64,000 nt of DNA from Macrostomum lignano (GCA_002269645.1 NIVC01000163.1:372001-436000), one strand, 5' to 3'; shown: positions 1-64,000, counted from the first letter of the stretch. The notes: generated by a model not told the origin, from the letters alone. Program-made: numbers and translations.

Positions 1-174
1 TGTGCAAATCAAGCATTAGCAAGAGGCAAGCAACATACCAGTATAGCTCTGTGACATTTACTCAACAAATCAGTCACTGAAATGAGCGCAAAAACTTTAA
101 ACCTGATAAGTGATAACAGATGACATGTGTAAACTATCAATATAATCGATTTGTTTAATAGTTTTTTCTCCCAG

Positions 175-1636
175 TTTTCTACCCTATCGTTACTGCTTCT
201 GACACTTGGACAAGTTTATAGTTCGGTAGCATATCTATATACATTGCTACCTGTTAAATTAAAACTGTTATTCTTATTTGATGCGAAAGAATCTCAATCT
301 GCCTTTTTATAATTAGTTATTATTATGTACTCTGTTTGTTTGTCAGACGCTAGGGCACAAATTTGACTATAAACTGTTTCTAAGTTTGGATTAAAATTTG
401 TAAAAGGAAGCCTACATACTTTTAGCAAATAAATTTCCACCAAATTTATTACTAGACACTTGTTCTGTCTGGTTCTGTTTCCTAATATATCGGCAGATAT
501 TGTGCCTGTTTATATCTTCTGGGCTTGCTGTGGTATGTTCATTTTCTGTTAGAATTGTTTGACAGTTCGCCATCAATTTTCACTGCACTGCATGACCCCA
601 TATAGCACCCACTGACCCCATTTAGCACCCACTGACTCCATCTAGCACCCCTGACCCCCATCTAGCACCCCTGACCCCATCTAGCACCCCCTGACCCTAT
701 CTAGCACCCGTGACCCTATCTAGCATCCCTGACCCTATCTAGCACCCACTGACCCTATCTAGCACCCCCTGACCCAATCTAGCACCCCTGACCCCATCTA
801 GCACCCCTGACCCCATCTAGCACCCCTGACCCCATCTAGCATCCCTGACCCTATCTAGCACCCACTGACCCTATCTAGCATCCCTGACCCTATCTAGCAC
901 CCACTGACCCTATCTAGCACCCCCTGACCCAATCTAGCACCCCTGACCCCATCTAGCACCCCTGACCCCATCTAGCACCCCTGACCCCATCTAGCATCCC
1001 TGACCCCATCTAGCACCCCTGACCCTATCTAGCACCCACTGACCCTATCTAGCATCCCTGACCCTATCTAGCACCCACTGACCCTATCTAGCACCCCCTG
1101 ACCCAATCTAGCACCCCTGACCCCATCTAGCACCCCTGACCCCATCTAGCACCCCTGACCCAATCTAGCACCCCTGACCCTATCTAGCACCCCCTGACCC
1201 AATCTAGCACCCCTGACCCCATCTAGCATCCCTGACCCCATCTAGCACCCCTGACCCTATCTAGCACCCACTGACCCTATCTAGCATCCCTGACCCTATC
1301 TAGCACCCACTGACCCTATCTAGCACCCCCTGACCCAATCTAGCACCCCTGACCCCATCTAGCACCCCTGACCCCATCTAGCACCCCTGACCCCATCTAG
1401 CACCCCTGACCCTATCTAGCACCCCCTGACCCAATCTAGCACCCCTGACCCCATCTAGCACCCCTGATCCTATTTATAGCGGCAGCTCTTATTCCAGCAC
1501 CCAAATTAAGTATGTACAATGTAAGCAAATGTGTTTAACAAAGAAAACTGCGGGCAAAGATAGCAATTTTTCAATAATATGATTTTAGGCTGTACACCAA
1601 GCGGGCACTGTGTGCTATATACTTTTTGTGCTATAA
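175..1636 (+). CDS. Possible 3' exons of an unidentified hydrophobic (membrane) protein gene entering from the left edge
   Basis: Phase-consistent candidate exons 175-225, 347-383, 497-532, 1498-1520 and 1589-1636 give FSTLSLLLLTLGQVYSSTLGHKFDYKLFLNIVPVYIFWACCAPKLSMYNAVHQAGTVCYILFVL*. Donors GTATGT (533) and GTAAGC (1521) and acceptor TTCCAG (1497) are strong and bracket the 19-bp array. Two other donors are weak. No homolog recognised. Confidence 0.35.
592..1470. repeat. 19-20-bp minisatellite (CTGACCCCATCTAGCACCC), about 45 copies
   Basis: Directly visible tandem array, lying inside candidate + strand intron 533-1497. Confidence 0.97.
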
Positions 1637-2299
1637 GTTTATTTATTAGCCATGAATGTCATTACTATTACTATTAAATTTAATAAAATTTCTTTTTTCA
1701 AACCTCTGTCGTTCACCATGCATATGCAATGCTATAGTTAGACAGGAAGTGCATTAATAAATATTATTGTTATACACATCAACAACACAGAACACATTAT
1801 ATGTATCTTGCTTGACTGAGTACAGTATTATGTTTTATACATTATAAATATCTGTAGGAAACCAAAGAGTATCATTATTAATATACAATAACTACAGCAG
1901 TGCTGAGACTACCCTTGCGGTAACAAGCAACGAGAGAAGCATCACAGCTGCGGATATTCAAATTATTCGTTAAATTACAAATACATGCAGAGTATTGCTG
2001 TCAGATACCAAATAAAAATCTGTCTTAGCGTGTACATCATATACTACTGTTATCGAAATCGACAAGTAGCAGCTACGCTCGGATCGAATAAAGCCTTGTT
2101 GCAACATTCAAAATACGCATTAAAGAGAAAGAAAGAGTAACACGAAAATTTAAACGCTTTTAAATCCATTGACTTAAGCATAATTTAAGTATTAAAACTC
2201 TAAAAGCAAATGACTACTTATTATATTATAGTTATAAATGAGCCAATGATGATTCTTGAACTGCTGAAAATCCAACACAAATATTTTGATGGGGATCAA

Positions 2300-2570
2300 C
2301 GGGATCTAGATTAGGATAAATGGGATAATTAGGAGCACGATTGGGATAATGGGATCAGGATTGGGATAATTGGGAACACGATTGGGATAAATGGGGTCAG
2401 GATTAAGATTAGATAGGATGAGGATTGGAATAATTAGGAGCAGGATTGGGATAAATAGGATCAGGATTGGGATAAATGGGAGCAGGATTGGGATAAATGT
2501 GAGCAGGATTGGGATAGATGGGAGCAGGATTGGGATAAATGAATGGAATCAGGATTGGGATGATGGGGAT
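2300..2570. repeat. 21-bp minisatellite (GGGATAAATGGGAGCAGGATT)
   Basis: Visible tandem array downstream of the STX6 stop. On the - strand it is followed by an acceptor-like GGATTTTCAG ending at 2264. Confidence 0.93.
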
Positions 2571-2700
2571 CCAGACTTCTAGATTCGATATCTGCATGTA
2601 GAAAGCTTTAATTTAGACCTCAGGATCTGCACTCCTAAAACAATTTTAATTAAAATGAGAAAACTGCAATTCATCAATCAGCCATCGTTACAAAACCAGT

Positions 2701-4130
2701 TCACAGTACAAACAAAAGCACAATGAGAATTATGAGCACTAGCAGTAACACGCCAATCACAGTCCACTGTCGCTTATCGTTAGACATGTGCAGCACTCGG
2801 GCCATCTTCTTCATCGTGGTGTCCAGCTTGCTTTCGGTGGTGTCCATCTCTCGCCCGAATTCGTCCAAAATCACTGCCTGCTCTTCCAGTTCGCTGTTCA
2901 TGCGGTGCGAGATGTCTTTGAGTGCGCCGATGCCACCGCTGAGTCTAAGGTTTGGTGGTGAGGGGGATAAGGCGCCTTATTTTATATGCCAGGTTGATTG
3001 ACAGCTCGGCAACACTTCGATTGAATCCATGGCGGATGGTGGTCCAGCAAATGAGGATCTAGGAGGCTGGCCCAGCAACTGAGGATCTGGGAGGCTGGCC
3101 CAGCAACTGGGGATCTGGGAGGCTGGCCCAGCAACTGGGGATCTGGGAGGCTGGCCCAGCAATTGAGGATCTGGGAGGCTGGCCCAGCAACTGAGGATCT
3201 GGGAGGCTGGCCTAGCAACTGGGGATCTGGGAGGCTGGCCCAGCAACTGAGGATCTGGGAGGCTGGCCCAGCAACTGGGGATCTGGGAGGCTGGCCTAGC
3301 AACTGGGGATCTGGGAGGCTGGCCCAGCAACTGAGGATCTGGGAGGCTGGCCCAGCAACTGGGGATCTGGGAGGCTGGCCCAGCAACTGAGGATCTGGGA
3401 GGCTGGCCCAGCAACTGAGGATCTGGGAGGCTGGCCCAGCAACTGAGGATCTGGGAGGCTGGCCCAGCAACTGAGGATCCGAGAGGGTGGGAGCTGAGCT
3501 TTAGAATGCGATGTCTGGTGCGGCAAAAACAATTATGTCTCACCTATCCAAAGTCTCATCCTGTTGCCTTAGCAGCAGCTGCTGAGCAGCCTGAGTCTCC
3601 TCTGCATAGTTTGGCAGGGCCTGCCTGCTAGAAGAGGCGCCACCACTGCCGCCGCCAGCTGCCCCCGGCTGCCGGACGGAGGTAGCAGTGGCCGGGGGAG
3701 TCACGGCTACCGGAGTGTTCGGCTCCAGCCGTTCGATCTTGGCCTTCATCTCTTGAGCTCGTTGACGAGTTTCGCTGACGAATCCGCGACGAGCGGCCAC
3801 TTCGGATTCGTCCAGACGGAATTTCCTCGGATTTCGTTCAACAATACCGATGGTCTCTTCGAGATCGTCCAGATCCCATTCGATGTTGCGTAGGGAGTTC
3901 TGCAACTCGCCAAGGCAATAGTCTAGCTCCTGCCTGCCCACAGGGTTGGAGGCCAGGGTTTTGTACTGGCTCATCAGGATGCTCCACCGATCGAAAAGTT
4001 TCCTGGCCGACTCGACGTTGCGTTCAACATCCGATTTAACGGCAAAGAATGGGTCCTCGATTGAACCGCCGCCGCCGCCTCCGCCAACAAGAGGCTGCTG
4101 CTGATTGGCTGCGGCTGCCGATGACGTCAT
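2701..4130 (-). CDS. STX6: Syntaxin-6 (Qc-SNARE), 2 exons, 276 aa
   Basis: Exons 4130-3544 and 2944-2701, intron 3543-2945 (GTGAGA...CCTTAG, phase 2). N-terminal EDPFFAVK...DLDDLEETIGIVERNPRKF Habc domain, SNARE motif QDETLDRLSGGIGALKDISHRMNSELEEQAVILDEF and a C-terminal TM helix match the STX6 family. Confidence 0.95.
3041..3480. repeat. 28-bp minisatellite family A (GGGAGGCTGGCCCAGCAACTGAGGATCT), copy 1, in the STX6 intron
   Basis: About 15 tandem units. The same unit occurs at 19387, 25008 and 42028. Confidence 0.97.
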
Positions 4131-4244
4131 TGCGTTTTTTTACATGAAAAAATAGATATAAAATTCGTTAGCTAAAAATGAATCTGTGGGATCTAGAAAT
4201 CTATATGTATGTGTGTGCTTCCATAAAATAAAAAATGGATTACA

Positions 4245-4453
4245 CCCGCCTTAATGGGCAGATGTCAAACCGACAGGTTGTTCAGTCCAAGGACTGGGGG
4301 TCGCCACACAAGCCTCAATTACCCCAGCTGATGCTGGCACCCATTTTGCAGCTGGATGAACTGAAGCAATGCAGATAAGTGTCTTGCTCAAGGAATCGAA
4401 CCCTCGACCTTCAAGTCGTGAGTCTGACGCTCTAACCACTAGGCTACAACCCC
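4245..4453 (-). mobile_element. tRNA-derived SINE (family 1)
   Basis: On the - strand: A-box-like TAGTGGTTAGAGC, B-box GGGTTCGATTCC, then a SINE-type body (CTTGAGCAAGACACTT...GCTTCAGTTCATCCAGCTGCAAAATGGGTGCC). There is no tRNA acceptor-stem 3' half. CTTCCAT occurs on both flanks (4218-4224, 4454-4460) and may be a TSD. Confidence 0.75.
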
Positions 4454-7150
4454 CTTCCATTGTGCTTCAATACATAGCCATTTAAGAATTATTAACTACA
4501 GGTCGACTGTTTGGAAAAAAACATTTCGCAGAAAAGTTCACAAGCCTAAAAAAACTCACAAACCTAAGGTAATTTAAGGAACTCAATGAGTAGCGGAACT
4601 TTACAGAAAATAATAATCCATGCCTGGCATAGTAAGGCTACTTCACACAAATTTCAATCTTGAAGGAAGAAATCGATTTCTAAATCCTGTTTGAAACTTT
4701 CTCTGCTTCCTCTCGGTTTGGGGGGGGGGCTGGTCTTAAGAGATTAGAAAAGTTAATTTTCAGCCTCAAGGCAAGACAAGAATGGCTTTGCTGGCTTTTT
4801 CTATCCATCGCGCATGGAGTTCTAAATAAGTAGATCTAGACTATACTAGCGACTAGCGACTTTCCTCTCAGCAGATACCATCAGATCTCAGAACGGCATC
4901 GCAGAAGCAGAGCAAGCTGATCAGAGTGTCAGATCGGAAGCAAAAACACAGACAGATCTGTGAATGCAACAGCATCTTTACAGCTGTAAGCTTAGTCTGC
5001 TGGCTATGTAATTGCACCGGGAAACATGGGTGGCTTGTAGTAGACCTTTAAGCAAGAAAAAATTAGTGATAAGGAGGTATCAATATATGAGCATATTTGA
5101 GCATTAGCTATACAAAAAGCATTGCTTCGGAACACGCGAGAGTTCTATAGCTTGATTGATTGATCGATCGCTTTACTCATAAAATTAAAATGAGAAACTG
5201 GTCCTTATAACTCGAAAAAAACATCTAAAGTACATCGAAAATTTGGTTGAGGAAAAGCATAGAGAAGTTGACTATATATAGGCAAGTATATCTAGGGAAT
5301 ATTTTACCAGTTTAATGCACATCGAAACAAGGTTAAAATACAAGCTTGTCAGGATGTCTATGGCCAAAAGGCTTATGCATAGCAAAATGAGAGTTTCTTT
5401 CTAGTGAATTCAGTTACACATATTTTGGTCATTTCATTCAAAAGTTGTGTGAAAAAACCATTGCAATGCCACTGATAGTCTGTCTTATAGTAAAAGGTGA
5501 AATATATAGCTTAGTCAGTTTTTATAGATCTTGTTTGCAGCATGCAAGTATATGAGCATACACAAAACACCTCTAATGCACAATGAACATTATTTTACTG
5601 TCCACCCCCTTCTGTGTTGAGTTTTTTTATATACTCTGTCACTTGGCAACAAATCTTGACAGTTTTGCACATTGCAAAATTTTGCTTAGTCAAGTGTCAA
5701 GGGTACAAAGACTTGGCTGATTGAATACTCAATATTCTAAAGGATGACAAATGTTTCATAGTTCCAAAGATGGCTAACAGGTGCAGATTCCAAGGTCTAT
5801 GATCCACAATTGCCTGGCAAGCATGAACCTTGTGAAGCTGAGCACTTGCTGAGTCCCAAGGTTTGGCACACTTTCTCCCATGGTCTTTCAACCTGTAGTA
5901 AGTATGTTGCTACAGATGGATACTATGTTGAGAAAGCTGCATTGAAGGTTGATGATGATGATGAATGACTATAATTTGTTTCTTTGAGGACAAAACATTG
6001 CTTTTTATATTTTTAAACTTTTATTGTAAGATTATCAGTGGTATTATGATGGTTTTTCACATATCTTTTGAATGCAATGGCCATAATACATGCAAATAAA
6101 TTCATTGGAAAGAAGATATATACTACTTTAAAATTGTACCCCTTATAATTATCTATATTGTATGCTTTCTTTTTTAACATAGGACTATTTAATCTTGAGA
6201 GATATCAAAATAAAGATTGAACATACTAAGATGCTCAAACAAGCAACTAGAAAGTACTATAATAAAGTAAAGAAAATGTCCCAAGCATATAAAGGTGCCA
6301 AGTGCCAAACTGATATCAAAAGTACAAAGGAAAGAAATAATAATAACAATATAATAATTTTTTACCAAACTTTTTTATTTTCTTAATAAAAGCAACATTC
6401 ATTTTGTTAAACTTGTAGGCTTTTTTAATTTTGAAAAATCTATTTAGTTCTATTACATTTGCTATATATCTATGCATACAAGGTTACACTTAGAATGTGT
6501 GCTAAGAAGACTTGGTTAGGTAACAATGATAGCCACCAACTATGCTATATATATGATATAGTTTTGATCAAAACTATGAAATACAAAAAATCTATTTTAG
6601 CATTGATTAGTAATTAATTGATTTCTTAGACAACATGCAATCATGTTTTGATTTCTTGAGAAATTGAGAAAAAAAATTAAATAAAACAAAGGATTTAAAA
6701 AAATGTCTGCCTAACAAAAGGAAAATCAATTATTTTCATTTTTGATTGCAAGTCAATTATTATTAAATTAATGCTTACTTTCTATTTTTGATATATTTTT
6801 GATATTTTTGATATTTTTGAGACATAGAAAAGCAAACTAAGGCAACAAAATGCTGGGCAACAGAAAGCATAGGCATTGAAAAGCATAGATACTGATTACT
6901 GATTATTGATATTGATTAGTGTCAAAATTTAGCCAGTACACAGACAATAAATAAAAACTAAAAAGCCTATGATGCAATCTATTTCAGAATCAGAATTCAA
7001 TTAGTCAGTTTTTTCTCTAGCATTCTTACAATGCATTTCAAGTTGAAAGAGCTGCTTGACCTTTGCAAAAAAGCATGTTTTTTGAATATTTAATCCCTTG
7101 AGCATTGAGCAATTTCTTAGCCACATTGCATGTACTGTCACGGAAAATTT

Positions 7151-7260
7151 TCTGATTGAACAGTGCAAGTTTGAAGAAAGTTGGTTGAGCCATTTTTGCT
7201 AAAATTGATCGCATACCTAGATAGATAGATAGATACCTACCAATAGACCATTTTTAGTAT
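7151..7260 (+). repeat. Dispersed repeat, second copy at 59110-59205
   Basis: TCTGATTGAACAGTG.AGTTTGAA...GTTGAGCCATTTTTGCTAAAATTGATC...ACCATT.TTAGTATA is shared by both sites. Confidence 0.8.
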
Positions 7261-8874
7261 ATAGATTTTAAATCTTTTGGCAAAAACGCGATCAAAATTG
7301 GTGAAGAATTGCAATCTCTAGAGCATTATGACATTCAAGTATACAAACTTTAGAGATTTAGTATATTTAGATAGTGAAGAATTGCTTGCTCTAGAGCATT
7401 ATGGACAAGCATACAAACAAACAAACCTTAGAGATGTAGTATATTTAGATTATAGAATATAATTCTATAGCCTAATTAACTAAATTTATATTTGGTTTAA
7501 GTTAATTAGGTTAACCATAAACAAATTTTAAGCTAAAACTTTAAGCTAAAACAAGAAATTGTTAGGGCCTAGCCGAAGATTATATAAGCACCAAATATTA
7601 ATTTAAACCATTTAATAAGAGCATTCAAAGATATATTATAGGCCTATATGGGATAAAGGTCATTATACTAGGTCTAATAAGGCACTTCAATGATAATTAG
7701 TTGTTTTAATAACAAGTTACATCTATGATAAACATAGTTTGCCTTTGGTAAAAAAGGAAACAATTGGTTAGAGGTCATTTTAGTAATATTATACAATATT
7801 ATAGGCCTAATATTATAGTATATACAATGATAAATGCACAACATAATACTTAGATTAAAAGTCAAAGTTCATGAATTATGATCAGAATTAGATTTACTTT
7901 TTATTTATTGTATTGTATGTGATATCCAACTAGCAAACTAAAACTATACTAAGTCGTTTAATGACTAGAGTGAGTCATAAAATTATAACAGCTAAAAGCT
8001 CAATTTATTTCTTGCATGGACAACACTAAAGATAGCCAAGATAGGCGTAATAATATGCAAAACATAGCATAAACATAACATAACAAAACGACCGAGTGTC
8101 ATCCGTTGATATGTTTGTCGAGCTCATCACAGTCAGTAGCGGTATTACATGCAGATCTCAAGCCTGTGAGACACACGGAACAACTTGGACAAGACAAGAA
8201 TCAGAATGATGTTGAATAACGTTATAAAATCTCGAAATTTCTCGAAAAATCACAATGCATTAGTAAGTCAAATGGCGAGGTGCAACAATACAAGGTTTTA
8301 AACAAACTGTTATTTAAAAATAAAGGTCTGTATGTCGCTATAACTTTCGTAAAGCAATGTTAGGTCTAAATTTATACTAATGCAATAAGTTCCTCGAAAG
8401 TGAAAAACCGTTGACATATAAAACTAAAAAACAAACTATTTAACTTTATTATATGCACGGCATTTTTTACTTTTGAACAAGCAGCATGTTTAACGCTAGA
8501 TTGATTATTATAAATCTACCTGAGGCGAGGGCCGCAGTCGCATCGAGATCATTGCTTTTCTCAGAAATATTTTTTTAATTTCTATGCTTACCACCGCTAT
8601 TTTTTGCTATTCTATGAAGTTTTTAACCTTTCATCCAGAATTCAAACGACACCCCACTCAATAAATTGATTGATGCTGCAAGATTTGCATTCACACCTAG
8701 CTTAGCTAGATTGAAAATTCATACCCCTCTCTACAATTTTCCATGAAACAGCTTAGTGAAAGTAAATTGATTTAGTATTATTATTATTTACCTACTCCTT
8801 TCAATTGATAGGCAGATAGTTATGCCTAGGCCTACGCCTATGGACTATGGTCACTGGTGTTCTGTGTAACTGTG

Positions 8875-9057
8875 CAGTAGTGCAACCAGAAATTTTTTGA
8901 GGGGGGGATTCTTGAGGGTAAAGACCCGGGAGGGGGCGGAGGGGTGGCTCTGTTTTTGGCAAAAATTCGATTGTTTCCCCCTTTGATTTTTTCAGTCTCT
9001 GCCTAAGGGGGTGGCAACCACATGGCACACCCCACCCCCCGCCTGGTTGCGCCACTG
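8875..9057. mobile_element. hAT-type MITE, 183 bp
   Basis: TIR CAGTAGTGCAACCAG versus reverse complement of the right end CAGTGGCGCAACCAG. Flanked by 8-bp near-duplication TAACTGTG (8867-8874) / TTACTGTG (9058-9065). An 8-bp TSD is typical of hAT. Confidence 0.75.
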
Positions 9058-10363
9058 TTACTGTGTTAGGTGGTAGGCGGCATAGGCCTAACCTAAGAAA
9101 GAATGAGTTGAATACCAATCAATGGCTAGGGCTAGGGCCTAGGCCTATGCTACAAAGTCCAAGTACCAAAAGTTGTCTAGCAAAGTTTGCTACATGCTAC
9201 TTGCTAGCCATATAGGCCTAACCCTTTTATATAATAATAATAATATATTAATAATTCCAGAGTCCTATAGAGTATAGAGTAGGTTATAGAATGTATTGCC
9301 TATAATCGGCAATATTATATTTTGTCTAGAGCTGCTATTGAGTTTTTAAGAATTCAATTGAAAATTATATTTAAGATGGTTGTAATATTTTAATAAGTTA
9401 TAAAGTTATAATATTTCATTTAGTTAGACTGTCAATAAGTGTCAAATAGATTCTAGATGTTTAGAACCCCCTATATGGCTAGGCCTACAGCTAGGCCTAG
9501 TGCCTAGTAAAATGTAGAATCTGCAATGGGATCAAAATGGAATACTACAGTAAAATTCTAAATCCATAATGAAATGATAAATTATAAAATAAACTACAGA
9601 TCATACTAACTTTAAATAAAATGCAAATGCAAGGCACTATGAACTATAAATGTTATTTATAATAATAAAACTTTGAAAAATTAGACCAAACTGCTAGAGA
9701 AAATTAGGATTATATTTTCAATACCTATCTGCTATCACTTATAATATTCATGAGAGAACTTAAATTTACTACTTTGAATTTGCCTTATGCTTAATAAATG
9801 CTATTGTTTTAGTACAGTTTGCCTTAATATAGAATCATATTTTAAAATTCTTTATATATTGTTTTCATATAGTTACATTGACATGGTTACATATAAATCT
9901 AAAGAGTTATTTAGAATTGGTGTATATACTAATATCAATTCAAAAAATTATTATTTTTCAATTCCCATACTTCTAGCTTTGCTTCAATTCTAAAGACTTG
10001 CTTCAATCTGCAAGTCTTTTTGCAATTTATCATTTTGTAGCAGATTCCACATTTTATTGTGCTATTCTATTCCATTTTTACATTTTACTGGTATCAATAT
10101 AGCTAAGCCTATAATGATTTATCTATAGTTTTTATGTAATATGTATATATATATATAATATATATGTATTTTGTATATATTACATTTTTTCTTCAATTTT
10201 TGGCTTATAAAATTGTTGGAATAAAAATTTATTACTTAGTTTTGCTGCTATCCTGGTTAGTCAATCATTATTCTCTTTCAATTAGATGTCCATACATATA
10301 AAATTGGTAACTTTTCTTTATTACATTTAAGTTATCTTTTTCAGAAGCAACAATCCAAATAAA

Positions 10364-13300
10364 ATGGCATCAGCAGACATTGATCAGTTCATTCAAGAGC
10401 AGAAGCAAAGACTTGCTGCCGACAGGCAAAGGATTGGAAACAGTAGAGAGGCATTTCCACCTGGGCCCAGCACTAATGGTGGCTTGGCCTCGGCTGCTAA
10501 GCCTACAGTTTCAACAGGTGTGTAAAATATATTTTCACATTTGTTTGAAAGATCCCAGAGACTGTAATTTATTCAAATTTCAAATTTTATCCTTATTTTA
10601 AAGTCCATACCCAAAAATATTTTAAACATCATATTATTTTTTGTTAAAATCCTCATTAGAAAACTAATAAATCTGCTAAACCTCTAATTTTTTCTCTAAA
10701 ATGTCTTTAATCCCAAATTTCTTTTTGCTTCATTATTTGCCCCAATATTTCTATTCTTTTAGTCTTTTAACCCCCAATCCTGCTATTGTTTTAATCTAAT
10801 TTCTATGAATTGAACAAAACGCAGTTGTTTAAATTAATTCGCAACAATACTACTAACTGCTCTTCTATATTTAGTAGTAAGCAGCGCTGTACCTCTTGCA
10901 ATGCAAATTTATGTTTGAAGTGGTGAGCATATTTTGGACGAACATTTGCACACCTTGTGTAAGAGATAGGGATAAGGGACTGAACTCTCTTCTCTCCCCT
11001 TTCCCACTATTGTCTATAGTTGGTGCAGAATTGGGCTTGCAGTGCAGTGATTCTTTGTGCTCTATAAATTGACCGCCTATGCGTGTGCAGCAGCTCTGAA
11101 TTGCATTCTGAGTACAGTTGCCATAGCAACCAGCTGTATCCCTAACTCTGCCCGCAGCTGCTGTCCCCACAATAGAATTTCCTCGGCCGCAGAGCAACAA
11201 CAGCAAAGAGGAGAGCAGTGGCGGTCTGTTCTCAAAGCTGGGCGCTTACGCAGACACGAGGCGAGCGTTTGACGAATCTCGTCGAGAGGATTATTTGAAG
11301 CTGCGAAAACCTGTACCAGCAGCTTTCCCGGCTGCTCAGGATCCGCCGGTTCCAGCTTATCCAGCCAGCATGTCCACCGCTGGCTCAGGGTCTGGCAGCG
11401 GCGGTGGCCTGGGCATTGTTGGCGGCCTAAGAGATTCGACCAGTGCTAGACAAAGGAAAGAACGGCAGCGCAATGCTGAGTACAATGAGTACTTGAGAAT
11501 GAAGGAACAGGTAAGAAGAATACAAGCTGGGGGTAAACGGCGGGAGTAACTATCTATATATTTTTATGTGAAATGCCCTGTCATATAACTAGTAAATTAT
11601 AGTAGAATAGTTAGCGTTTTAACAGTTTTAAAGTTGAAAAGGCCTTCGTTACAAGCTAGAAACTTCACAATTTACACTTGACTTTTTATGCACTGTCTAG
11701 TTTATGAACTGTCTAGTTTATGAACTGTCTAGTTTATGAACTGTCTAGTTTATGAACTGTCTAGTTTATGAACTGTCTAGTTTATGAACTGTCTAGTTTA
11801 TGAATTATCTAGTTTGCGATTGGTCTTGTAATATAAACTTTTACCTAAAACACAGGAGCAGCAACGCAAAAGACAGCCGCAGCAGCAGCAGCAGCAGCAG
11901 TTGCACCAGCCACCTCGACAGGCGCCATTACTGGAGATTCCGCAGCAGCCGACGCCTCCGCCGCCGCCTCAGCAGCAGCCGCAGCCATCGAACCGAGTGG
12001 ATTTCACCAGTTTAGACGATCTCGAACGCCGCGTTGCCGAGCTCCGTGGCTTCACCGCTGTCCAGCCTCCGGCAGCTTCATCGCGCTACCCGGGGGGCGC
12101 CGCTCCGACAGCCGGCGGTCTTGCCGACGGCTCGAAAGATCCCGTCAGTCGGCTGGAACAGTTGGAGGCCGAATACGAAAATCTTAGAAAAATGCTGCTA
12201 CGTCAGAATGCTCAGCAGCAGCAGCAGCCTCAGCCTCAGAAACCTCATCAACCGCCAGCTTCCTCGACTCGTCTAAAAGCTTCATCTTTTGCCACTTCGA
12301 CGTCTTCAGCTTCGTCAGCCGCAGTTGCCACTGTCGGCGGGGCCATCGACACCCGTCGACCTGACACGGCCAGCCAGCGCGAGAGAAAGCGCCAGGCATA
12401 TAAAGCCGAGCTGGAGCGCCAGTTAGCGGAGCAAAAACAGCAGAAGCAGAGACCGTCGCTTCAGGAGCAATCTGCTACTAGACCTGGAATTGGAGACTTA
12501 TCGGTGAGGTTTTGCTTTTTGAAATAAAGTTCCCTAATCCCATCTCAGTTCTCTAATCCCATCTCAGTTCCCTAATCCCATCTCAGTTCTCTAATCCCAT
12601 CTCAGTTCCCTAATCCCATCTCAGTTCTCTAATCCCATCTCAGTTTCCTAATCCCATCTCGGGTCTTTAATCCCATCTGTGTTCCACAATTCCATCTCAG
12701 TTCTCTAATCCCATCTCAGTTCCCTAATCCCATCTCAGTTCCCTAATCCCATCTCAGTTCTCTAATCCCATCTCAGTTCCCTAATCCCATCTCAGTTCCC
12801 TAATCCCATCTTAGTTCTCTAATCCCATCTCGGCTGGCTAATCCCATCTCAGTTCCCTAATCCCATCTCGGGTCTTTAATCCCATCTCAGTTCTCTGATC
12901 CCATCTCAGTTCTCTAATCCCATCTCAGTTCCCTAATCCCATCTTAGTTCTCTAATCCCATCTCGGCTGGCTAATCCCATCTCGGCTGGCTAATCCCATC
13001 TCAGTTCCCTAATCCCATCTCAGTTCCCTAATCCCATCTCAGTTCTCTAACCCCATCTCAGTTCTCTAATCCCATCTCAGTTCTCTAATCCCATCTCAGT
13101 TCCCTAATCCCATCTCAGTTCTCTAATCCCATCTCAGTTCCCTAATCCCATCTCAGTTCTCTAATCCCATCTCAGTTCTCTAATCCCATCTCAGTTCCCT
13201 AATCCCATTTCAGTTCTCTAATCCCATCTCAGTTCTCTAATCCCATTCTGGTTCTCTGAGATCTCACCTCCCCATCTAAGCACAGCCCTAAACTATAAAA

Positions 13301-16300
13301 TTCCCTAAAATTCCAGTCGCTCCAATCGTCCAAGCCTTCACCGCCAGCCGGTTACCTCGGGCTCGACTTAGACGATGGCGGCGGGGGCGGCCTTGGCAGC
13401 TACGGCCTGGGCATCTACGAGGGCCTGTCAGCCTCTCAGGCCGCCGCACCGACGTCCAACCGAGGCGTTCGATTCGTTGAACCTTCGCTGACGACGCAGA
13501 AAGAGGATCCGGTTGCGAGCGGCGGCGGCGGCGGCTTGCTGGCGCTGGGCACCGAGCAGGAGCGCAAGGCTCAGGCCGCGGCCAGGCAGAAAGCCGAGTA
13601 CGCCAAGGAGTTGGAGCGCCAGATGGCCGAGAAGAGGGCCACCGAGATTAAACGGAAACGGGAGCGGGAAGAATTCGAGCGGAAAAAGGAAGCAGAAATT
13701 GCCGCCTACGACCCGTTTGGTGGGTTGCTGTGCCCTCTGCTGTGCCCTCTGCTGCACCCTCTGCTGCACCCCCTGCTGTGCCCTCTGCTGTGCCCTCTGC
13801 TGTGCTCTCTGCTGTGCCCTCTGCTGTGCCCTCTGCTGTGCCCTCTGCTGCACCCTCTGCTGCACTCCCTGCTGTGCCCTCTGCTGCACCTCCTACTGCA
13901 CCTTCTGCTGCAACTTTTCCTGCAGCCTCCTCACCCTCTGCTACACCCTCTCCTGCACCTTTTCCTGCACCCTCCTCACCCTCTGCTACACCCTCTCCTG
14001 CACCTTTTCCTGCACCCTCCTCACCCTCTGCTACACCCTCTCCTGCACCTTTTCCTGCACACTCCTCACCCTCTCCTGCCCTCTCTGCTGCTCTCTACTC
14101 CACTATCTACACACTCTCACCCTCTCCATCACGCAGCACTGCTGCATCTCCCTAAACTCGCCAGCTATAAACGGCTAAAACATTTCCTCAGGCAAAGGCG
14201 GCGGCGGCGCGCCAATCAAGGACGCCCAGGGCAACACGCGAGCCAACCTGAAGCAGGTGATGCGCGAGACAGACGACGACAGACTGTCCAACAGCGGTCA
14301 CCGTGCTGCTGCTACTGGCGACGGCTACGACGATTTTCGAGGCCGAGGCGGCGACTTCTCATCGGGAGTCGCACCGGCAGGTTCAGCCGATCGAGACGAC
14401 TGGATGCAGCAGCTCGACGGATTAAAAGATTTGCAGACTAGATTATCTAAATCGTTTACTGACGATTTTGGAGGATTTTCCAATGCTACTGCTGCTAATG
14501 CTACTAATAGTAGGCAGCAGAAAGATGTTCAGCAACAAGAGAAGCAACAGCAGCAGCAGCCGCAGCACGCCAGAGGTGGTCACGGGATCTTTGGCAGAGG
14601 CCTCTCTGACGAACAGAAGCGTCAACGAGAGCGCTATCAGGAGGAGCTGAGGCAGCAGGTTGGGGCTGGAATGGATTTTCAAGATTCTAGAAAATAAAGA
14701 TTGGATTTTGAGGTTAAGACATTAAAGCATGGAATCAAGGGAGCAACCACGGGAGAATAAGATAAGAGATTAAATACTGTGATGTGATCAAGAGATTATT
14801 ATACTGGAATCATGAGATTAGACACTAAGATCAAGAGATTAGACACGGAGATCAAGAGATTAGACACAGTGATCAAGAGATTAGACACTGATATCAAGAG
14901 ATTAGACACTGATATCAAGAGATTAGACACTGATATCAAGAGATTAGACACTGATATCAAGATATTAGACACTGATATCAAGAGATTAGACACTGATATC
15001 AATAGATTAGACACTGATATCAAAAGATTAGACACTGATATCAAAAGATTAGACACGGAGATCAAGAGATTAGACACTGATATCAAGAGATTAGACACTG
15101 ATATCAATAGATTAGACACTAAGATCAAGAGATTAGACACGGAGATCAATATATTAGACACTGATATCAATAGATTAGACACTGATATCAAAAGATTAGA
15201 CACGGAGATCAAGAGACTAGACACAGTGATCAAGAGATTAGACACTGATATCAAGAGATTAGACACTGATATCAAGAGATTAGACACTGATATCAAGAGA
15301 TTAGACACTGATATCAAGAGATTAGACACTGATATCAAGAGATTAGACACTGATATCAAGAGATTAGACACTGATATCAAGAGATTAGACACGGAGATCA
15401 AGAGGCTAGACACAGTGATCAAGAGATTAGACACTGAGATCAAGAGATTAGACACTGATATCATGAGATTAGACACTGAGATACTAAGATTAGACACAGA
15501 GATCATGAGATTAAGGAAAGAGAGTAGACGGAAGAGACTGATCTAGGAACCGAGCCGCCATCTCAACTGTTATCTCTAAAAATCCCGCACTTCGCCAGGT
15601 GGAGGAGCAGCGCCGAGCCAAGGAGGCGGAGCGCAAGCGGCAGGCAGAGGAGGATCTCAAGGAGCAGCGCCGGGCAGAGGAGCAGCAGCGGCGCATGCAG
15701 GCCGAGGCGGAGGCGGAGCGCCGGCGCCAGGCTGAAAAAGAGGCAGCGGCCAGGCAGAGGAACGAGGAGCTGCGGCTGGCCGCCGAGGAGCAGCGAAAGC
15801 AGGCGGCTGCGGCGGCGGCGGCGGCGAGACGTCGACGGGATGTCGGTTCTCCGCCGGCGCAGCCTCCTGCGGCGCAGCATCATCATCATCAGCAGCAGCA
15901 GCAGCGCTATTCGCCAAGAGCTGCGTCCCCGCCCGTAATTATGGCAGCAACAAAACTTAATTTAGTTCATTTTATTCTCCCCGCGCCCTATCTACTGTGG
16001 GTCTTGTGTGTGATGACTTCAACTAGTCTATCCGTATTGGTGAGATTTTTAATCCTGTCTACTCTTAAATGGGTGAGATTTCTATTTATCTCTAATCTAA
16101 GGGTGAGATTTCTATCTACCTCTAATCTATTAGGGGTGAGATTTTTATCTACCTCTAATCTATAAAGGGTGAGATTTCTATCTACCTCTAATATAAAGGG
16201 GTGAGATATCTATCTATCTCAGATCTAAGGGTTGAGATTTTATCTACGAGCGTATCTCTAATCTAGGGGTAAAATTTCTATCTACCTCTAATCTATAAGG

Positions 16301-16777
16301 GCGGCATTTTTATCTACCTTTAATCTATAAGGGGTGAGATTTGTATCTACCTCTAATCTAAGGGGTCAGATTTCTATCTACCTTTAATCTACAAGGGGTG
16401 AGATTTCTATCTACCTCTAATCTATTAGGGGTGAGATTTTTATCTACCTCTAATCTAAGGCGTCAGATTTCTATCTACCTCTAATCTAAGGAGTGAGATT
16501 TCTGCCTTCCTCTAATATAAGGGGTGAGATTTCTATCTATCTCTAATCTATAAGGGATGAGATTTCTATCTACCTCTAATCTATAAAGGGTGAGATTTCT
16601 ATCTACCTCTAATCTACAAGGGGTGAGATTTCTATCTACCTCAAATCTACAAGGGTGAGATTTTATCTGTCTCTTATCTAAGGGGGTGATATTTTGTTCT
16701 GTTTGACTTTTCCGCAGGTACCAGCAATTCGAACTCAAATGGAGGTGCCGCCGAAACAGCAGAAGCCGCCCACGCCA

Positions 16778-16808
<31 letters not shown>

Positions 16809-18598
16809 ACCAGCAGCAACAGCAGCATCAGCATCAGTCACTTCAGCGCCAATCAACAGCCGCATCGGTCGCCTCAGCACCCGAGCCGGAATCCATTGAG
16901 CAGCTGGCCAGGTTGAGGAATCAGCTGCGCAGCGAGCGTCGACGAATCGAGGAAGCTCTGGACGCTGGCGGAAGCGGCGCCGGAAGCGGAAGCGCCAACG
17001 GAAACGGAGCCGGAACCTACCGGGTTAGGGGCTCTTCCGCAGGAAATCAGGTAGATGGATATGCGTGGGTTCAATAAAGGAATTGCGTTGATTTGTCGGT
17101 TTTCATTGGTCAGCAGGGTGTCAGATGACTCGTTACCGTTTTGGGTCAGGTTGGATCGACCCATTAGGCATGGGTCGTTCTAGGTCAGCACATCAGGTTC
17201 CTGACCCATCTTGATGATTGGGTCAGCAAATCCCATCCCTGACCCATCTTGATGATTGGGTCAGCAAATCCCATCCCTGACCCATCTTGATGATTGAGTC
17301 AGCAAATCCCATCCCTGACCCATCTTGATGATTGGGTCAGCAAATCCCATCCCTGACCCATCTTGATGATTGGATCAGCAAATCCCATCCCTGACCCATC
17401 TTGATGATTGAGTCAGCAAATCCCATCCCTGACCCATCTTGATGATTGAGTCAGCAAATCCCATCCCTGACCCATCTTGATGATTGGATCAGCAAATCCC
17501 ATCCCTGACCCATCTTGATGATTGAGTCAGCAAATCTAGGTCATCATGATTGGGTCAGAAAATCCCATCCCTGACCCATCTTGATGATTGAGTCAGCAAA
17601 TCCCATCCCTGACCCATCTTGATGATTGAGTCAGCAAATCCCATCCCTGACCCATCTTGATGATTGAGTCAGCAAATCCCATCCCTGACCCATCTTGATG
17701 ATTGAGTCAGCAAATCCCATCCCTGACCCATCTTGATGATTGGGTCAGCAAATCCCATCCCTGACCCATCTTGATGATTGAGTCAGCAAATCCCATCCCT
17801 GACCCATCTTGATGATTGGGTCAGCAAATCCCATCCCTGACCCATCTTGATGATTGGGTCAGCAAATCCCATCCCTGACCCATCTTGATGATTGGGTCAG
17901 CAAATCCCATCCCTGACCCATCTTGATGATTGGATCAGCAAATCCCATCCCTGACCCATCTTGATGATTGGGTCAGCAAATCCCATCCCTGATCCCAAAT
18001 CCGATATCGTGACCAATTGGATCTGGATCGGGTCAGATCAAGATGCAGACCCGGCAACCAGCCCCTACCCCGCGAATCCCACCAGGTGGACGTCTTCGAC
18101 ATGGCCCGCGACCGCCGCAAGCCGGTGGCCGCCAAGCGCAACATTGCAGCCTCCTCTGGCGGTGCGGCCGCGGCCGCGGCAGCTGCTGCTGGCAAAACGT
18201 CGAGCAACCGTCGCAACTTTGACGACATTGGCGGTCTGGCGCCGTCAGACCTGGGTCTGGGCAGCATCGGTGGTGGCGGCTACGGCGGCGAAACGTTCGA
18301 GTCGATGCAGCTCGACAGCGAGTCGGCTTTTGTCGACATCGACCAGCCGCTGTCGCCTAGCGGATTCGAGCAGCTTGGAGGCGGCGGCGGAGGCGGCGGC
18401 GGCGGCGGTGCCCTCAGCCCAACTGTCAGTCTGGACGTTGACCGAATCGACCGAGCGAACGAGGCCCGATTAAAGCGACTGCAACGACTGCAAGCCGATG
18501 CGGTGTCCTTAAATGACCCCGAGGAAGTGCTGAGCAGATTTATGTCGCGTCAGACTCGGCCAGTCAGCGGCCAGACCGGGCATGAAGGCGACGATTAA
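10364..18598 (+). CDS. CSPP1: Centrosome and spindle pole-associated protein 1, 8 exons, 1068 aa
   Basis: Exons 10364-10517, 11158-11510, 11856-12503, 13317-13719, 14192-14658, 15599-15934, 16718-17050 and 18086-18598, all GT-AG and phase-consistent (3207 nt). Motifs recalled from CSPP1: N-terminal DIDQFIQEQKQRLAADR, spliced YDPFG|KGGGGAPIKDAQGN, SPP|VPA, VDVFDMAR, LDSESAF and C-terminal VDRIDRANEARLKRL...DPEEVL. Confidence 0.93.
11693..11814. repeat. 16-bp minisatellite (CTGTCTAGTTTATGAA), about 7 copies, CSPP1 intron 2
   Basis: Directly visible. Confidence 0.95.
12532..13280. repeat. 19-bp minisatellite (CTAATCCCATCTCAGTTCT), CSPP1 intron 3
   Basis: Directly visible. Fills most of the 813-bp intron. 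Confidence 0.97.
13726..14110. repeat. 12-bp minisatellite (CTGCTGTGCCCT) grading into a longer C-rich unit, CSPP1 intron 4
   Basis: Directly visible. Begins a few bases after the donor at 13720. Confidence 0.95.
14790..15530. repeat. 21-bp minisatellite (ATCAAGAGATTAGACACTGAT), CSPP1 intron 5
   Basis: Directly visible. Source of the IKRLDTD and ISVSNLL ORFs. Confidence 0.97.
16070..16690. repeat. About 30-32-bp minisatellite (GGGTGAGATTTCTATCTACCTCTAATCTA(T)AA), CSPP1 intron 6
   Basis: Directly visible, moderately degenerate. Confidence 0.93.
17200..17995. repeat. 38-bp minisatellite (CAGCAAATCCCATCCCTGACCCATCTTGATGATTGGGT), CSPP1 intron 7
   Basis: Near-perfect array, period 38 (17224 to 17262). 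Confidence 0.97.
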
Positions 18599-19386
18599 GA
18601 CATTTTCCGCGAGCAAACTACTTATAGTAGACGTGTATTTTTAGATGGACATTTTCTAAAAGTAAAAAAATTTTCTGGTTATTTTTGGTTCGAAAGAAAC
18701 GATTTGTTTAGAAGTTCCTATGCAAGCAAAATCTCGTTTAGAAAACAGTAACAAAAGGAAATGTAAATACAAAAATATTTCGTAGGCTGTGTCCATCTAT
18801 TTTTCTTACGTAATCACATTCCTAAATCACTCTTTAATTGACTTTAAACTACTATGAGTAGACCGACAGCCTTCAAAGTGTTTTTTACAGAACGCTTTAT
18901 TTAAATTATAAGCATTAGCATTTTAATTCGCACTTTGACCTTGCTTGTCCGTTCAAGAGTCCGTCCGTGAATCTTTTATTGCTACAAATTTGTTTAGCCT
19001 GCGTGCCATGCACTGTCTACTCTACTACTTGTCCAGGCGTGAGTAGCCTGTAGCGGTTTTTGTTGTCGTTAATTCATTCTATTATTTTACTTTTAAAAGC
19101 CTGTACTGTAGTCTGTTTACTGATTCTTCTGGAAGAAGAGCCCCGTTATTGGATTGCGTTGTTTCACGTGATCCACAATGCTTTATTTTCGGTGATATTT
19201 AATTGTGCTCTGCAAAAAAGCGAATAAACTAATTTACCATTCTGGCAGTGCGTCTTTACTACAATTGTCAATCTGTTTTCTGCCCGAAAACATTTTTGAG
19301 TTTTGAATAGATTTTATTCCCAATTTTTTGCTATTGTGCTTATTCTTTCGATAATTAACAGTTGAGTAAATTCAATTTCAGCTAAT

Positions 19387-19848
19387 TCAGTTGCTGAGCC
19401 AGCCTCCCAGATCCTCAGTTGCTGGGCCAGCCTCCCAGATCCTCAGTTGCTGAGCCAGCCTCCCAGATCCTCAGTTGCTGGGCCAGCCTCCCAGATCCTC
19501 AGTTGCTGGGCCAGCCTCCCAGATCCTCAGTTGCTGGGCCAGCCTCCCAGATCCTCAGTTGCTGGGCCAGCCTCCCAGATCCTCAGTTGCTAGGCCAGCC
19601 TCCCAGATCCTCAGTTGCTGGGCCAGCCTCCCAGATCCTCAGTTGCTGGGCCAGCCTCCCAGATCCTCAGTTGCTGGGCTAGCCTCTCAGAGTGTCAGTT
19701 GCTGGGCCAGCCTCCCAGAGTGTCAGTTGCTGGGCCAGCCTCCCAGATCCTCAGTTGCTGGGCCAGCCTCCCAGATCCTCAGTTGCTGGGCTAGCCTCTC
19801 AGAGTGTCAGTTGCTGGGCCAGCCTCCCAGATCCCCAGTTGCTGGGCC
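19387..19848. repeat. 28-bp family A, copy 2 (inverted relative to copies 1, 3 and 4), in a candidate CSPP1 3'-UTR intron
   Basis: Reads AGATCCTCAGTTGCTGGGCCAGCCTCCC on +. Bracketed by GTAAAT (19366) and CTGACTATCTGCAG (19870), followed by AATAAA at 19875 and 19894. Confidence 0.95.
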
Positions 19849-19961
19849 ACTTCTACCTGACTATCTGCAGAATTAATAAATTATCTCCTTCCTAATAAAA
19901 ACTGTTTTTATAAATGTATTCTACTAGCTAAGATAAAATGTTTAATGTGAATAACAGTCAC

Positions 19962-22900
19962 TCAGGCAGGACAGGTAAATCTTCGCTTTCTAGCTCTTTT
20001 ATTGTGGCCACCAGTCTGCCGCTGCGCCCTCTCAGGTGCGAGTCCTGCCCGAGCAGCGGTGCTGGACTTCCTTCGACACTGGCGCAGGTCGGTGACGACA
20101 TTCTTGTCTGTCAACGTTGATTCCACCTCGACCTTGTTGGCCTCGAGTGGATCAGGTCTCGGGTTTGCGGTTCTGCAGGCGGCCTGCTGTCGGTAACTTG
20201 GCGAGCACTGCATCGACATCAGCCGCATGCAGTGTGACAGGCTGTCTTTGGAAGAATTTCTCAAAGGAGTAAAACGGTCTTGACTACTTCCGGAAGTTGG
20301 CTGCTGTTTCACTTCACTACCGGAAGTTGGTTTTGTTGAACCCGGCTGTGGAACCCTGCGGAATTAATGAACTATAAGTTAGTGTAGTTTATTCTGTGGT
20401 TAAACTATAGGATAGCCCATTCCAATGAAAACGATTCAAATGGTTCAAATTTAGTCTATGGTCAAAACACCGTCTATTATCTGTGTGGCACTCTTCAGGA
20501 TCTCCAGGAAGGGTGCTGCAGCAGAATCGTGGATTCAGGCGCGTGGATGCTATCACGCGGTTGCTAAGAGTGCAGCCAAATTTGCTCACACACTTGCTCA
20601 CGCTTCCTGCTTGATCGCTGCTTGGCCTGTGAAAATATCTCATCTGATCTGACTGTTGCAGAATCGTTCGCTTTCTGGGTAACAAGATGCACCATTCTGT
20701 CTAATATGGTTCTAAGTTTAAAGTCTGAATTCAACGCTCTCCCCAATACACGGTTTTGGCCATAGACAATGGTCGAATAGTGGGTTGAATATGGTTGACC
20801 GTGTCTTTTGAATTCTCTACTTAAAATTCATTCTCTAACCTTGAAACATTACAACACACAATCATTCGCGTAAGGTGATCTATCGATATGTGAAGCTGGA
20901 TTTTAGTTTTCGTTTTAATAATGAAATTATTGTTAACTTTTTTTAGTCTTGCACTCCTGTGCTTATTAATTATTGGTAAGTTTGCTGTTTAGTCTTTTAG
21001 CTTTTTTGAGAAAATCTGATCAAAGCGTCCCTAGCAACCCATACAAACATTCAAGTTTCTGTAGCTTAAAGTAAACTAGCAAATATTGTAATTCCTCAAG
21101 AGTCCCTAGCAGCCATTGAACACATTCAAAGCGTCCCTAGAAACCAATGCACGCCCTCAAAGCGTTTATAGCAACAATTATATACATTCAAGTGACTAGT
21201 AGCAACCAACGGACACTCCAAAGCGTCCCTAGCAACCATACTCCACCGAAAAGCGTCCCTAGCAACCAATGGATACTCTTAAAGCGTCCCTAGCTAGCAA
21301 CCATACTCCACCGAAAAGCGTCCCTAGCAACCAATAGATACCCTTAAAGCATCCCTAGCAACCAATGGACACCCTTTACGAGTCCTTAGCAACCATTCAC
21401 CACGTTTAAAGCATCCCTAACAGCCAATGGACACCCTACCCTTAAACCGTCCCTAGCAACCAATTTATACACTTAAAGCGTTCCTAACAACCAATGGACA
21501 CCATTTCCTAAGCCTTAGCAACCATTCGCCACCTTTAAAGCATTCCTAACAACCAATGGTATGGACACCCTACCCTAAAAGCGTCCCTAGCAACCAATAA
21601 ACACCCCAATAAGCAACCAATGGAAACCCCAAAGCTTCCTAGAAACAATTAGAAACCCTCAAGTGACTCTAGCAACCAATTTGAACCTTCAAAGAGTCCC
21701 TAGCAACCCATAGATACAGGCTTCAAGCAACCTAGGCAACGTACCCTTAAAAATCCCAAGACATTATTCAACACTTTAAGAAGCGACACTGGCACTCGAC
21801 TGCCACCACTACAACAACAAATTATTTGGACTTCGAGTGGACGCAGGGCCGGCCATCTGCATTCCCGGACACTCTTGCGTCCTGTTGATATATAAAACTG
21901 GACAGGTAAACATTTTAATTGGGCTCTGATTGCTTTAATCACACGTGTCTCTAGCCTGTTAAAAAAACTATTAATTATTCAATGACTGCCCGGCTCTGTT
22001 AAAGCTTATACGTGTAGATTAGTTTATAAAAATTTAAGCCCTTCAAGACTTCCTTAAAAATATTTTTAATGACACCCCCATCAAATGACATGGCGCCCAA
22101 TCAAGTGAAATGGCGCCTCCCCCATCAAATGACATGGCACCCCATCAAGTGAAATGGCGCCCCATATCAAATGAGATGGCGCCCCATATCAAATGAGATG
22201 GCGCCCAAATAAAAAAAAATGGCGCCCCCATCAAATGAAATGGCGCCCCGTATCAAATGAGATGGCGCCCCATATCAAATGAGATGGCGCCCCATATCAA
22301 ATGAGATGGCGCCCCATATCAAAAAAAAATGGCGCCCCCATCAAATGAAATGGCGCCCTATATCAAAATAAAAAATGGCGCCCCATCAAATGAAATGGCA
22401 CCACCCCCATTAAATGAAATGGTGCCCCACATCAGATAAAAATGGCGCCCCCCATCAAATGAAAATGGCGTCCCCCATTAAATGAAAATGGCGCCCCCAT
22501 CAAATAAAAATGGCGCCCCCCATCAAATGAAATGAAAATGGCGCCCCCATCAAATGAAATGAAAATGGCGCCCCCATCAAATGAAAATGGCGCCCCCATC
22601 AAATGAAAATGGCGCCCCCATCAAATGAAAATGGCGCCTCCACAATCTAAGATTGACTTTTAAAAGTATTAAGAACTTATTTGGACAACACAGCTAAAAA
22701 TCGGAGCCAATAAACGCCAACAATTGCATACATATAGGAAGGCGGCATCTGCGGCACCTGCATATACGTGAAAGCCAAGCTAAAAGTTCTGGGCCTGGCT
22801 AACGACACCATCATCAAATGCGAAGAGTGCTCGGAAGATTTGTGCAATATAAAAAAGTTCACAAGCAGAACGGGTGCGTCAAGTGTGCTGACTCTTGCGG

Positions 22901-23097
22901 CCGGACTTGCGGTGCTGATAACAGTGCCTTGGCTCACGTGACCTACACTGGGCTGTTTGATTTTTTTAGTTGACCCCGGAGGTCAATTATTTTCTTTAAA
23001 TATACACGCGTGAACACAACAACATGCGGGACTCTGACGAAAAGTTGCTTCTCAATCGTACAGTTTTATATTAATTTTCAGACAGACAGACAGACAT

Positions 23098-23152
<55 letters not shown>

Positions 23153-23173
23153 TACAGACAGACAGACAGACAG

Positions 23174-23216
<43 letters not shown>

Positions 23217-23311
23217 CTAAGACAGACAGCCAGACAGACAGACAGACAGACAGACAGACAGGCAGACAGACAGACAGACAGGCAGACAGACAGACAGACA
23301 GACAGACACTA

Positions 23312-23348
<37 letters not shown>

Positions 23349-23367
23349 GCCAGACAGACAGACAGCC

Positions 23368-23400
<33 letters not shown>

Positions 23401-23403
23401 GCC

Positions 23404-23448
<45 letters not shown>

Positions 23449-23519
23449 GCCAGACAGACAGACAGACAGACAGACAGACACACAAACAGACAGACAGCCA
23501 GACAGACAGACAGACAGCC

Positions 23520-23552
<33 letters not shown>

Positions 23553-23595
23553 GCCAGACAGACAGACAGCCAGACAGACAGACAGACAGACAGCC

Positions 23596-23636
<41 letters not shown>

Positions 23637-23843
23637 CACAAACAGACGGACAGCCAGACAGACAGACAGACAGACACACAGACAGACAGACAGACACACA
23701 GACAGACAGACAGACACACAGACACACAGACAGCCAGACAGCCAGACAGACAGCCAGACAGCCAGACAGACAGACAGCCAGACAGACAGCCAGACAGACA
23801 GACAGACAGCCAGACAGCCAGACAGACAGACAGACAGCCAGCC

Positions 23844-23876
<33 letters not shown>

Positions 23877-23891
23877 GCCAGCCAGACAGGC

Positions 23892-23944
<53 letters not shown>

Positions 23945-24672
23945 GCTAGACAGACTTACACCTCGGTGGCTCCCAGCGCAGACCGCACAGCCTCTCCGCT
24001 TGCCGCTATGCGGGCGGTCAGGCCAGCGGCATTCCTGGCCGCACCAATCGGCACCCCGAAGGCCGAGTGCCAGCCAAGCAGCTGCTGCACGCAGCGCTGA
24101 CAGCCGGCAGCGGCGGCCAGGTGCAGGCAGGTGTCGCCGGCAGAGTCGGCAGCCAGGAGGTTCAGCCGCATCGGCACCGAGTCAGCTGCCAGCATCAAAG
24201 CCAAATCCTCCGGCCGTCCGAGCGCGCAGGACCAAGCCAGGGGTGTCCGGCCGAACAGGGGATCCGGCCGGCCCAGCGGATCGGCTCCGTGATGGAGCAG
24301 CAGGCGCAGCAGCTTCAGCCGCTTTCGGGTCAGCTGAGCCGCCTCAGATTCGCAGCCACCGTCGGGCAGAGTTGCCGCAATCAGCAGGGGTGTCAAGCCA
24401 TCGACAGGATCAACCAGGCTGTCAGTTGGTCGGCAGCCCATCGCGACAATCGAATGCCGACATGCTCGAAGGTCGCAAGCTCGAATCCCAGCTAGTAGGT
24501 CTCTAGCCAGATGAGAATTCGTAGCAGTGACGATGAAGAAGCGTCGGCCACTGTGGTTGCTAGGCAACGGGGCGAGCCAGGGTAGGCCTCGACCCGAGGA
24601 AACGGGAACTCTACCAGGAGACTCTGAGCCGCTGCGATGGCCAACAAAAGCAGCAGTCGCTGTGGGGTACAT
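19962..24672 (-). CDS. Ankyrin-repeat protein, ANKRD63/ANKRD34-like, 3 exons, about 420 aa
   Basis: Exons 24672-23960 (donor GTAAGT), 20626-20471 and 20355-19962, phase-consistent (1263 nt). Ankyrin motifs GLTPLLIAATLPD, GRTPLAWSC, AADSAGDTCLHLAA and RNAAGLTA resemble ANKRD63. The start ATG and the two distal exons are less certain than the ankyrin exon. Confidence 0.72.
20921..22941 (+). CDS. Ly6/uPAR-like (three-finger) GPI-anchored protein, 3 exons, 127 aa, nested antisense in intron 1 of the ankyrin gene
   Basis: Exons 20921-20975, 21781-21905 and 22738-22941 give MKLLLTFFSLALLCLLIIEATLA/LDCHHYNNKLFGLRVDAGPAICIPGHSCVLLIYKTGQEGGICGTCIYVKAKLKVLGLANDTIIKCEECSEDLCNIKKFTSRTGASSVLTLAAGLAVLITVPWLT*. 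Signal peptide on its own phase-1 exon, 8 Cys in the mature domain ending in the DLCN hallmark, and a hydrophobic GPI-type tail. Confidence 0.85.
21020..21705. repeat. Degenerate 30-45-bp minisatellite (AAGCGTCCCTAGCAACCAATGGACAC), Ly6-gene intron 1
   Basis: Directly visible. Confidence 0.88.
22075..22640. repeat. About 21-23-bp minisatellite (CCCATCAAATGAAAATGGCGC), Ly6-gene intron 2
   Basis: Directly visible. Confidence 0.93.
23079..23954. repeat. (GACA)n microsatellite abutting the donor of ankyrin-gene intron 1
   Basis: Directly visible. Confidence 0.98.
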
Positions 24673-25007
24673 TGTTGCTGGGATGCAATTATGCACAGCA
24701 TGTACCACCGCGAGAGGGGGCTGATGACGGACTGGTACTTATCTGTTTAAATACTTGCCTAGCAGTGCTTAAATGTGTTTGGCTTGAGCAAATAGGCACA
24801 GGCAATGCGAGAGCGATAGGGCCATGCCAGCGTTCTGGACACGCCTTGCCGTTTTTAGGCTATCGCGATGCTTTGTGAGCATTTGTTTTCCACCTAGCTG
24901 AGGTAGAGGTCTTGCGACTCATTTGTCCTGCCGACTTGCTGAGATTAGAACTTGCCGGCGCTGCCGCGATAAAAGTAATCACCTTGAAATGTCTGCTTGT
25001 AAAACCT

Positions 25008-26281
25008 GGAATCTGGGAGGCTGGCCCAGCAACTGAGGATCTGGAGGCTGGCCCAGCAACTGAGGATCTGGAGGCTGGCCCAGCAACTGAGGATCTGGGA
25101 GGCTGGCCCAGCAACTGAGGATCTGGGAGGCTGGCCCAGCAACTGAGGATCTGGAGGCTGGCCCAGCAACTGAGGATCTGGGAGGCTGGCCCAGCAACTG
25201 ACACTCTGGGAGGCTGGCCCAGCAACTGACACTCTGGGAGGCTGGCCCAGCAACTGAGGATCTGGGAGGCTGGCCCAGCAACTGAGGATCTGGGAGGCTG
25301 GCCCAGCAACTGAGGATCTGGGAGGCTGGCCCAGCAACTGAGGATCTGGGAGACTGGCCCTGCAACTGAGGATCTGGGAGACTGGCCCTGCAGCTGAGGA
25401 TCTGGGATCGGGCTGGCCCTGCAGCTGAGGATCTGGGAGGCTGGCCCAGCAACTGAGGATCTGGGAGGCTGGCCCAGCAACTGAGGATCTGGGAGGCTGG
25501 CCCAGCAACTGAGGATCTGGGAGACTGGCCCTGCAACTGAGGATCTGGGAGACTGGCCCTGCAGCTGAGGATCTGGGATCGGGCTGGCCCTGCAGCTGAG
25601 GATCTGGGAGACTGGCCCTGCAGCTGAGGATCTGGGAAGATGGCCCAGCAACTGAGGATCTGAGAGGCTGGCCCAGCAACTGAGGATCTGGGAGGCTGGC
25701 CCAGCAACTGACACTCTGGGAGGCTGGCCCAGCAACTGAGGATCTGGGAGGCTGGCCCAGCAACTGACACTCTGGGAGGCTGGCCCAGCAACTGAGGATC
25801 TGGGAGGCTGGCCCAGCAACTGAGGATCTGGGAGGCTGGCCCAGCAACTGAGGATCTGGGAGACTGGCCCTGCAGCTGAGGATCTGGGATCGGGCTGGCC
25901 CTGCAGCTGAGGATCTGGGAGACTGGCCCTGCAGCTGAGGATCTGGGAAGATGGCCCAGCAACTGAGGATCTGGGAGGCTGGCCCAGCAACTGAGGATCT
26001 GAGAGGCTGGCCCAGCAACTGAGGATCTGGGAGGCTGGCCCAGCAACTGAGGATCTGGGAGGCTGGCCCAGCAACTGAGGATCTGGAGGCTGGCCCAGCA
26101 ACTGAGGATCTGGGAGGCTGGCCCAGCAACTGAGGATCTGGGAGGCTGGCCCAGCAACTGAGGATCTGGAGGCTGGCCCAGCAACTGAGGATCTGGGAGG
26201 CTGGCCCAGCAACTGACACTCTGGGAGGCTGGCCCAGCAACTGAGGATCGGGGAGGCTGGCCCAGCAACTGAGGATCTGGG
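25008..26281. repeat. 28-bp family A, copy 3 (about 45 units, several variant units)
   Basis: Directly visible. On the - strand it ends exactly in an acceptor-like CCCAGATTCCAG (25006). Confidence 0.97.
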
Positions 26282-26824
26282 AGTAGAATTAGAAAATTAA
26301 AAACAGACATTAAAAAATTCAGCTGATTGAGCAACAATGGCTTTAATATCAATCACTGTTAAACCTGCAGTCCATCAGTCAGTATATTAATTATAATAAC
26401 TAAATTTATTTTAGAAACAGTCAAAGTCAAACGTCAAAATATGCGTCGCGGGAACAATTAGAAGCAGACAGCACGATAGAAAATGCACAGTAGAAATAGG
26501 AAATTAACCCTTTTATTTAGATATTTAGATCAGATAGTTAAGATTCAAGATAAAAACTTATCAGCGTGCTATCCGACCAGTCGACTAATAACCAAAGTCA
26601 AAACAAATCGCTACTGTTGAATTTTTTGTTTAAAGAAAAACACAAAACTTCACTAAGCCAATTTATTTTAAGCTGCCAATGGCTCATCGTGAAGGAGGAC
26701 CAGTGAGCTGTCACTCAACTCTCTAAACGCTGACACACCAAAGTCAATCCGATGTCATTGTCATTCCAGTGCCATTCTGTTGTCACACTTGTACTTTACT
26801 ATTAGTCAAGTTTCACTCCAACGT

Positions 26825-27490
26825 CTCTATTGTCACTCTATGGTCACTCCAGTGTCATTCTATGGTCACTCAAGTATCACTCTACGGTCACTCCAGTGTC
26901 ACTCTACGGTCACTCCAGTGTCATTCTATGGTCACTCCAGTGTCATTCTATGGTCACTCAAGTATCACTCTACGGTCACTCCAGTGTCACTCTACGGTCA
27001 CTCCAGTATCACTATACGGTCACTCTAGTGTCACTTTATGGTCACTCCAGTGCCACTCTATGGTCACTCCAGTGCCACTCTATGGTCACTCCAGTGCCAC
27101 TCTATGGTCACTCCAGTGTCAAACAGATGTCACTCCAGTGCCACTCTATGGTTACTCCAGTGTCAAACAGATGTCACTCCAGTGCCACTCTATGGTCACT
27201 CCAGTGTCAAACAGATGTCACTCCAGTGCCACTCTATGGTCACTCCAGTGCCACTCTATGGTCACTCCAGTGCCACTCTATGGTCACTCCAGTGCCACTC
27301 TATGGTCACTCCAGTGCCACTCTATGGTCACTCCAGTGCCACTCTATGGTCACTCCAGTGTCAAACAGATGTCACTCCAGTGCCACTCTATGGTCACTCC
27401 AGTGTCAAACAGATGTCACTCCAGTGCCACTCTATGGTCACTCCAGTATCAAACAGATGTCACTTCAGTGTCACTCTATGGTCACTCCAC
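26825..27490. repeat. 22-bp minisatellite (CACTCCAGTGCCACTCTATGGT) immediately after the TTC13 stop
   Basis: Directly visible. Candidate - strand donor at 27514 (5 nt after TGA) and acceptor at 26729. Confidence 0.95.
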
Positions 27491-27519
27491 TATCACCCCA
27501 GTTTCACTCCCCACATGCA

Positions 27520-30500
27520 TCAGGCAGCCGGGCAGTCGGCAGAGGCGCCCGCCCCGATCATCTCCAGCACGGATCGCAGGGTGGGCAGCGCAGCGGTGAC
27601 GCTCAGGCAGTCGGCACCGGCACCAACAGACTTGGCCAGAGCCACGGGTTTCAGCCACTGCCTGGTGACCAGAGCGAAAGCATCCGGCGTGCCGGCCAGC
27701 ACGGGTTCGAGTTCCAGCGACTTGCCCGGAGGCGGCCGGCCACCAACGCCGATGTTGCTGGCCAACAGGAGGCCAACGGCGACGGCGAAAGCGGCGGGGC
27801 CGCTACGATGCGACAGCGGCATAGCGTTGGTCAGATAGTACATCAGGGTGAGCACGCGGCTTACCGCCTGCTCGCTCACCTGCGGTGCCGGCGGGGGGTT
27901 AGTGGAGGGAATGAATGCATGCCTACCCAGCATCCTACAGCATGCCTACCCAGCATCCTACAGCATGCCTACCCAGCATCCTACAGCATGCCTACCCAGC
28001 ATCCTACAGCATGCCTACCCAGCATCCTACAGCATGCCTACCCAGCATCCTACAGCATGCCTACCCAGCATCCTACAGCATGCCTACCCAGCATCCTACA
28101 GCATGCCTACCCAGCATCCTACAGCATGCCTACCCAGCATCCTACAGCATGCCTACCCAGCATCCTACAGCATGCCTACCCAGCATCCTACAGCATGCCT
28201 ACCCAGCATCCTACAGCATGCCTACCCAGCATCCTACAGCATGCCTACCCAGCATCCTACAGCATACAGCCCAGAATCCTACAGCACACAGCCCAGAATC
28301 CTACAGCAACATCCTACAGCACACAGCCCAGAATCCTACAGCAACATCCTACAGCACACAGCCCAGAATCCTACAGCAACATCCTACAGCACACAGCCCA
28401 GAATCCTACAGCAACATCCTACAGCACACAGCCCAGAATCCTACAGCAACATCCTACAGCACACAGCCCAGAATCCTACAGCACACAGCCCAGAATCCTA
28501 CAGCAACATCCTACAGCACACAGCCCAGAATCCTACAGCACACAGCCCAGAATCCTACAGCAACATCCTACAGCACACAGCCCAGAATCCTACAGCAACA
28601 TCCTACAGCACACAGCCCAGAATCGCACCTGATCAGGCCCCGGATTAGCCAGCCTGCCAGCTCGCATATCCCCTAGCAACTCGCTGAGAAGGTGATCCAA
28701 TTCGTCCCTATACGACCGCAGCCGCAACGTTCTCAGCCGAATTCGAACGCCAAGAGAACACGAGCCGCCAACTTTGGCGTCCTCTGTCAGGTAGATGTAG
28801 GCGCCTTCGTGCCGCATCTGGTCGCGATATTTGGTGCTGGGCACCTGGGTGCCAACCACCAGGCCTCTGTCCTCGTCTCGATAGGTCCTGCGGCGCTTGG
28901 CGATGGTCAGGACCTGCGAGTAGGTGGCGGGGTTTATAAAAGTCTACCGAAAAGCCTACTTAAGAGTCTACCGAATAGCCTACTTTAGAGTCTACCGAAT
29001 AGCCTACTTTAGAGTCTACCGAATAGCCTACTTTAGAGTCTACCGAATAGCCTACTTTAGAGTCTACCGAATAGCCTACTTTAGAGTCTACCAAATAGCC
29101 TACTTTAGAGTCTACCGAATAGCCTACTTCAGAGTCCACCGAATAGCTTACTTCAGAATAGTCAATCAGAGTTATTACCAAATAACCTATCAGACTCTAC
29201 CAAAGAAGCTACCAGTTTACTAAATAACTTACCACAGACAGACTCTACCAAAGATGCTACTAATCTACCAAATAACCTACCAGAGTCTACCAAAAAGCCT
29301 ATTAGTCTATCAGATAGCCTACCAGACTCTACTAAATAGCCTACCAGAGTCTACCAAACAGCCTACCAATCTATCAGATAGCCTATCAGAGTCTATCAAA
29401 TAGCAAACCAGAGACAAGCGGACAGCTCACCTGCTCCAGAGTTTGAGCAGTATCAAACTCGCGCTTCTCATCTTGACTACCAGCAGACCCTGGCCCCCTG
29501 CTGTGCTCAGTCATAGTCTTGGCCAACTGAAACACCAAATTGAAGTAGGCTTGCAGCGGCGGATTAGGCACGCCCCTGTGTACAATAGCGTGGTTAAACT
29601 GCAGATCCGGTGCATTGCTATTGGCTGTTGGCGATGGCTCAGATTTTGGCAGCAACGTGTGAACCAACTGTACAGGCTTGGTCAGGTCAGCCAGTTGAAT
29701 GTACTTTGCGGCCAAGTCAATTAAGGACAGCCAGCCAATATTATTGTGATTATAGCGATCGTGAGTTGCATTATACACCAGCTGACCGATATGTACAGCT
29801 GCCAGGCCAAGCGCAAACGTCACCCTCTCATTATTGACAGCTCCGTCTGTGTCTGTGCGAAATGACTGGCCAACTCGTTTAGCTAAGCAGATCAATTCTT
29901 GTTGGCGAAAGTTATAAGTGGTTAAGTCTGGCACTGTGACATCTCTGTGGGAAAATTCCATAATTAGCAATGTGTACTTTAGTATCGGTTTCTTCACTAT
30001 GGAAACTTCCATAGACATTAGCAATGTATTTTGGTATTGGTTTCTTTACTATTGAAACTTCCATAGACATTAGCAATGTACTTTGGTATCGGTTTCTTCA
30101 CTATGGAAACTTCCATAGACATTAGCAATGTACTTTGGTATCGGTTTCTTCACTATGGAAACTTCCATAGACATTAGCAATGTATTTTGGTATTGGTTTC
30201 TTTACTATTGAAACTTCCATAGACATTAGCAATGTACTTTGGTATCGGTTTCTTCACTATGGAAACTTCCATAGACATTAGCAATGTACTTTAGTATCGC
30301 TTTCTTCACTATGTAAACTTCCATAGACATTAGCAATGTACTTTGGTATCGCTTTCTTCACTATGTAAACTTCCATAGACATTAGCAATGTACTTTGGTA
30401 TCGGTTTCTTCACTATGGAAACTTCCATAGACATTAGCAATGTACTTTAGTATCGCTTTCTTCACTATGTAAATTTCCATAGATATTCTATTTTACGTTT

Positions 30501-33500
30501 CTCAATCTCAACAAACAATAGAAAAATCAATAAATAAAGACTCACTCTTGACTTGGCTGCAGGCCAGACTCTTCTCGATAAACTTTCTAAAAAATATTAT
30601 TTAAAAAGAAATTTAAATTTCTGAGAGCTCTGCAGACAGACTTGAATTGTTGAATTGAAGTTTTGTACACAGAAAAGATCCTAGGTTCGAATCCCAGAAA
30701 TAGATATTGAATGAGCTCACCGATTCAAGCAGCGACTTTCCAAGAATCCATCTGACCCGAAAATCTTTCTGCAAGTCGGTAGTGAAGTTCAACAATCCCC
30801 AGTTGGTGTCCAACCGGCCGCGAAGAAACCTGGCCCACTCGCGCAGGTAGTGACTGCGCAAGAACTCTGGCGAGACTGCGGTGGCGGCCAGCGAGCCCTG
30901 CACCATGATCGCCGTCGAGGCGCGGATGCTTTCATAGAATTGGCCCAGATTGGCGAGGGCGGCGGCGCGCCGGAACAGACAGACGGGGCAGGTGGGGTGA
31001 AGCGCCAGACAGCGATCTGTGTAGTTCAGCGTCTGGCGGCACCGACCCGCCGAGTAGTGCGACATGGCCGCGAGCTTGCTGGCAGCGTAGGTCTGCGAGG
31101 TTGTTGGAGACAGTGAGCACACACAGAGAACCTTAATCCCCATAGAGAACGACAATCCCCCATTGAGAACCTTAATCCCCATTGAGAACCTTAATCCCCA
31201 TTGAGAACCTTAATCCCCATTGAGAACCTTAATCCCCATTGAGAACCTTAATCCCCATTGAGAACCTTAATCCCCATTGAGAACCTTAATCCCCATTGAG
31301 AACCTTAATCCCCATAGAGAACCTTAATCCCCATAGAGAACGACAATCCCCCATTGAGAACCTTAATCCCCATTGAGAACCTTAATCCCCATTGAGAACC
31401 TTAATCCCCATAGAGAACCTTAATCCCCATAGAGAACGACAATCCCCCATTGAGAACCTTAATCCCCATTGAGAACCTTAATCCCCCATAGAGAACGACA
31501 ATCCCCCATTGAGAACCTTAATCCCCATTGAGAACCTTAATCCCCATTGAGAACCTTAATCCCCATAGAGAACCTTAATCCCCATAGAGAACGACAATCC
31601 CCCATTGAGAACCTTAATCCCCATTGAGAACCTTAATCCCCATTGAGAACCTTAATCCCCATAGAGAACCTTAATCCCCATAGAGAACGACAATCCCCCA
31701 TTGAGAACCTTAATCCCCATTGAGAACCTTAATCCCCCATAGAGAACCTTAATCCCCCATAGAGAACCTTAATCCCCCACAGAGAACCTTAATCCCCATT
31801 GAGAACGTTAATCCCCATAGAGAACCTTAATCCCCCATAGAGAACCTTAATCCCCCACAGAGAACCTTAATCCCCATTGAGAACCTTAATCCTCACAGAG
31901 AACCTTAATCCTCACAGAGAACCTTATTCCCTGATAGAGAACGATAATTCTGCACAGAGAAGCTCAATCCCGTCAAAGAGAATCTTAAAGAGTCAAAGAG
32001 AGCATGGCCACACCTGATCAGGCCGCACCCCGCCAGCACTGTCAGCAGGCGATAGCAGCGGCGTCAGCAGCTGAACAACCCGCTGACCGGCGCCCAGCAC
32101 CCGATGGCAGTCGGCCATGCGCAGTCGAGCGTCCACCAGGTCGGGCGCCTCCTCCAGCGCCTCTTTGTAGGTCTCGGCAGCGTTGCGCAGGCGGCCCAAC
32201 CTGGTGTAGGCCGCACCCAGCACCAGCAGCAGGTGAGGGTCGCGGCCGTGCAGACGGACCGCCGATTTTGCGTCCTGGGCGGATGGAGACCTTCCGATTG
32301 TTGCTACCGGCTTCATCACTAAACCTGCACAGCCATCTTTTCCTTTTTTACCTATGCATCTCCTAGGTACAGAATATCTAACCCTAACTTATCAGTTTCA
32401 ACCTTTCCCATCTCATCCTCTCACCCTCTCCTTCCCCCACTCTCTCCTTCTCCCACTCTCTCCTTCCCCCACTCTCTATTTCCCCCACTCTCTATTTCCC
32501 CCACTCTCTCCTTCCCCCACTCTCTCCTTCCCCCACTCTCTCCTTCCCCCACTCTCTCCTTCCCCCACTCTCTCCTTCCCCCACTCTCACTCTCTCCTTC
32601 CCCCACTCTCACTCTCTCCTTCCCCCACTCTCACTCTCTCCTTCCCCTCTCTCACCCTCTCCTTCCCCCACTCTCACTCTCTCCTTCCCCCACTCTCTCC
32701 TTCCCCCACTCTCTCCTTCCCCCACTCTCTCCTTCCCCCACTCTCTCCTTCCCCCACTCTCTCCTTCCCAACTCTCTCCTTCCCCCACTCTCACTCTCTC
32801 CTTCCCCCACTCTCACTCTCTCCTTCCCCCACTCTCACTCTCTCCTTCCCCCTCTCTCACCCTCTCCTTCCCCCACTCTCTCCCTCTCCTTCCCCCACTC
32901 TCACCCTCTCCTTCCCCCACTCTCTCCCTCTCCTTCCCCCACTCTCTCCCTCTCCTTCCCCCACTCTCACCCTCTCCTTCCCCCACTCTCTCTCTCTCTT
33001 CTTCCCCCACTCTCACTCTCTCCTTCCCCCAATCTCACTCTCTTCTTCCCCCTCTCACCCTCTCCTTCCCCCACTCTCACTCTCTCCTTCCCCCTCTCTC
33101 ACCCTCTCCTCCCCTACTCTAACTCTCTCCTTCCCCTACTCTCACTCTCTCCTTCCCCTACTCTCACTCTCTCCTTCCCCTACTCTCACACTCTCCTTCC
33201 CTCTCTCTCACCCTCTCCTCCCCCCACTCTCACTCTCTCCTTCCCCCTCTCTCACCCTCTCCTTCTCCCACTCTCTCCTTCCCCCACTCTCTCGTTCCCC
33301 CACTCTCACTCTCTCCTTCTCCCACTCTCACCCTCTCCTTCCCCTACTCTCTCCTTCCCCCACTCTCACTCTCTCCTTCCCCTACTCTCACTCTCTCCTT
33401 CCCCCACTCTCACTCTCTCCTTCCCCTACTCACACTCTCCTTCCCTCTCTCTCACTCTCTCCTTCCCCCACTCTCACTCTCTCCTTCCCCCACTCTCACT

Positions 33501-35800
33501 CTCTCCTTCCCCCACTCTCACTCACCCTCTCCTTCCCCCACTCTCTCTCACCCTCTCCTTCCCCCACTCTCACTTTCTCCTTCCCCCACTCTTACTCTCT
33601 CCTTCCCCCACTCACTCTCTCTTTCCCCCACTCTCACTCTCTGCTTCCCCCACTCTCTCTCACTCTCTTCTTCCCCCACTCTCACTCTCTTCTTCCCCCA
33701 CTCTCACTCTCTTCTTCCCTCTCTTTCTAAACATCTCCTTCCCTCTCTCCTTCCAAAGGTGCAAGCATAAATGAAATACCTGAAAAGCTGCCTCGCTTTC
33801 GCCCAGAGCAAAATTAACGAGACACCGCTGCAGAACCAGTTGCCAGGCGGTCCGGTTCATATTAATAGCGTTGCTCATATCGTTGAATGCTTGAGCATAG
33901 TTGCCAATTAAAAATTGAATCTGAGCTCGCTTCACGTATAGGTCGGCATTTTTGCTTTGAAGTCTAAGCGCCTCTGTTAGAAGATTAACGGCCTGATTGC
34001 CGAATGCCTGCAGGGTATATGTGAAATAATGGCTATATTTTCTTGGCTAAATTTAGTCTACCTTATATAGCTATGTCTAAACTATATCTCACCTAGTCTT
34101 AACATCTCACCCTACTTTCAAACTCTTTAACTTAAACTTCAACCCTACCCTAAATCTCACCCTACCTTAAGTCTAAGTCTGCACTTTCAATAATAATATA
34201 AGGTTTTCTGCGCTAATTACGAGCGTATATCCAAGTACATGTCTATTTAACCAACAGGTTTAGACGGTATAAAAAATCTCATACACCCTACTTAATAGCA
34301 ATAATGCGAGACTAATATAGCAATTTTGCGAGAAATTAAAAATAGTCCAGAAAAAATTCTCAAAAAGACAGATATAGTAAGTAAAGTGAGTGAGTTTACT
34401 AAACCTAAAGAACGCATTTAGTCTAATGTAAAATACTTGTACATCAGAATCAGACATCCAAGAAACCAAAATTCGCGAATTCCATAACTACTAACACAGC
34501 ATATAAATTAAAAACAGAGAGATGGCAGCTCACTGACCCTAGTACCATCCGCTTGGCGTGTCTGTATAAATTCAAGGAAAACATGTCACTCTGGATTCTT
34601 TGTCACATTGAAATCAAGTGTCCCAAGCCTACTGACATCTCTAATAACAGTGTAGTGAATGGAGTGGCAATGGAGATAAATAGAGTGTAATGTAGAGAAA
34701 TAGAGTGACAATGTCGAGAAATGGAGTGATAATAGAGTGACAATAGAGTGACAATGGAAAGAAATGAAGTGACAACGGAGAGACAATGGAGTGACAATAG
34801 AGAGAAATGGAGTGACAATAGAGTGACAATGGAGTGACAATGGGGATAAATGGACTAACAATAGAGTGAAGTGGAGTGACAATAGAGTGAAATGGAGTGA
34901 CAATGGAGAGAAAATGGAGTGACAATAGAGAGAAATGGAGTGACAGTAGAGAGAAATGGAGTGACAATAGAGTGAAATGGAGTGACAATAGAGTGAAATG
35001 GAGTGACACTAGAGTGAAATGGAGTGACACTAGAGTGAAATGGAGTGACAATAGAGTGAAATGGAGTGACAATAGAGTGAAATGGAGTGACAATACAGTA
35101 AAATGGAGTGACAAGAGTGAAATGGAGTGACAAGAGTGAAATGGAGTGACAATAGTGAAATGGAGTGACAATAGAGTGAAATGGAGTGACAATGGAGAGA
35201 CAATGGAGTGACAATAGAGAGAAATGGAGTGACAATAGAGTGGAATGGAGTGACAAAAACTGAAAACATTAAACATGTTAGTTAAAGAAGAAGTTATTAA
35301 ACAGAAACAAATAAGCTTACTTGATAATCTTTCCTAAACTGCGCGATTGCCAATGCAGTCAGGGCCTCCGGCTGGTTGGGAAATTCCTTGCAAAATATAA
35401 ATGAAATATATCATAATAAATGCTTCTGGGAAAAACTTCAAACCAGGACACGAAAAGTCCAGCTTGTACATGGCACGCACCTTCAGAAATCGTTCAAAGT
35501 GCTCGATGGCTTTGTCCAAGTATCCAGTGTTCATGAGAACCAGACCGAAGGCTACAGTCAGTTATAGTTTAACATTGGCTAATAATTTTTAATTCAAACA
35601 TAAACATTATTAGACAAACTCCTGGCACACTTACCGAATCGTTTTAACAAAGACTCCGAACCAAAGTCGAACGTGAGAAACTTTGACGCCACAATATTTC
35701 GGGCGTAACTCTGCAATGCGAAATTTTTGGATTTGTACGAGAGATTGCGTCATATTTTTTCATTCTTGACTGCCCGTCTACCTGTTTTTCTCAGTGTCTC

Positions 35801-35887
<87 letters not shown>

Positions 35888-35920
35888 GTCTGTCTGTCTG
35901 GCTGTCTGTCTGTCTGTCTA

Positions 35921-36007
<87 letters not shown>

Positions 36008-36044
36008 GCCTGTCTGTCTGTCTGTCTCTCTGTCTGTCTGTCTC

Positions 36045-36101
<57 letters not shown>

Positions 36102-36188
36102 TTGTCTGTCTGTCTGTCTCTCTGTCTGTCTGTCTGTCTGCCTGTCTGTCTTAGTGTCTGTCTTAGTGTCTGTCTGTCTGTCTGTCTC

Positions 36189-36245
<57 letters not shown>

Positions 36246-36298
36246 TTGTCTGTCTGTCTGTCTGTCTCTTTGTCTGTCTGTCTGTCTGTCTCTTTGCC

Positions 36299-36361
<63 letters not shown>

Positions 36362-36372
36362 TTGCCTGTCTA

Positions 36373-36407
<35 letters not shown>

Positions 36408-38647
36408 GCCTGCCTGTCCGTCTCTCTGCCTGTCTGTCTGTCTGTCTCTGTCTATCTGTCTGTCTGTCTGTCTGCCTGCCTGTCCGTCTCTCTGCCTGTC
36501 TGTCTATCTATCTGTCTGTCTCAATTCCTCTATTTTTACTCAGGTCTGTAATTTCGAGTCACTGAATCAGCAATGCTAATCTCTTAGCCACAAAAGCACA
36601 CCAATTGCCAAGCACTGCTCACGTGAAACTGAGTCTTGTTAAACGGTTCAGAGCCAGAGCAAACCGAACACGCCCCAAATGGACAGGAGTCTGCAAAATA
36701 ACAGAGATGCCAATCAATTGACAACTGTTTATTTATAGCCAATAGTCGTTTTACTTCCTGAGTAAGTAGTTAGGTTTTGCTTCATATTGCTTAATAGTAA
36801 GAAAGTACCCTATGCTATGGATTGCTGGTCATTTCAATACAGATTGCTTCATTATAAAAACTTGCCAAACGAACTGTAGCAGGCGGGGAGCACATCCAAG
36901 TCGCTAGAATTCTCATTGAATGCTGGCTAAAAATATAGAGGAAGTTGATCATATATGATTATTTAATACAAGAATCTGTACAGAGTTACAAGGTAAATGG
37001 CATAGGTTGGCCCTCAAAGCAGTAAATTTCATGAACAGACTCAAGTCAATATTTCAATTTACCCCAAATTTACCCCAATTTACCCCAAACCCCAAATTAA
37101 TGTGACTGCACTTGGAATCGAGCCTGGGCTGCTGACACATCAGAGCATAGCACTAGATCACTAGCCTAAGCCTTCAAACTAGACCTATTCAAAGATCACA
37201 AACTTTTTATGCTTAGAGAGTTTTTTAATCTATGGTTAAGCTCTATCTTGCATTATACTATAGTAATGAGTGTTTTTTGTTTAAGTTTTAATATTCAATA
37301 TTTTTACTAAGATATGTCCATTTAATCCAATTATTATAAACCTATATAATGGTTTATGCAATTTGAATTCTAATATCTAGACTTAACATTTCTATCATTA
37401 ATTAAAAACAAAAAAACTGAAAGCATAATGTCAAATTTTAGGCAATGCTTATTTAGCTGGCACCATTCAAATAAGCTTGCTACTATTATGCTGGCAGTTT
37501 TCTTATAATTACAAGCTTGTCACTAAGCTTAAATTAGGAGCAAAGCTTATTTGATTGGTACTAGCTAAATAAGTACTACCAACATTTTATTTAATATCTT
37601 GACTAAACTTAAACATTAATTATATTATTAAATTAGTTATTTCTTAATTAATTTATTCTAAACTTATAACATTTATAAATTAAAAAAAGTTTTTTTATGT
37701 TAGTACGTTTATATATCTAATTCATTTATTAGCATTATTGCAACCTACATGTAAGTACAAATATATTAGACATATATAAAAGTATACCAAGCTAGGGCCT
37801 ATTATATTGTCTAAATATACATTATAATTAGGTATTACTAGGGGCCTATCCTAGACTCTAGATAGTATATATGTAAGCCAGAATTTTCTAGCCCAATCAA
37901 TATATATAATTAGCATACAAAATGACCAAGTTCAACTTTAGCATAGTCTCTATCTCTATCTACATAGTTAGAAAAACAACAGATTCATAAAGAAGAATAG
38001 CTCCCTTCTAAAATTAAAGGAAAAATAAAATTAGGAAATCATGTTTAATTTCTCTGAGTCTAAGAAAAAGAAAACAAAAAATTAAATAAAATAAACTGTT
38101 TTTAGTTTAAGAAAAGTAATAAGTTTTTTAATCTTTATGCAAAGATCTAGCAATAAAATACTGATTTTAGGCTTTTATAAAGATTAAATTGCTAAATAGG
38201 GCTTACACAATTATCATAATATAAAAAAGTTATAAATAATAAAATAAAAGAAGTCAAACTTACATGCATTGAGAAAAACTGGTATAATTCAAAGAAATTT
38301 TGAAATGCACTTAGAACCTTGAGTTTTGTGGTGTCTTTCATATCTTTTGAAAGTGTTATACCAATAGTTGTTTTTACATCAAATAATCCACCATGACCAT
38401 TTGCAATATCATGAATATGAAGTCCAATAAGACTTAAAGGGCTTAATGAGGAGTTTGATGCTTGACTTTTGTCGAATGTAGTTGAGCTCGCAGTATACTT
38501 GAGTGCAAGCTTTAAATAGCTCGAAAGAATTAAATGACTTTCAGATGTGCTATGGTTAGGGGTAGGTCTAACTGATGTTAATAAGCTGGAATATACGATG
38601 ATAGAAAAAAGAACTGTCACGAACGTTATTTTTGAAATGACACACAT
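27520..38647 (-). CDS. TTC13: Tetratricopeptide repeat protein 13, 13 exons, about 928 aa
   Basis: Exons 38647-38264, 36926-36866, 36690-36623, 35710-35635, 35551-35481, 35386-35321, 34007-33780, 32274-32014, 31092-30721, 30586-30546, 29944-29431, 28913-28629 and 27879-27520, phase-consistent (2787 nt). Motifs recalled from TTC13: [68 protein letters not shown]. The first two exons are more tentative. Confidence 0.88.
27917..28620. repeat. Compound minisatellite: 23-bp (CAGCATCCTACAGCATGCCTACC) switching to a related 22/35-bp unit, last TTC13 intron
   Basis: Directly visible. Unit switch near 28260. Confidence 0.96.
28945..29405. repeat. 24-bp minisatellite (AGAGTCTACCGAATAGCCTACTTT), TTC13 intron 11
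   Basis: Directly visible, degenerating rightward. Confidence 0.93.
29960..30485. repeat. 52-bp minisatellite, TTC13 intron 10
   Basis: GAAAC at 30002, 30054 and 30106 (period 52). Confidence 0.96.
31125..31925. repeat. 19-20-bp minisatellite (GAGAACCTTAATCCCCATT), TTC13 intron 8
   Basis: Directly visible. Confidence 0.97.
32410..33720. repeat. Polypyrimidine/polypurine minisatellite (CTCTCCTTCCCCCACT, 16-22 bp), TTC13 intron 7
   Basis: Directly visible, 1.3 kb almost devoid of G on the + strand. Confidence 0.97.
34655..35256. repeat. About 21-bp minisatellite (AAATGGAGTGACAATAGAGTG), TTC13 intron 6
   Basis: Directly visible. Confidence 0.95.
35796..36520. repeat. (TCTG)n microsatellite, TTC13 intron 3
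   Basis: Directly visible. Confidence 0.98.
37098..37168 (-). mobile_element. tRNA-like head fragment of SINE family 2
   Basis: The - strand GGCTAGTGATCTAGTGCTATGCTCTGATGTGTCAGCAGCCCAGGCTCGATTCCAAGTGCAG aligns by eye with 52715-52776 (GCCTAGTGGTCTAGCGAGGCGCTCTGATGTACTAGCGGCCTAGGCTCGATTCCAAGAGCAG). Confidence 0.7.
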
Positions 38648-40184
38648 TTTTTCAGTGTCAGTCAGTCAGAAGCTAATCTTTTTATGTTGGAAAAGGTAAA
38701 TTATTTACTATTTACTAGTTTATTACTATTATTACTTATTCATCCTAGTTTGAAATGGTTTCAATTCCATATTGACTGTGCTTAAAATAATTAAAATGTA
38801 TTTTTATGCTAAATGCATAAAAAATGAGTAATGCAAATTATTAACTGGATAAAACAAAGGAAGTATCTCACAAGTATTCGGGTGTCAAGGTTATATTCAA
38901 TTCAATTCTGTTAACAAGTCGAGTTCTGTCTGTCCACCATTGTTCGGCTTTTCAGTCTAGGGTTCCTCGAAAATTTACAAATTAATTTTTTGACTCACTA
39001 CAACAAAACATCTCGTAAATTGCTTTGCTTCTTGTCTAGCTAAAAATGCTTACTTTAAGAAATTTTAAATATTTATTTTCACAGGTGCAAAGACTCACAA
39101 CGCAAAATAAAAGTTACGCCTCTAGGTGCTTTAAGATCTCTTGGTAGCGACAGTTCTTTAGCATCTATATGGACCGAACACTAGCAATTCCAGCCGCCCG
39201 AGTTTACTAATATTTATATCTTCGCCTCGTAGCTATAGATGGGCACACAGATGGGCACTAATACCGCAAATAGTGAACTATCCTCCAAGCTATTTCTCAG
39301 CATAAGGTTAAGTGCTGACCTGAACCTTGTAGTTTAAATTTTTATTGTACCTGATGTGTTAAAATGCTACTTAGAGGCATTTTGCGCAACGCACAATCAC
39401 AGTACTTTAGAAATTAATCAGACTATTATTAAGTATTTTGGTAGACTACTAGCTTAAAATAAAGTAGTCAAAAACTTAATAAATTTGTACTTCGCGCAAA
39501 GCGAAATACTGTAAGTTTGCAAATAAAATGAAATTATATACAATATTGAAAATTGGATTGTATATATTTAGTTAAAGAAAATAAACACTGCGACAGTTTT
39601 TACGCTTGCCAAGAATTTACGGAACAAAGCAGTGACATTGTGAATAATGGCAAAAACAACTTTTAAGCAACAAAAGTTTCACACCTTAACAACAGAAATA
39701 GCTCTACTTACAGTAGCATAAGCAAAAAATCGCCCAAAAAACCTTTAATAAATATTTAGTGCTAGTCTCAATGTATTATATATAAAGACAACCGTATAAA
39801 TAATTTCTGTTCACCCGAGTTTTAATAAGCATATAAGATGTCAGTTAAACTACATATAAATATTTATACATGGCATTTCTAGCTTATAGTGAAAGAAAAA
39901 ACATAAATTATCACAATAGCAAAGTTTGTATCCTTCTAAACAAGAAGACAAAATGAACACTATCTATAGTATTTGTAGAGATTTGTAGACCTATTGCATA
40001 CTTGGCACACGGATGGAAAGTTAAGAACTTACAGTTAGTCAATAATAGACTACACGTTTTAAGCAGTCACCTGTGGTTTGGATTTATTTTGGGTGGTTTC
40101 AGGTTTGTCAATATTGAAGTCAACAACCTGAGGAAAAATTCGAATTGGTTCATAATTGTATAATTCTAAGACTAGACGAGGCCC

Positions 40185-43100
40185 TTAGCCAATGCTAGAC
40201 CACTGGAAGTAGCTGTTCCAGCCTTCGCCGCCAGGATCCCGTCGTCTGGAGGCTTCAGCAGCCGCCGTGGCGGCCGCATCGTCGGCAGCCGCTTTAGCCA
40301 ATCTCTGCTGCTCATCTGTGCTCAACTGCAGCATAGTGTTCAACACAGGCAACAGCTGATGGCGTTCCTGTCTGAGCGTTAGAAATTGTAGCACAATATT
40401 TTTTAGATATTCCAAATTGCGCAACGAATTATTGCGCTCCGCGTTGCGCTCTTGTCGACGGATTTCTTCTTTGAGAACGCGAGCCTGTTCGGCCAGTCGC
40501 ACGGACATCTCTTCGGACTCGCTTAGCAACGAGGTCAGGTGCTCGATTCGTCTGAGCAGTGGGACAGAGAGAGGATATGCCGTCAGTTATATCGAAAGTG
40601 TGAACACTCAAAACTAAGGTAAGATTTACTCTGATTGAAAATCTGAGAAAAGTACTGGGGGTGTCAATGCGGAACTGACGGGGAGCGGAGCTACAAAAGT
40701 TTGTGTACGATGACACAAGTGCAGTGTGACACTAGTGCAGTGTGACACTAGTGCAGTGTGACACTAGTGCAGTGTGACACTAGTGCAGTGTGACACTAGT
40801 GCAGTGTGACACTAGTGCAGTGTGACACTAGTGCAGTGTGACACTAGTGCAGTGTGACACTAGTGCAGTGTGACACTAGTGCAGTGTGACACTAGTGCAG
40901 TGTGACACTAGTGCAGTGTGACACTAGTGCAGTGTGACACTAGTGCAGTGTGACACTAGTGCAGTGTGACACTAGTGCAGTGTGACACTAGTGCAGTGTG
41001 ACACTAGTGCAGTGTGACACTAGTGCAGTGTGACACTAGTGCAGTGTGACACTAGTGCAGTGTGACACTAGTGCAGTGTGACACTAGTGCAGTGTGACAC
41101 TAGTGCAGTGTGACACTAGTGAACTATGACACCAGTACACTATGACACCAGTACACTATGACACTAGCACACCATGACACTTTGACCCTAGTACTCGTAC
41201 ACTATGACACTATGACACTAGCACACTATGAGTCATGACACTATGACACTAGTACAGTATGACACTATGACACTAGCATGACAATACTATGGTCAATAAA
41301 CAACATACCTGTTGGCTTTAATTAAAGCCAGTCGCATGGCATCAACAGATTCAAAATCAGCAGTTGCACCGCCGCCACCGCCGCTGTTGCCGTCCTGTTG
41401 CAGTTTCTGCTGCTGCATCAGAAGCAGCTGCTCTAACGGAACAATACTCGATCCGCTAGGCGACGAGGTGGCTGCGGAAGTGGCGGAGGCAGCGGAAACG
41501 GAAGTCGTGGCCTCGCTTCCTTCAGCAGCTGGTCGACGTTCCTCCGGCGGAGGAGGAGGCGGTGCCGGTGCCGGTGGCGGCGGAGTCTGCGGCGGATGGC
41601 TTTGCTTTTGCTGTTGCTGTTGCTGTTGAATTTTTTCTTTTGCAGCGGCAGCGGCGGCGTTAGCTTTATCAGCTGCGCACTGCAGCTCGTGATTGGCCTC
41701 TTCTAGGCTGTCTACACGAGACTCGAGCTCGGCGATGCGCTCGCGCAGGCCGGCCTCCAGCTGGGACCAGGCCTGCTCGCGGGACTGCGGATGGGAAGAG
41801 CGGAGCCGGGCTTACTTGGTTTGATAATTTACTAATAGGAGCACCACGATTTGCCACGTAGTAATAGTAGATTAGCAGCTGGGAAGATCTGAGGATCTGA
41901 GACAATAGCGACTGCTCAGCAACCAAGGATGATATTTTATGGTCACTTCAGTGTCCCTATTTTCACTCTACGGACAATCCAATCTCACTCTGCACCGATG
42001 AGGACTCCAGACGGTGGTAGCGCAGCAACTGGAGATCTAAGAGGCTGGCCCAGCAACTGACACTCTGGGAGGCTGGCCCAGCAACTGACACTCTGGGAGG
42101 CTGGCCCAGCAACTGACACTCTGGGAGGCTGGCCCAGCAACTGACACTCTGGGAGGCTGGCCCAGCAACTGACACTCTGGGAGGCTGGCCCAGCAACTGA
42201 CACACTGGGAGGCTGGCCCAGCAACTGAAGATCTAGGAGGGTGCTCACCTGCATCTCCAGCCGAGCCCGCTCGCCCGCCCGCGCTTCAGCCTCAGCCAGC
42301 TGGTCCAGCCGGGCCTGAAGTCGCGCCTCGCGTGCCGCAGCCTCGGCTTCGCGCGTTTCGCCACGCCGTCGTTGAGCATCGAGTTCGCGCGCAACCGCGT
42401 CCCGCTCGTCTTGAGCGTCTGCGGTGGCGGCCTGCGAAGCGGCCAGCTGCTCCTTGAGACTGGCAACGGCCTGTTCGAGTCGTTGACGGAGCAGCTCGGA
42501 ATCAGCGGCGTCGGACTCGCCACCAGTGGCCGACTTTGTCGACACGTTGGCAGCAGCCGACGTCTTGGCTGCGATTGGCTGGCGCTTTTCGGCGCGCCAT
42601 GCGGCCGACACTTTCGTTTTGTAGGCGTCGAAGTCCTCGGCAAGAGTTTGACGGGCCTGCGATGAAGGTCGGGGAGCATTGGGGGCTGTAACTTTTTGGA
42701 GTTTAATGAAGCGAGCCATGGGAGACTTCCCACATGTCTTGACCCCTACGATTCCGGACACTGCAACCTGTCTGATCCAGTGCGAAAAACATTCTTACCT
42801 AAGTACCTAGTGAATATTATGTTTTAGTTCTAACTAACTTTTCTAACTTTTAGTTCTTACTAACTCAAAAGTCAAAACCAAGACACAAGATAGACACGCA
42901 CCTGCTCAGCTTGCTCTAGTTTAGCTCTAGCAGAGTTAAGCTTCTCTTCCGTAGCCTGCAAGCGCGCCTGAAACCGATTCTTAGTATTAGTTAACTCTTG
43001 GTCTGTGGAAACCTTCAGAGCTAACGCAGACGAAAGCTGCAATTTTAGGTCGTCAATTTCAGAAGTCAGACAGTCACGCTCTCTAATTGAGTCGCGTGAG

Positions 43101-46100
43101 CGTTCCTCCGTTTCTTGCATCGACTTCTGCACTTCAGCCAACTCTTTCTTGCTTTTCACCAGCATCTGCTTTAACTTGCCTACTCGCTCCTCGGATGCAG
43201 CTCGTTGTGACTGAGCTTCTTGTAACTGAGTTTCCAAGCTGCGACAAGACTCCGTCATGGTTGCTAACTCATTAACCTTTTCAGCCAATACAGCTTCCTT
43301 ATCGTCGAGAAGATTTTTATAAACGTCAACGTTTCGCTCCAGCTCGGCTAGTTCAAGATCAAGCATCTTTGATTGGCTGACGCCGGTCTGCGCCGCTTCC
43401 AACCTTTCCTGCAATAGATTAACTTCGAGTTCGTGAGCTCTAGTAGATTCTTCAAGTTCGCGTTTCACTTTCTTTAATTCTTCCTCGGCAGCTGTTCGGT
43501 CGGACATCTGCTGATCAAGTTGCATTTTGCCAACGCTCAGCTCTTTTTCTAGCGCCGTCAGACGAGCTTTTAACTGGCCAGACTCGGAGCGCGCCTGCTC
43601 AAGCTGCTCCTTTGCCGGACCAGATTCTCGTTTTAATTTTACAATTAGCTGCTTCATCTTGTCTAATTTGTCAGCGCTGGCCACTTCGCGTTGATGTAGA
43701 GCATCGTGAGCTTCACGCAAGCTGGCATTTTCAGCTTCCAAAGCGGAAACTCGTGACTGAGCTTCATCCGTATCTCCGGCACGATTGGAATAGTTCACAA
43801 ACTCGTCGTTAAGGCGCTGAATTTCGCTATCTCTTGCCGCCAGCTCGTGGCGCAGAGTAATCTGCAATCGTTCCAACTGTTCTTCCTTCGTGCTGACACA
43901 GCGTCGAAGATCGCGCAACTCTTCCTGTAGGAAGGATTCTTTCTCCTCGGCGCGGTTCTGCCATTCGCGGAGCTCACTTTGCAGGTTACTTTTCTCCATT
44001 TCAACGTCGCGAGCAATGCTTACTTGGCTTTCTACAGCTTGTTGCAATGTGTCCACCTCTTCAGCTAACTTATCACGTCGGCGAACCAATTCGTCGTATT
44101 GTTCAACACGCGACTGCAATTCCTCTTCAAGGTGGTTGCACTTGTTAGTTAATCGATCAACACCATCCTTTAACAACTCGGCACCAGACAGCTTATTAGC
44201 CAGAGGTTCCAGGACTGATTTAAGCTGCTGGATATTGTCTGGACTAAGAGCTTCATCTGATAAAGGCGAAAGAAGTTCTTGAAAGTCAATCGTCTGTCTC
44301 TGGCTGGCAACCTGACTGAGGTTTTCCAATATATCTATTAATGATTTCAGCAAACGTGGCTCACTGCCTTTTACATCCTCCTTTAGAACGGCAATGTCAG
44401 ACTGAAATGTGGCTAATAGTTCTTTAAGTTGCGTGTTCTCAGCTTCGAGGGTCTCTTGTCGCCGATCGGACTCGGCAAGCATATCGCTAGACGCATCTAA
44501 CCTTCGTTCCAGCGATCTTATCTGCTTCTCCAAGCAGGAGACCTGGTCTAATAGCTCCTCTCTTTCATTAATGATATCTTGAAAATTTTCATCGGGATCT
44601 TTCTCTAAAGTCTCAGACTGTTCTTTCTTCGACAGCAGCATCGCATTTTCTTCTCTTAATCGAATAATTTCCTCTTGCAGGTTAGATAACTCGACACTTG
44701 CTTCAGGGTCAGTAGTCGAGCTGGGATTCAAAGATGCCGCATCAGCTGATGTGCTCTCTTCTCCTTCACCCTCCGGTCGTGGACCTAATAAAGCCTCCAA
44801 TTCTTCTTTTGACTTGGCCAACTTAGCATTGTCGTCATACAATTTCATATTTAATTCGAGCAGTTTGTCAACTTCGGCGGCATACCTGTCTCGATCGGCG
44901 TTGGCTTCTTCAAGTTCGAGTCTTATACTTGAAACTTCGGGCGTACTGTCAGTTGGCTCGACTTGGCCACTGATTTTATTGTCATCACCTTGGCTGGATT
45001 CATCTTTTAGCCTGGAAATTTCTTCACTGAGTCGATTATTTTCACTTGTTAACTGATCCCGTTCGATTTCATGTGCATTAGAAACTTCAACAAGTTTCGC
45101 CTTAAGCCTCTTTACTTCCTCGTTCAACTCGTCACGATCGTCCTCAACTAAGGTAGCTGCGCTAGAGTTGGCTTCAAGCTCCGCTTTTAATCGAGAAACT
45201 TCATTGCTAAGCGCATCCCTCTCACGCTGCAATTCATTCAGTTGAACGTTACTGGAATTAGCTGATTCAAGCTCTATCTTCAATTCTTGAATTTCTTCGG
45301 CAAGCTCATTGTTCTTGAGCTTGAAACACTCAGCATCACTGCTAGCAGTTTTAATCAGAGTCTGAAGACGAGAGACTTCTTCAGTGAGGTTAACGTTCTC
45401 ATTTCGAACGCTTTCCAACTGATCGTGACTTGCACATTCGGCTTCTAATTGTGCTTTCATGCTGTCAACCTGCTTAAGAAGTTCTACATTCTCAAGCTTG
45501 ACAGACTCTGTAGTGGCAAATGCTGATTCCAATTCGACTTTTAAGCGCGAAACCTCACTAACTAGCTCAGTGTTCTCACTATTTCCCATGGTTTTCACTG
45601 TCTCAAGTTCTGAGTTCATTTTGGCAATTTCTTCTGTTAGTTCACTCGTTTTAAGCTTTTCCGAGTCAACACTTGCATTCGCGACGTCTATTTCTGCTTT
45701 TAAGCCAGCCAACTCATTAATGAGCTGGTCATTTTGACTTTTGAGACTGTCGTTAATAGCATCAGAGTCGGTCTTTGCATGCTTAAGAGCTACATTTTCA
45801 GCATTCAAGGCTTCGATCTCAGATTTCAATCGAGTTATTTCATCTGTCAACTGGGAATTAGACTCTCGAATGCTGGCCAATTCACTAGCCGCATCAGTTG
45901 ATGCTTCAAGCTCAGTGCGCATACGACCAACCTCTTTCAATGCTTCGTCTCTCTCGAAACTGACAGCGTCAGCAGTGCTTTTAGTTGATTCAATTTGAGC
46001 CTGAAGCTGCGAAAACTCGTTGCGAAGTTCCAGATTTTCAGCTCTCAAATTAGAAACTTGTTCTTCATTGTCACCTGCAGTCTCTAGTTGGCTCTTCATT

Positions 46101-46789
46101 CGATTAATTTGAGAGAGTGCATCGTCTCTCTCCTGCCGAATAGAGTTCAACTCAGAAGCAGCAGCATCAGCGCTTGCTTTCAGATTGGCAATTTCTTTAC
46201 TAAGTTCTTCCTTTTCGTGTTGGACAGTCTCCAGCCGCCCAACCTCGGATTTCAACTCATTGATTTGATCCAAAAGTGAATTATTCTCTTCTTGAGACTC
46301 CAACTGCGATTTTAAACTTGCAATTTCTTTAATCAGTTGAGCATTTTCTTGATTCAAATTGGTGTCATTAGCTTTCAGTGCGTCAACTTGTTGTTTTACA
46401 GCGGCTAGTTCATCTTTAAGCGTAGAGTTTTCTCGCTTAGCATCTTCAACGCGACAATCGGTACTAGACTGAGCATCATCAACTTGCTTTGTCAAACTCA
46501 CAACCTGATCCTTCAGTTGAGCATTCTCATGCTTCAGGCTGTCTAATTGACGCTTAGCATCTTCGAAAGCGTCGGCATCAACTTGCAGGTCTCCGATTGT
46601 AGCCGACAGTCTGGCTAGCTGGTCAGTCAGCTGGTCTCGCTCAGTCTGGCACTTGTCAAAACTGGACTTTAATTCGGCGTTAGCCTTCTTCTCTTTGATT
46701 ACCATAGCTTTGAGCTTGTTAATCTTGTCTTCAGATTGGCGAAACTTTGCTTCCATATCGTCCTGTGCAGTGGAAGACGTTGAAGACAT
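40185..46789 (-). CDS. GCC2: GRIP and coiled-coil domain protein 2 (GCC185 golgin), 4 exons, 1712 aa
   Basis: Exons 46789-42902, 42656-42249, 41784-41309 and 40551-40185 (5139 nt, phase-consistent). Long coiled coil, DFDAYKTKV segment, and C-terminal GRIP domain NLEYLKNIVLQFL...LLPVLNTMLQLS followed by GWNSYF, as in GCC2. Confidence 0.92.
40719..41280. repeat. 16-bp minisatellite (GTGCAGTGTGACACTA), about 25 perfect copies then degenerate, GCC2 intron 3
   Basis: Directly visible. Confidence 0.97.
42028..42240. repeat. 28-bp family A, copy 4 (mostly the GACACTCT variant), GCC2 intron 2
   Basis: About 7 units, starting a few bases after the donor at 42248. Confidence 0.96.
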
Positions 46790-49684
46790 AATGATGCTGT
46801 CTCGGTCTTCGAATTGCGACAGCTTAATTTATCTAAGGCTTTATCTCTGCTGAACTTTTGTTGGCCACCTTCGACGGAAAACTGAGATTTAAGGAAATCA
46901 AGGTTATTAGTTATATTTAATTTTGAATACAATAATTAAGAACAAAAAATTATTAAGAAAAGCACACTCTGTAAGAGACGAAAGAGACTTGAAAATAATT
47001 TTTAAGGACGAAATATTGCCTGTTAAAATATCACTTACAGGTGATTCAAAATAAAGTTGAAAATAGTAATTTATAATAGCTGTTTACAGACAGTCGTAGA
47101 ATGTAGTTAAATGATAGCTAATTGTCGAGTAAGGAGACAAGAAAACAAAGTAGAGAACTTGGAAAACGTGAACTAAAGCCTGTGGGTGTAATTCTTACAA
47201 AAATGAATAACCGTTTCTGCGTTAATAAAAAGTAGGAATTTAATTGACCGCTTTAAGTTTAAAATGGAAATAAACAAGAAATCTAACACACTAACCAGAG
47301 CTTCAAAAAATAATACCAAATCTACTATTTTTGCTTATATATTTTAAAACACAAAAAAACGATTTAGACAATTAGTTACCGAAACTTTATTCAAGAAACT
47401 ACTGAAAAAAGTTTTAGTTAATGTTTTCTATCCATTATACTCAAAAATACTTAAGACAATTAATTTTCGCAGAGAATAGGTTACTCATTACTGCAACTAA
47501 GAAAACTATTAGTTACTGAACTTTTAATCCAAGAGACCGCTGCCAACTGGTAATTTTAAAATATCTTGTACTTACATCTCTACGAATGTAGTTCAAGAGA
47601 ATTGAACACTCTAGAATAAGGTGCAGCAACTGTTGCAGTTAAAAAATACATTTAAAACGATTTAATAAAAATATCGATAACAATAAAGTGAAACAGCAAA
47701 CTCTAATTAATAAACAATATAATTGAAGCGTCAATAACTAGATTGCCAAAACGGTAAGAATAAAAAGCTGGCAGTGAACGTAAGATACTCCGAAATATTA
47801 CACTGAAATTTATAAGCAAGTTTCCATAATCATTCGTGCGGCATTAAGAATCAGCTGATTTGTGTGACCTTAAATGACCTTTCGTTTGCAAGTTAAAAAA
47901 CAAAATTGAAATGATTTAAAGTCTTAATTGAAGTTTCGTGTACCAGATAGTGACATAAAATAACGTGGTGAAAGTTACAAAGTAAATTAAACATTACAAT
48001 AAGCGGGATCGAATAATATAGGCAATTTATCCTCATAAGAAACCGCGACCACACAATAAACGTATTATTAATGGATACATAAGGTTATGTTTTTATTAGA
48101 ACTAAATGAGCCATAACAACTATTGATACATAATATATAGAAATATTGGCCCATTAAGATTCTTTTAACCGAAATTTCTAGGCTTAAATAATAAATAATA
48201 CATACGAGCATACGTACTGAATAAAATATGGGATTTAATAGCGCGAATGACGAACAAACACGCAAGGACAGGAGAGATACAGAAAAATGACAGCAAATGT
48301 CACTGGTTGGTTTGCTTTCATCCGAGAGAGAACTTAAAAATCGCTTCTACAATTAGAAGGATTAATAATTAGGGGCAATTATTTCAACAAAAAATAAGCA
48401 ACACATTAATTGACAAACCATATCAATTAGTAGAATCTGGAGTAAATATTGAAATTATTATTTTTTTAAATTAAACTTGATCAAAACAATCAGCTACACT
48501 ACATTATAAGCACATCGATGGATTTGCGTAATGGCGCTTCTATTAGAATAACAAAAATAGACACACTGTAAACATCTATAGTTTTGGCGAAAAATTGAAA
48601 ATAACAAACAAAAAAATATTGCTCAATTTCGGAGTGAGTGATAAGCGACTATATTAAAGAGCTATGAAGAAGCTAAATAGCGCTACAAATTGTTTCTTAC
48701 ATTGATGTATATATATACGACGGAATCTAAATAAAACAACCGTTTATTCTTTACTTTTCGAATTAATTTTCAGCTAGAAAAATACGCATTGACTCTACTT
48801 AGAATGGTCAGCGTCTGATTGGAGTTTTTTAGATAAATTTACGATGCCAAGTTAAAGAATCTTGTAAATAATCTCAGGTTATTGATGAAGTGTAAAATCA
48901 ACCTTTACCAAGCGTATTTACGAGCTGACAATTACAAATAAACAATGCAAGTTATTGTCCGAGTAAAGCATCATCACTGCACGTGACCTCAGAGGTCGAT
49001 GATGGATCACCACTTCAGTGGCATTTATTGGTCGTCACATCGCGAATTGCAGTTTACCTTCTCCACTCTAGTTATCAATAAAATTAGAGCACCACGGGGT
49101 ATTCAGATACTTAAGCATGCACGAAAGAAATGCATGAGTTTAAATTCAGTCATTTCTTGTGTAGAATTTACTTATTTCTACTAAGTTATTAAAAATCCTA
49201 AATATGGTACTACAAGTATGCTGCTAATGAGTTATGCATTTTGCTGTTTGGCCAACACTAACCTAGCGCGTGGGAACGCTAGGTTGCTAGTCTATTTTTT
49301 AACAAGAAACACTTACTTAAAATTCTAATTGATAATTAAGGTAAAAAACATAAAGAGAAAATGTACTACTGGTTAAATAAAACCACACTTAGTCAAGCAT
49401 TTTTATTGAATTGTTTATTAACCAATTATAAAAAAAGCACACGAATTGCACGTAAATGCAATTTTGTATATAATAATACGCAACAAATGTAGATAAAAGC
49501 AAAATTAATATAATACAAGACCGCGTTTAGTTGCTACGCAAAATTTAAAAAAGCAATGAAAAAAAAGAAAAAATCACGTGGATAATAAAATTAATTGTTA
49601 TTAATAAAATGCCATTGACGTTTGTAACGCTATGAGGAAACAATTGACTACTTAAAGTAAAAGCCAAACTGCCAATGCTTGGAA

Positions 49685-49932
49685 CGCTGGGAAAAAATTG
49701 CAGCGACGACACTCTGACGACAAGCAACGACAGCCCTGTCGATTAACTATTGATTTGCTAAAATAAGTATGATTTGTTCAACTCAGTAGTATCGTTCAAA
49801 TGCGCGCTTCCAAATCTGCTTCGCTGCCTGCTTTCTATCGGCCTCTGATTGGTCGACTGCCAATGGCGACGACAGGGTGACTAGTCGTCAACTTCTCGTC
49901 ATCAAACTGTCGTCGCTGAATTTTTCCCAGCG
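49685..49932. mobile_element. Non-autonomous TIR element, CMC/EnSpm-Chapaev-like, 248 bp
   Basis: Left end CGCTGGGAAAAAATTGCAGCGACGAC...CCCTGTCG versus reverse complement of the right end CGCTGGGAAAAATTCAGCGACGAC...CCCTGTCG. 3-bp duplication GAA at 49682-49684 and 49933-49935. Superfamily inferred from TSD length and terminal motif. Confidence 0.72.
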
Positions 49933-49997
49933 GAAGATACAGTATCTAAGCTGTTTCCAGGAAAAAACACAACTATTTACTTGCTAGCGATCTTGGA

Positions 49998-50918
49998 CTA
50001 ACCGTTTCCACAGAGTTGGCCGTTGACCGTTCCCATTGTGTCGCAAGATTTTCGGCGTTTTTTAGCCTCCAACAGCCCGCCTCTCGGATTAGTGTTCTCA
50101 TTAGAAACTCGAGGGATTCCCTGTTTCCTCTTTTGGATCGGTAGAATCCGCTGGCTGGGCGGCAGGGCGAAAAAACGCAACCTCTGTGGCATCGGCACAG
50201 ACGGGTTGGCGCCGTGAAAGCAGAGGAAATCTAAGAAATCGCCAGTACGAACCGGATTTCCGGTGCCAGGATCTACGCAAAGCTGCGGCTCAATCTGAGC
50301 AGCCTCGCTAAGACGTCTAACGGACGCAAAGCCGGAAATTCCGTAAGTTGACGATGGAAATGAGATTCGACTTTTTTGGTTAGACTTTTTATTGTCGATT
50401 GCAGTGATAGAAAAATTCGATTCCGACATTGTTCGCTTTCGTTGACTGAAGTTACTACTTAAACCGGAAGTGCCACAATTGGGACCGGAAGTCACACCGG
50501 AAGTGATACTACTGGAACCGGAAGTGTCGCGATTGGGACCGGAAGTCACACCGAAAGTGATACTATTGGAACCGGAAGTGCCGCAATTTGGACCGGAAGT
50601 CACGCCGGAAGTGGTACAACTGGAACCGGAAGTGCCGCTATCAGAACCGGAAGTCACACCGGAAGTGCTATTAGAACTCGAATCGCGCATACTACGCAAC
50701 AGAGCGCGACGCAGTTGTATTTCTTCTGTCCATAGCAGACCAAGAAAGCTGGATGAAGAATTCGATGCAGACGATGTCGAGTGGACGACAACTGTAGATG
50801 AAGATGTAGAGATTGACGAGGAGGCTGAAGCCTCAGCCAACTCGCGCGATCTGGTTCTTGGTCGGCGATTCATGCACGGAAATGATGAACAAGAAAAAAT
50901 ACTTGTATATACTTGCAT
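49998..50918 (-). CDS. Orphan single-exon protein (306 aa, or 291 aa from ATG 50873) with a UIM-like helix and 18-aa TSG repeats
   Basis: Uninterrupted ORF in AT-rich surroundings. EEIQLRRALLRSMRD fits the ubiquitin-interacting-motif pattern (acidic-x-L-xx-A-L-xx-S). Basic C-terminal patch KKRRK. No family recognised. Confidence 0.55.
   Translation of the reverse strand: MQVYTSIFSCSSFPCMNRRPRTRSRELAEASASSSISTSSSTVVVHSTSSASNSSSSFLGLLWTEEIQLRRALLRSMRDSSSNSTSGVTSGSDSGTSGSSCTTSGVTSGPNCGTSGSNSITFGVTSGPNRDTSGSSSITSGVTSGPNCGTSGLSSNFSQRKRTMSESNFSITAIDNKKSNQKSRISFPSSTYGISGFASVRRLSEAAQIEPQLCVDPGTGNPVRTGDFLDFLCFHGANPSVPMPQRLRFFALPPSQRILPIQKRKQGIPRVSNENTNPRGGLLEAKKRRKSCDTMGTVNGQLCGNG
50462..50668. repeat. 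54-bp in-frame coding repeat containing 11 perfect CCGGAAGT motifs
   Basis: CCGGAAGT at 50464, 50485, 50497, 50518, 50539, 50572, 50593, 50605, 50626, 50647 and 50659, with one mismatch copy at 50551. Confidence 0.93.
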
Positions 50919-51664
50919 TATAAATAATAATGCCGTATACTCAAATCATAAGATGCTTCACCATGTCTTAACCGCCATTTTACGACTCTATAAATAAGGA
51001 TGAAAATGAGAATAGAAAAAAATAATGCAAAGAAAGTTCATAAAAACGTTACAGAAAAACAATAACTAAATATTTTTTATTTATTGTTATCATAATTGAG
51101 AAATGCTTTAACACTTATTATTAACTTTAGTTTTTGTTGTTAAGCTAGTAAAAACAGGTGTCAAGTTTTTGAATTTAGTGCATTCTACAGATGCTAGAAT
51201 AACTTTATGGTCCACTCAGCACATTTGCGTGTAAGCTACTTTCAGTTCAGTAGTAAGTTAAACTGAAGCATTTTAATGTATTTTAAATCCAAGCCTCAAT
51301 AATATATTGTGGCTCTTAACCCCCCTCCAAAACCCTCCAATCGCGCTCTTTCTACACTACCCCCCACCCCGCCCCAATTTTTATTGCCTTTTTCGGAATT
51401 CCAGCCTAAAGCTGCCATGTACATTTCAGTGGACAGCTGGCTAATGTACATTATTGCTTAACCAATTAGCAAGTTGTTTACGCGCCTGCAAGCTTGGGCT
51501 TCTAAACTTATCAAAGTCATTTTAGCTGCCTTTATTAGCTTACGTATTCTTCAAATGCTACTGAACTGCAAGTAGAAAGCTGCTTTACTAAGTATGCCTG
51601 GGTGGCCCATCCAGTTATTTTAATATCTGTGGTTTATTCAAGCAGTGTCACACTTGAGTCCTAA

Positions 51665-52546
51665 TTAATACCAAAATGTTTCCCGCCTTGGCCCAGGCTC
51701 TGGCAAGTTCATTTCTGCGTCAATCTCTTCTTCAAATGTTTTGCTACTAGGCCGATAGGTGGCATTGAGCAGGTCGGCTTCAGGCGTATCGTGCTGCTCA
51801 TTCAGCAGGTACTGACTAGGCCTAGTCTGGTCGTCAAGAGTCTCCCACTCCAACGGTAGGGGTATAATACGCCCCGTAGCCAAAGCGACTCGAACAAGTT
51901 CGCCAGCTTCATTTTGACGCCATTCGGCTTTAGTAGGCTGTTGAGTTTTCGGGTCTAGCAGAGACAGACTGTCCAGACTGATTAGATTGGCAACAGTCCC
52001 CAGCTGGTTTGGCGAATTGCCCTGCTGAACATAATCAATATTCAGGCCAGAAACTATGGCGGCTCGTTGCATTCGTTGAATATAGATCACGCGACCAGAG
52101 CGCATCTCGCCGGAAGCTACAGCGGAAGCGTTCACACAATCGGGATGCTTAGGATCCGTTACTACCACGATGTCACCCGGATAGATGGTCTGATCCTGCC
52201 AGGTCAGACCACTGATTCGCTGGGCCCGGCGTCTACCGTCTGGGTACTGCACAGTCCAGGTGACATCCGGGTACACATACTCGGCTATGGTGTTAGCCTG
52301 ATCCCACGGATACTGCTCGCTAAATGACCAATTAGGATAGCCCTTATCTGTGGCGCCAAACAGTCGCCGATTAACTAAATCTTTCTGCTGATGAGGCTTC
52401 GAGTCTGGCAAGCCGAAGTACATAGACTGAGGCTGAGGCACAGCCAATTTGTAGCCTAATAATTCGCCGCAGTATTTCACCTGCATACGCAGCAGCCGGC
52501 TGATGTAGCGCGGCCAGTATTGAAATTCGGCACCGCGTGGAACCTT
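51665..52546 (-). CDS. MRPL24: Mitochondrial ribosomal protein uL24m; coding exon begins at an acceptor with no genomic ATG
   Basis: KOW-like IYPGDIVVV, GRVIYIQR...IVSGLN, LLDPKTQQPTKAEWR...GELVRVALATGRIIPLP, TYRPSSKTFEEEI and terminal FWY match MRPL24. The ORF-track start (52594) is GTG. An acceptor TTTGCAG ends at 52547. Confidence 0.92.
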   Translation of the reverse strand, partial: KVPRGAEFQYWPRYISRLLRMQVKYCGELLGYKLAVPQPQSMYFGLPDSKPHQQKDLVNRRLFGATDKGYPNWSFSEQYPWDQANTIAEYVYPDVTWTVQYPDGRRRAQRISGLTWQDQTIYPGDIVVVTDPKHPDCVNASAVASGEMRSGRVIYIQRMQRAAIVSGLNIDYVQQGNSPNQLGTVANLISLDSLSLLDPKTQQPTKAEWRQNEAGELVRVALATGRIIPLPLEWETLDDQTRPSQYLLNEQHDTPEADLLNATYRPSSKTFEEEIDAEMNLPEPGPRRETFWY

Positions 52547-52706
52547 CTGCAAATTGGATTGTGGAGAAAAAGGGGGATGTAATCCTTTGTTCACTTCAGC
52601 TTAATTAGGCTAAATGTTTACTGCATTGCTGAGACAGTGCAACGCCTAACCTTAAATTTTTATTGCAGCTCAGCTGGATGGACCGTCTACGTTTTGTGAC
52701 CACCAA

Positions 52707-53037
52707 GGGGCCGTAGCCTAGTGGTCTAGCGAGGCGCTCTGATGTACTAGCGGCCTAGGCTCGATTCCAAGAGCAGTAACATTATTTAATTAAGGGCTAA
52801 ATTGGAATCTCGGCTTGGCTCTGCTCGTGCAATTAACGCCCAGCTTGTGGGCCAACCCCCAAGGCACAGTGAAGTGTACATGCCTGACGGTAAATAAAGT
52901 GAGGACCGCTGTACACTCCGCTATGTGTGCCTGCTTTGGAGTCGGCGGAATGTGCAGTAATGCCTCTCGCTGGTTGTGTGACAATGGAGACATAGTGCGC
53001 CTTCATCCATGGCCAGGATGCATACACTGCCTCTAAC
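52707..53037 (+). mobile_element. tRNA-derived SINE (family 2), probable full-length copy
   Basis: GGGGCCGTAGCCTAGTGGTCTAGCG (A box) ... GGCTCGATTCC (B box), with a homologous head at 37098-37168. The 3' boundary is inferred from the adjacent transposon. Confidence 0.62.
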
Positions 53038-53039
53038 TA

Positions 53040-53785
53040 TAGCATTTTGCAGCCCATTTGGGCTTACGCGCAGTTAATTTAATCCAAGATACGTTTGCCA
53101 ATGTAACAGAGCTTTTGTCTATGGTAGCAAGTCTGGTGCAGCGGCATTTAATTTGGTCCAACAAGCATTCATTTGGTCCAAACACTCGTGAGCCATTGGA
53201 CAAACTCTTGCCTTCTCTCAACCGTCTGCAGGTTGTTGCGCACCGCTGGAATGTCAGCGTCTCTACAAGCAATTTTCAGTTGCTTTTCCAGAGCTCTGCT
53301 GATAGTCAAAATCTGATAACCAACTGGAGCTGTTCCCTCAACTTCTGCTGCATTTCGGCAACGTCAACAAAGGATTCATCTCAACTGCATCGAGTAGCAG
53401 TTGGACCTGAGGCTCTCGAGCAACTTTCCTTGGCGATTGCCACCCTTTCGCAGGCAATCTCTGCCGGCAGAGTTTCAACGCGCTGTTGGATGCTGTAAAC
53501 CACCTTTTCTTTTACATTCAGCAACCTTGCAATGTCCTTTGGGTGTTGACCTCCGTCGAGTGCTTCGATCACAAGCCAACGACATTCGTTCAACAGCCTA
53601 GCATATGGTCCACAATTCTGGGACTGAGCTGCAAATGAACTAAATGGACCAAATTGATGCTTGTTGGACCAAATTAAATGCCGCTGCGCCAGCCTTGCTA
53701 CCATAGACAAAAGCTCCATTACTTTGACAAACATATCTTGGTTTAAATTCTATGCGCGTAAGCCCAAATGGGCTGCAAAAAGCTA
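53040..53785 (-). mobile_element. Internally deleted Tc1/mariner-type DNA transposon, 746 bp
   Basis: About 140-bp TIRs (53040-53180 versus 53646-53785), each with two ATTTGGTCCA direct repeats. TA at 53038-53039 and 53786-53787. The - strand encodes an HTH-like remnant ECRWLVIEALDGGQHPKDIARLLNVKEKVVYSIQQR followed by stops. No DDE domain seen. Confidence 0.88.
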
Positions 53786-54649
53786 TATTAAACCTAATCA
53801 AATGTCTATGGTCGAAGCACATGTGAGATAAGCTAGCTATCTGATTGTTTGAATCTATAAAAATTTTATTGTGTAAAAATAAATAAGCAACAATTGAGTT
53901 TAAATAATACACCACCCTGCGTTGTTTATTATTAAACAAGTGAGCTTTTGTTTAAAAAAGACACATTGATACGAGTAAGAAAAGTTTTCTTTTAAAAAGA
54001 CCAACAAATAGACAGCAATTTTATACGATTATATTAAACAAATTAAAACTGTTAAAAATAGACGGATACTAATAGATTAAAATAGAAAGGCAAAAACTGA
54101 ATTATAGGTATATAACAGCTAAACAATGCGCTGTACAAAAGGACAACTGTATAAACTGCACTAAACAAAATGAGCTGAAATTCCAGTTATAATACGCGCA
54201 TAGTAACACCGTAAATTATTGATATTTTTGTTTTAATAAAAGAACAAACTCAAATTGCACTAAATGATACGGTGTGTTGTCAATTTAAATCATAAAATAA
54301 GTAAATATATAAAAGGTCGCACCGGAACTGAGCAGCGGTTTGTTCTCAAAAAAGACTTAAATTAACATTTCGGGACACCAAAATAACACAATAAAAGAAA
54401 GACCGGCTTGAACTCTTTGTTTTATAGATAAAGGTACAGTTTCAAAAAAGAGTACAAAGAGTTAGTATTATAGGGTAAATAGCATATAGATACCAAGCGT
54501 ATTCTAACCATGTTTTTGACAACTGAAATAGAAGAAACGGCCTGTTCTTGCACTAACCTCGGTGCTTGTTGCCTCAGGAGCAAAAGAATGATTAAGCATT
54601 TAACTTGATGTTACACAAGTGAACGCAAGACAGAAGCAACTCAGTCTAA

Positions 54650-55035
54650 GGGGCAGGTCTGAGTATCTCAGCCAATGAGAGATCAAAAGGGGAGAGAGTC
54701 AAAGTTAGCCGGACGAACGTTAGTGTAGGGGGGGCAGGCCTAATATAGCTCAGCCAATGAGAAAGCAGTAAGGAGAGAGGCTAAAATGAGACGGAGGAAA
54801 CTCCGCCTAGGGGGCAGGCCCAATCTAGCTCAGCCAAAGAGAGCAGTAAGAGTAAGGAGAAAGGTCAACTTAGCTGGACGAAACTCAGCCTAGGGGCGGG
54901 GCAGGCCCAATCTAGCTCAGCCAATGAGAGAGCAGTAAGGAGAGAGTTCAGTCAGACGGACGAAACGCATCCTAGGAGCAGGCCCAATCAAGCTCAGCCA
55001 ACGAGAGAGCAGTAAGGAGAGAGGTCAGCCAGACA
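54650..55035. repeat. Five degenerate 77-88-bp units, each with GGGGCAGGCC and CAGCCAATGAG-type motifs
   Basis: Units begin near 54650, 54731, 54811, 54899 and 54976. Confidence 0.85.
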
Positions 55036-55958
55036 AACAAAACTTCGCTTCAAAACTTTAACATCAAAACATATAAATTTAGATGCTTGAATTTGTGAGT
55101 GTGGCGTTTCTTCTACTTCAATTATCTTCCATAGTTTCAACTATAGACTACTTATAATCGTAAGAAAAAGTAGCAAAAAAGCAAAAAAGCGGTAAAACTT
55201 AGCGCACGGTGCGGACAGCAAGAATATTGTTGATCGAACTTAGCCCACATTTTTTAAAGCAAAACAACAAAACGAATGCAGAATATAAAGAGTAGGCTGA
55301 AAGTAGTATTTGAAGCAACTAATATGAACAAATAGCACAGGCGATTAAAGTGTTATTAGCAAATAAGCGAGTTAGCTGGATAATAACATACAGCACTAAT
55401 AAACAGTTGAAAAAGAATCAGATTAAAATACACTATTTTGATTGAGATATAAGAAGAAAATGCAATTTGAAAAAATCGACACATGAAACAGTTCTTATTG
55501 TTTACTGATTCGTTTTCTTTAAGGACAAATTAATTTTGTTTTATTTAGGTAATTTCATTAATAGATAGGGTTAAACAGGCTTAGGTAAACAGGTTCTTGC
55601 AGGTAACACAGGTAAAATAGGAAAGAAGTTACTCTAAAATGAAGAGATGTCACGGTACAATTCGCCTAAGAGTCTATTTGAGGCATTTTATTGTCTGCGA
55701 CTCTGGGGCCGAGCGCTAAGCGCTAACACAACGACTCTTGGACTTATTGCGCCTCTTACGATTCAGCAACTCACGTGATGCGCTAGTGACCGTCACGGTT
55801 ATTTGATTATTTGAAAAGTCAGAATAACGTTTTCAACTGAATTGACTGGAGAGCCTGACCCCCCCCCCAGCAACAGTAGCATAATAAACTGCATGTTTAC
55901 ACAATAAATCGTAGCATTAGAAAACGTTTAATCGACTGCTGCACAACCTAGCCGCTCG

Positions 55959-56579
55959 CTAGCGAATCACTACAGGTGCCCAACGCAGGGCTTCTTCGTC
56001 CAATTTGGCCAATTCAACTGTACGTCGTCCGGCCCCGGCACCGCCGCTGCCCTGACGAACTCGACCACGATCTAGCAGGCGGCGTCGTAGTTTACTGGCG
56101 TCTAGTTGAAGCTGCTGACGCTGCTGCAGCGGCTGAGCAGATGACAGCTGCAGTAATTCCAGACGCTGCAGAGTGCCAGCCAGATCGTCAGCTTCAATGC
56201 CAGTGCTATAAGCCATTTCAGAGATTGAGAATTCTATGCTACTCAAGTCTGTACAGCTGATGAACGAGGCCGATTCCAGTTTGTCAGTTGAGCCGAAAAC
56301 TTTTGCTGATAGCCAGTCTAGCACTGCGTCTGTCCAATAGGCCTTGCAATGTTTTTTGTAGGGGAAGGACAATTGATGCTTTTGTAGTAAAGGCTTCAAA
56401 ATTAAAACACATTTTCATAGAGTTGAATAAGATACTGAGATACAAACATAGCCTAGACCGACAGACAGACAGGCAGCCATAAGGACGGACAACAAAGATA
56501 AACAAAAAATAAGCAAGCTGAGACTGACAGACAAAGACAGCAAGGAAGGACAGATAAACAAACACACAGACAGACAGGC

Positions 56580-56612
<33 letters not shown>

Positions 56613-58608
56613 CAGATAGCTGAGACCGACAGACAGATAGCTGAGACCGACAGACAGATAGCTGAGACCGACAGACACAGATAGCTGAAACCGACAGACA
56701 CAGATAGCTGAGACCGACAGACAGATACACTTAAGACCGACAGACACAGACAGCCGAGACCGACAGACAGATACACTTAAGATTAAGACCGACAGACACA
56801 TACAGCTGAGACAGACAGACACAGATAGCTGAGACCGACAGACACAGATAGCTGAGACCGACAGACAGATACACTTAAGACCGACAGACAGATACACTTA
56901 AGACCGACAGACACATACAGCTGAGACCGACAGACACATAACCAAGGACCTGAGGTCAAAACGACACACAGACAGCAACCGGCGTACCGCCAGACCAACA
57001 TGTCTGTACGAGTCAGCAAAGACAGACTCCTAATCGTTCGTATCCAAGCCTCACCTGATAAGTCAGGCGACCCAAGTCAGACAGTGGTCGCTCGGGCGTG
57101 CCGGGCAGCAGTTCCCTACGCGACAGCAGATAGGAGAAGTCAATTAGGAATCGTCCATAGCCTCTGCGCTGATAGCAAGGCAAAGTCATGATGCAAGACA
57201 AATTGTAACGCTGAGCGGATCGCTTCTCTTTAGAAAAATAGCCCAACAGATTCCAGCCGTCTTGGCGACGTTGGCACAGCACGTAGAATAGAAACGGTTC
57301 AACGTCGAAATACAAAGTCTTATGGTCGAGAAACAGCTTGGCTAATAGGCACAGATTCCGACAATAGACTTTAGCAGATGAGCCGTCAACTTCAAATACG
57401 CTTAAATCGGTTCTGCGATAAATTTCGTTACCAGGCGGATGGCGTAATTGGCAAGTTTTGAGCAGATGTCTAGCTAATACGTTTGCAGACTTAGTGTAGT
57501 GCAGACAGAAAGGACACAGGTGCAGCACTGCCAGGTGCAGGTACTCAGACGGATAAGGTGCCGAGTACCAGCAGGAGATACGGTGCTGACCAATTTGAAC
57601 AGCAGGTGGTAGAGCTAAACCGCTACTCAACTCGGCAACTCCAACCTGTTGCTGGGCAGCAGTTGGCGCGGTAACTAAGCGAAACAGTTCAACATCCTCA
57701 GCCGGAACTGGATCTGGCAAATCCGCAATTGCAACAGTCTGTTTTGACATTGAAACGGATGGAGATTCAACGCAAGCAAGAGAGGAATCTTCGTCGGCCA
57801 TGCGACTGCTATCTAGGGTTCCTTCGCCATCAAAGCCAACTGTTGGACAATAATTATTCGACGCTGCTGACTGTTGCTGACAGCCGCTGCGCTTTCGATC
57901 GCGTTTAGAATCGGCGTGATACAGATGAGATAATCCATCGTATAGGCCTTGATCGCGTCGTTTAGTACGCTTCTTATAAGAGTTCGGCTTCGCAATTTGG
58001 GAATTATTCGATTTTCTAATTCCCGTATTGTTTTTCGACTTCGGCTTAGTGCCGGCTCTCTTCCGAATAGAGGACGCGGCCATCGGGGAATTAGGAAGCT
58101 TTGATGAAGAAGTTGGCGTCAATGGTGGAGTGACCGGTCTAAACGCGACGCCGCCAAGGGTTGGCGCATAGTCTGTGAGATCTTCGAACACCAACGATCG
58201 ATGCGAAGAATCGCTGCCATCGTCATTGTCGCGAGTGTCTTCATTGTCTGCCGCCGCCAGATCCGGCCTGGGAGAATCAACGCAACGCCAGACTGTTGCA
58301 GCTATGGCAGGATTCCTGCCAACATCATCAAGCTTTGTAGAATCGTTAAGAAGCAAATTAGAAGATTTGTCGTTAATTTCATTGCAGCTTTTTGGAACGA
58401 TAGCATAGGCATAATCGTCTGGCTTGCCATATCGCAGGATTAGACCGGCTTCTGCAGCCGAATTGAGAGCCTCTTGGACGCGACCAGTGGAATGAGAAGA
58501 GTTTAAGATTTTAGCAATTCGCTCCAGTGTTGGGCGACGTTTACGCTGACGAATCAGCTCGATGCAGCTCATGATGGCTGGTAGGGGTGCTGCTGAGCAG
58601 CCTGGCAT
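55959..58608 (-). CDS. KAT6: KAT6 (MOZ/MORF/Enok)-type MYST histone acetyltransferase, 2 exons, 645 aa
   Basis: Exons 58608-57055 and 56342-55959. N-terminal [20 protein letters not shown] resembles KAT6 WH1. Linker motifs LYDGLSHLY and EDVELFR resemble KAT6. The MYST domain has the C2HC finger (CPFC...H...C), [16 protein letters not shown] and [11 protein letters not shown] catalytic motifs. Confidence 0.88.
56455..56940. repeat. GACA-derived microsatellite/minisatellite (GAGACCGACAGACACAGATAGCT), KAT6 intron
   Basis: Directly visible. Confidence 0.94.
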
Positions 58609-60759
58609 ACCCTGTTTTGTAAGCACTGGTGGTTGTCAGTTTAATTCAGTTCAAATGTTTAAAAACAACTTATTTGAAATTTTTCAAAATATGTATTGCA
58701 ACAATCAGAAAAACAAAGGCTTTGATTAGTACTACTTATAGTAACTCAAAGTAATATTTGATTTCCAAAATTTTATAATATATTAGATATTAACTTTTTT
58801 ATACATTAGTTCTAGTCAAGAGTTTTCAATTAAAACAAATTTATAATAATTTCACTAGGATTATATTGCTAACTAGTCCTAATCTATGAGAATTCTAGTT
58901 AACATAAATAGAATTGAATACTATATTATTTATTTTATCATTTAATTTAATATAGCAAATAATTAGATTCATGTACAATGACAAAATAAAATTTGTAAAT
59001 TTTATTTATACTAACTAAGCATAGACTTTGGGTTTAAACATTTTTATTAAAAATTTATAATACAAGTATATAAGATACTTTAACTATGAGGTTATATAGC
59101 ATATTTGATTCTGATTGAACAGTGCGAGTTTGAAAAAATTTGTTGAGCCATTTTTGCTAAAATTGATCATACACATGCGCACACAGACAGACCATTGTTA
59201 GTATAATGGATATAAGATGAAAATAAAATAGAGATTTTAACTATAATGAGAGGAATAATATACACTAGAAGGGCACTATTCTGAGTAAACTGAGGGTAGT
59301 GAGGACCATTTTAGGGCAAAGACAAGGGCAGCTGCCCCCCCCCTTAATTTTACCATTGGATTGATATATTAAAAATTTATCAGTTTACTCAGTTTACTCA
59401 AATATCTTCTAATTTGCTTTTTGATTAATTTAAAAAAGTTTACAAAAAAACTTTATTATTTTTTATGAAATAAATGAATGAATGAATGAAATGTTGCTTA
59501 ATGACTATAATTAAGGACTAGAATCATTTGTGTTGAACTATCAAGATTCTAAGTAAGTACAGCATGTCTTATACTCTTATCCTAAAGAATTTTTAGTCCT
59601 ACCTCTTCTAAAACAAAAAATTACAATTTAAGAAAAAATGTCTTGAATTAATAACTAGGTATTAAGGCTATAATCTATGGTTATTATGTGTATTATAATT
59701 TATAGTTAAATAATCTATTATATGAAACAAGTGCTTAATGCTTATCTAATGATATTGTCAAGACATTCTGTTTTAAACAAATTAAATGCTTTAATTTGTT
59801 TAATTCTTTGTTTAATATATTGATAAGTGCATTGGCAAATGAATTGTTTTATTGCTATTTTTGCTTTTGTATAAAGTTCTTAAATATTTTTTATTCACAG
59901 CTGCTTTTATTAGAAGTTGGACAGGATCCTAATCTTGAAATCTTGGGATCTCAAGAAAAAGTAGATTCCCATAGGATTGGGATCTCAACCCTAAAAATAA
60001 GAATTGGAAACAGGTCTTTTGATTTAAATTTATAGAAGTAACAAAGATTACTTGAATGTGTCTCATTCAATGACTTCAATCTTATTTGACTTTTACTTTT
60101 TACCTTACAATGTATAAAAATAATTTAATTTTTTTTTAAATACAACACAAATACAATATAATATAATTTAATGATATAATAAAATATAATATTAAAGTAT
60201 AATTATTTTGTCAACCACTACCTTTTTGTTGATTGAAAAAGAAAATGAATTTTTAAAGGTAAGAAATAAAGAAGTTATAGCTATTATAAAAGTGAAAGCT
60301 TATTTTTCATAATAATATACAACAAGACAAATATTTATAATAAGATGTCATTTTCCAATTTTTTATTGTAATGTTTCCAAAAATATGATAACCTATTATT
60401 TAAACATTGGATAAGAAAACAAAAGAAAAGAAAATGTTTATTTTAAAATCTTCCAAATAGTAAATTTTAATGGATATATTCTAGATCATATAATTTAAAC
60501 CCAAACATTTGGGCATGCATTGGCAAAAGTTTGGTATATATACCTGGTATGAACTTTAAAGACTTAAAAATTAAAAGAATTTAAGAAATAAATACTTTTT
60601 TCCTACTCTATACCTCTAGAAAAAATCATGTCTCTTATTAATCTTCAAACTGTAAAAATATTTTGCTGCAAATAACTTTAAAGTCTATCTATCATACATG
60701 CGCAACCTCCAACATTCGGTCGGCCATGTGACTTAGTTTTTACAAAAATGCGACATAGT

Positions 60760-60925
60760 TTTTGGCCAAAAATGCGACTTACATGTAAAAAAACCCTAAA
60801 GCAAAATTAACGCAACTTTGGGTAAACAGCAGGAGTAACTATGACTTTTTTATAAGTCAAAATGCCTTGTCAGCTACTTAGTACTACTACTTTGGTATTT
60901 TTAGGGTGGGAATTTTTGCAACTTC
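60760..60925 (+). repeat. Diverged dispersed repeat, second copy at about 63020-63205
   Basis: Shared blocks GACTTACAT, CCCTAAAG, AAATTAAC, CAGGAGTAACT, CAAAATGCCTT and ATTTTTGCAACTT occur in the same order. Confidence 0.7.
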
Positions 60926-62046
60926 CTTGATTGGCCCCCTGTTGGCCGACTTGGCCAACTGTTGTGCATGTATGATTATATTTCCTATATTGGCACACTG
61001 TAATACATATTATATGGCAACTATACATATTGACAACATATTTTCCTTCAGTTGCATCTTAATATTATAAAATGTATGCCATATACGCAAACATTTTAGC
61101 ATACGCACACAAGAAAATTCTGGTATATACTAGGCTTACATCTTAAGATATATGCGGAAAAGTTTGTATACAATGGACAAAATATCAATAAGTTTATTTT
61201 TAAGCATAAATTCAAGCTTTAGGTTTTTTAAACTTGTAATAGTGCATTTTAACAATTTTTAAGCTTATTGGTTTTTTGCCTTAAATCAAATGTTATCGCC
61301 AAAATATTATAAATTATAAAATTTATATTTTAAATAATAAAATTGCTAATCTTTAGATTTGTTTAAAAAATATAAATTGCTTTCTAGTCTTTATTGTTTA
61401 TTTTAAATTTAAATGCCAAAAAACAATACACAATATTTTTTTCATTTTTTAGCTAGTATGAACTCAAAAATTTTTGGAATACTTCAGTATGCATTTGTTT
61501 TTGTTCAATTTTTGTGTAGGCATAACCAGGATTATGTTTAATGGCACTGGCAGTGGCATACATAGGATTTTGAAAAAATAGGGGATAAATTTTAGGAATA
61601 AAATTGTAGACTAATAAACTAGTTTTTTTGCAATTTTTATGCTAAAAAACTTTACTTTATTAAAAACAAAATAAAGCCGGCAAACATCTCTCTTGTCTAA
61701 GGCATTTTAGGAATTAAGAATTTGTAGAAATATTGTTTCAAACATTTTAATAGTAATCTACAAGTGAAATAGGGAATAGGCCTATTTTTGGCAATTTTGC
61801 TACATCTAAGCTGCTATATTTTGCATTTTTTTAAACTTATTTTTGTTTCCAATAAATAAAAAATATGACAATATGGTGATATATCCCACCCTTAGGTACA
61901 CTACTGTTTAATGGATGACTGTGTTTGTTTCTTGATTAAATGTTATTCATCTATTATATATATACATAGGACCTTTTCATATTGCTTGTTCTGGTTCCAG
62001 AACCAGAACCAATTTGTGAAGTATAACTTTTTGTCTTCATAACTAG

Positions 62047-62781
62047 TAGTGATATATCGAAATTATTTTTCAAATTGAAATTGAAATCGAAATTTTCGGT
62101 TCCTTAGAATCGAAATTGAAATTGAAATTGAAATCAAAATTGAAAATTTTGAGCTTAACAAATTTTTACTTTTTCGCTAATCATGCAAAAAGGTTAACAC
62201 CTTGCCTCTGCATGTATGAGCTTACATGTTTTATAAAAAGTATCTTTGATATGTTTAAACCAGAATATTTAAGATTTAACTTACTTTAAAAATACGAAAT
62301 AGAAAATGCTGGTATATTATATATTATACACTCGTATATAGAAATATAGTAGAAATTGTATTATACTTCACCGCTGTTTAAGCTGAAGATCTAGATACGA
62401 CATATGAGTGGCCTATATCCATTTCATTAAGGCTTTAAGTCTTTAGCCAATTAAAATCCACGCCGATGAGTTCAGCCAGTGGGCTTGTGGAGGTTGAGGT
62501 GGGTGCAGCACAAGGCCTGGAACAGTGTATGCCCCGCACAATCTTTCTTGTAGAAAAGGCGATTCTCACCTCCCCACCACACTTCCTTTCACTTCCTATA
62601 GATTTTCTTTCCTGTGTAGCATGATCATCAATGTCTAAATTGTTAAAATATAACCAAAATTTTGAAATGATTTTCGAAGAATGGTGTCAAAATTCAAAAT
62701 CAAAATCAAAATTATTTCGATGCAAGATTAGTTTTGAAATTCGGAATATTGAAATCGAAATCAAATTTTGATACATGACTA
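62047..62781. mobile_element. Non-autonomous hAT-type element, 735 bp
   Basis: TIR TAGTGATATATCGAAAT versus reverse complement of the right end TAGTCATGTATCAAAAT. Perfect 8-bp TSD ATAACTAG (62039-62046, 62782-62789). Subterminal GAAAT(C/T) repeats at both ends. Confidence 0.85.
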
Positions 62782-64000
62782 ATAACTAGAGGGAGATACA
62801 TGCTATAAAGTTTTTATTAGGCCTATTGAATGACAATTACCAAGAAAGTGAAAAATTGTGCTAAGTAAGGTTGTTAAGGCAGTCAAACATTCAACAGAAT
62901 TAAATAGTTATACTGCTATTCTTCTTGGAAGATCCAAACCGATTCTGATTCTGGAATTGGTAATATGAAAAGCCTCATAGGCCTCTGCAATGCAGCCATC
63001 TAATTTGAACTGGCCATGTTCCAATTTTTGACCAAATATGTGACTTACATATAAAAGAGTCCCTAAAGATAAATTAACACAATTTTAGGTAAATGTCAGG
63101 TCAGGAGTAACTGTGACTGTACTAGTGTACTATAATTCTCTATCAAGGCAAAATGCCTTATTGTCTAATTAGTATTTTTTGGGTCAGCATTTTTGCAACT
63201 TTATAAACATTTGTTGCCACTCAGGCAGCAAGCTAATGAAATGATTGGAATAAGAATAACATAACAAAGATGTGTTAGATCTTAAGTCACTAACTTTTAT
63301 ATAGCGAAACAAAACACCAAACTTACAAACTATGGGGGTAGTATGGGTTAAATTTAGGCAGAAAATAAATAGACACTGAGGCGTAAAATAACAGTAAGTT
63401 TAGTTTGGCTCCAAACATAACATTCAAAGCATAAATAGGTATGCATAAAAACACGATTAGCCCAGGCTAATAAATCATACGATCAAAGTACATTAAGTAC
63501 TACTGAATTACTGACACACTGCGAATGCGAAAATGGTTTCTGAGATAGCGTTTACAGGAAACTGAGTCAGCACAAAAATGTTAAGCCGTTTTTTAAGTTT
63601 GACACATTTAAAAATTCAAAAAACTTTCTTTTTGATTAGTATCATAGAATAACGTTTACACAATACATTAATTCATGCATTACATTATATTATTTTTAAT
63701 TTTTTGTTTTAATCGTTTATTTTAACAAAACTCCGCTAGATTCTAAAGTTCATATTGTTTAGAAGTTTCCAGATAGAAAAGTTTTTTATTATTAACAAAC
63801 TAATTCTGTAATTAAAAATAAAATGATTCTGTGAACAAAAATACCCTCTTGAAATCTTCTAAAACCATTTTACAAGAACTAATAATGATATATCATTAGA
63901 ATGTCAAGGTGCTTACGTTAGCATTTATACGTGTGCATTCATCTAATCATGCTTTAAATCATGTTTCGCATGTACAGCCACTGTAGCTATTCATTCGGTA

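Follow-up and report, generated by a model that had tools for sequence, protein, structure and literature searches.

Most of the introns in this region of the Macrostomum lignano genome are short introns that have been enlarged by a fast-changing tandem repeat of their own. TRF analysis of the window, by which we mean the whole 64-kb stretch under study (assembly Mlig_3_7, NIVC01000163.1), called 27 arrays 100 bp or longer and, in addition, a 150-bp duplication of two copies, together 16.5 kb or 25.7% of the window. At the snail ortholog, arrays account for about 1.7% of 64 kb. From comparisons of sequence, we lean toward neutral in situ expansion of minisatellites, nonmobile and mostly private to their sites, within transcribed noncoding DNA, with the long-intron class as a likely by-product of the arrays. 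The region is a striking new example rather than a new kind of phenomenon, given that introns rich in repeats have been described before, in Chlamydomonas and Daphnia.

Sequences and gene models

Exon models were built from annotated M. lignano proteins, which come from a genome-guided RNA-seq transcriptome (PMC5730564), and agreed exactly or near-exactly with them, yielding 26 coding introns in six genes of the window (Table 1). Coding sequence, stop codons, and AATAAA motifs were the sole guides to transcript extent. The sample comprised the window and a second, independent locus (L003), about 110 kb in all, plus paralogous copies, all from one assembly. Three copies of the locus on separately assembled contigs, with flanks about 98 to 99% identical, were compared, and a single outgroup, the snail ortholog, was used for intron positions.

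TABLE 1 Introns, tandem arrays, and intergenic tracts in the window
Feature	Position	Strand	Array or remark
19-bp array, ~45 copies	593-1473	.	Higher-order periods 155 and 174 bp; 1.2 kb downstream of STX6-like stop
21-bp array	2321-2569	.	131 nt downstream of STX6-like stop codon
STX6-like sole intron	2945-3543	-	28-bp-family array 3040-3490
Divergent 5' intergenic tract	4128-10351	.	GC about 0.3; no expanded array
CSPP1-like intron 1	10518-11157	+	640 bp; array-free
CSPP1-like intron 2	11511-11855	+	16-bp array 11685-11815
CSPP1-like intron 3	12504-13316	+	19-bp array 12528-13246, 24 nt from 5' splice site
CSPP1-like intron 4	13720-14191	+	12-bp array 13733-14091
CSPP1-like intron 5	14659-15598	+	21-bp array 14787-15513
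CSPP1-like intron 6	15935-16717	+	33-bp array 16039-16694
CSPP1-like intron 7	17051-18085	+	38-bp hairpin-forming array 17200-17997
28-bp-family array	19387-19849	.	788 nt downstream of CSPP1-like stop
Ly6/uPAR-like (127 aa) intron 1	20976-21780	+	Array 21094-21632
Ly6/uPAR-like intron 2	21906-22737	+	22-bp array 22075-22644
(CAGA)n array	23079-23955	.	Between convergent genes; 137 nt after Ly6-like stop
28-bp-family array, 1273 bp	25011-26283	.	Between TTC13 3' end and ankyrin ORF
22-bp array	26831-27496	-	Starts 23 nt after TTC13 stop codon
TTC13 intron 12	27880-28628	-	23/35-bp array 27917-28624, 4 nt from 5' splice site
TTC13 intron 11	28914-29430	-	24-bp array 28941-29413
TTC13 intron 10	29945-30545	-	52-bp array 29963-30487, 18 nt from 3' splice site
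TTC13 intron 9	30587-30720	-	Short, 134 bp; array-free
TTC13 intron 8	31093-32013	-	19-bp array 31126-31988
TTC13 intron 7	32275-33779	-	22-bp array 32422-33719
TTC13 intron 6	34008-35320	-	21-bp array 34654-35256
TTC13 short introns	35387-35480, 35552-35634, 36691-36865	-	94, 83, and 175 bp; array-free
TTC13 intron 3	35711-36622	-	(GACA)n array 35795-36521
TTC13 intron 1	36927-38263	-	1337 bp; GC 0.26; array-free
GRIP-golgin intron 3	40552-41308	-	16-bp array 40710-41275
GRIP-golgin intron 2	41785-42248	-	28-bp-family variant array 42041-42228
GRIP-golgin intron 1	42657-42901	-	245 bp; array-free
Golgin 5' upstream tract	46790-50000	.	AT-rich; no array
54-bp repeat, 4 copies	50453-50667	.	Inside putative ORFs open on both strands
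77-bp array	54638-55034	.	927 nt downstream of MYST-type acetyltransferase stop
MYST-type acetyltransferase intron	56343-57054	-	23-bp/(GACA)n array 56549-56940
MYST 5' upstream tract	58576-64000	.	AT-rich; no array

Tandem arrays in introns

Arrays were found in 19 of the 21 coding introns of the window longer than 300 bp and in none of the five introns of 83 to 245 bp. An earlier note on this DNA had given 20 of 22 and a short class of six, and the core of both claims was borne out, with each count one lower in the confirmed models; one of its extra introns is probably a plus-strand candidate that starts with GTATGT at 533. The two long introns lacking arrays are exactly those it had named, the first introns of the CSPP1-like gene (10518-11157) and TTC13 (36927-38263). 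Introns contain 19 of the 27 arrays though they represent 20% of the noncoding backbone (P = 3e-8), and arrays make up 63.5% of intron bases in the window. All eight introns of the independent locus carry an array, which gives 27 array-bearing introns out of 34 for the two loci together.

By TRF, the arrays of both loci fit the VNTR class, which is defined by head-to-tail units of roughly 10 to 100 bp. Among the 48 arrays, the unit is 16 to 33 bp in 34 and at least 10 bp in 44, and overall array length ranges from 131 bp to 14 kb. Higher-order periods were also detected by TRF (155/174 and 96 for 19-bp units, 159/192 for a 33-bp unit), and given that such periods are typical of unequal exchange, we counted them in favor of expansion in place.

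The contrast between long and short introns is largely circular because the array itself makes the intron long. With the array subtracted, median intron length was 185 bp, compared to 175 bp in array-free introns (p = 0.65), and the host introns, at about 40 to 290 bp, were of the short type. Arrays lie 4 to 174 nt from the 5' splice site and 18 to 143 nt from the 3' splice site, with one exception of 646 nt, and nearly all the free space between splice signals, or from the stop codon to the 3' end, is filled by array. On average, introns of M. lignano are twice as long as those of its congeners (PMC10468722).

A comparison of intron positions was run against the snail ortholog and placed at least three array-bearing introns at shared, ancestral positions, which suggests that arrays colonize existing introns. 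CSPP1-like intron 5 is ancestral because its position is common to the snail ortholog, while several other array-bearing introns are lineage specific or ambiguous in position relative to this one outgroup. The position of CSPP1-like intron 4 is missing in both the paralog and the snail; as a separate observation, the reading frame stays open across its array, yet the intron is spliced out in the annotated protein.

Arrays outside introns

The three long intergenic tracts singled out in the earlier note (4.5-10.3, 47-50, and 58.7-64 kb) are indeed without arrays, and the tract at 4128-10351 holds only a two-copy 78-bp duplication (7301-7450). As a general rule for intergenic DNA, the claim did not hold, given that eight arrays (5.0 kb, about 32.5% of the remaining noncoding DNA of the window) lie outside confirmed introns. 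Some of these could belong to unannotated introns; for the array at 593-1473, the plus-strand candidate from GTATGT at 533 is a possible host. Scanning for splice-site pairs gave none at 25011-26283 and none that was convincing on either strand at 2321-2569. Several of the nonintronic arrays start 0 to 140 nt after a stop codon, and that at 23079-23955 also begins directly after the stop of an unannotated ankyrin ORF (23959-24738, minus strand). A gene-strand scan of four stop-adjacent arrays turned up neither a usable donor nor, ahead of the array, a poly(A) signal, and such arrays most likely lie in 3'UTR exons. The array at 26831-27496 probably falls within the TTC13 3'UTR, with an AATAAA about 160 nt past it.

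The pure 5' upstream tracts contained no arrays in 14.9 kb of the window, and the 2.8-kb divergent spacer of the second locus was array-free as well. Overall, an array was present in seven of eight resolvable 3' flanks versus none of six pure 5' flanks (Fisher P = 0.002). Given that arrays occur in introns and after stop codons and not upstream of genes, they appear to follow transcribed DNA and not splicing. The earlier suggestion of a transcription- or splicing-coupled process therefore fits in its transcription half and is unsupported in its splicing half, and the related idea that arrays are tolerated only where they are spliced out is weakened by the stop-adjacent arrays. Small seed duplications were about as frequent in introns (1.65/kb) as in 5' tracts (1.43/kb), suggesting that it is expansion that differs and not seeding. 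GC content was 0.307 in 5' tracts, 0.355 in the intron backbone, and 0.50 in arrays, and composition or GC-biased conversion could contribute to the distribution.

Expansion in place or tolerance

Under the explanation we favor, short tandem duplications would arise everywhere at a similar rate and would grow into arrays of hundreds of base pairs to several kilobases nowhere except in gene bodies and 3' regions. The mechanisms would be slippage during replication and unequal exchange, between sister chromatids or by gene conversion, and the stimulus may be transcription itself or the chromatin of transcribed DNA, with transcription-replication conflict, R-loops, and H3K36me3-linked repair as candidates. 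Trimming by selection would be limited to places where an array meets an exon, a splice signal, or perhaps a promoter, and the arrays would have no sequence-specific function.

We considered it possible, though distinctly less probable, that arrays expand equally everywhere and that selection purges them from exons and from 5' promoter and enhancer DNA. The similar frequency of seed duplications in the 5' tracts is compatible with such tolerance, as is the way arrays run to within a few nucleotides of a splice site or stop codon, as though selection alone limited them, and the two long AT-rich first introns, often hosts of regulatory DNA, are also without arrays. However, tolerance requires four tracts of 2.8 to 6.2 kb (17.6 kb in total) all to be insertion intolerant, which would be unusual because intergenic DNA is normally richer in repeats than introns. 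Copies 2 and 3 of the locus, moreover, accommodate an additional low-complexity, CT-rich block of 3 to 6 kb in 3' intergenic DNA.

Relatedness of the units

Across the window and the second locus, 37 of the 44 arrays with a unit of at least 10 bp have a unit unrelated to any other. The claim that neighboring introns use unrelated units is mostly right, with exceptions in a 28-bp unit, in (GACA)n, which was found three times, and in two TTC13 arrays that are related to each other. Within about 110 kb, the 28-bp unit occurs at five unlinked sites (3040, 19387, 25011, 42041, and L003), in both orientations and in introns and 3' flanks alike, so dispersal does account for some of the seeding. That dispersal accounts for the arrays in general, through integration of preformed repeats (extrachromosomal satellite circles or a repeat-only nonautonomous element) favoring breaks in open, transcribed chromatin, seems unlikely to us. 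Such a process would explain the recurrence of the 28-bp unit and of (GACA)n, but it does not account for the private majority of units. Flank comparison of the five 28-bp arrays revealed no shared flanks, terminal repeats, or target duplications, and no intronic array was gained or lost among the three copies. Repeat-masked self-comparison found almost no interspersed repeats.

Tandem repeats carried by MITEs or Helitrons were rejected as a class for these arrays, given that conserved arms and terminal inverted repeats were absent around the 28-bp arrays.

Turnover between copies

In the three copies of the locus, all arrays occupy the same sites and vary in length up to about fivefold, so that, as in a VNTR, copy number is variable and position is fixed. 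Array length in the same intron differs two- to threefold between copies, and the fivefold range is reached in 3' flanks. The TTC13 intron 8 array measures 863 bp in the window and 289 bp in both other copies, and that of GRIP-golgin intron 2 reaches 627 bp in copy 2. In the 3' flanks, the array at 19387-19849 is 463 bp in the window and 1164 bp in each of the other copies, and the array at 25011-26283 is 1273 bp compared to 232 and 401 bp.

Such freedom of length between near-identical copies, together with the overall range in array size, contradicts the proposal in the earlier note that the arrays are length-adjusting spacers. More broadly, we regard it as very improbable that the arrays serve the gene as spacers that fix intron length or the duration of transcription, regulate its splicing, or give rise to small RNAs, even though nearly every non-first intron bears an array and an association of intronic minisatellites with complex alternative splicing is on record for C. 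elegans (PMC4039745). The units are unrelated, and the arrays showed no sense-strand composition or strand bias relative to the transcript, neither depletion nor excess of cryptic splice sites, and no excess of hairpins. Rfam covariance models gave no match at the gathering threshold in the 64 kb. Collectively, these results argue against RNA-level function.

Array origin and intron origin

Slightly more improbable still is that the arrays made the introns, by tandem duplication or insertion in exons followed by intronization or by the AGGT-duplication route. The two CSPP1 paralogs have only one intron position in common, several array introns are absent from the snail at well-aligned sites (e.g., YDPFG^KGGGG), and the array of L003 intron 7, which takes in the exon end and has a donor-like site per unit, would also suit this route. 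Against it stand the ancestral array introns, the general dissimilarity of units to flanking exons, and the arrays outside coding regions. Intron gain by AGGT tandem duplication was rejected on its own terms, with unit-to-exon similarity absent in 27 of 28 intronic arrays and L003 intron 7 the one suggestive case.

An assembly artifact of long-read sequencing can practically be dismissed: although M. lignano is notoriously difficult to assemble (PMC5730564) and array lengths vary between contigs, the same units occur at the same sites on three separately assembled contigs, and the splice junctions on either side of the arrays are exact and yield the annotated proteins.

Comparison with known systems

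The earlier note knew of no named system that would explain the pattern. The mechanism indeed has no name, but overrepresentation of repeats in introns is documented (PMC9940879, PMC3152781). In Chlamydomonas reinhardtii, tandem repeats are overrepresented in introns (Zhao 2014; Craig 2022; PMC9940879, PMC9977147). They constitute about 12% of that genome, with satellites and microsatellites concentrated in genes and introns and transposable elements sitting between genes, and they expand and contract rapidly and cause assembly gaps (PMC9940879, PMC9977147). Chlamydomonas, by contrast, is a green alga whose genome is compact and GC-rich, and both the near-saturation with one private minisatellite per intron and the 5'/3' flank asymmetry are undescribed in the literature cited for it (PMC9940879, PMC9977147). 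In Daphnia pulex, tandem-repeat density is highest in introns, above that of intergenic DNA (Mayer et al. 2010, PMC3152781), units longer than 6 bp are important, and the intron excess was called rare among animals (PMC3152781). Daphnia differs in its low overall repeat density and short arrays, whereas arrays take up two thirds of intron bases here, and its repeats show strandedness, which the M. lignano arrays do not.

The arrays resemble classical minisatellites, among them the intronic ones of human and C. elegans (e.g., PMC4039745), in their units of 10 to 60 bp, lengths of hundreds of base pairs to several kilobases, and higher-order periodicity, and in rapid copy-number change, degenerate edge units, and an often marked strand asymmetry. 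Human minisatellites lie near chromosome ends and at recombination hotspots and are found in a small minority of introns, unlike the 27 of 34 introns here. The Y-linked fertility genes of Drosophila also have introns that are almost wholly tandem repeat, transcribed through and spliced out, but these are megabase simple satellites in a handful of testis-specific genes (PMC6508621). Here, arrays of 0.1 to 14 kb occupy ordinary autosomal-type genes, one per intron.

Introners are a further case of intron-associated repetitive DNA in lineages with heavy intron turnover. These mobile elements create introns; their families consist of near-identical copies, each covering an intron from end to end and providing the splice sites itself. 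The arrays here are private, without shared termini, and lie inside older, including ancestral, intron backbones. Introners and introner-like elements were rejected, given that near-identical copies were not found (only the 28-bp family recurs) and that arrays sit 4 to 174 nt inside unique intron flanks instead of spanning the intron with their own splice sites.

Two further observations concern single introns. Two of the three long first introns lack an array despite being transcribed, which tells against the explanation we favor. In L003 intron 7, the last 10 nt of the exon are the first half-unit of the array, which argues for origin in place, and every unit contains a donor-like site, CAG|GTGGGT.

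Gene models

The GenBank annotation of Mlig_3_7 derives from a genome-guided RNA-seq transcriptome (PMC5730564), and exon models that reproduce its proteins therefore have indirect RNA support. A CSPP1-like query built from ORFs matched M. lignano proteins, and the locus encoding the best match was 100% identical to window positions 352-28598. Using a spliced exact-match walker together with splice-site weight matrices, we modeled 26 coding introns in six genes of the window (see the table). The ankyrin-repeat ORF, the L24-like ORF, and the MYST gene were absent from the list of genes called in the first part of the window and from the one protein search that included them, a multi-gene query that matched TTC13 only and lost its MYST and ankyrin portions in the word prefilter. 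Annotation seems to be missing for the ankyrin ORF, for the MYST gene, and for TTC13 as it occurs in the window. The GC-type donor of TTC13 intron 2 (GCAAGT) is kept in the paralog, whose model reproduces the annotated protein exactly.

Genes and sequence features of the window, of its second copy (L002), and of L003, an independent locus carrying a 40%-identical CSPP1 paralog (CSPP1b)
Feature	Position	Strand	Introns	Stop-to-array distance	Remarks
STX6-like	window	-	1	131 nt	
CSPP1-like	window	+	7	788 nt	
Ly6/uPAR-like	window	+	2	137 nt	127 aa
TTC13	window	-	12	23 nt	920/928 residues as in the paralog's protein, itself exactly encoded by the paralog locus
GRIP golgin	window	-	3		1712 aa vs 1713 annotated in paralog
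MYST-type acetyltransferase	window 55962-58575	-	at least 1 (56343-57054)	927 nt	likely gene
Ankyrin-repeat ORF	window 23959-24738	-		0 nt	likely gene
Mitochondrial ribosomal protein L24-like ORF	window 51668-52600	-			likely gene; Pfam match just below curated cut-off
Nuclear receptor	L003			7 nt	
CSPP1b	L003			296 nt	
28-bp unit arrays	window 3040-3490, 19387-19849, 25011-26283, 42041-42228; L003 40153-40484				
14-kb array	L003 11994-26068				23-bp units
20-bp array	L003 33260-34033				intron 7
12-bp array	window 13733-14091				
(CAG)19	window 16781-16837				CSPP1-like exon 7
GC-type donor	window 36860-36866				TTC13 intron 2
Extra block	L002 21871-27631				5.7 kb, at window ~26387
Inverted duplication	window 53038-53180 and 53645-53787				90% identity
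150-bp element	window 60779-60924; L003 1395-1542				80% identity

Arrays within introns

Besides one 150-bp two-copy duplication, TRF identified 27 arrays in the window that were 100 bp or longer; all of these together cover 16.5 kb or 25.7%. Nineteen of the 27 arrays lie in introns, which make up 20% of the noncoding backbone (P = 3e-8), and arrays account for 63.5% of intron bases. They occur in 19 of the 21 introns longer than 300 bp and in none of the five short introns (83, 94, 134, 175, and 245 bp). This pattern agrees with the earlier note, which had counted arrays in 20 of 22 long introns and in none of six short ones, and under our exon models the array-free long introns are exactly the first introns that it had named. 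The link to intron length, however, is largely circular. Once the arrays are removed, introns have a median length of 185 bp (most fall between 41 and 290 bp) compared to a median of 175 bp for array-free introns (p = 0.65), indicating that the arrays themselves lengthen the introns. The real finding is that approximately 80% of introns are inflated by arrays. In L003, on another contig, all eight introns contain them. One of these arrays is 14 kb long, lies in intron 1 (17 kb) of the CSPP1 paralog, and has 269 strong donor-like sites on its antisense strand.

Arrays outside introns

Contrary to what had been claimed, the arrays are not restricted to introns: outside confirmed introns there are eight arrays in the window, amounting to 5.0 kb, and three in L003. 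These are located at the 3' side of genes. Among the annotated genes that could be resolved, an array lies within 1 kb in 7 of 8 3' flanks versus 0 of 6 pure upstream regions, counting only those that do not double as another gene's 3' flank (Fisher P = 0.002). The ankyrin ORF is outside this eight-gene count, its (CAGA)n array having been counted as the Ly6-like 3' flank. For four stop-adjacent arrays, we found neither AATAAA/ATTAAA between stop codon and array nor a usable donor on the gene's strand, and an AATAAA occurs ~160 nt past the TTC13 3' array. These four arrays probably lie in 3'UTR exons.

No expanded arrays (TRF arrays of at least 100 bp) were found in the pure 5' tracts, which cover 14.9 kb in the window and 2.8 kb in L003. 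Small tandem duplications were similarly frequent in these tracts and in the intron backbone (1.43/kb versus 1.65/kb). Given this equal density of potential seeds, it is expansion that differs between upstream DNA and introns, not seeding.

Array turnover among locus copies

The locus is present in three copies, on the window contig, on NIVC01001087.1 (L002 and L005), and on NIVC01000922.1 (L006). Over window 10.9-48.3 kb, the copies are mostly 98 to 99% identical outside the arrays, and copies 2 and 3 resemble each other more than either resembles the window copy. The sequenced M. lignano line is known for hidden polyploidy and an extra large chromosome, with which a three-copy locus agrees. 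All arrays keep their site, unit family, and distances to splice sites across the three copies, while array lengths vary (656/860/1528, 463/1164/1164, 1273/232/401, 863/289/289, and 708/1273/786 bp); the short introns do not change. Several arrays have higher-order periods, which indicates unequal exchange. Copy 2 also carries an extra block that is shorter in copy 3 and missing from the window. This block is not a transposon but low-complexity DNA rich in CT, made up of degenerate (TCTCTTC)n and (CT)n; it has no transposon-like ORFs.

Intron history

Our outgroup was CSPP1 of the snail Biomphalaria pfeifferi alone (64 kb, exact model), which has 32 introns and four arrays of 200 to 310 bp, ~1.7% of the locus. 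In M. lignano, one CSPP1 paralog has 7 introns and the other 8, and only the first intron position is common to both. Mapping intron phases onto an alignment of the two paralogs and the snail protein showed that the snail also has introns at the positions of window intron 5 (ELRQQ|VEE) and of two L003 introns. Arrays therefore colonize pre-existing introns. Several other array introns interrupt well-aligned motifs where the other paralog and the snail lack an intron, such as the intron at 13720-14191 inside the conserved YDPFG^KGGGG motif. This alignment implies massive CSPP1 intron loss in the M. lignano lineage and possibly some intron gain.

Proposed mechanism of array expansion

The best-supported explanation is neutral, in-place minisatellite expansion, which would fill unconstrained transcribed noncoding DNA as far as splice signals and stop codons, with rapid turnover of array copy number. 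The distribution of the arrays leads us to infer a stimulus from transcription or from gene-body chromatin. Of the transcription- or splicing-coupled process proposed in the earlier note, the transcription part is retained on distributional grounds, and the splicing part is not needed. The rival to stimulated expansion is selection that keeps upstream DNA free of arrays. Another proposal, that arrays serve as length-adjusting spacers, fared poorly: a spacer or regulatory function is unlikely because array lengths are unconstrained and orientation is random.

The remaining candidates were rejected. Known RNA genes were ruled out as the identity of the window arrays, and a mobile-element origin of the arrays or AT-rich tracts was rejected given that the sample contains almost no interspersed repeats. 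There was no orientation or composition bias relative to the transcript (sense strand purine-rich in 12/30, positive GC skew in 15/30). Hairpin-driven slippage was rejected since unit self-complementarity matched that of shuffles (median z = 0.14; 4/42 below -2), and selection against sense-strand cryptic splice sites left no signal, such sites being scarce on both strands. Units did not resemble flanking exons, with the exception of L003 intron 7. There, a 20-bp array runs across the exon-intron junction, so that the final 10 nt of the exon form the first half-unit, and each of the ~38 units contains a donor-like CAG|GTGGGT; this intron position is found only in the CSPP1b paralog.

Repeat units and base composition

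Neighboring introns had been described as using unrelated units, and most units are indeed private, with the exceptions of a 28-bp unit, (GACA)n, which occurs three times, and two mutually related TTC13 arrays. The 28-bp unit (TGGCCCAGCAACTGAGGATCTGGGAGGC) forms five arrays at unlinked sites in both orientations. These have no common flanks, which argues against transposon-borne dispersal; for the spread of such a pure array, we can only guess at extrachromosomal circles or ectopic conversion. Unit lengths cluster tightly across the window and L003, at 18 to 24 bp in 22/48 arrays and 16 to 33 bp in 34/48. The GC content of arrays is 0.50 versus 0.355 in intron backbone and 0.307 in 5' tracts; over the whole window, there are three levels (exons, 0.54; arrays, 0.50; nonrepeat noncoding DNA, 0.31 to 0.38). 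The arrays are more than simply amplified backbone, and GC-biased conversion during array exchange might have raised their GC content.

Relation to known systems and implications

Minisatellites within introns have been described in both C. elegans and human. Tandem repeats are over-represented in introns of Chlamydomonas (PMC9940879, PMC9977147) and of Daphnia pulex, where this was termed a rare feature in animals (PMC3152781), and giant introns of the Drosophila Y are filled with satellite (PMC6508621). Our literature search, which did not cover the 2015 genome paper (Wasik et al.), found no description of the intronic-array pattern in Macrostomum. The M. lignano arrays are an unusually extreme case of an already documented phenomenon. 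Two aspects merit genome-wide attention, namely the asymmetry between 5' and 3' flanks and the finding that seeds are equally dense in 5' tracts and introns.

Simple and tandem repeats make up 15% of the M. lignano genome. Its introns average 1.1 kb, whereas those of two congeners average 0.56 and 0.69 kb (PMC5730564, PMC10468722). We propose tentatively, and still consider doubtful, a mutational process in M. lignano that is linked to transcription units: within gene bodies and on their 3' side, ordinary short tandem duplications would grow into kilobase minisatellites, and DNA upstream of genes would be spared. Such a process could be measured directly, since transgenesis is feasible in this animal and the locus has three near-identical copies. 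If it exists, most intron DNA, along with much of the tandem-repeat load and the doubled intron length, would be a by-product of transcription-coupled expansion. Were the pattern genome-wide, it would account for the difficult assembly and annotation of M. lignano, for introns of double the length seen in its relatives, and for the location of most of its tandem-repeat load. It would also offer a tractable animal for studying minisatellite expansion in transcribed DNA, with transgenesis available and a recent genome duplication providing natural replicates. For annotation, caution is needed, since repeat masking strips most intron sequence and some 3'UTRs, and discarding repeat-overlapping transcripts loses real genes.

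Additional sequence features

The (CAG)19 tract is translated into polyglutamine, and the cluster representative protein has a run of a different length from that in the window. The reading frame of the upstream exon runs on through the 12-bp array without a stop (LLCPLLHP...), yet the annotated protein skips the array. The inverted duplication surrounds ORFs with a helix-turn-helix match and is probably a decayed Tc1/mariner-type transposon. The 150-bp element common to the window and L003, two unrelated loci, is probably a small interspersed repeat.
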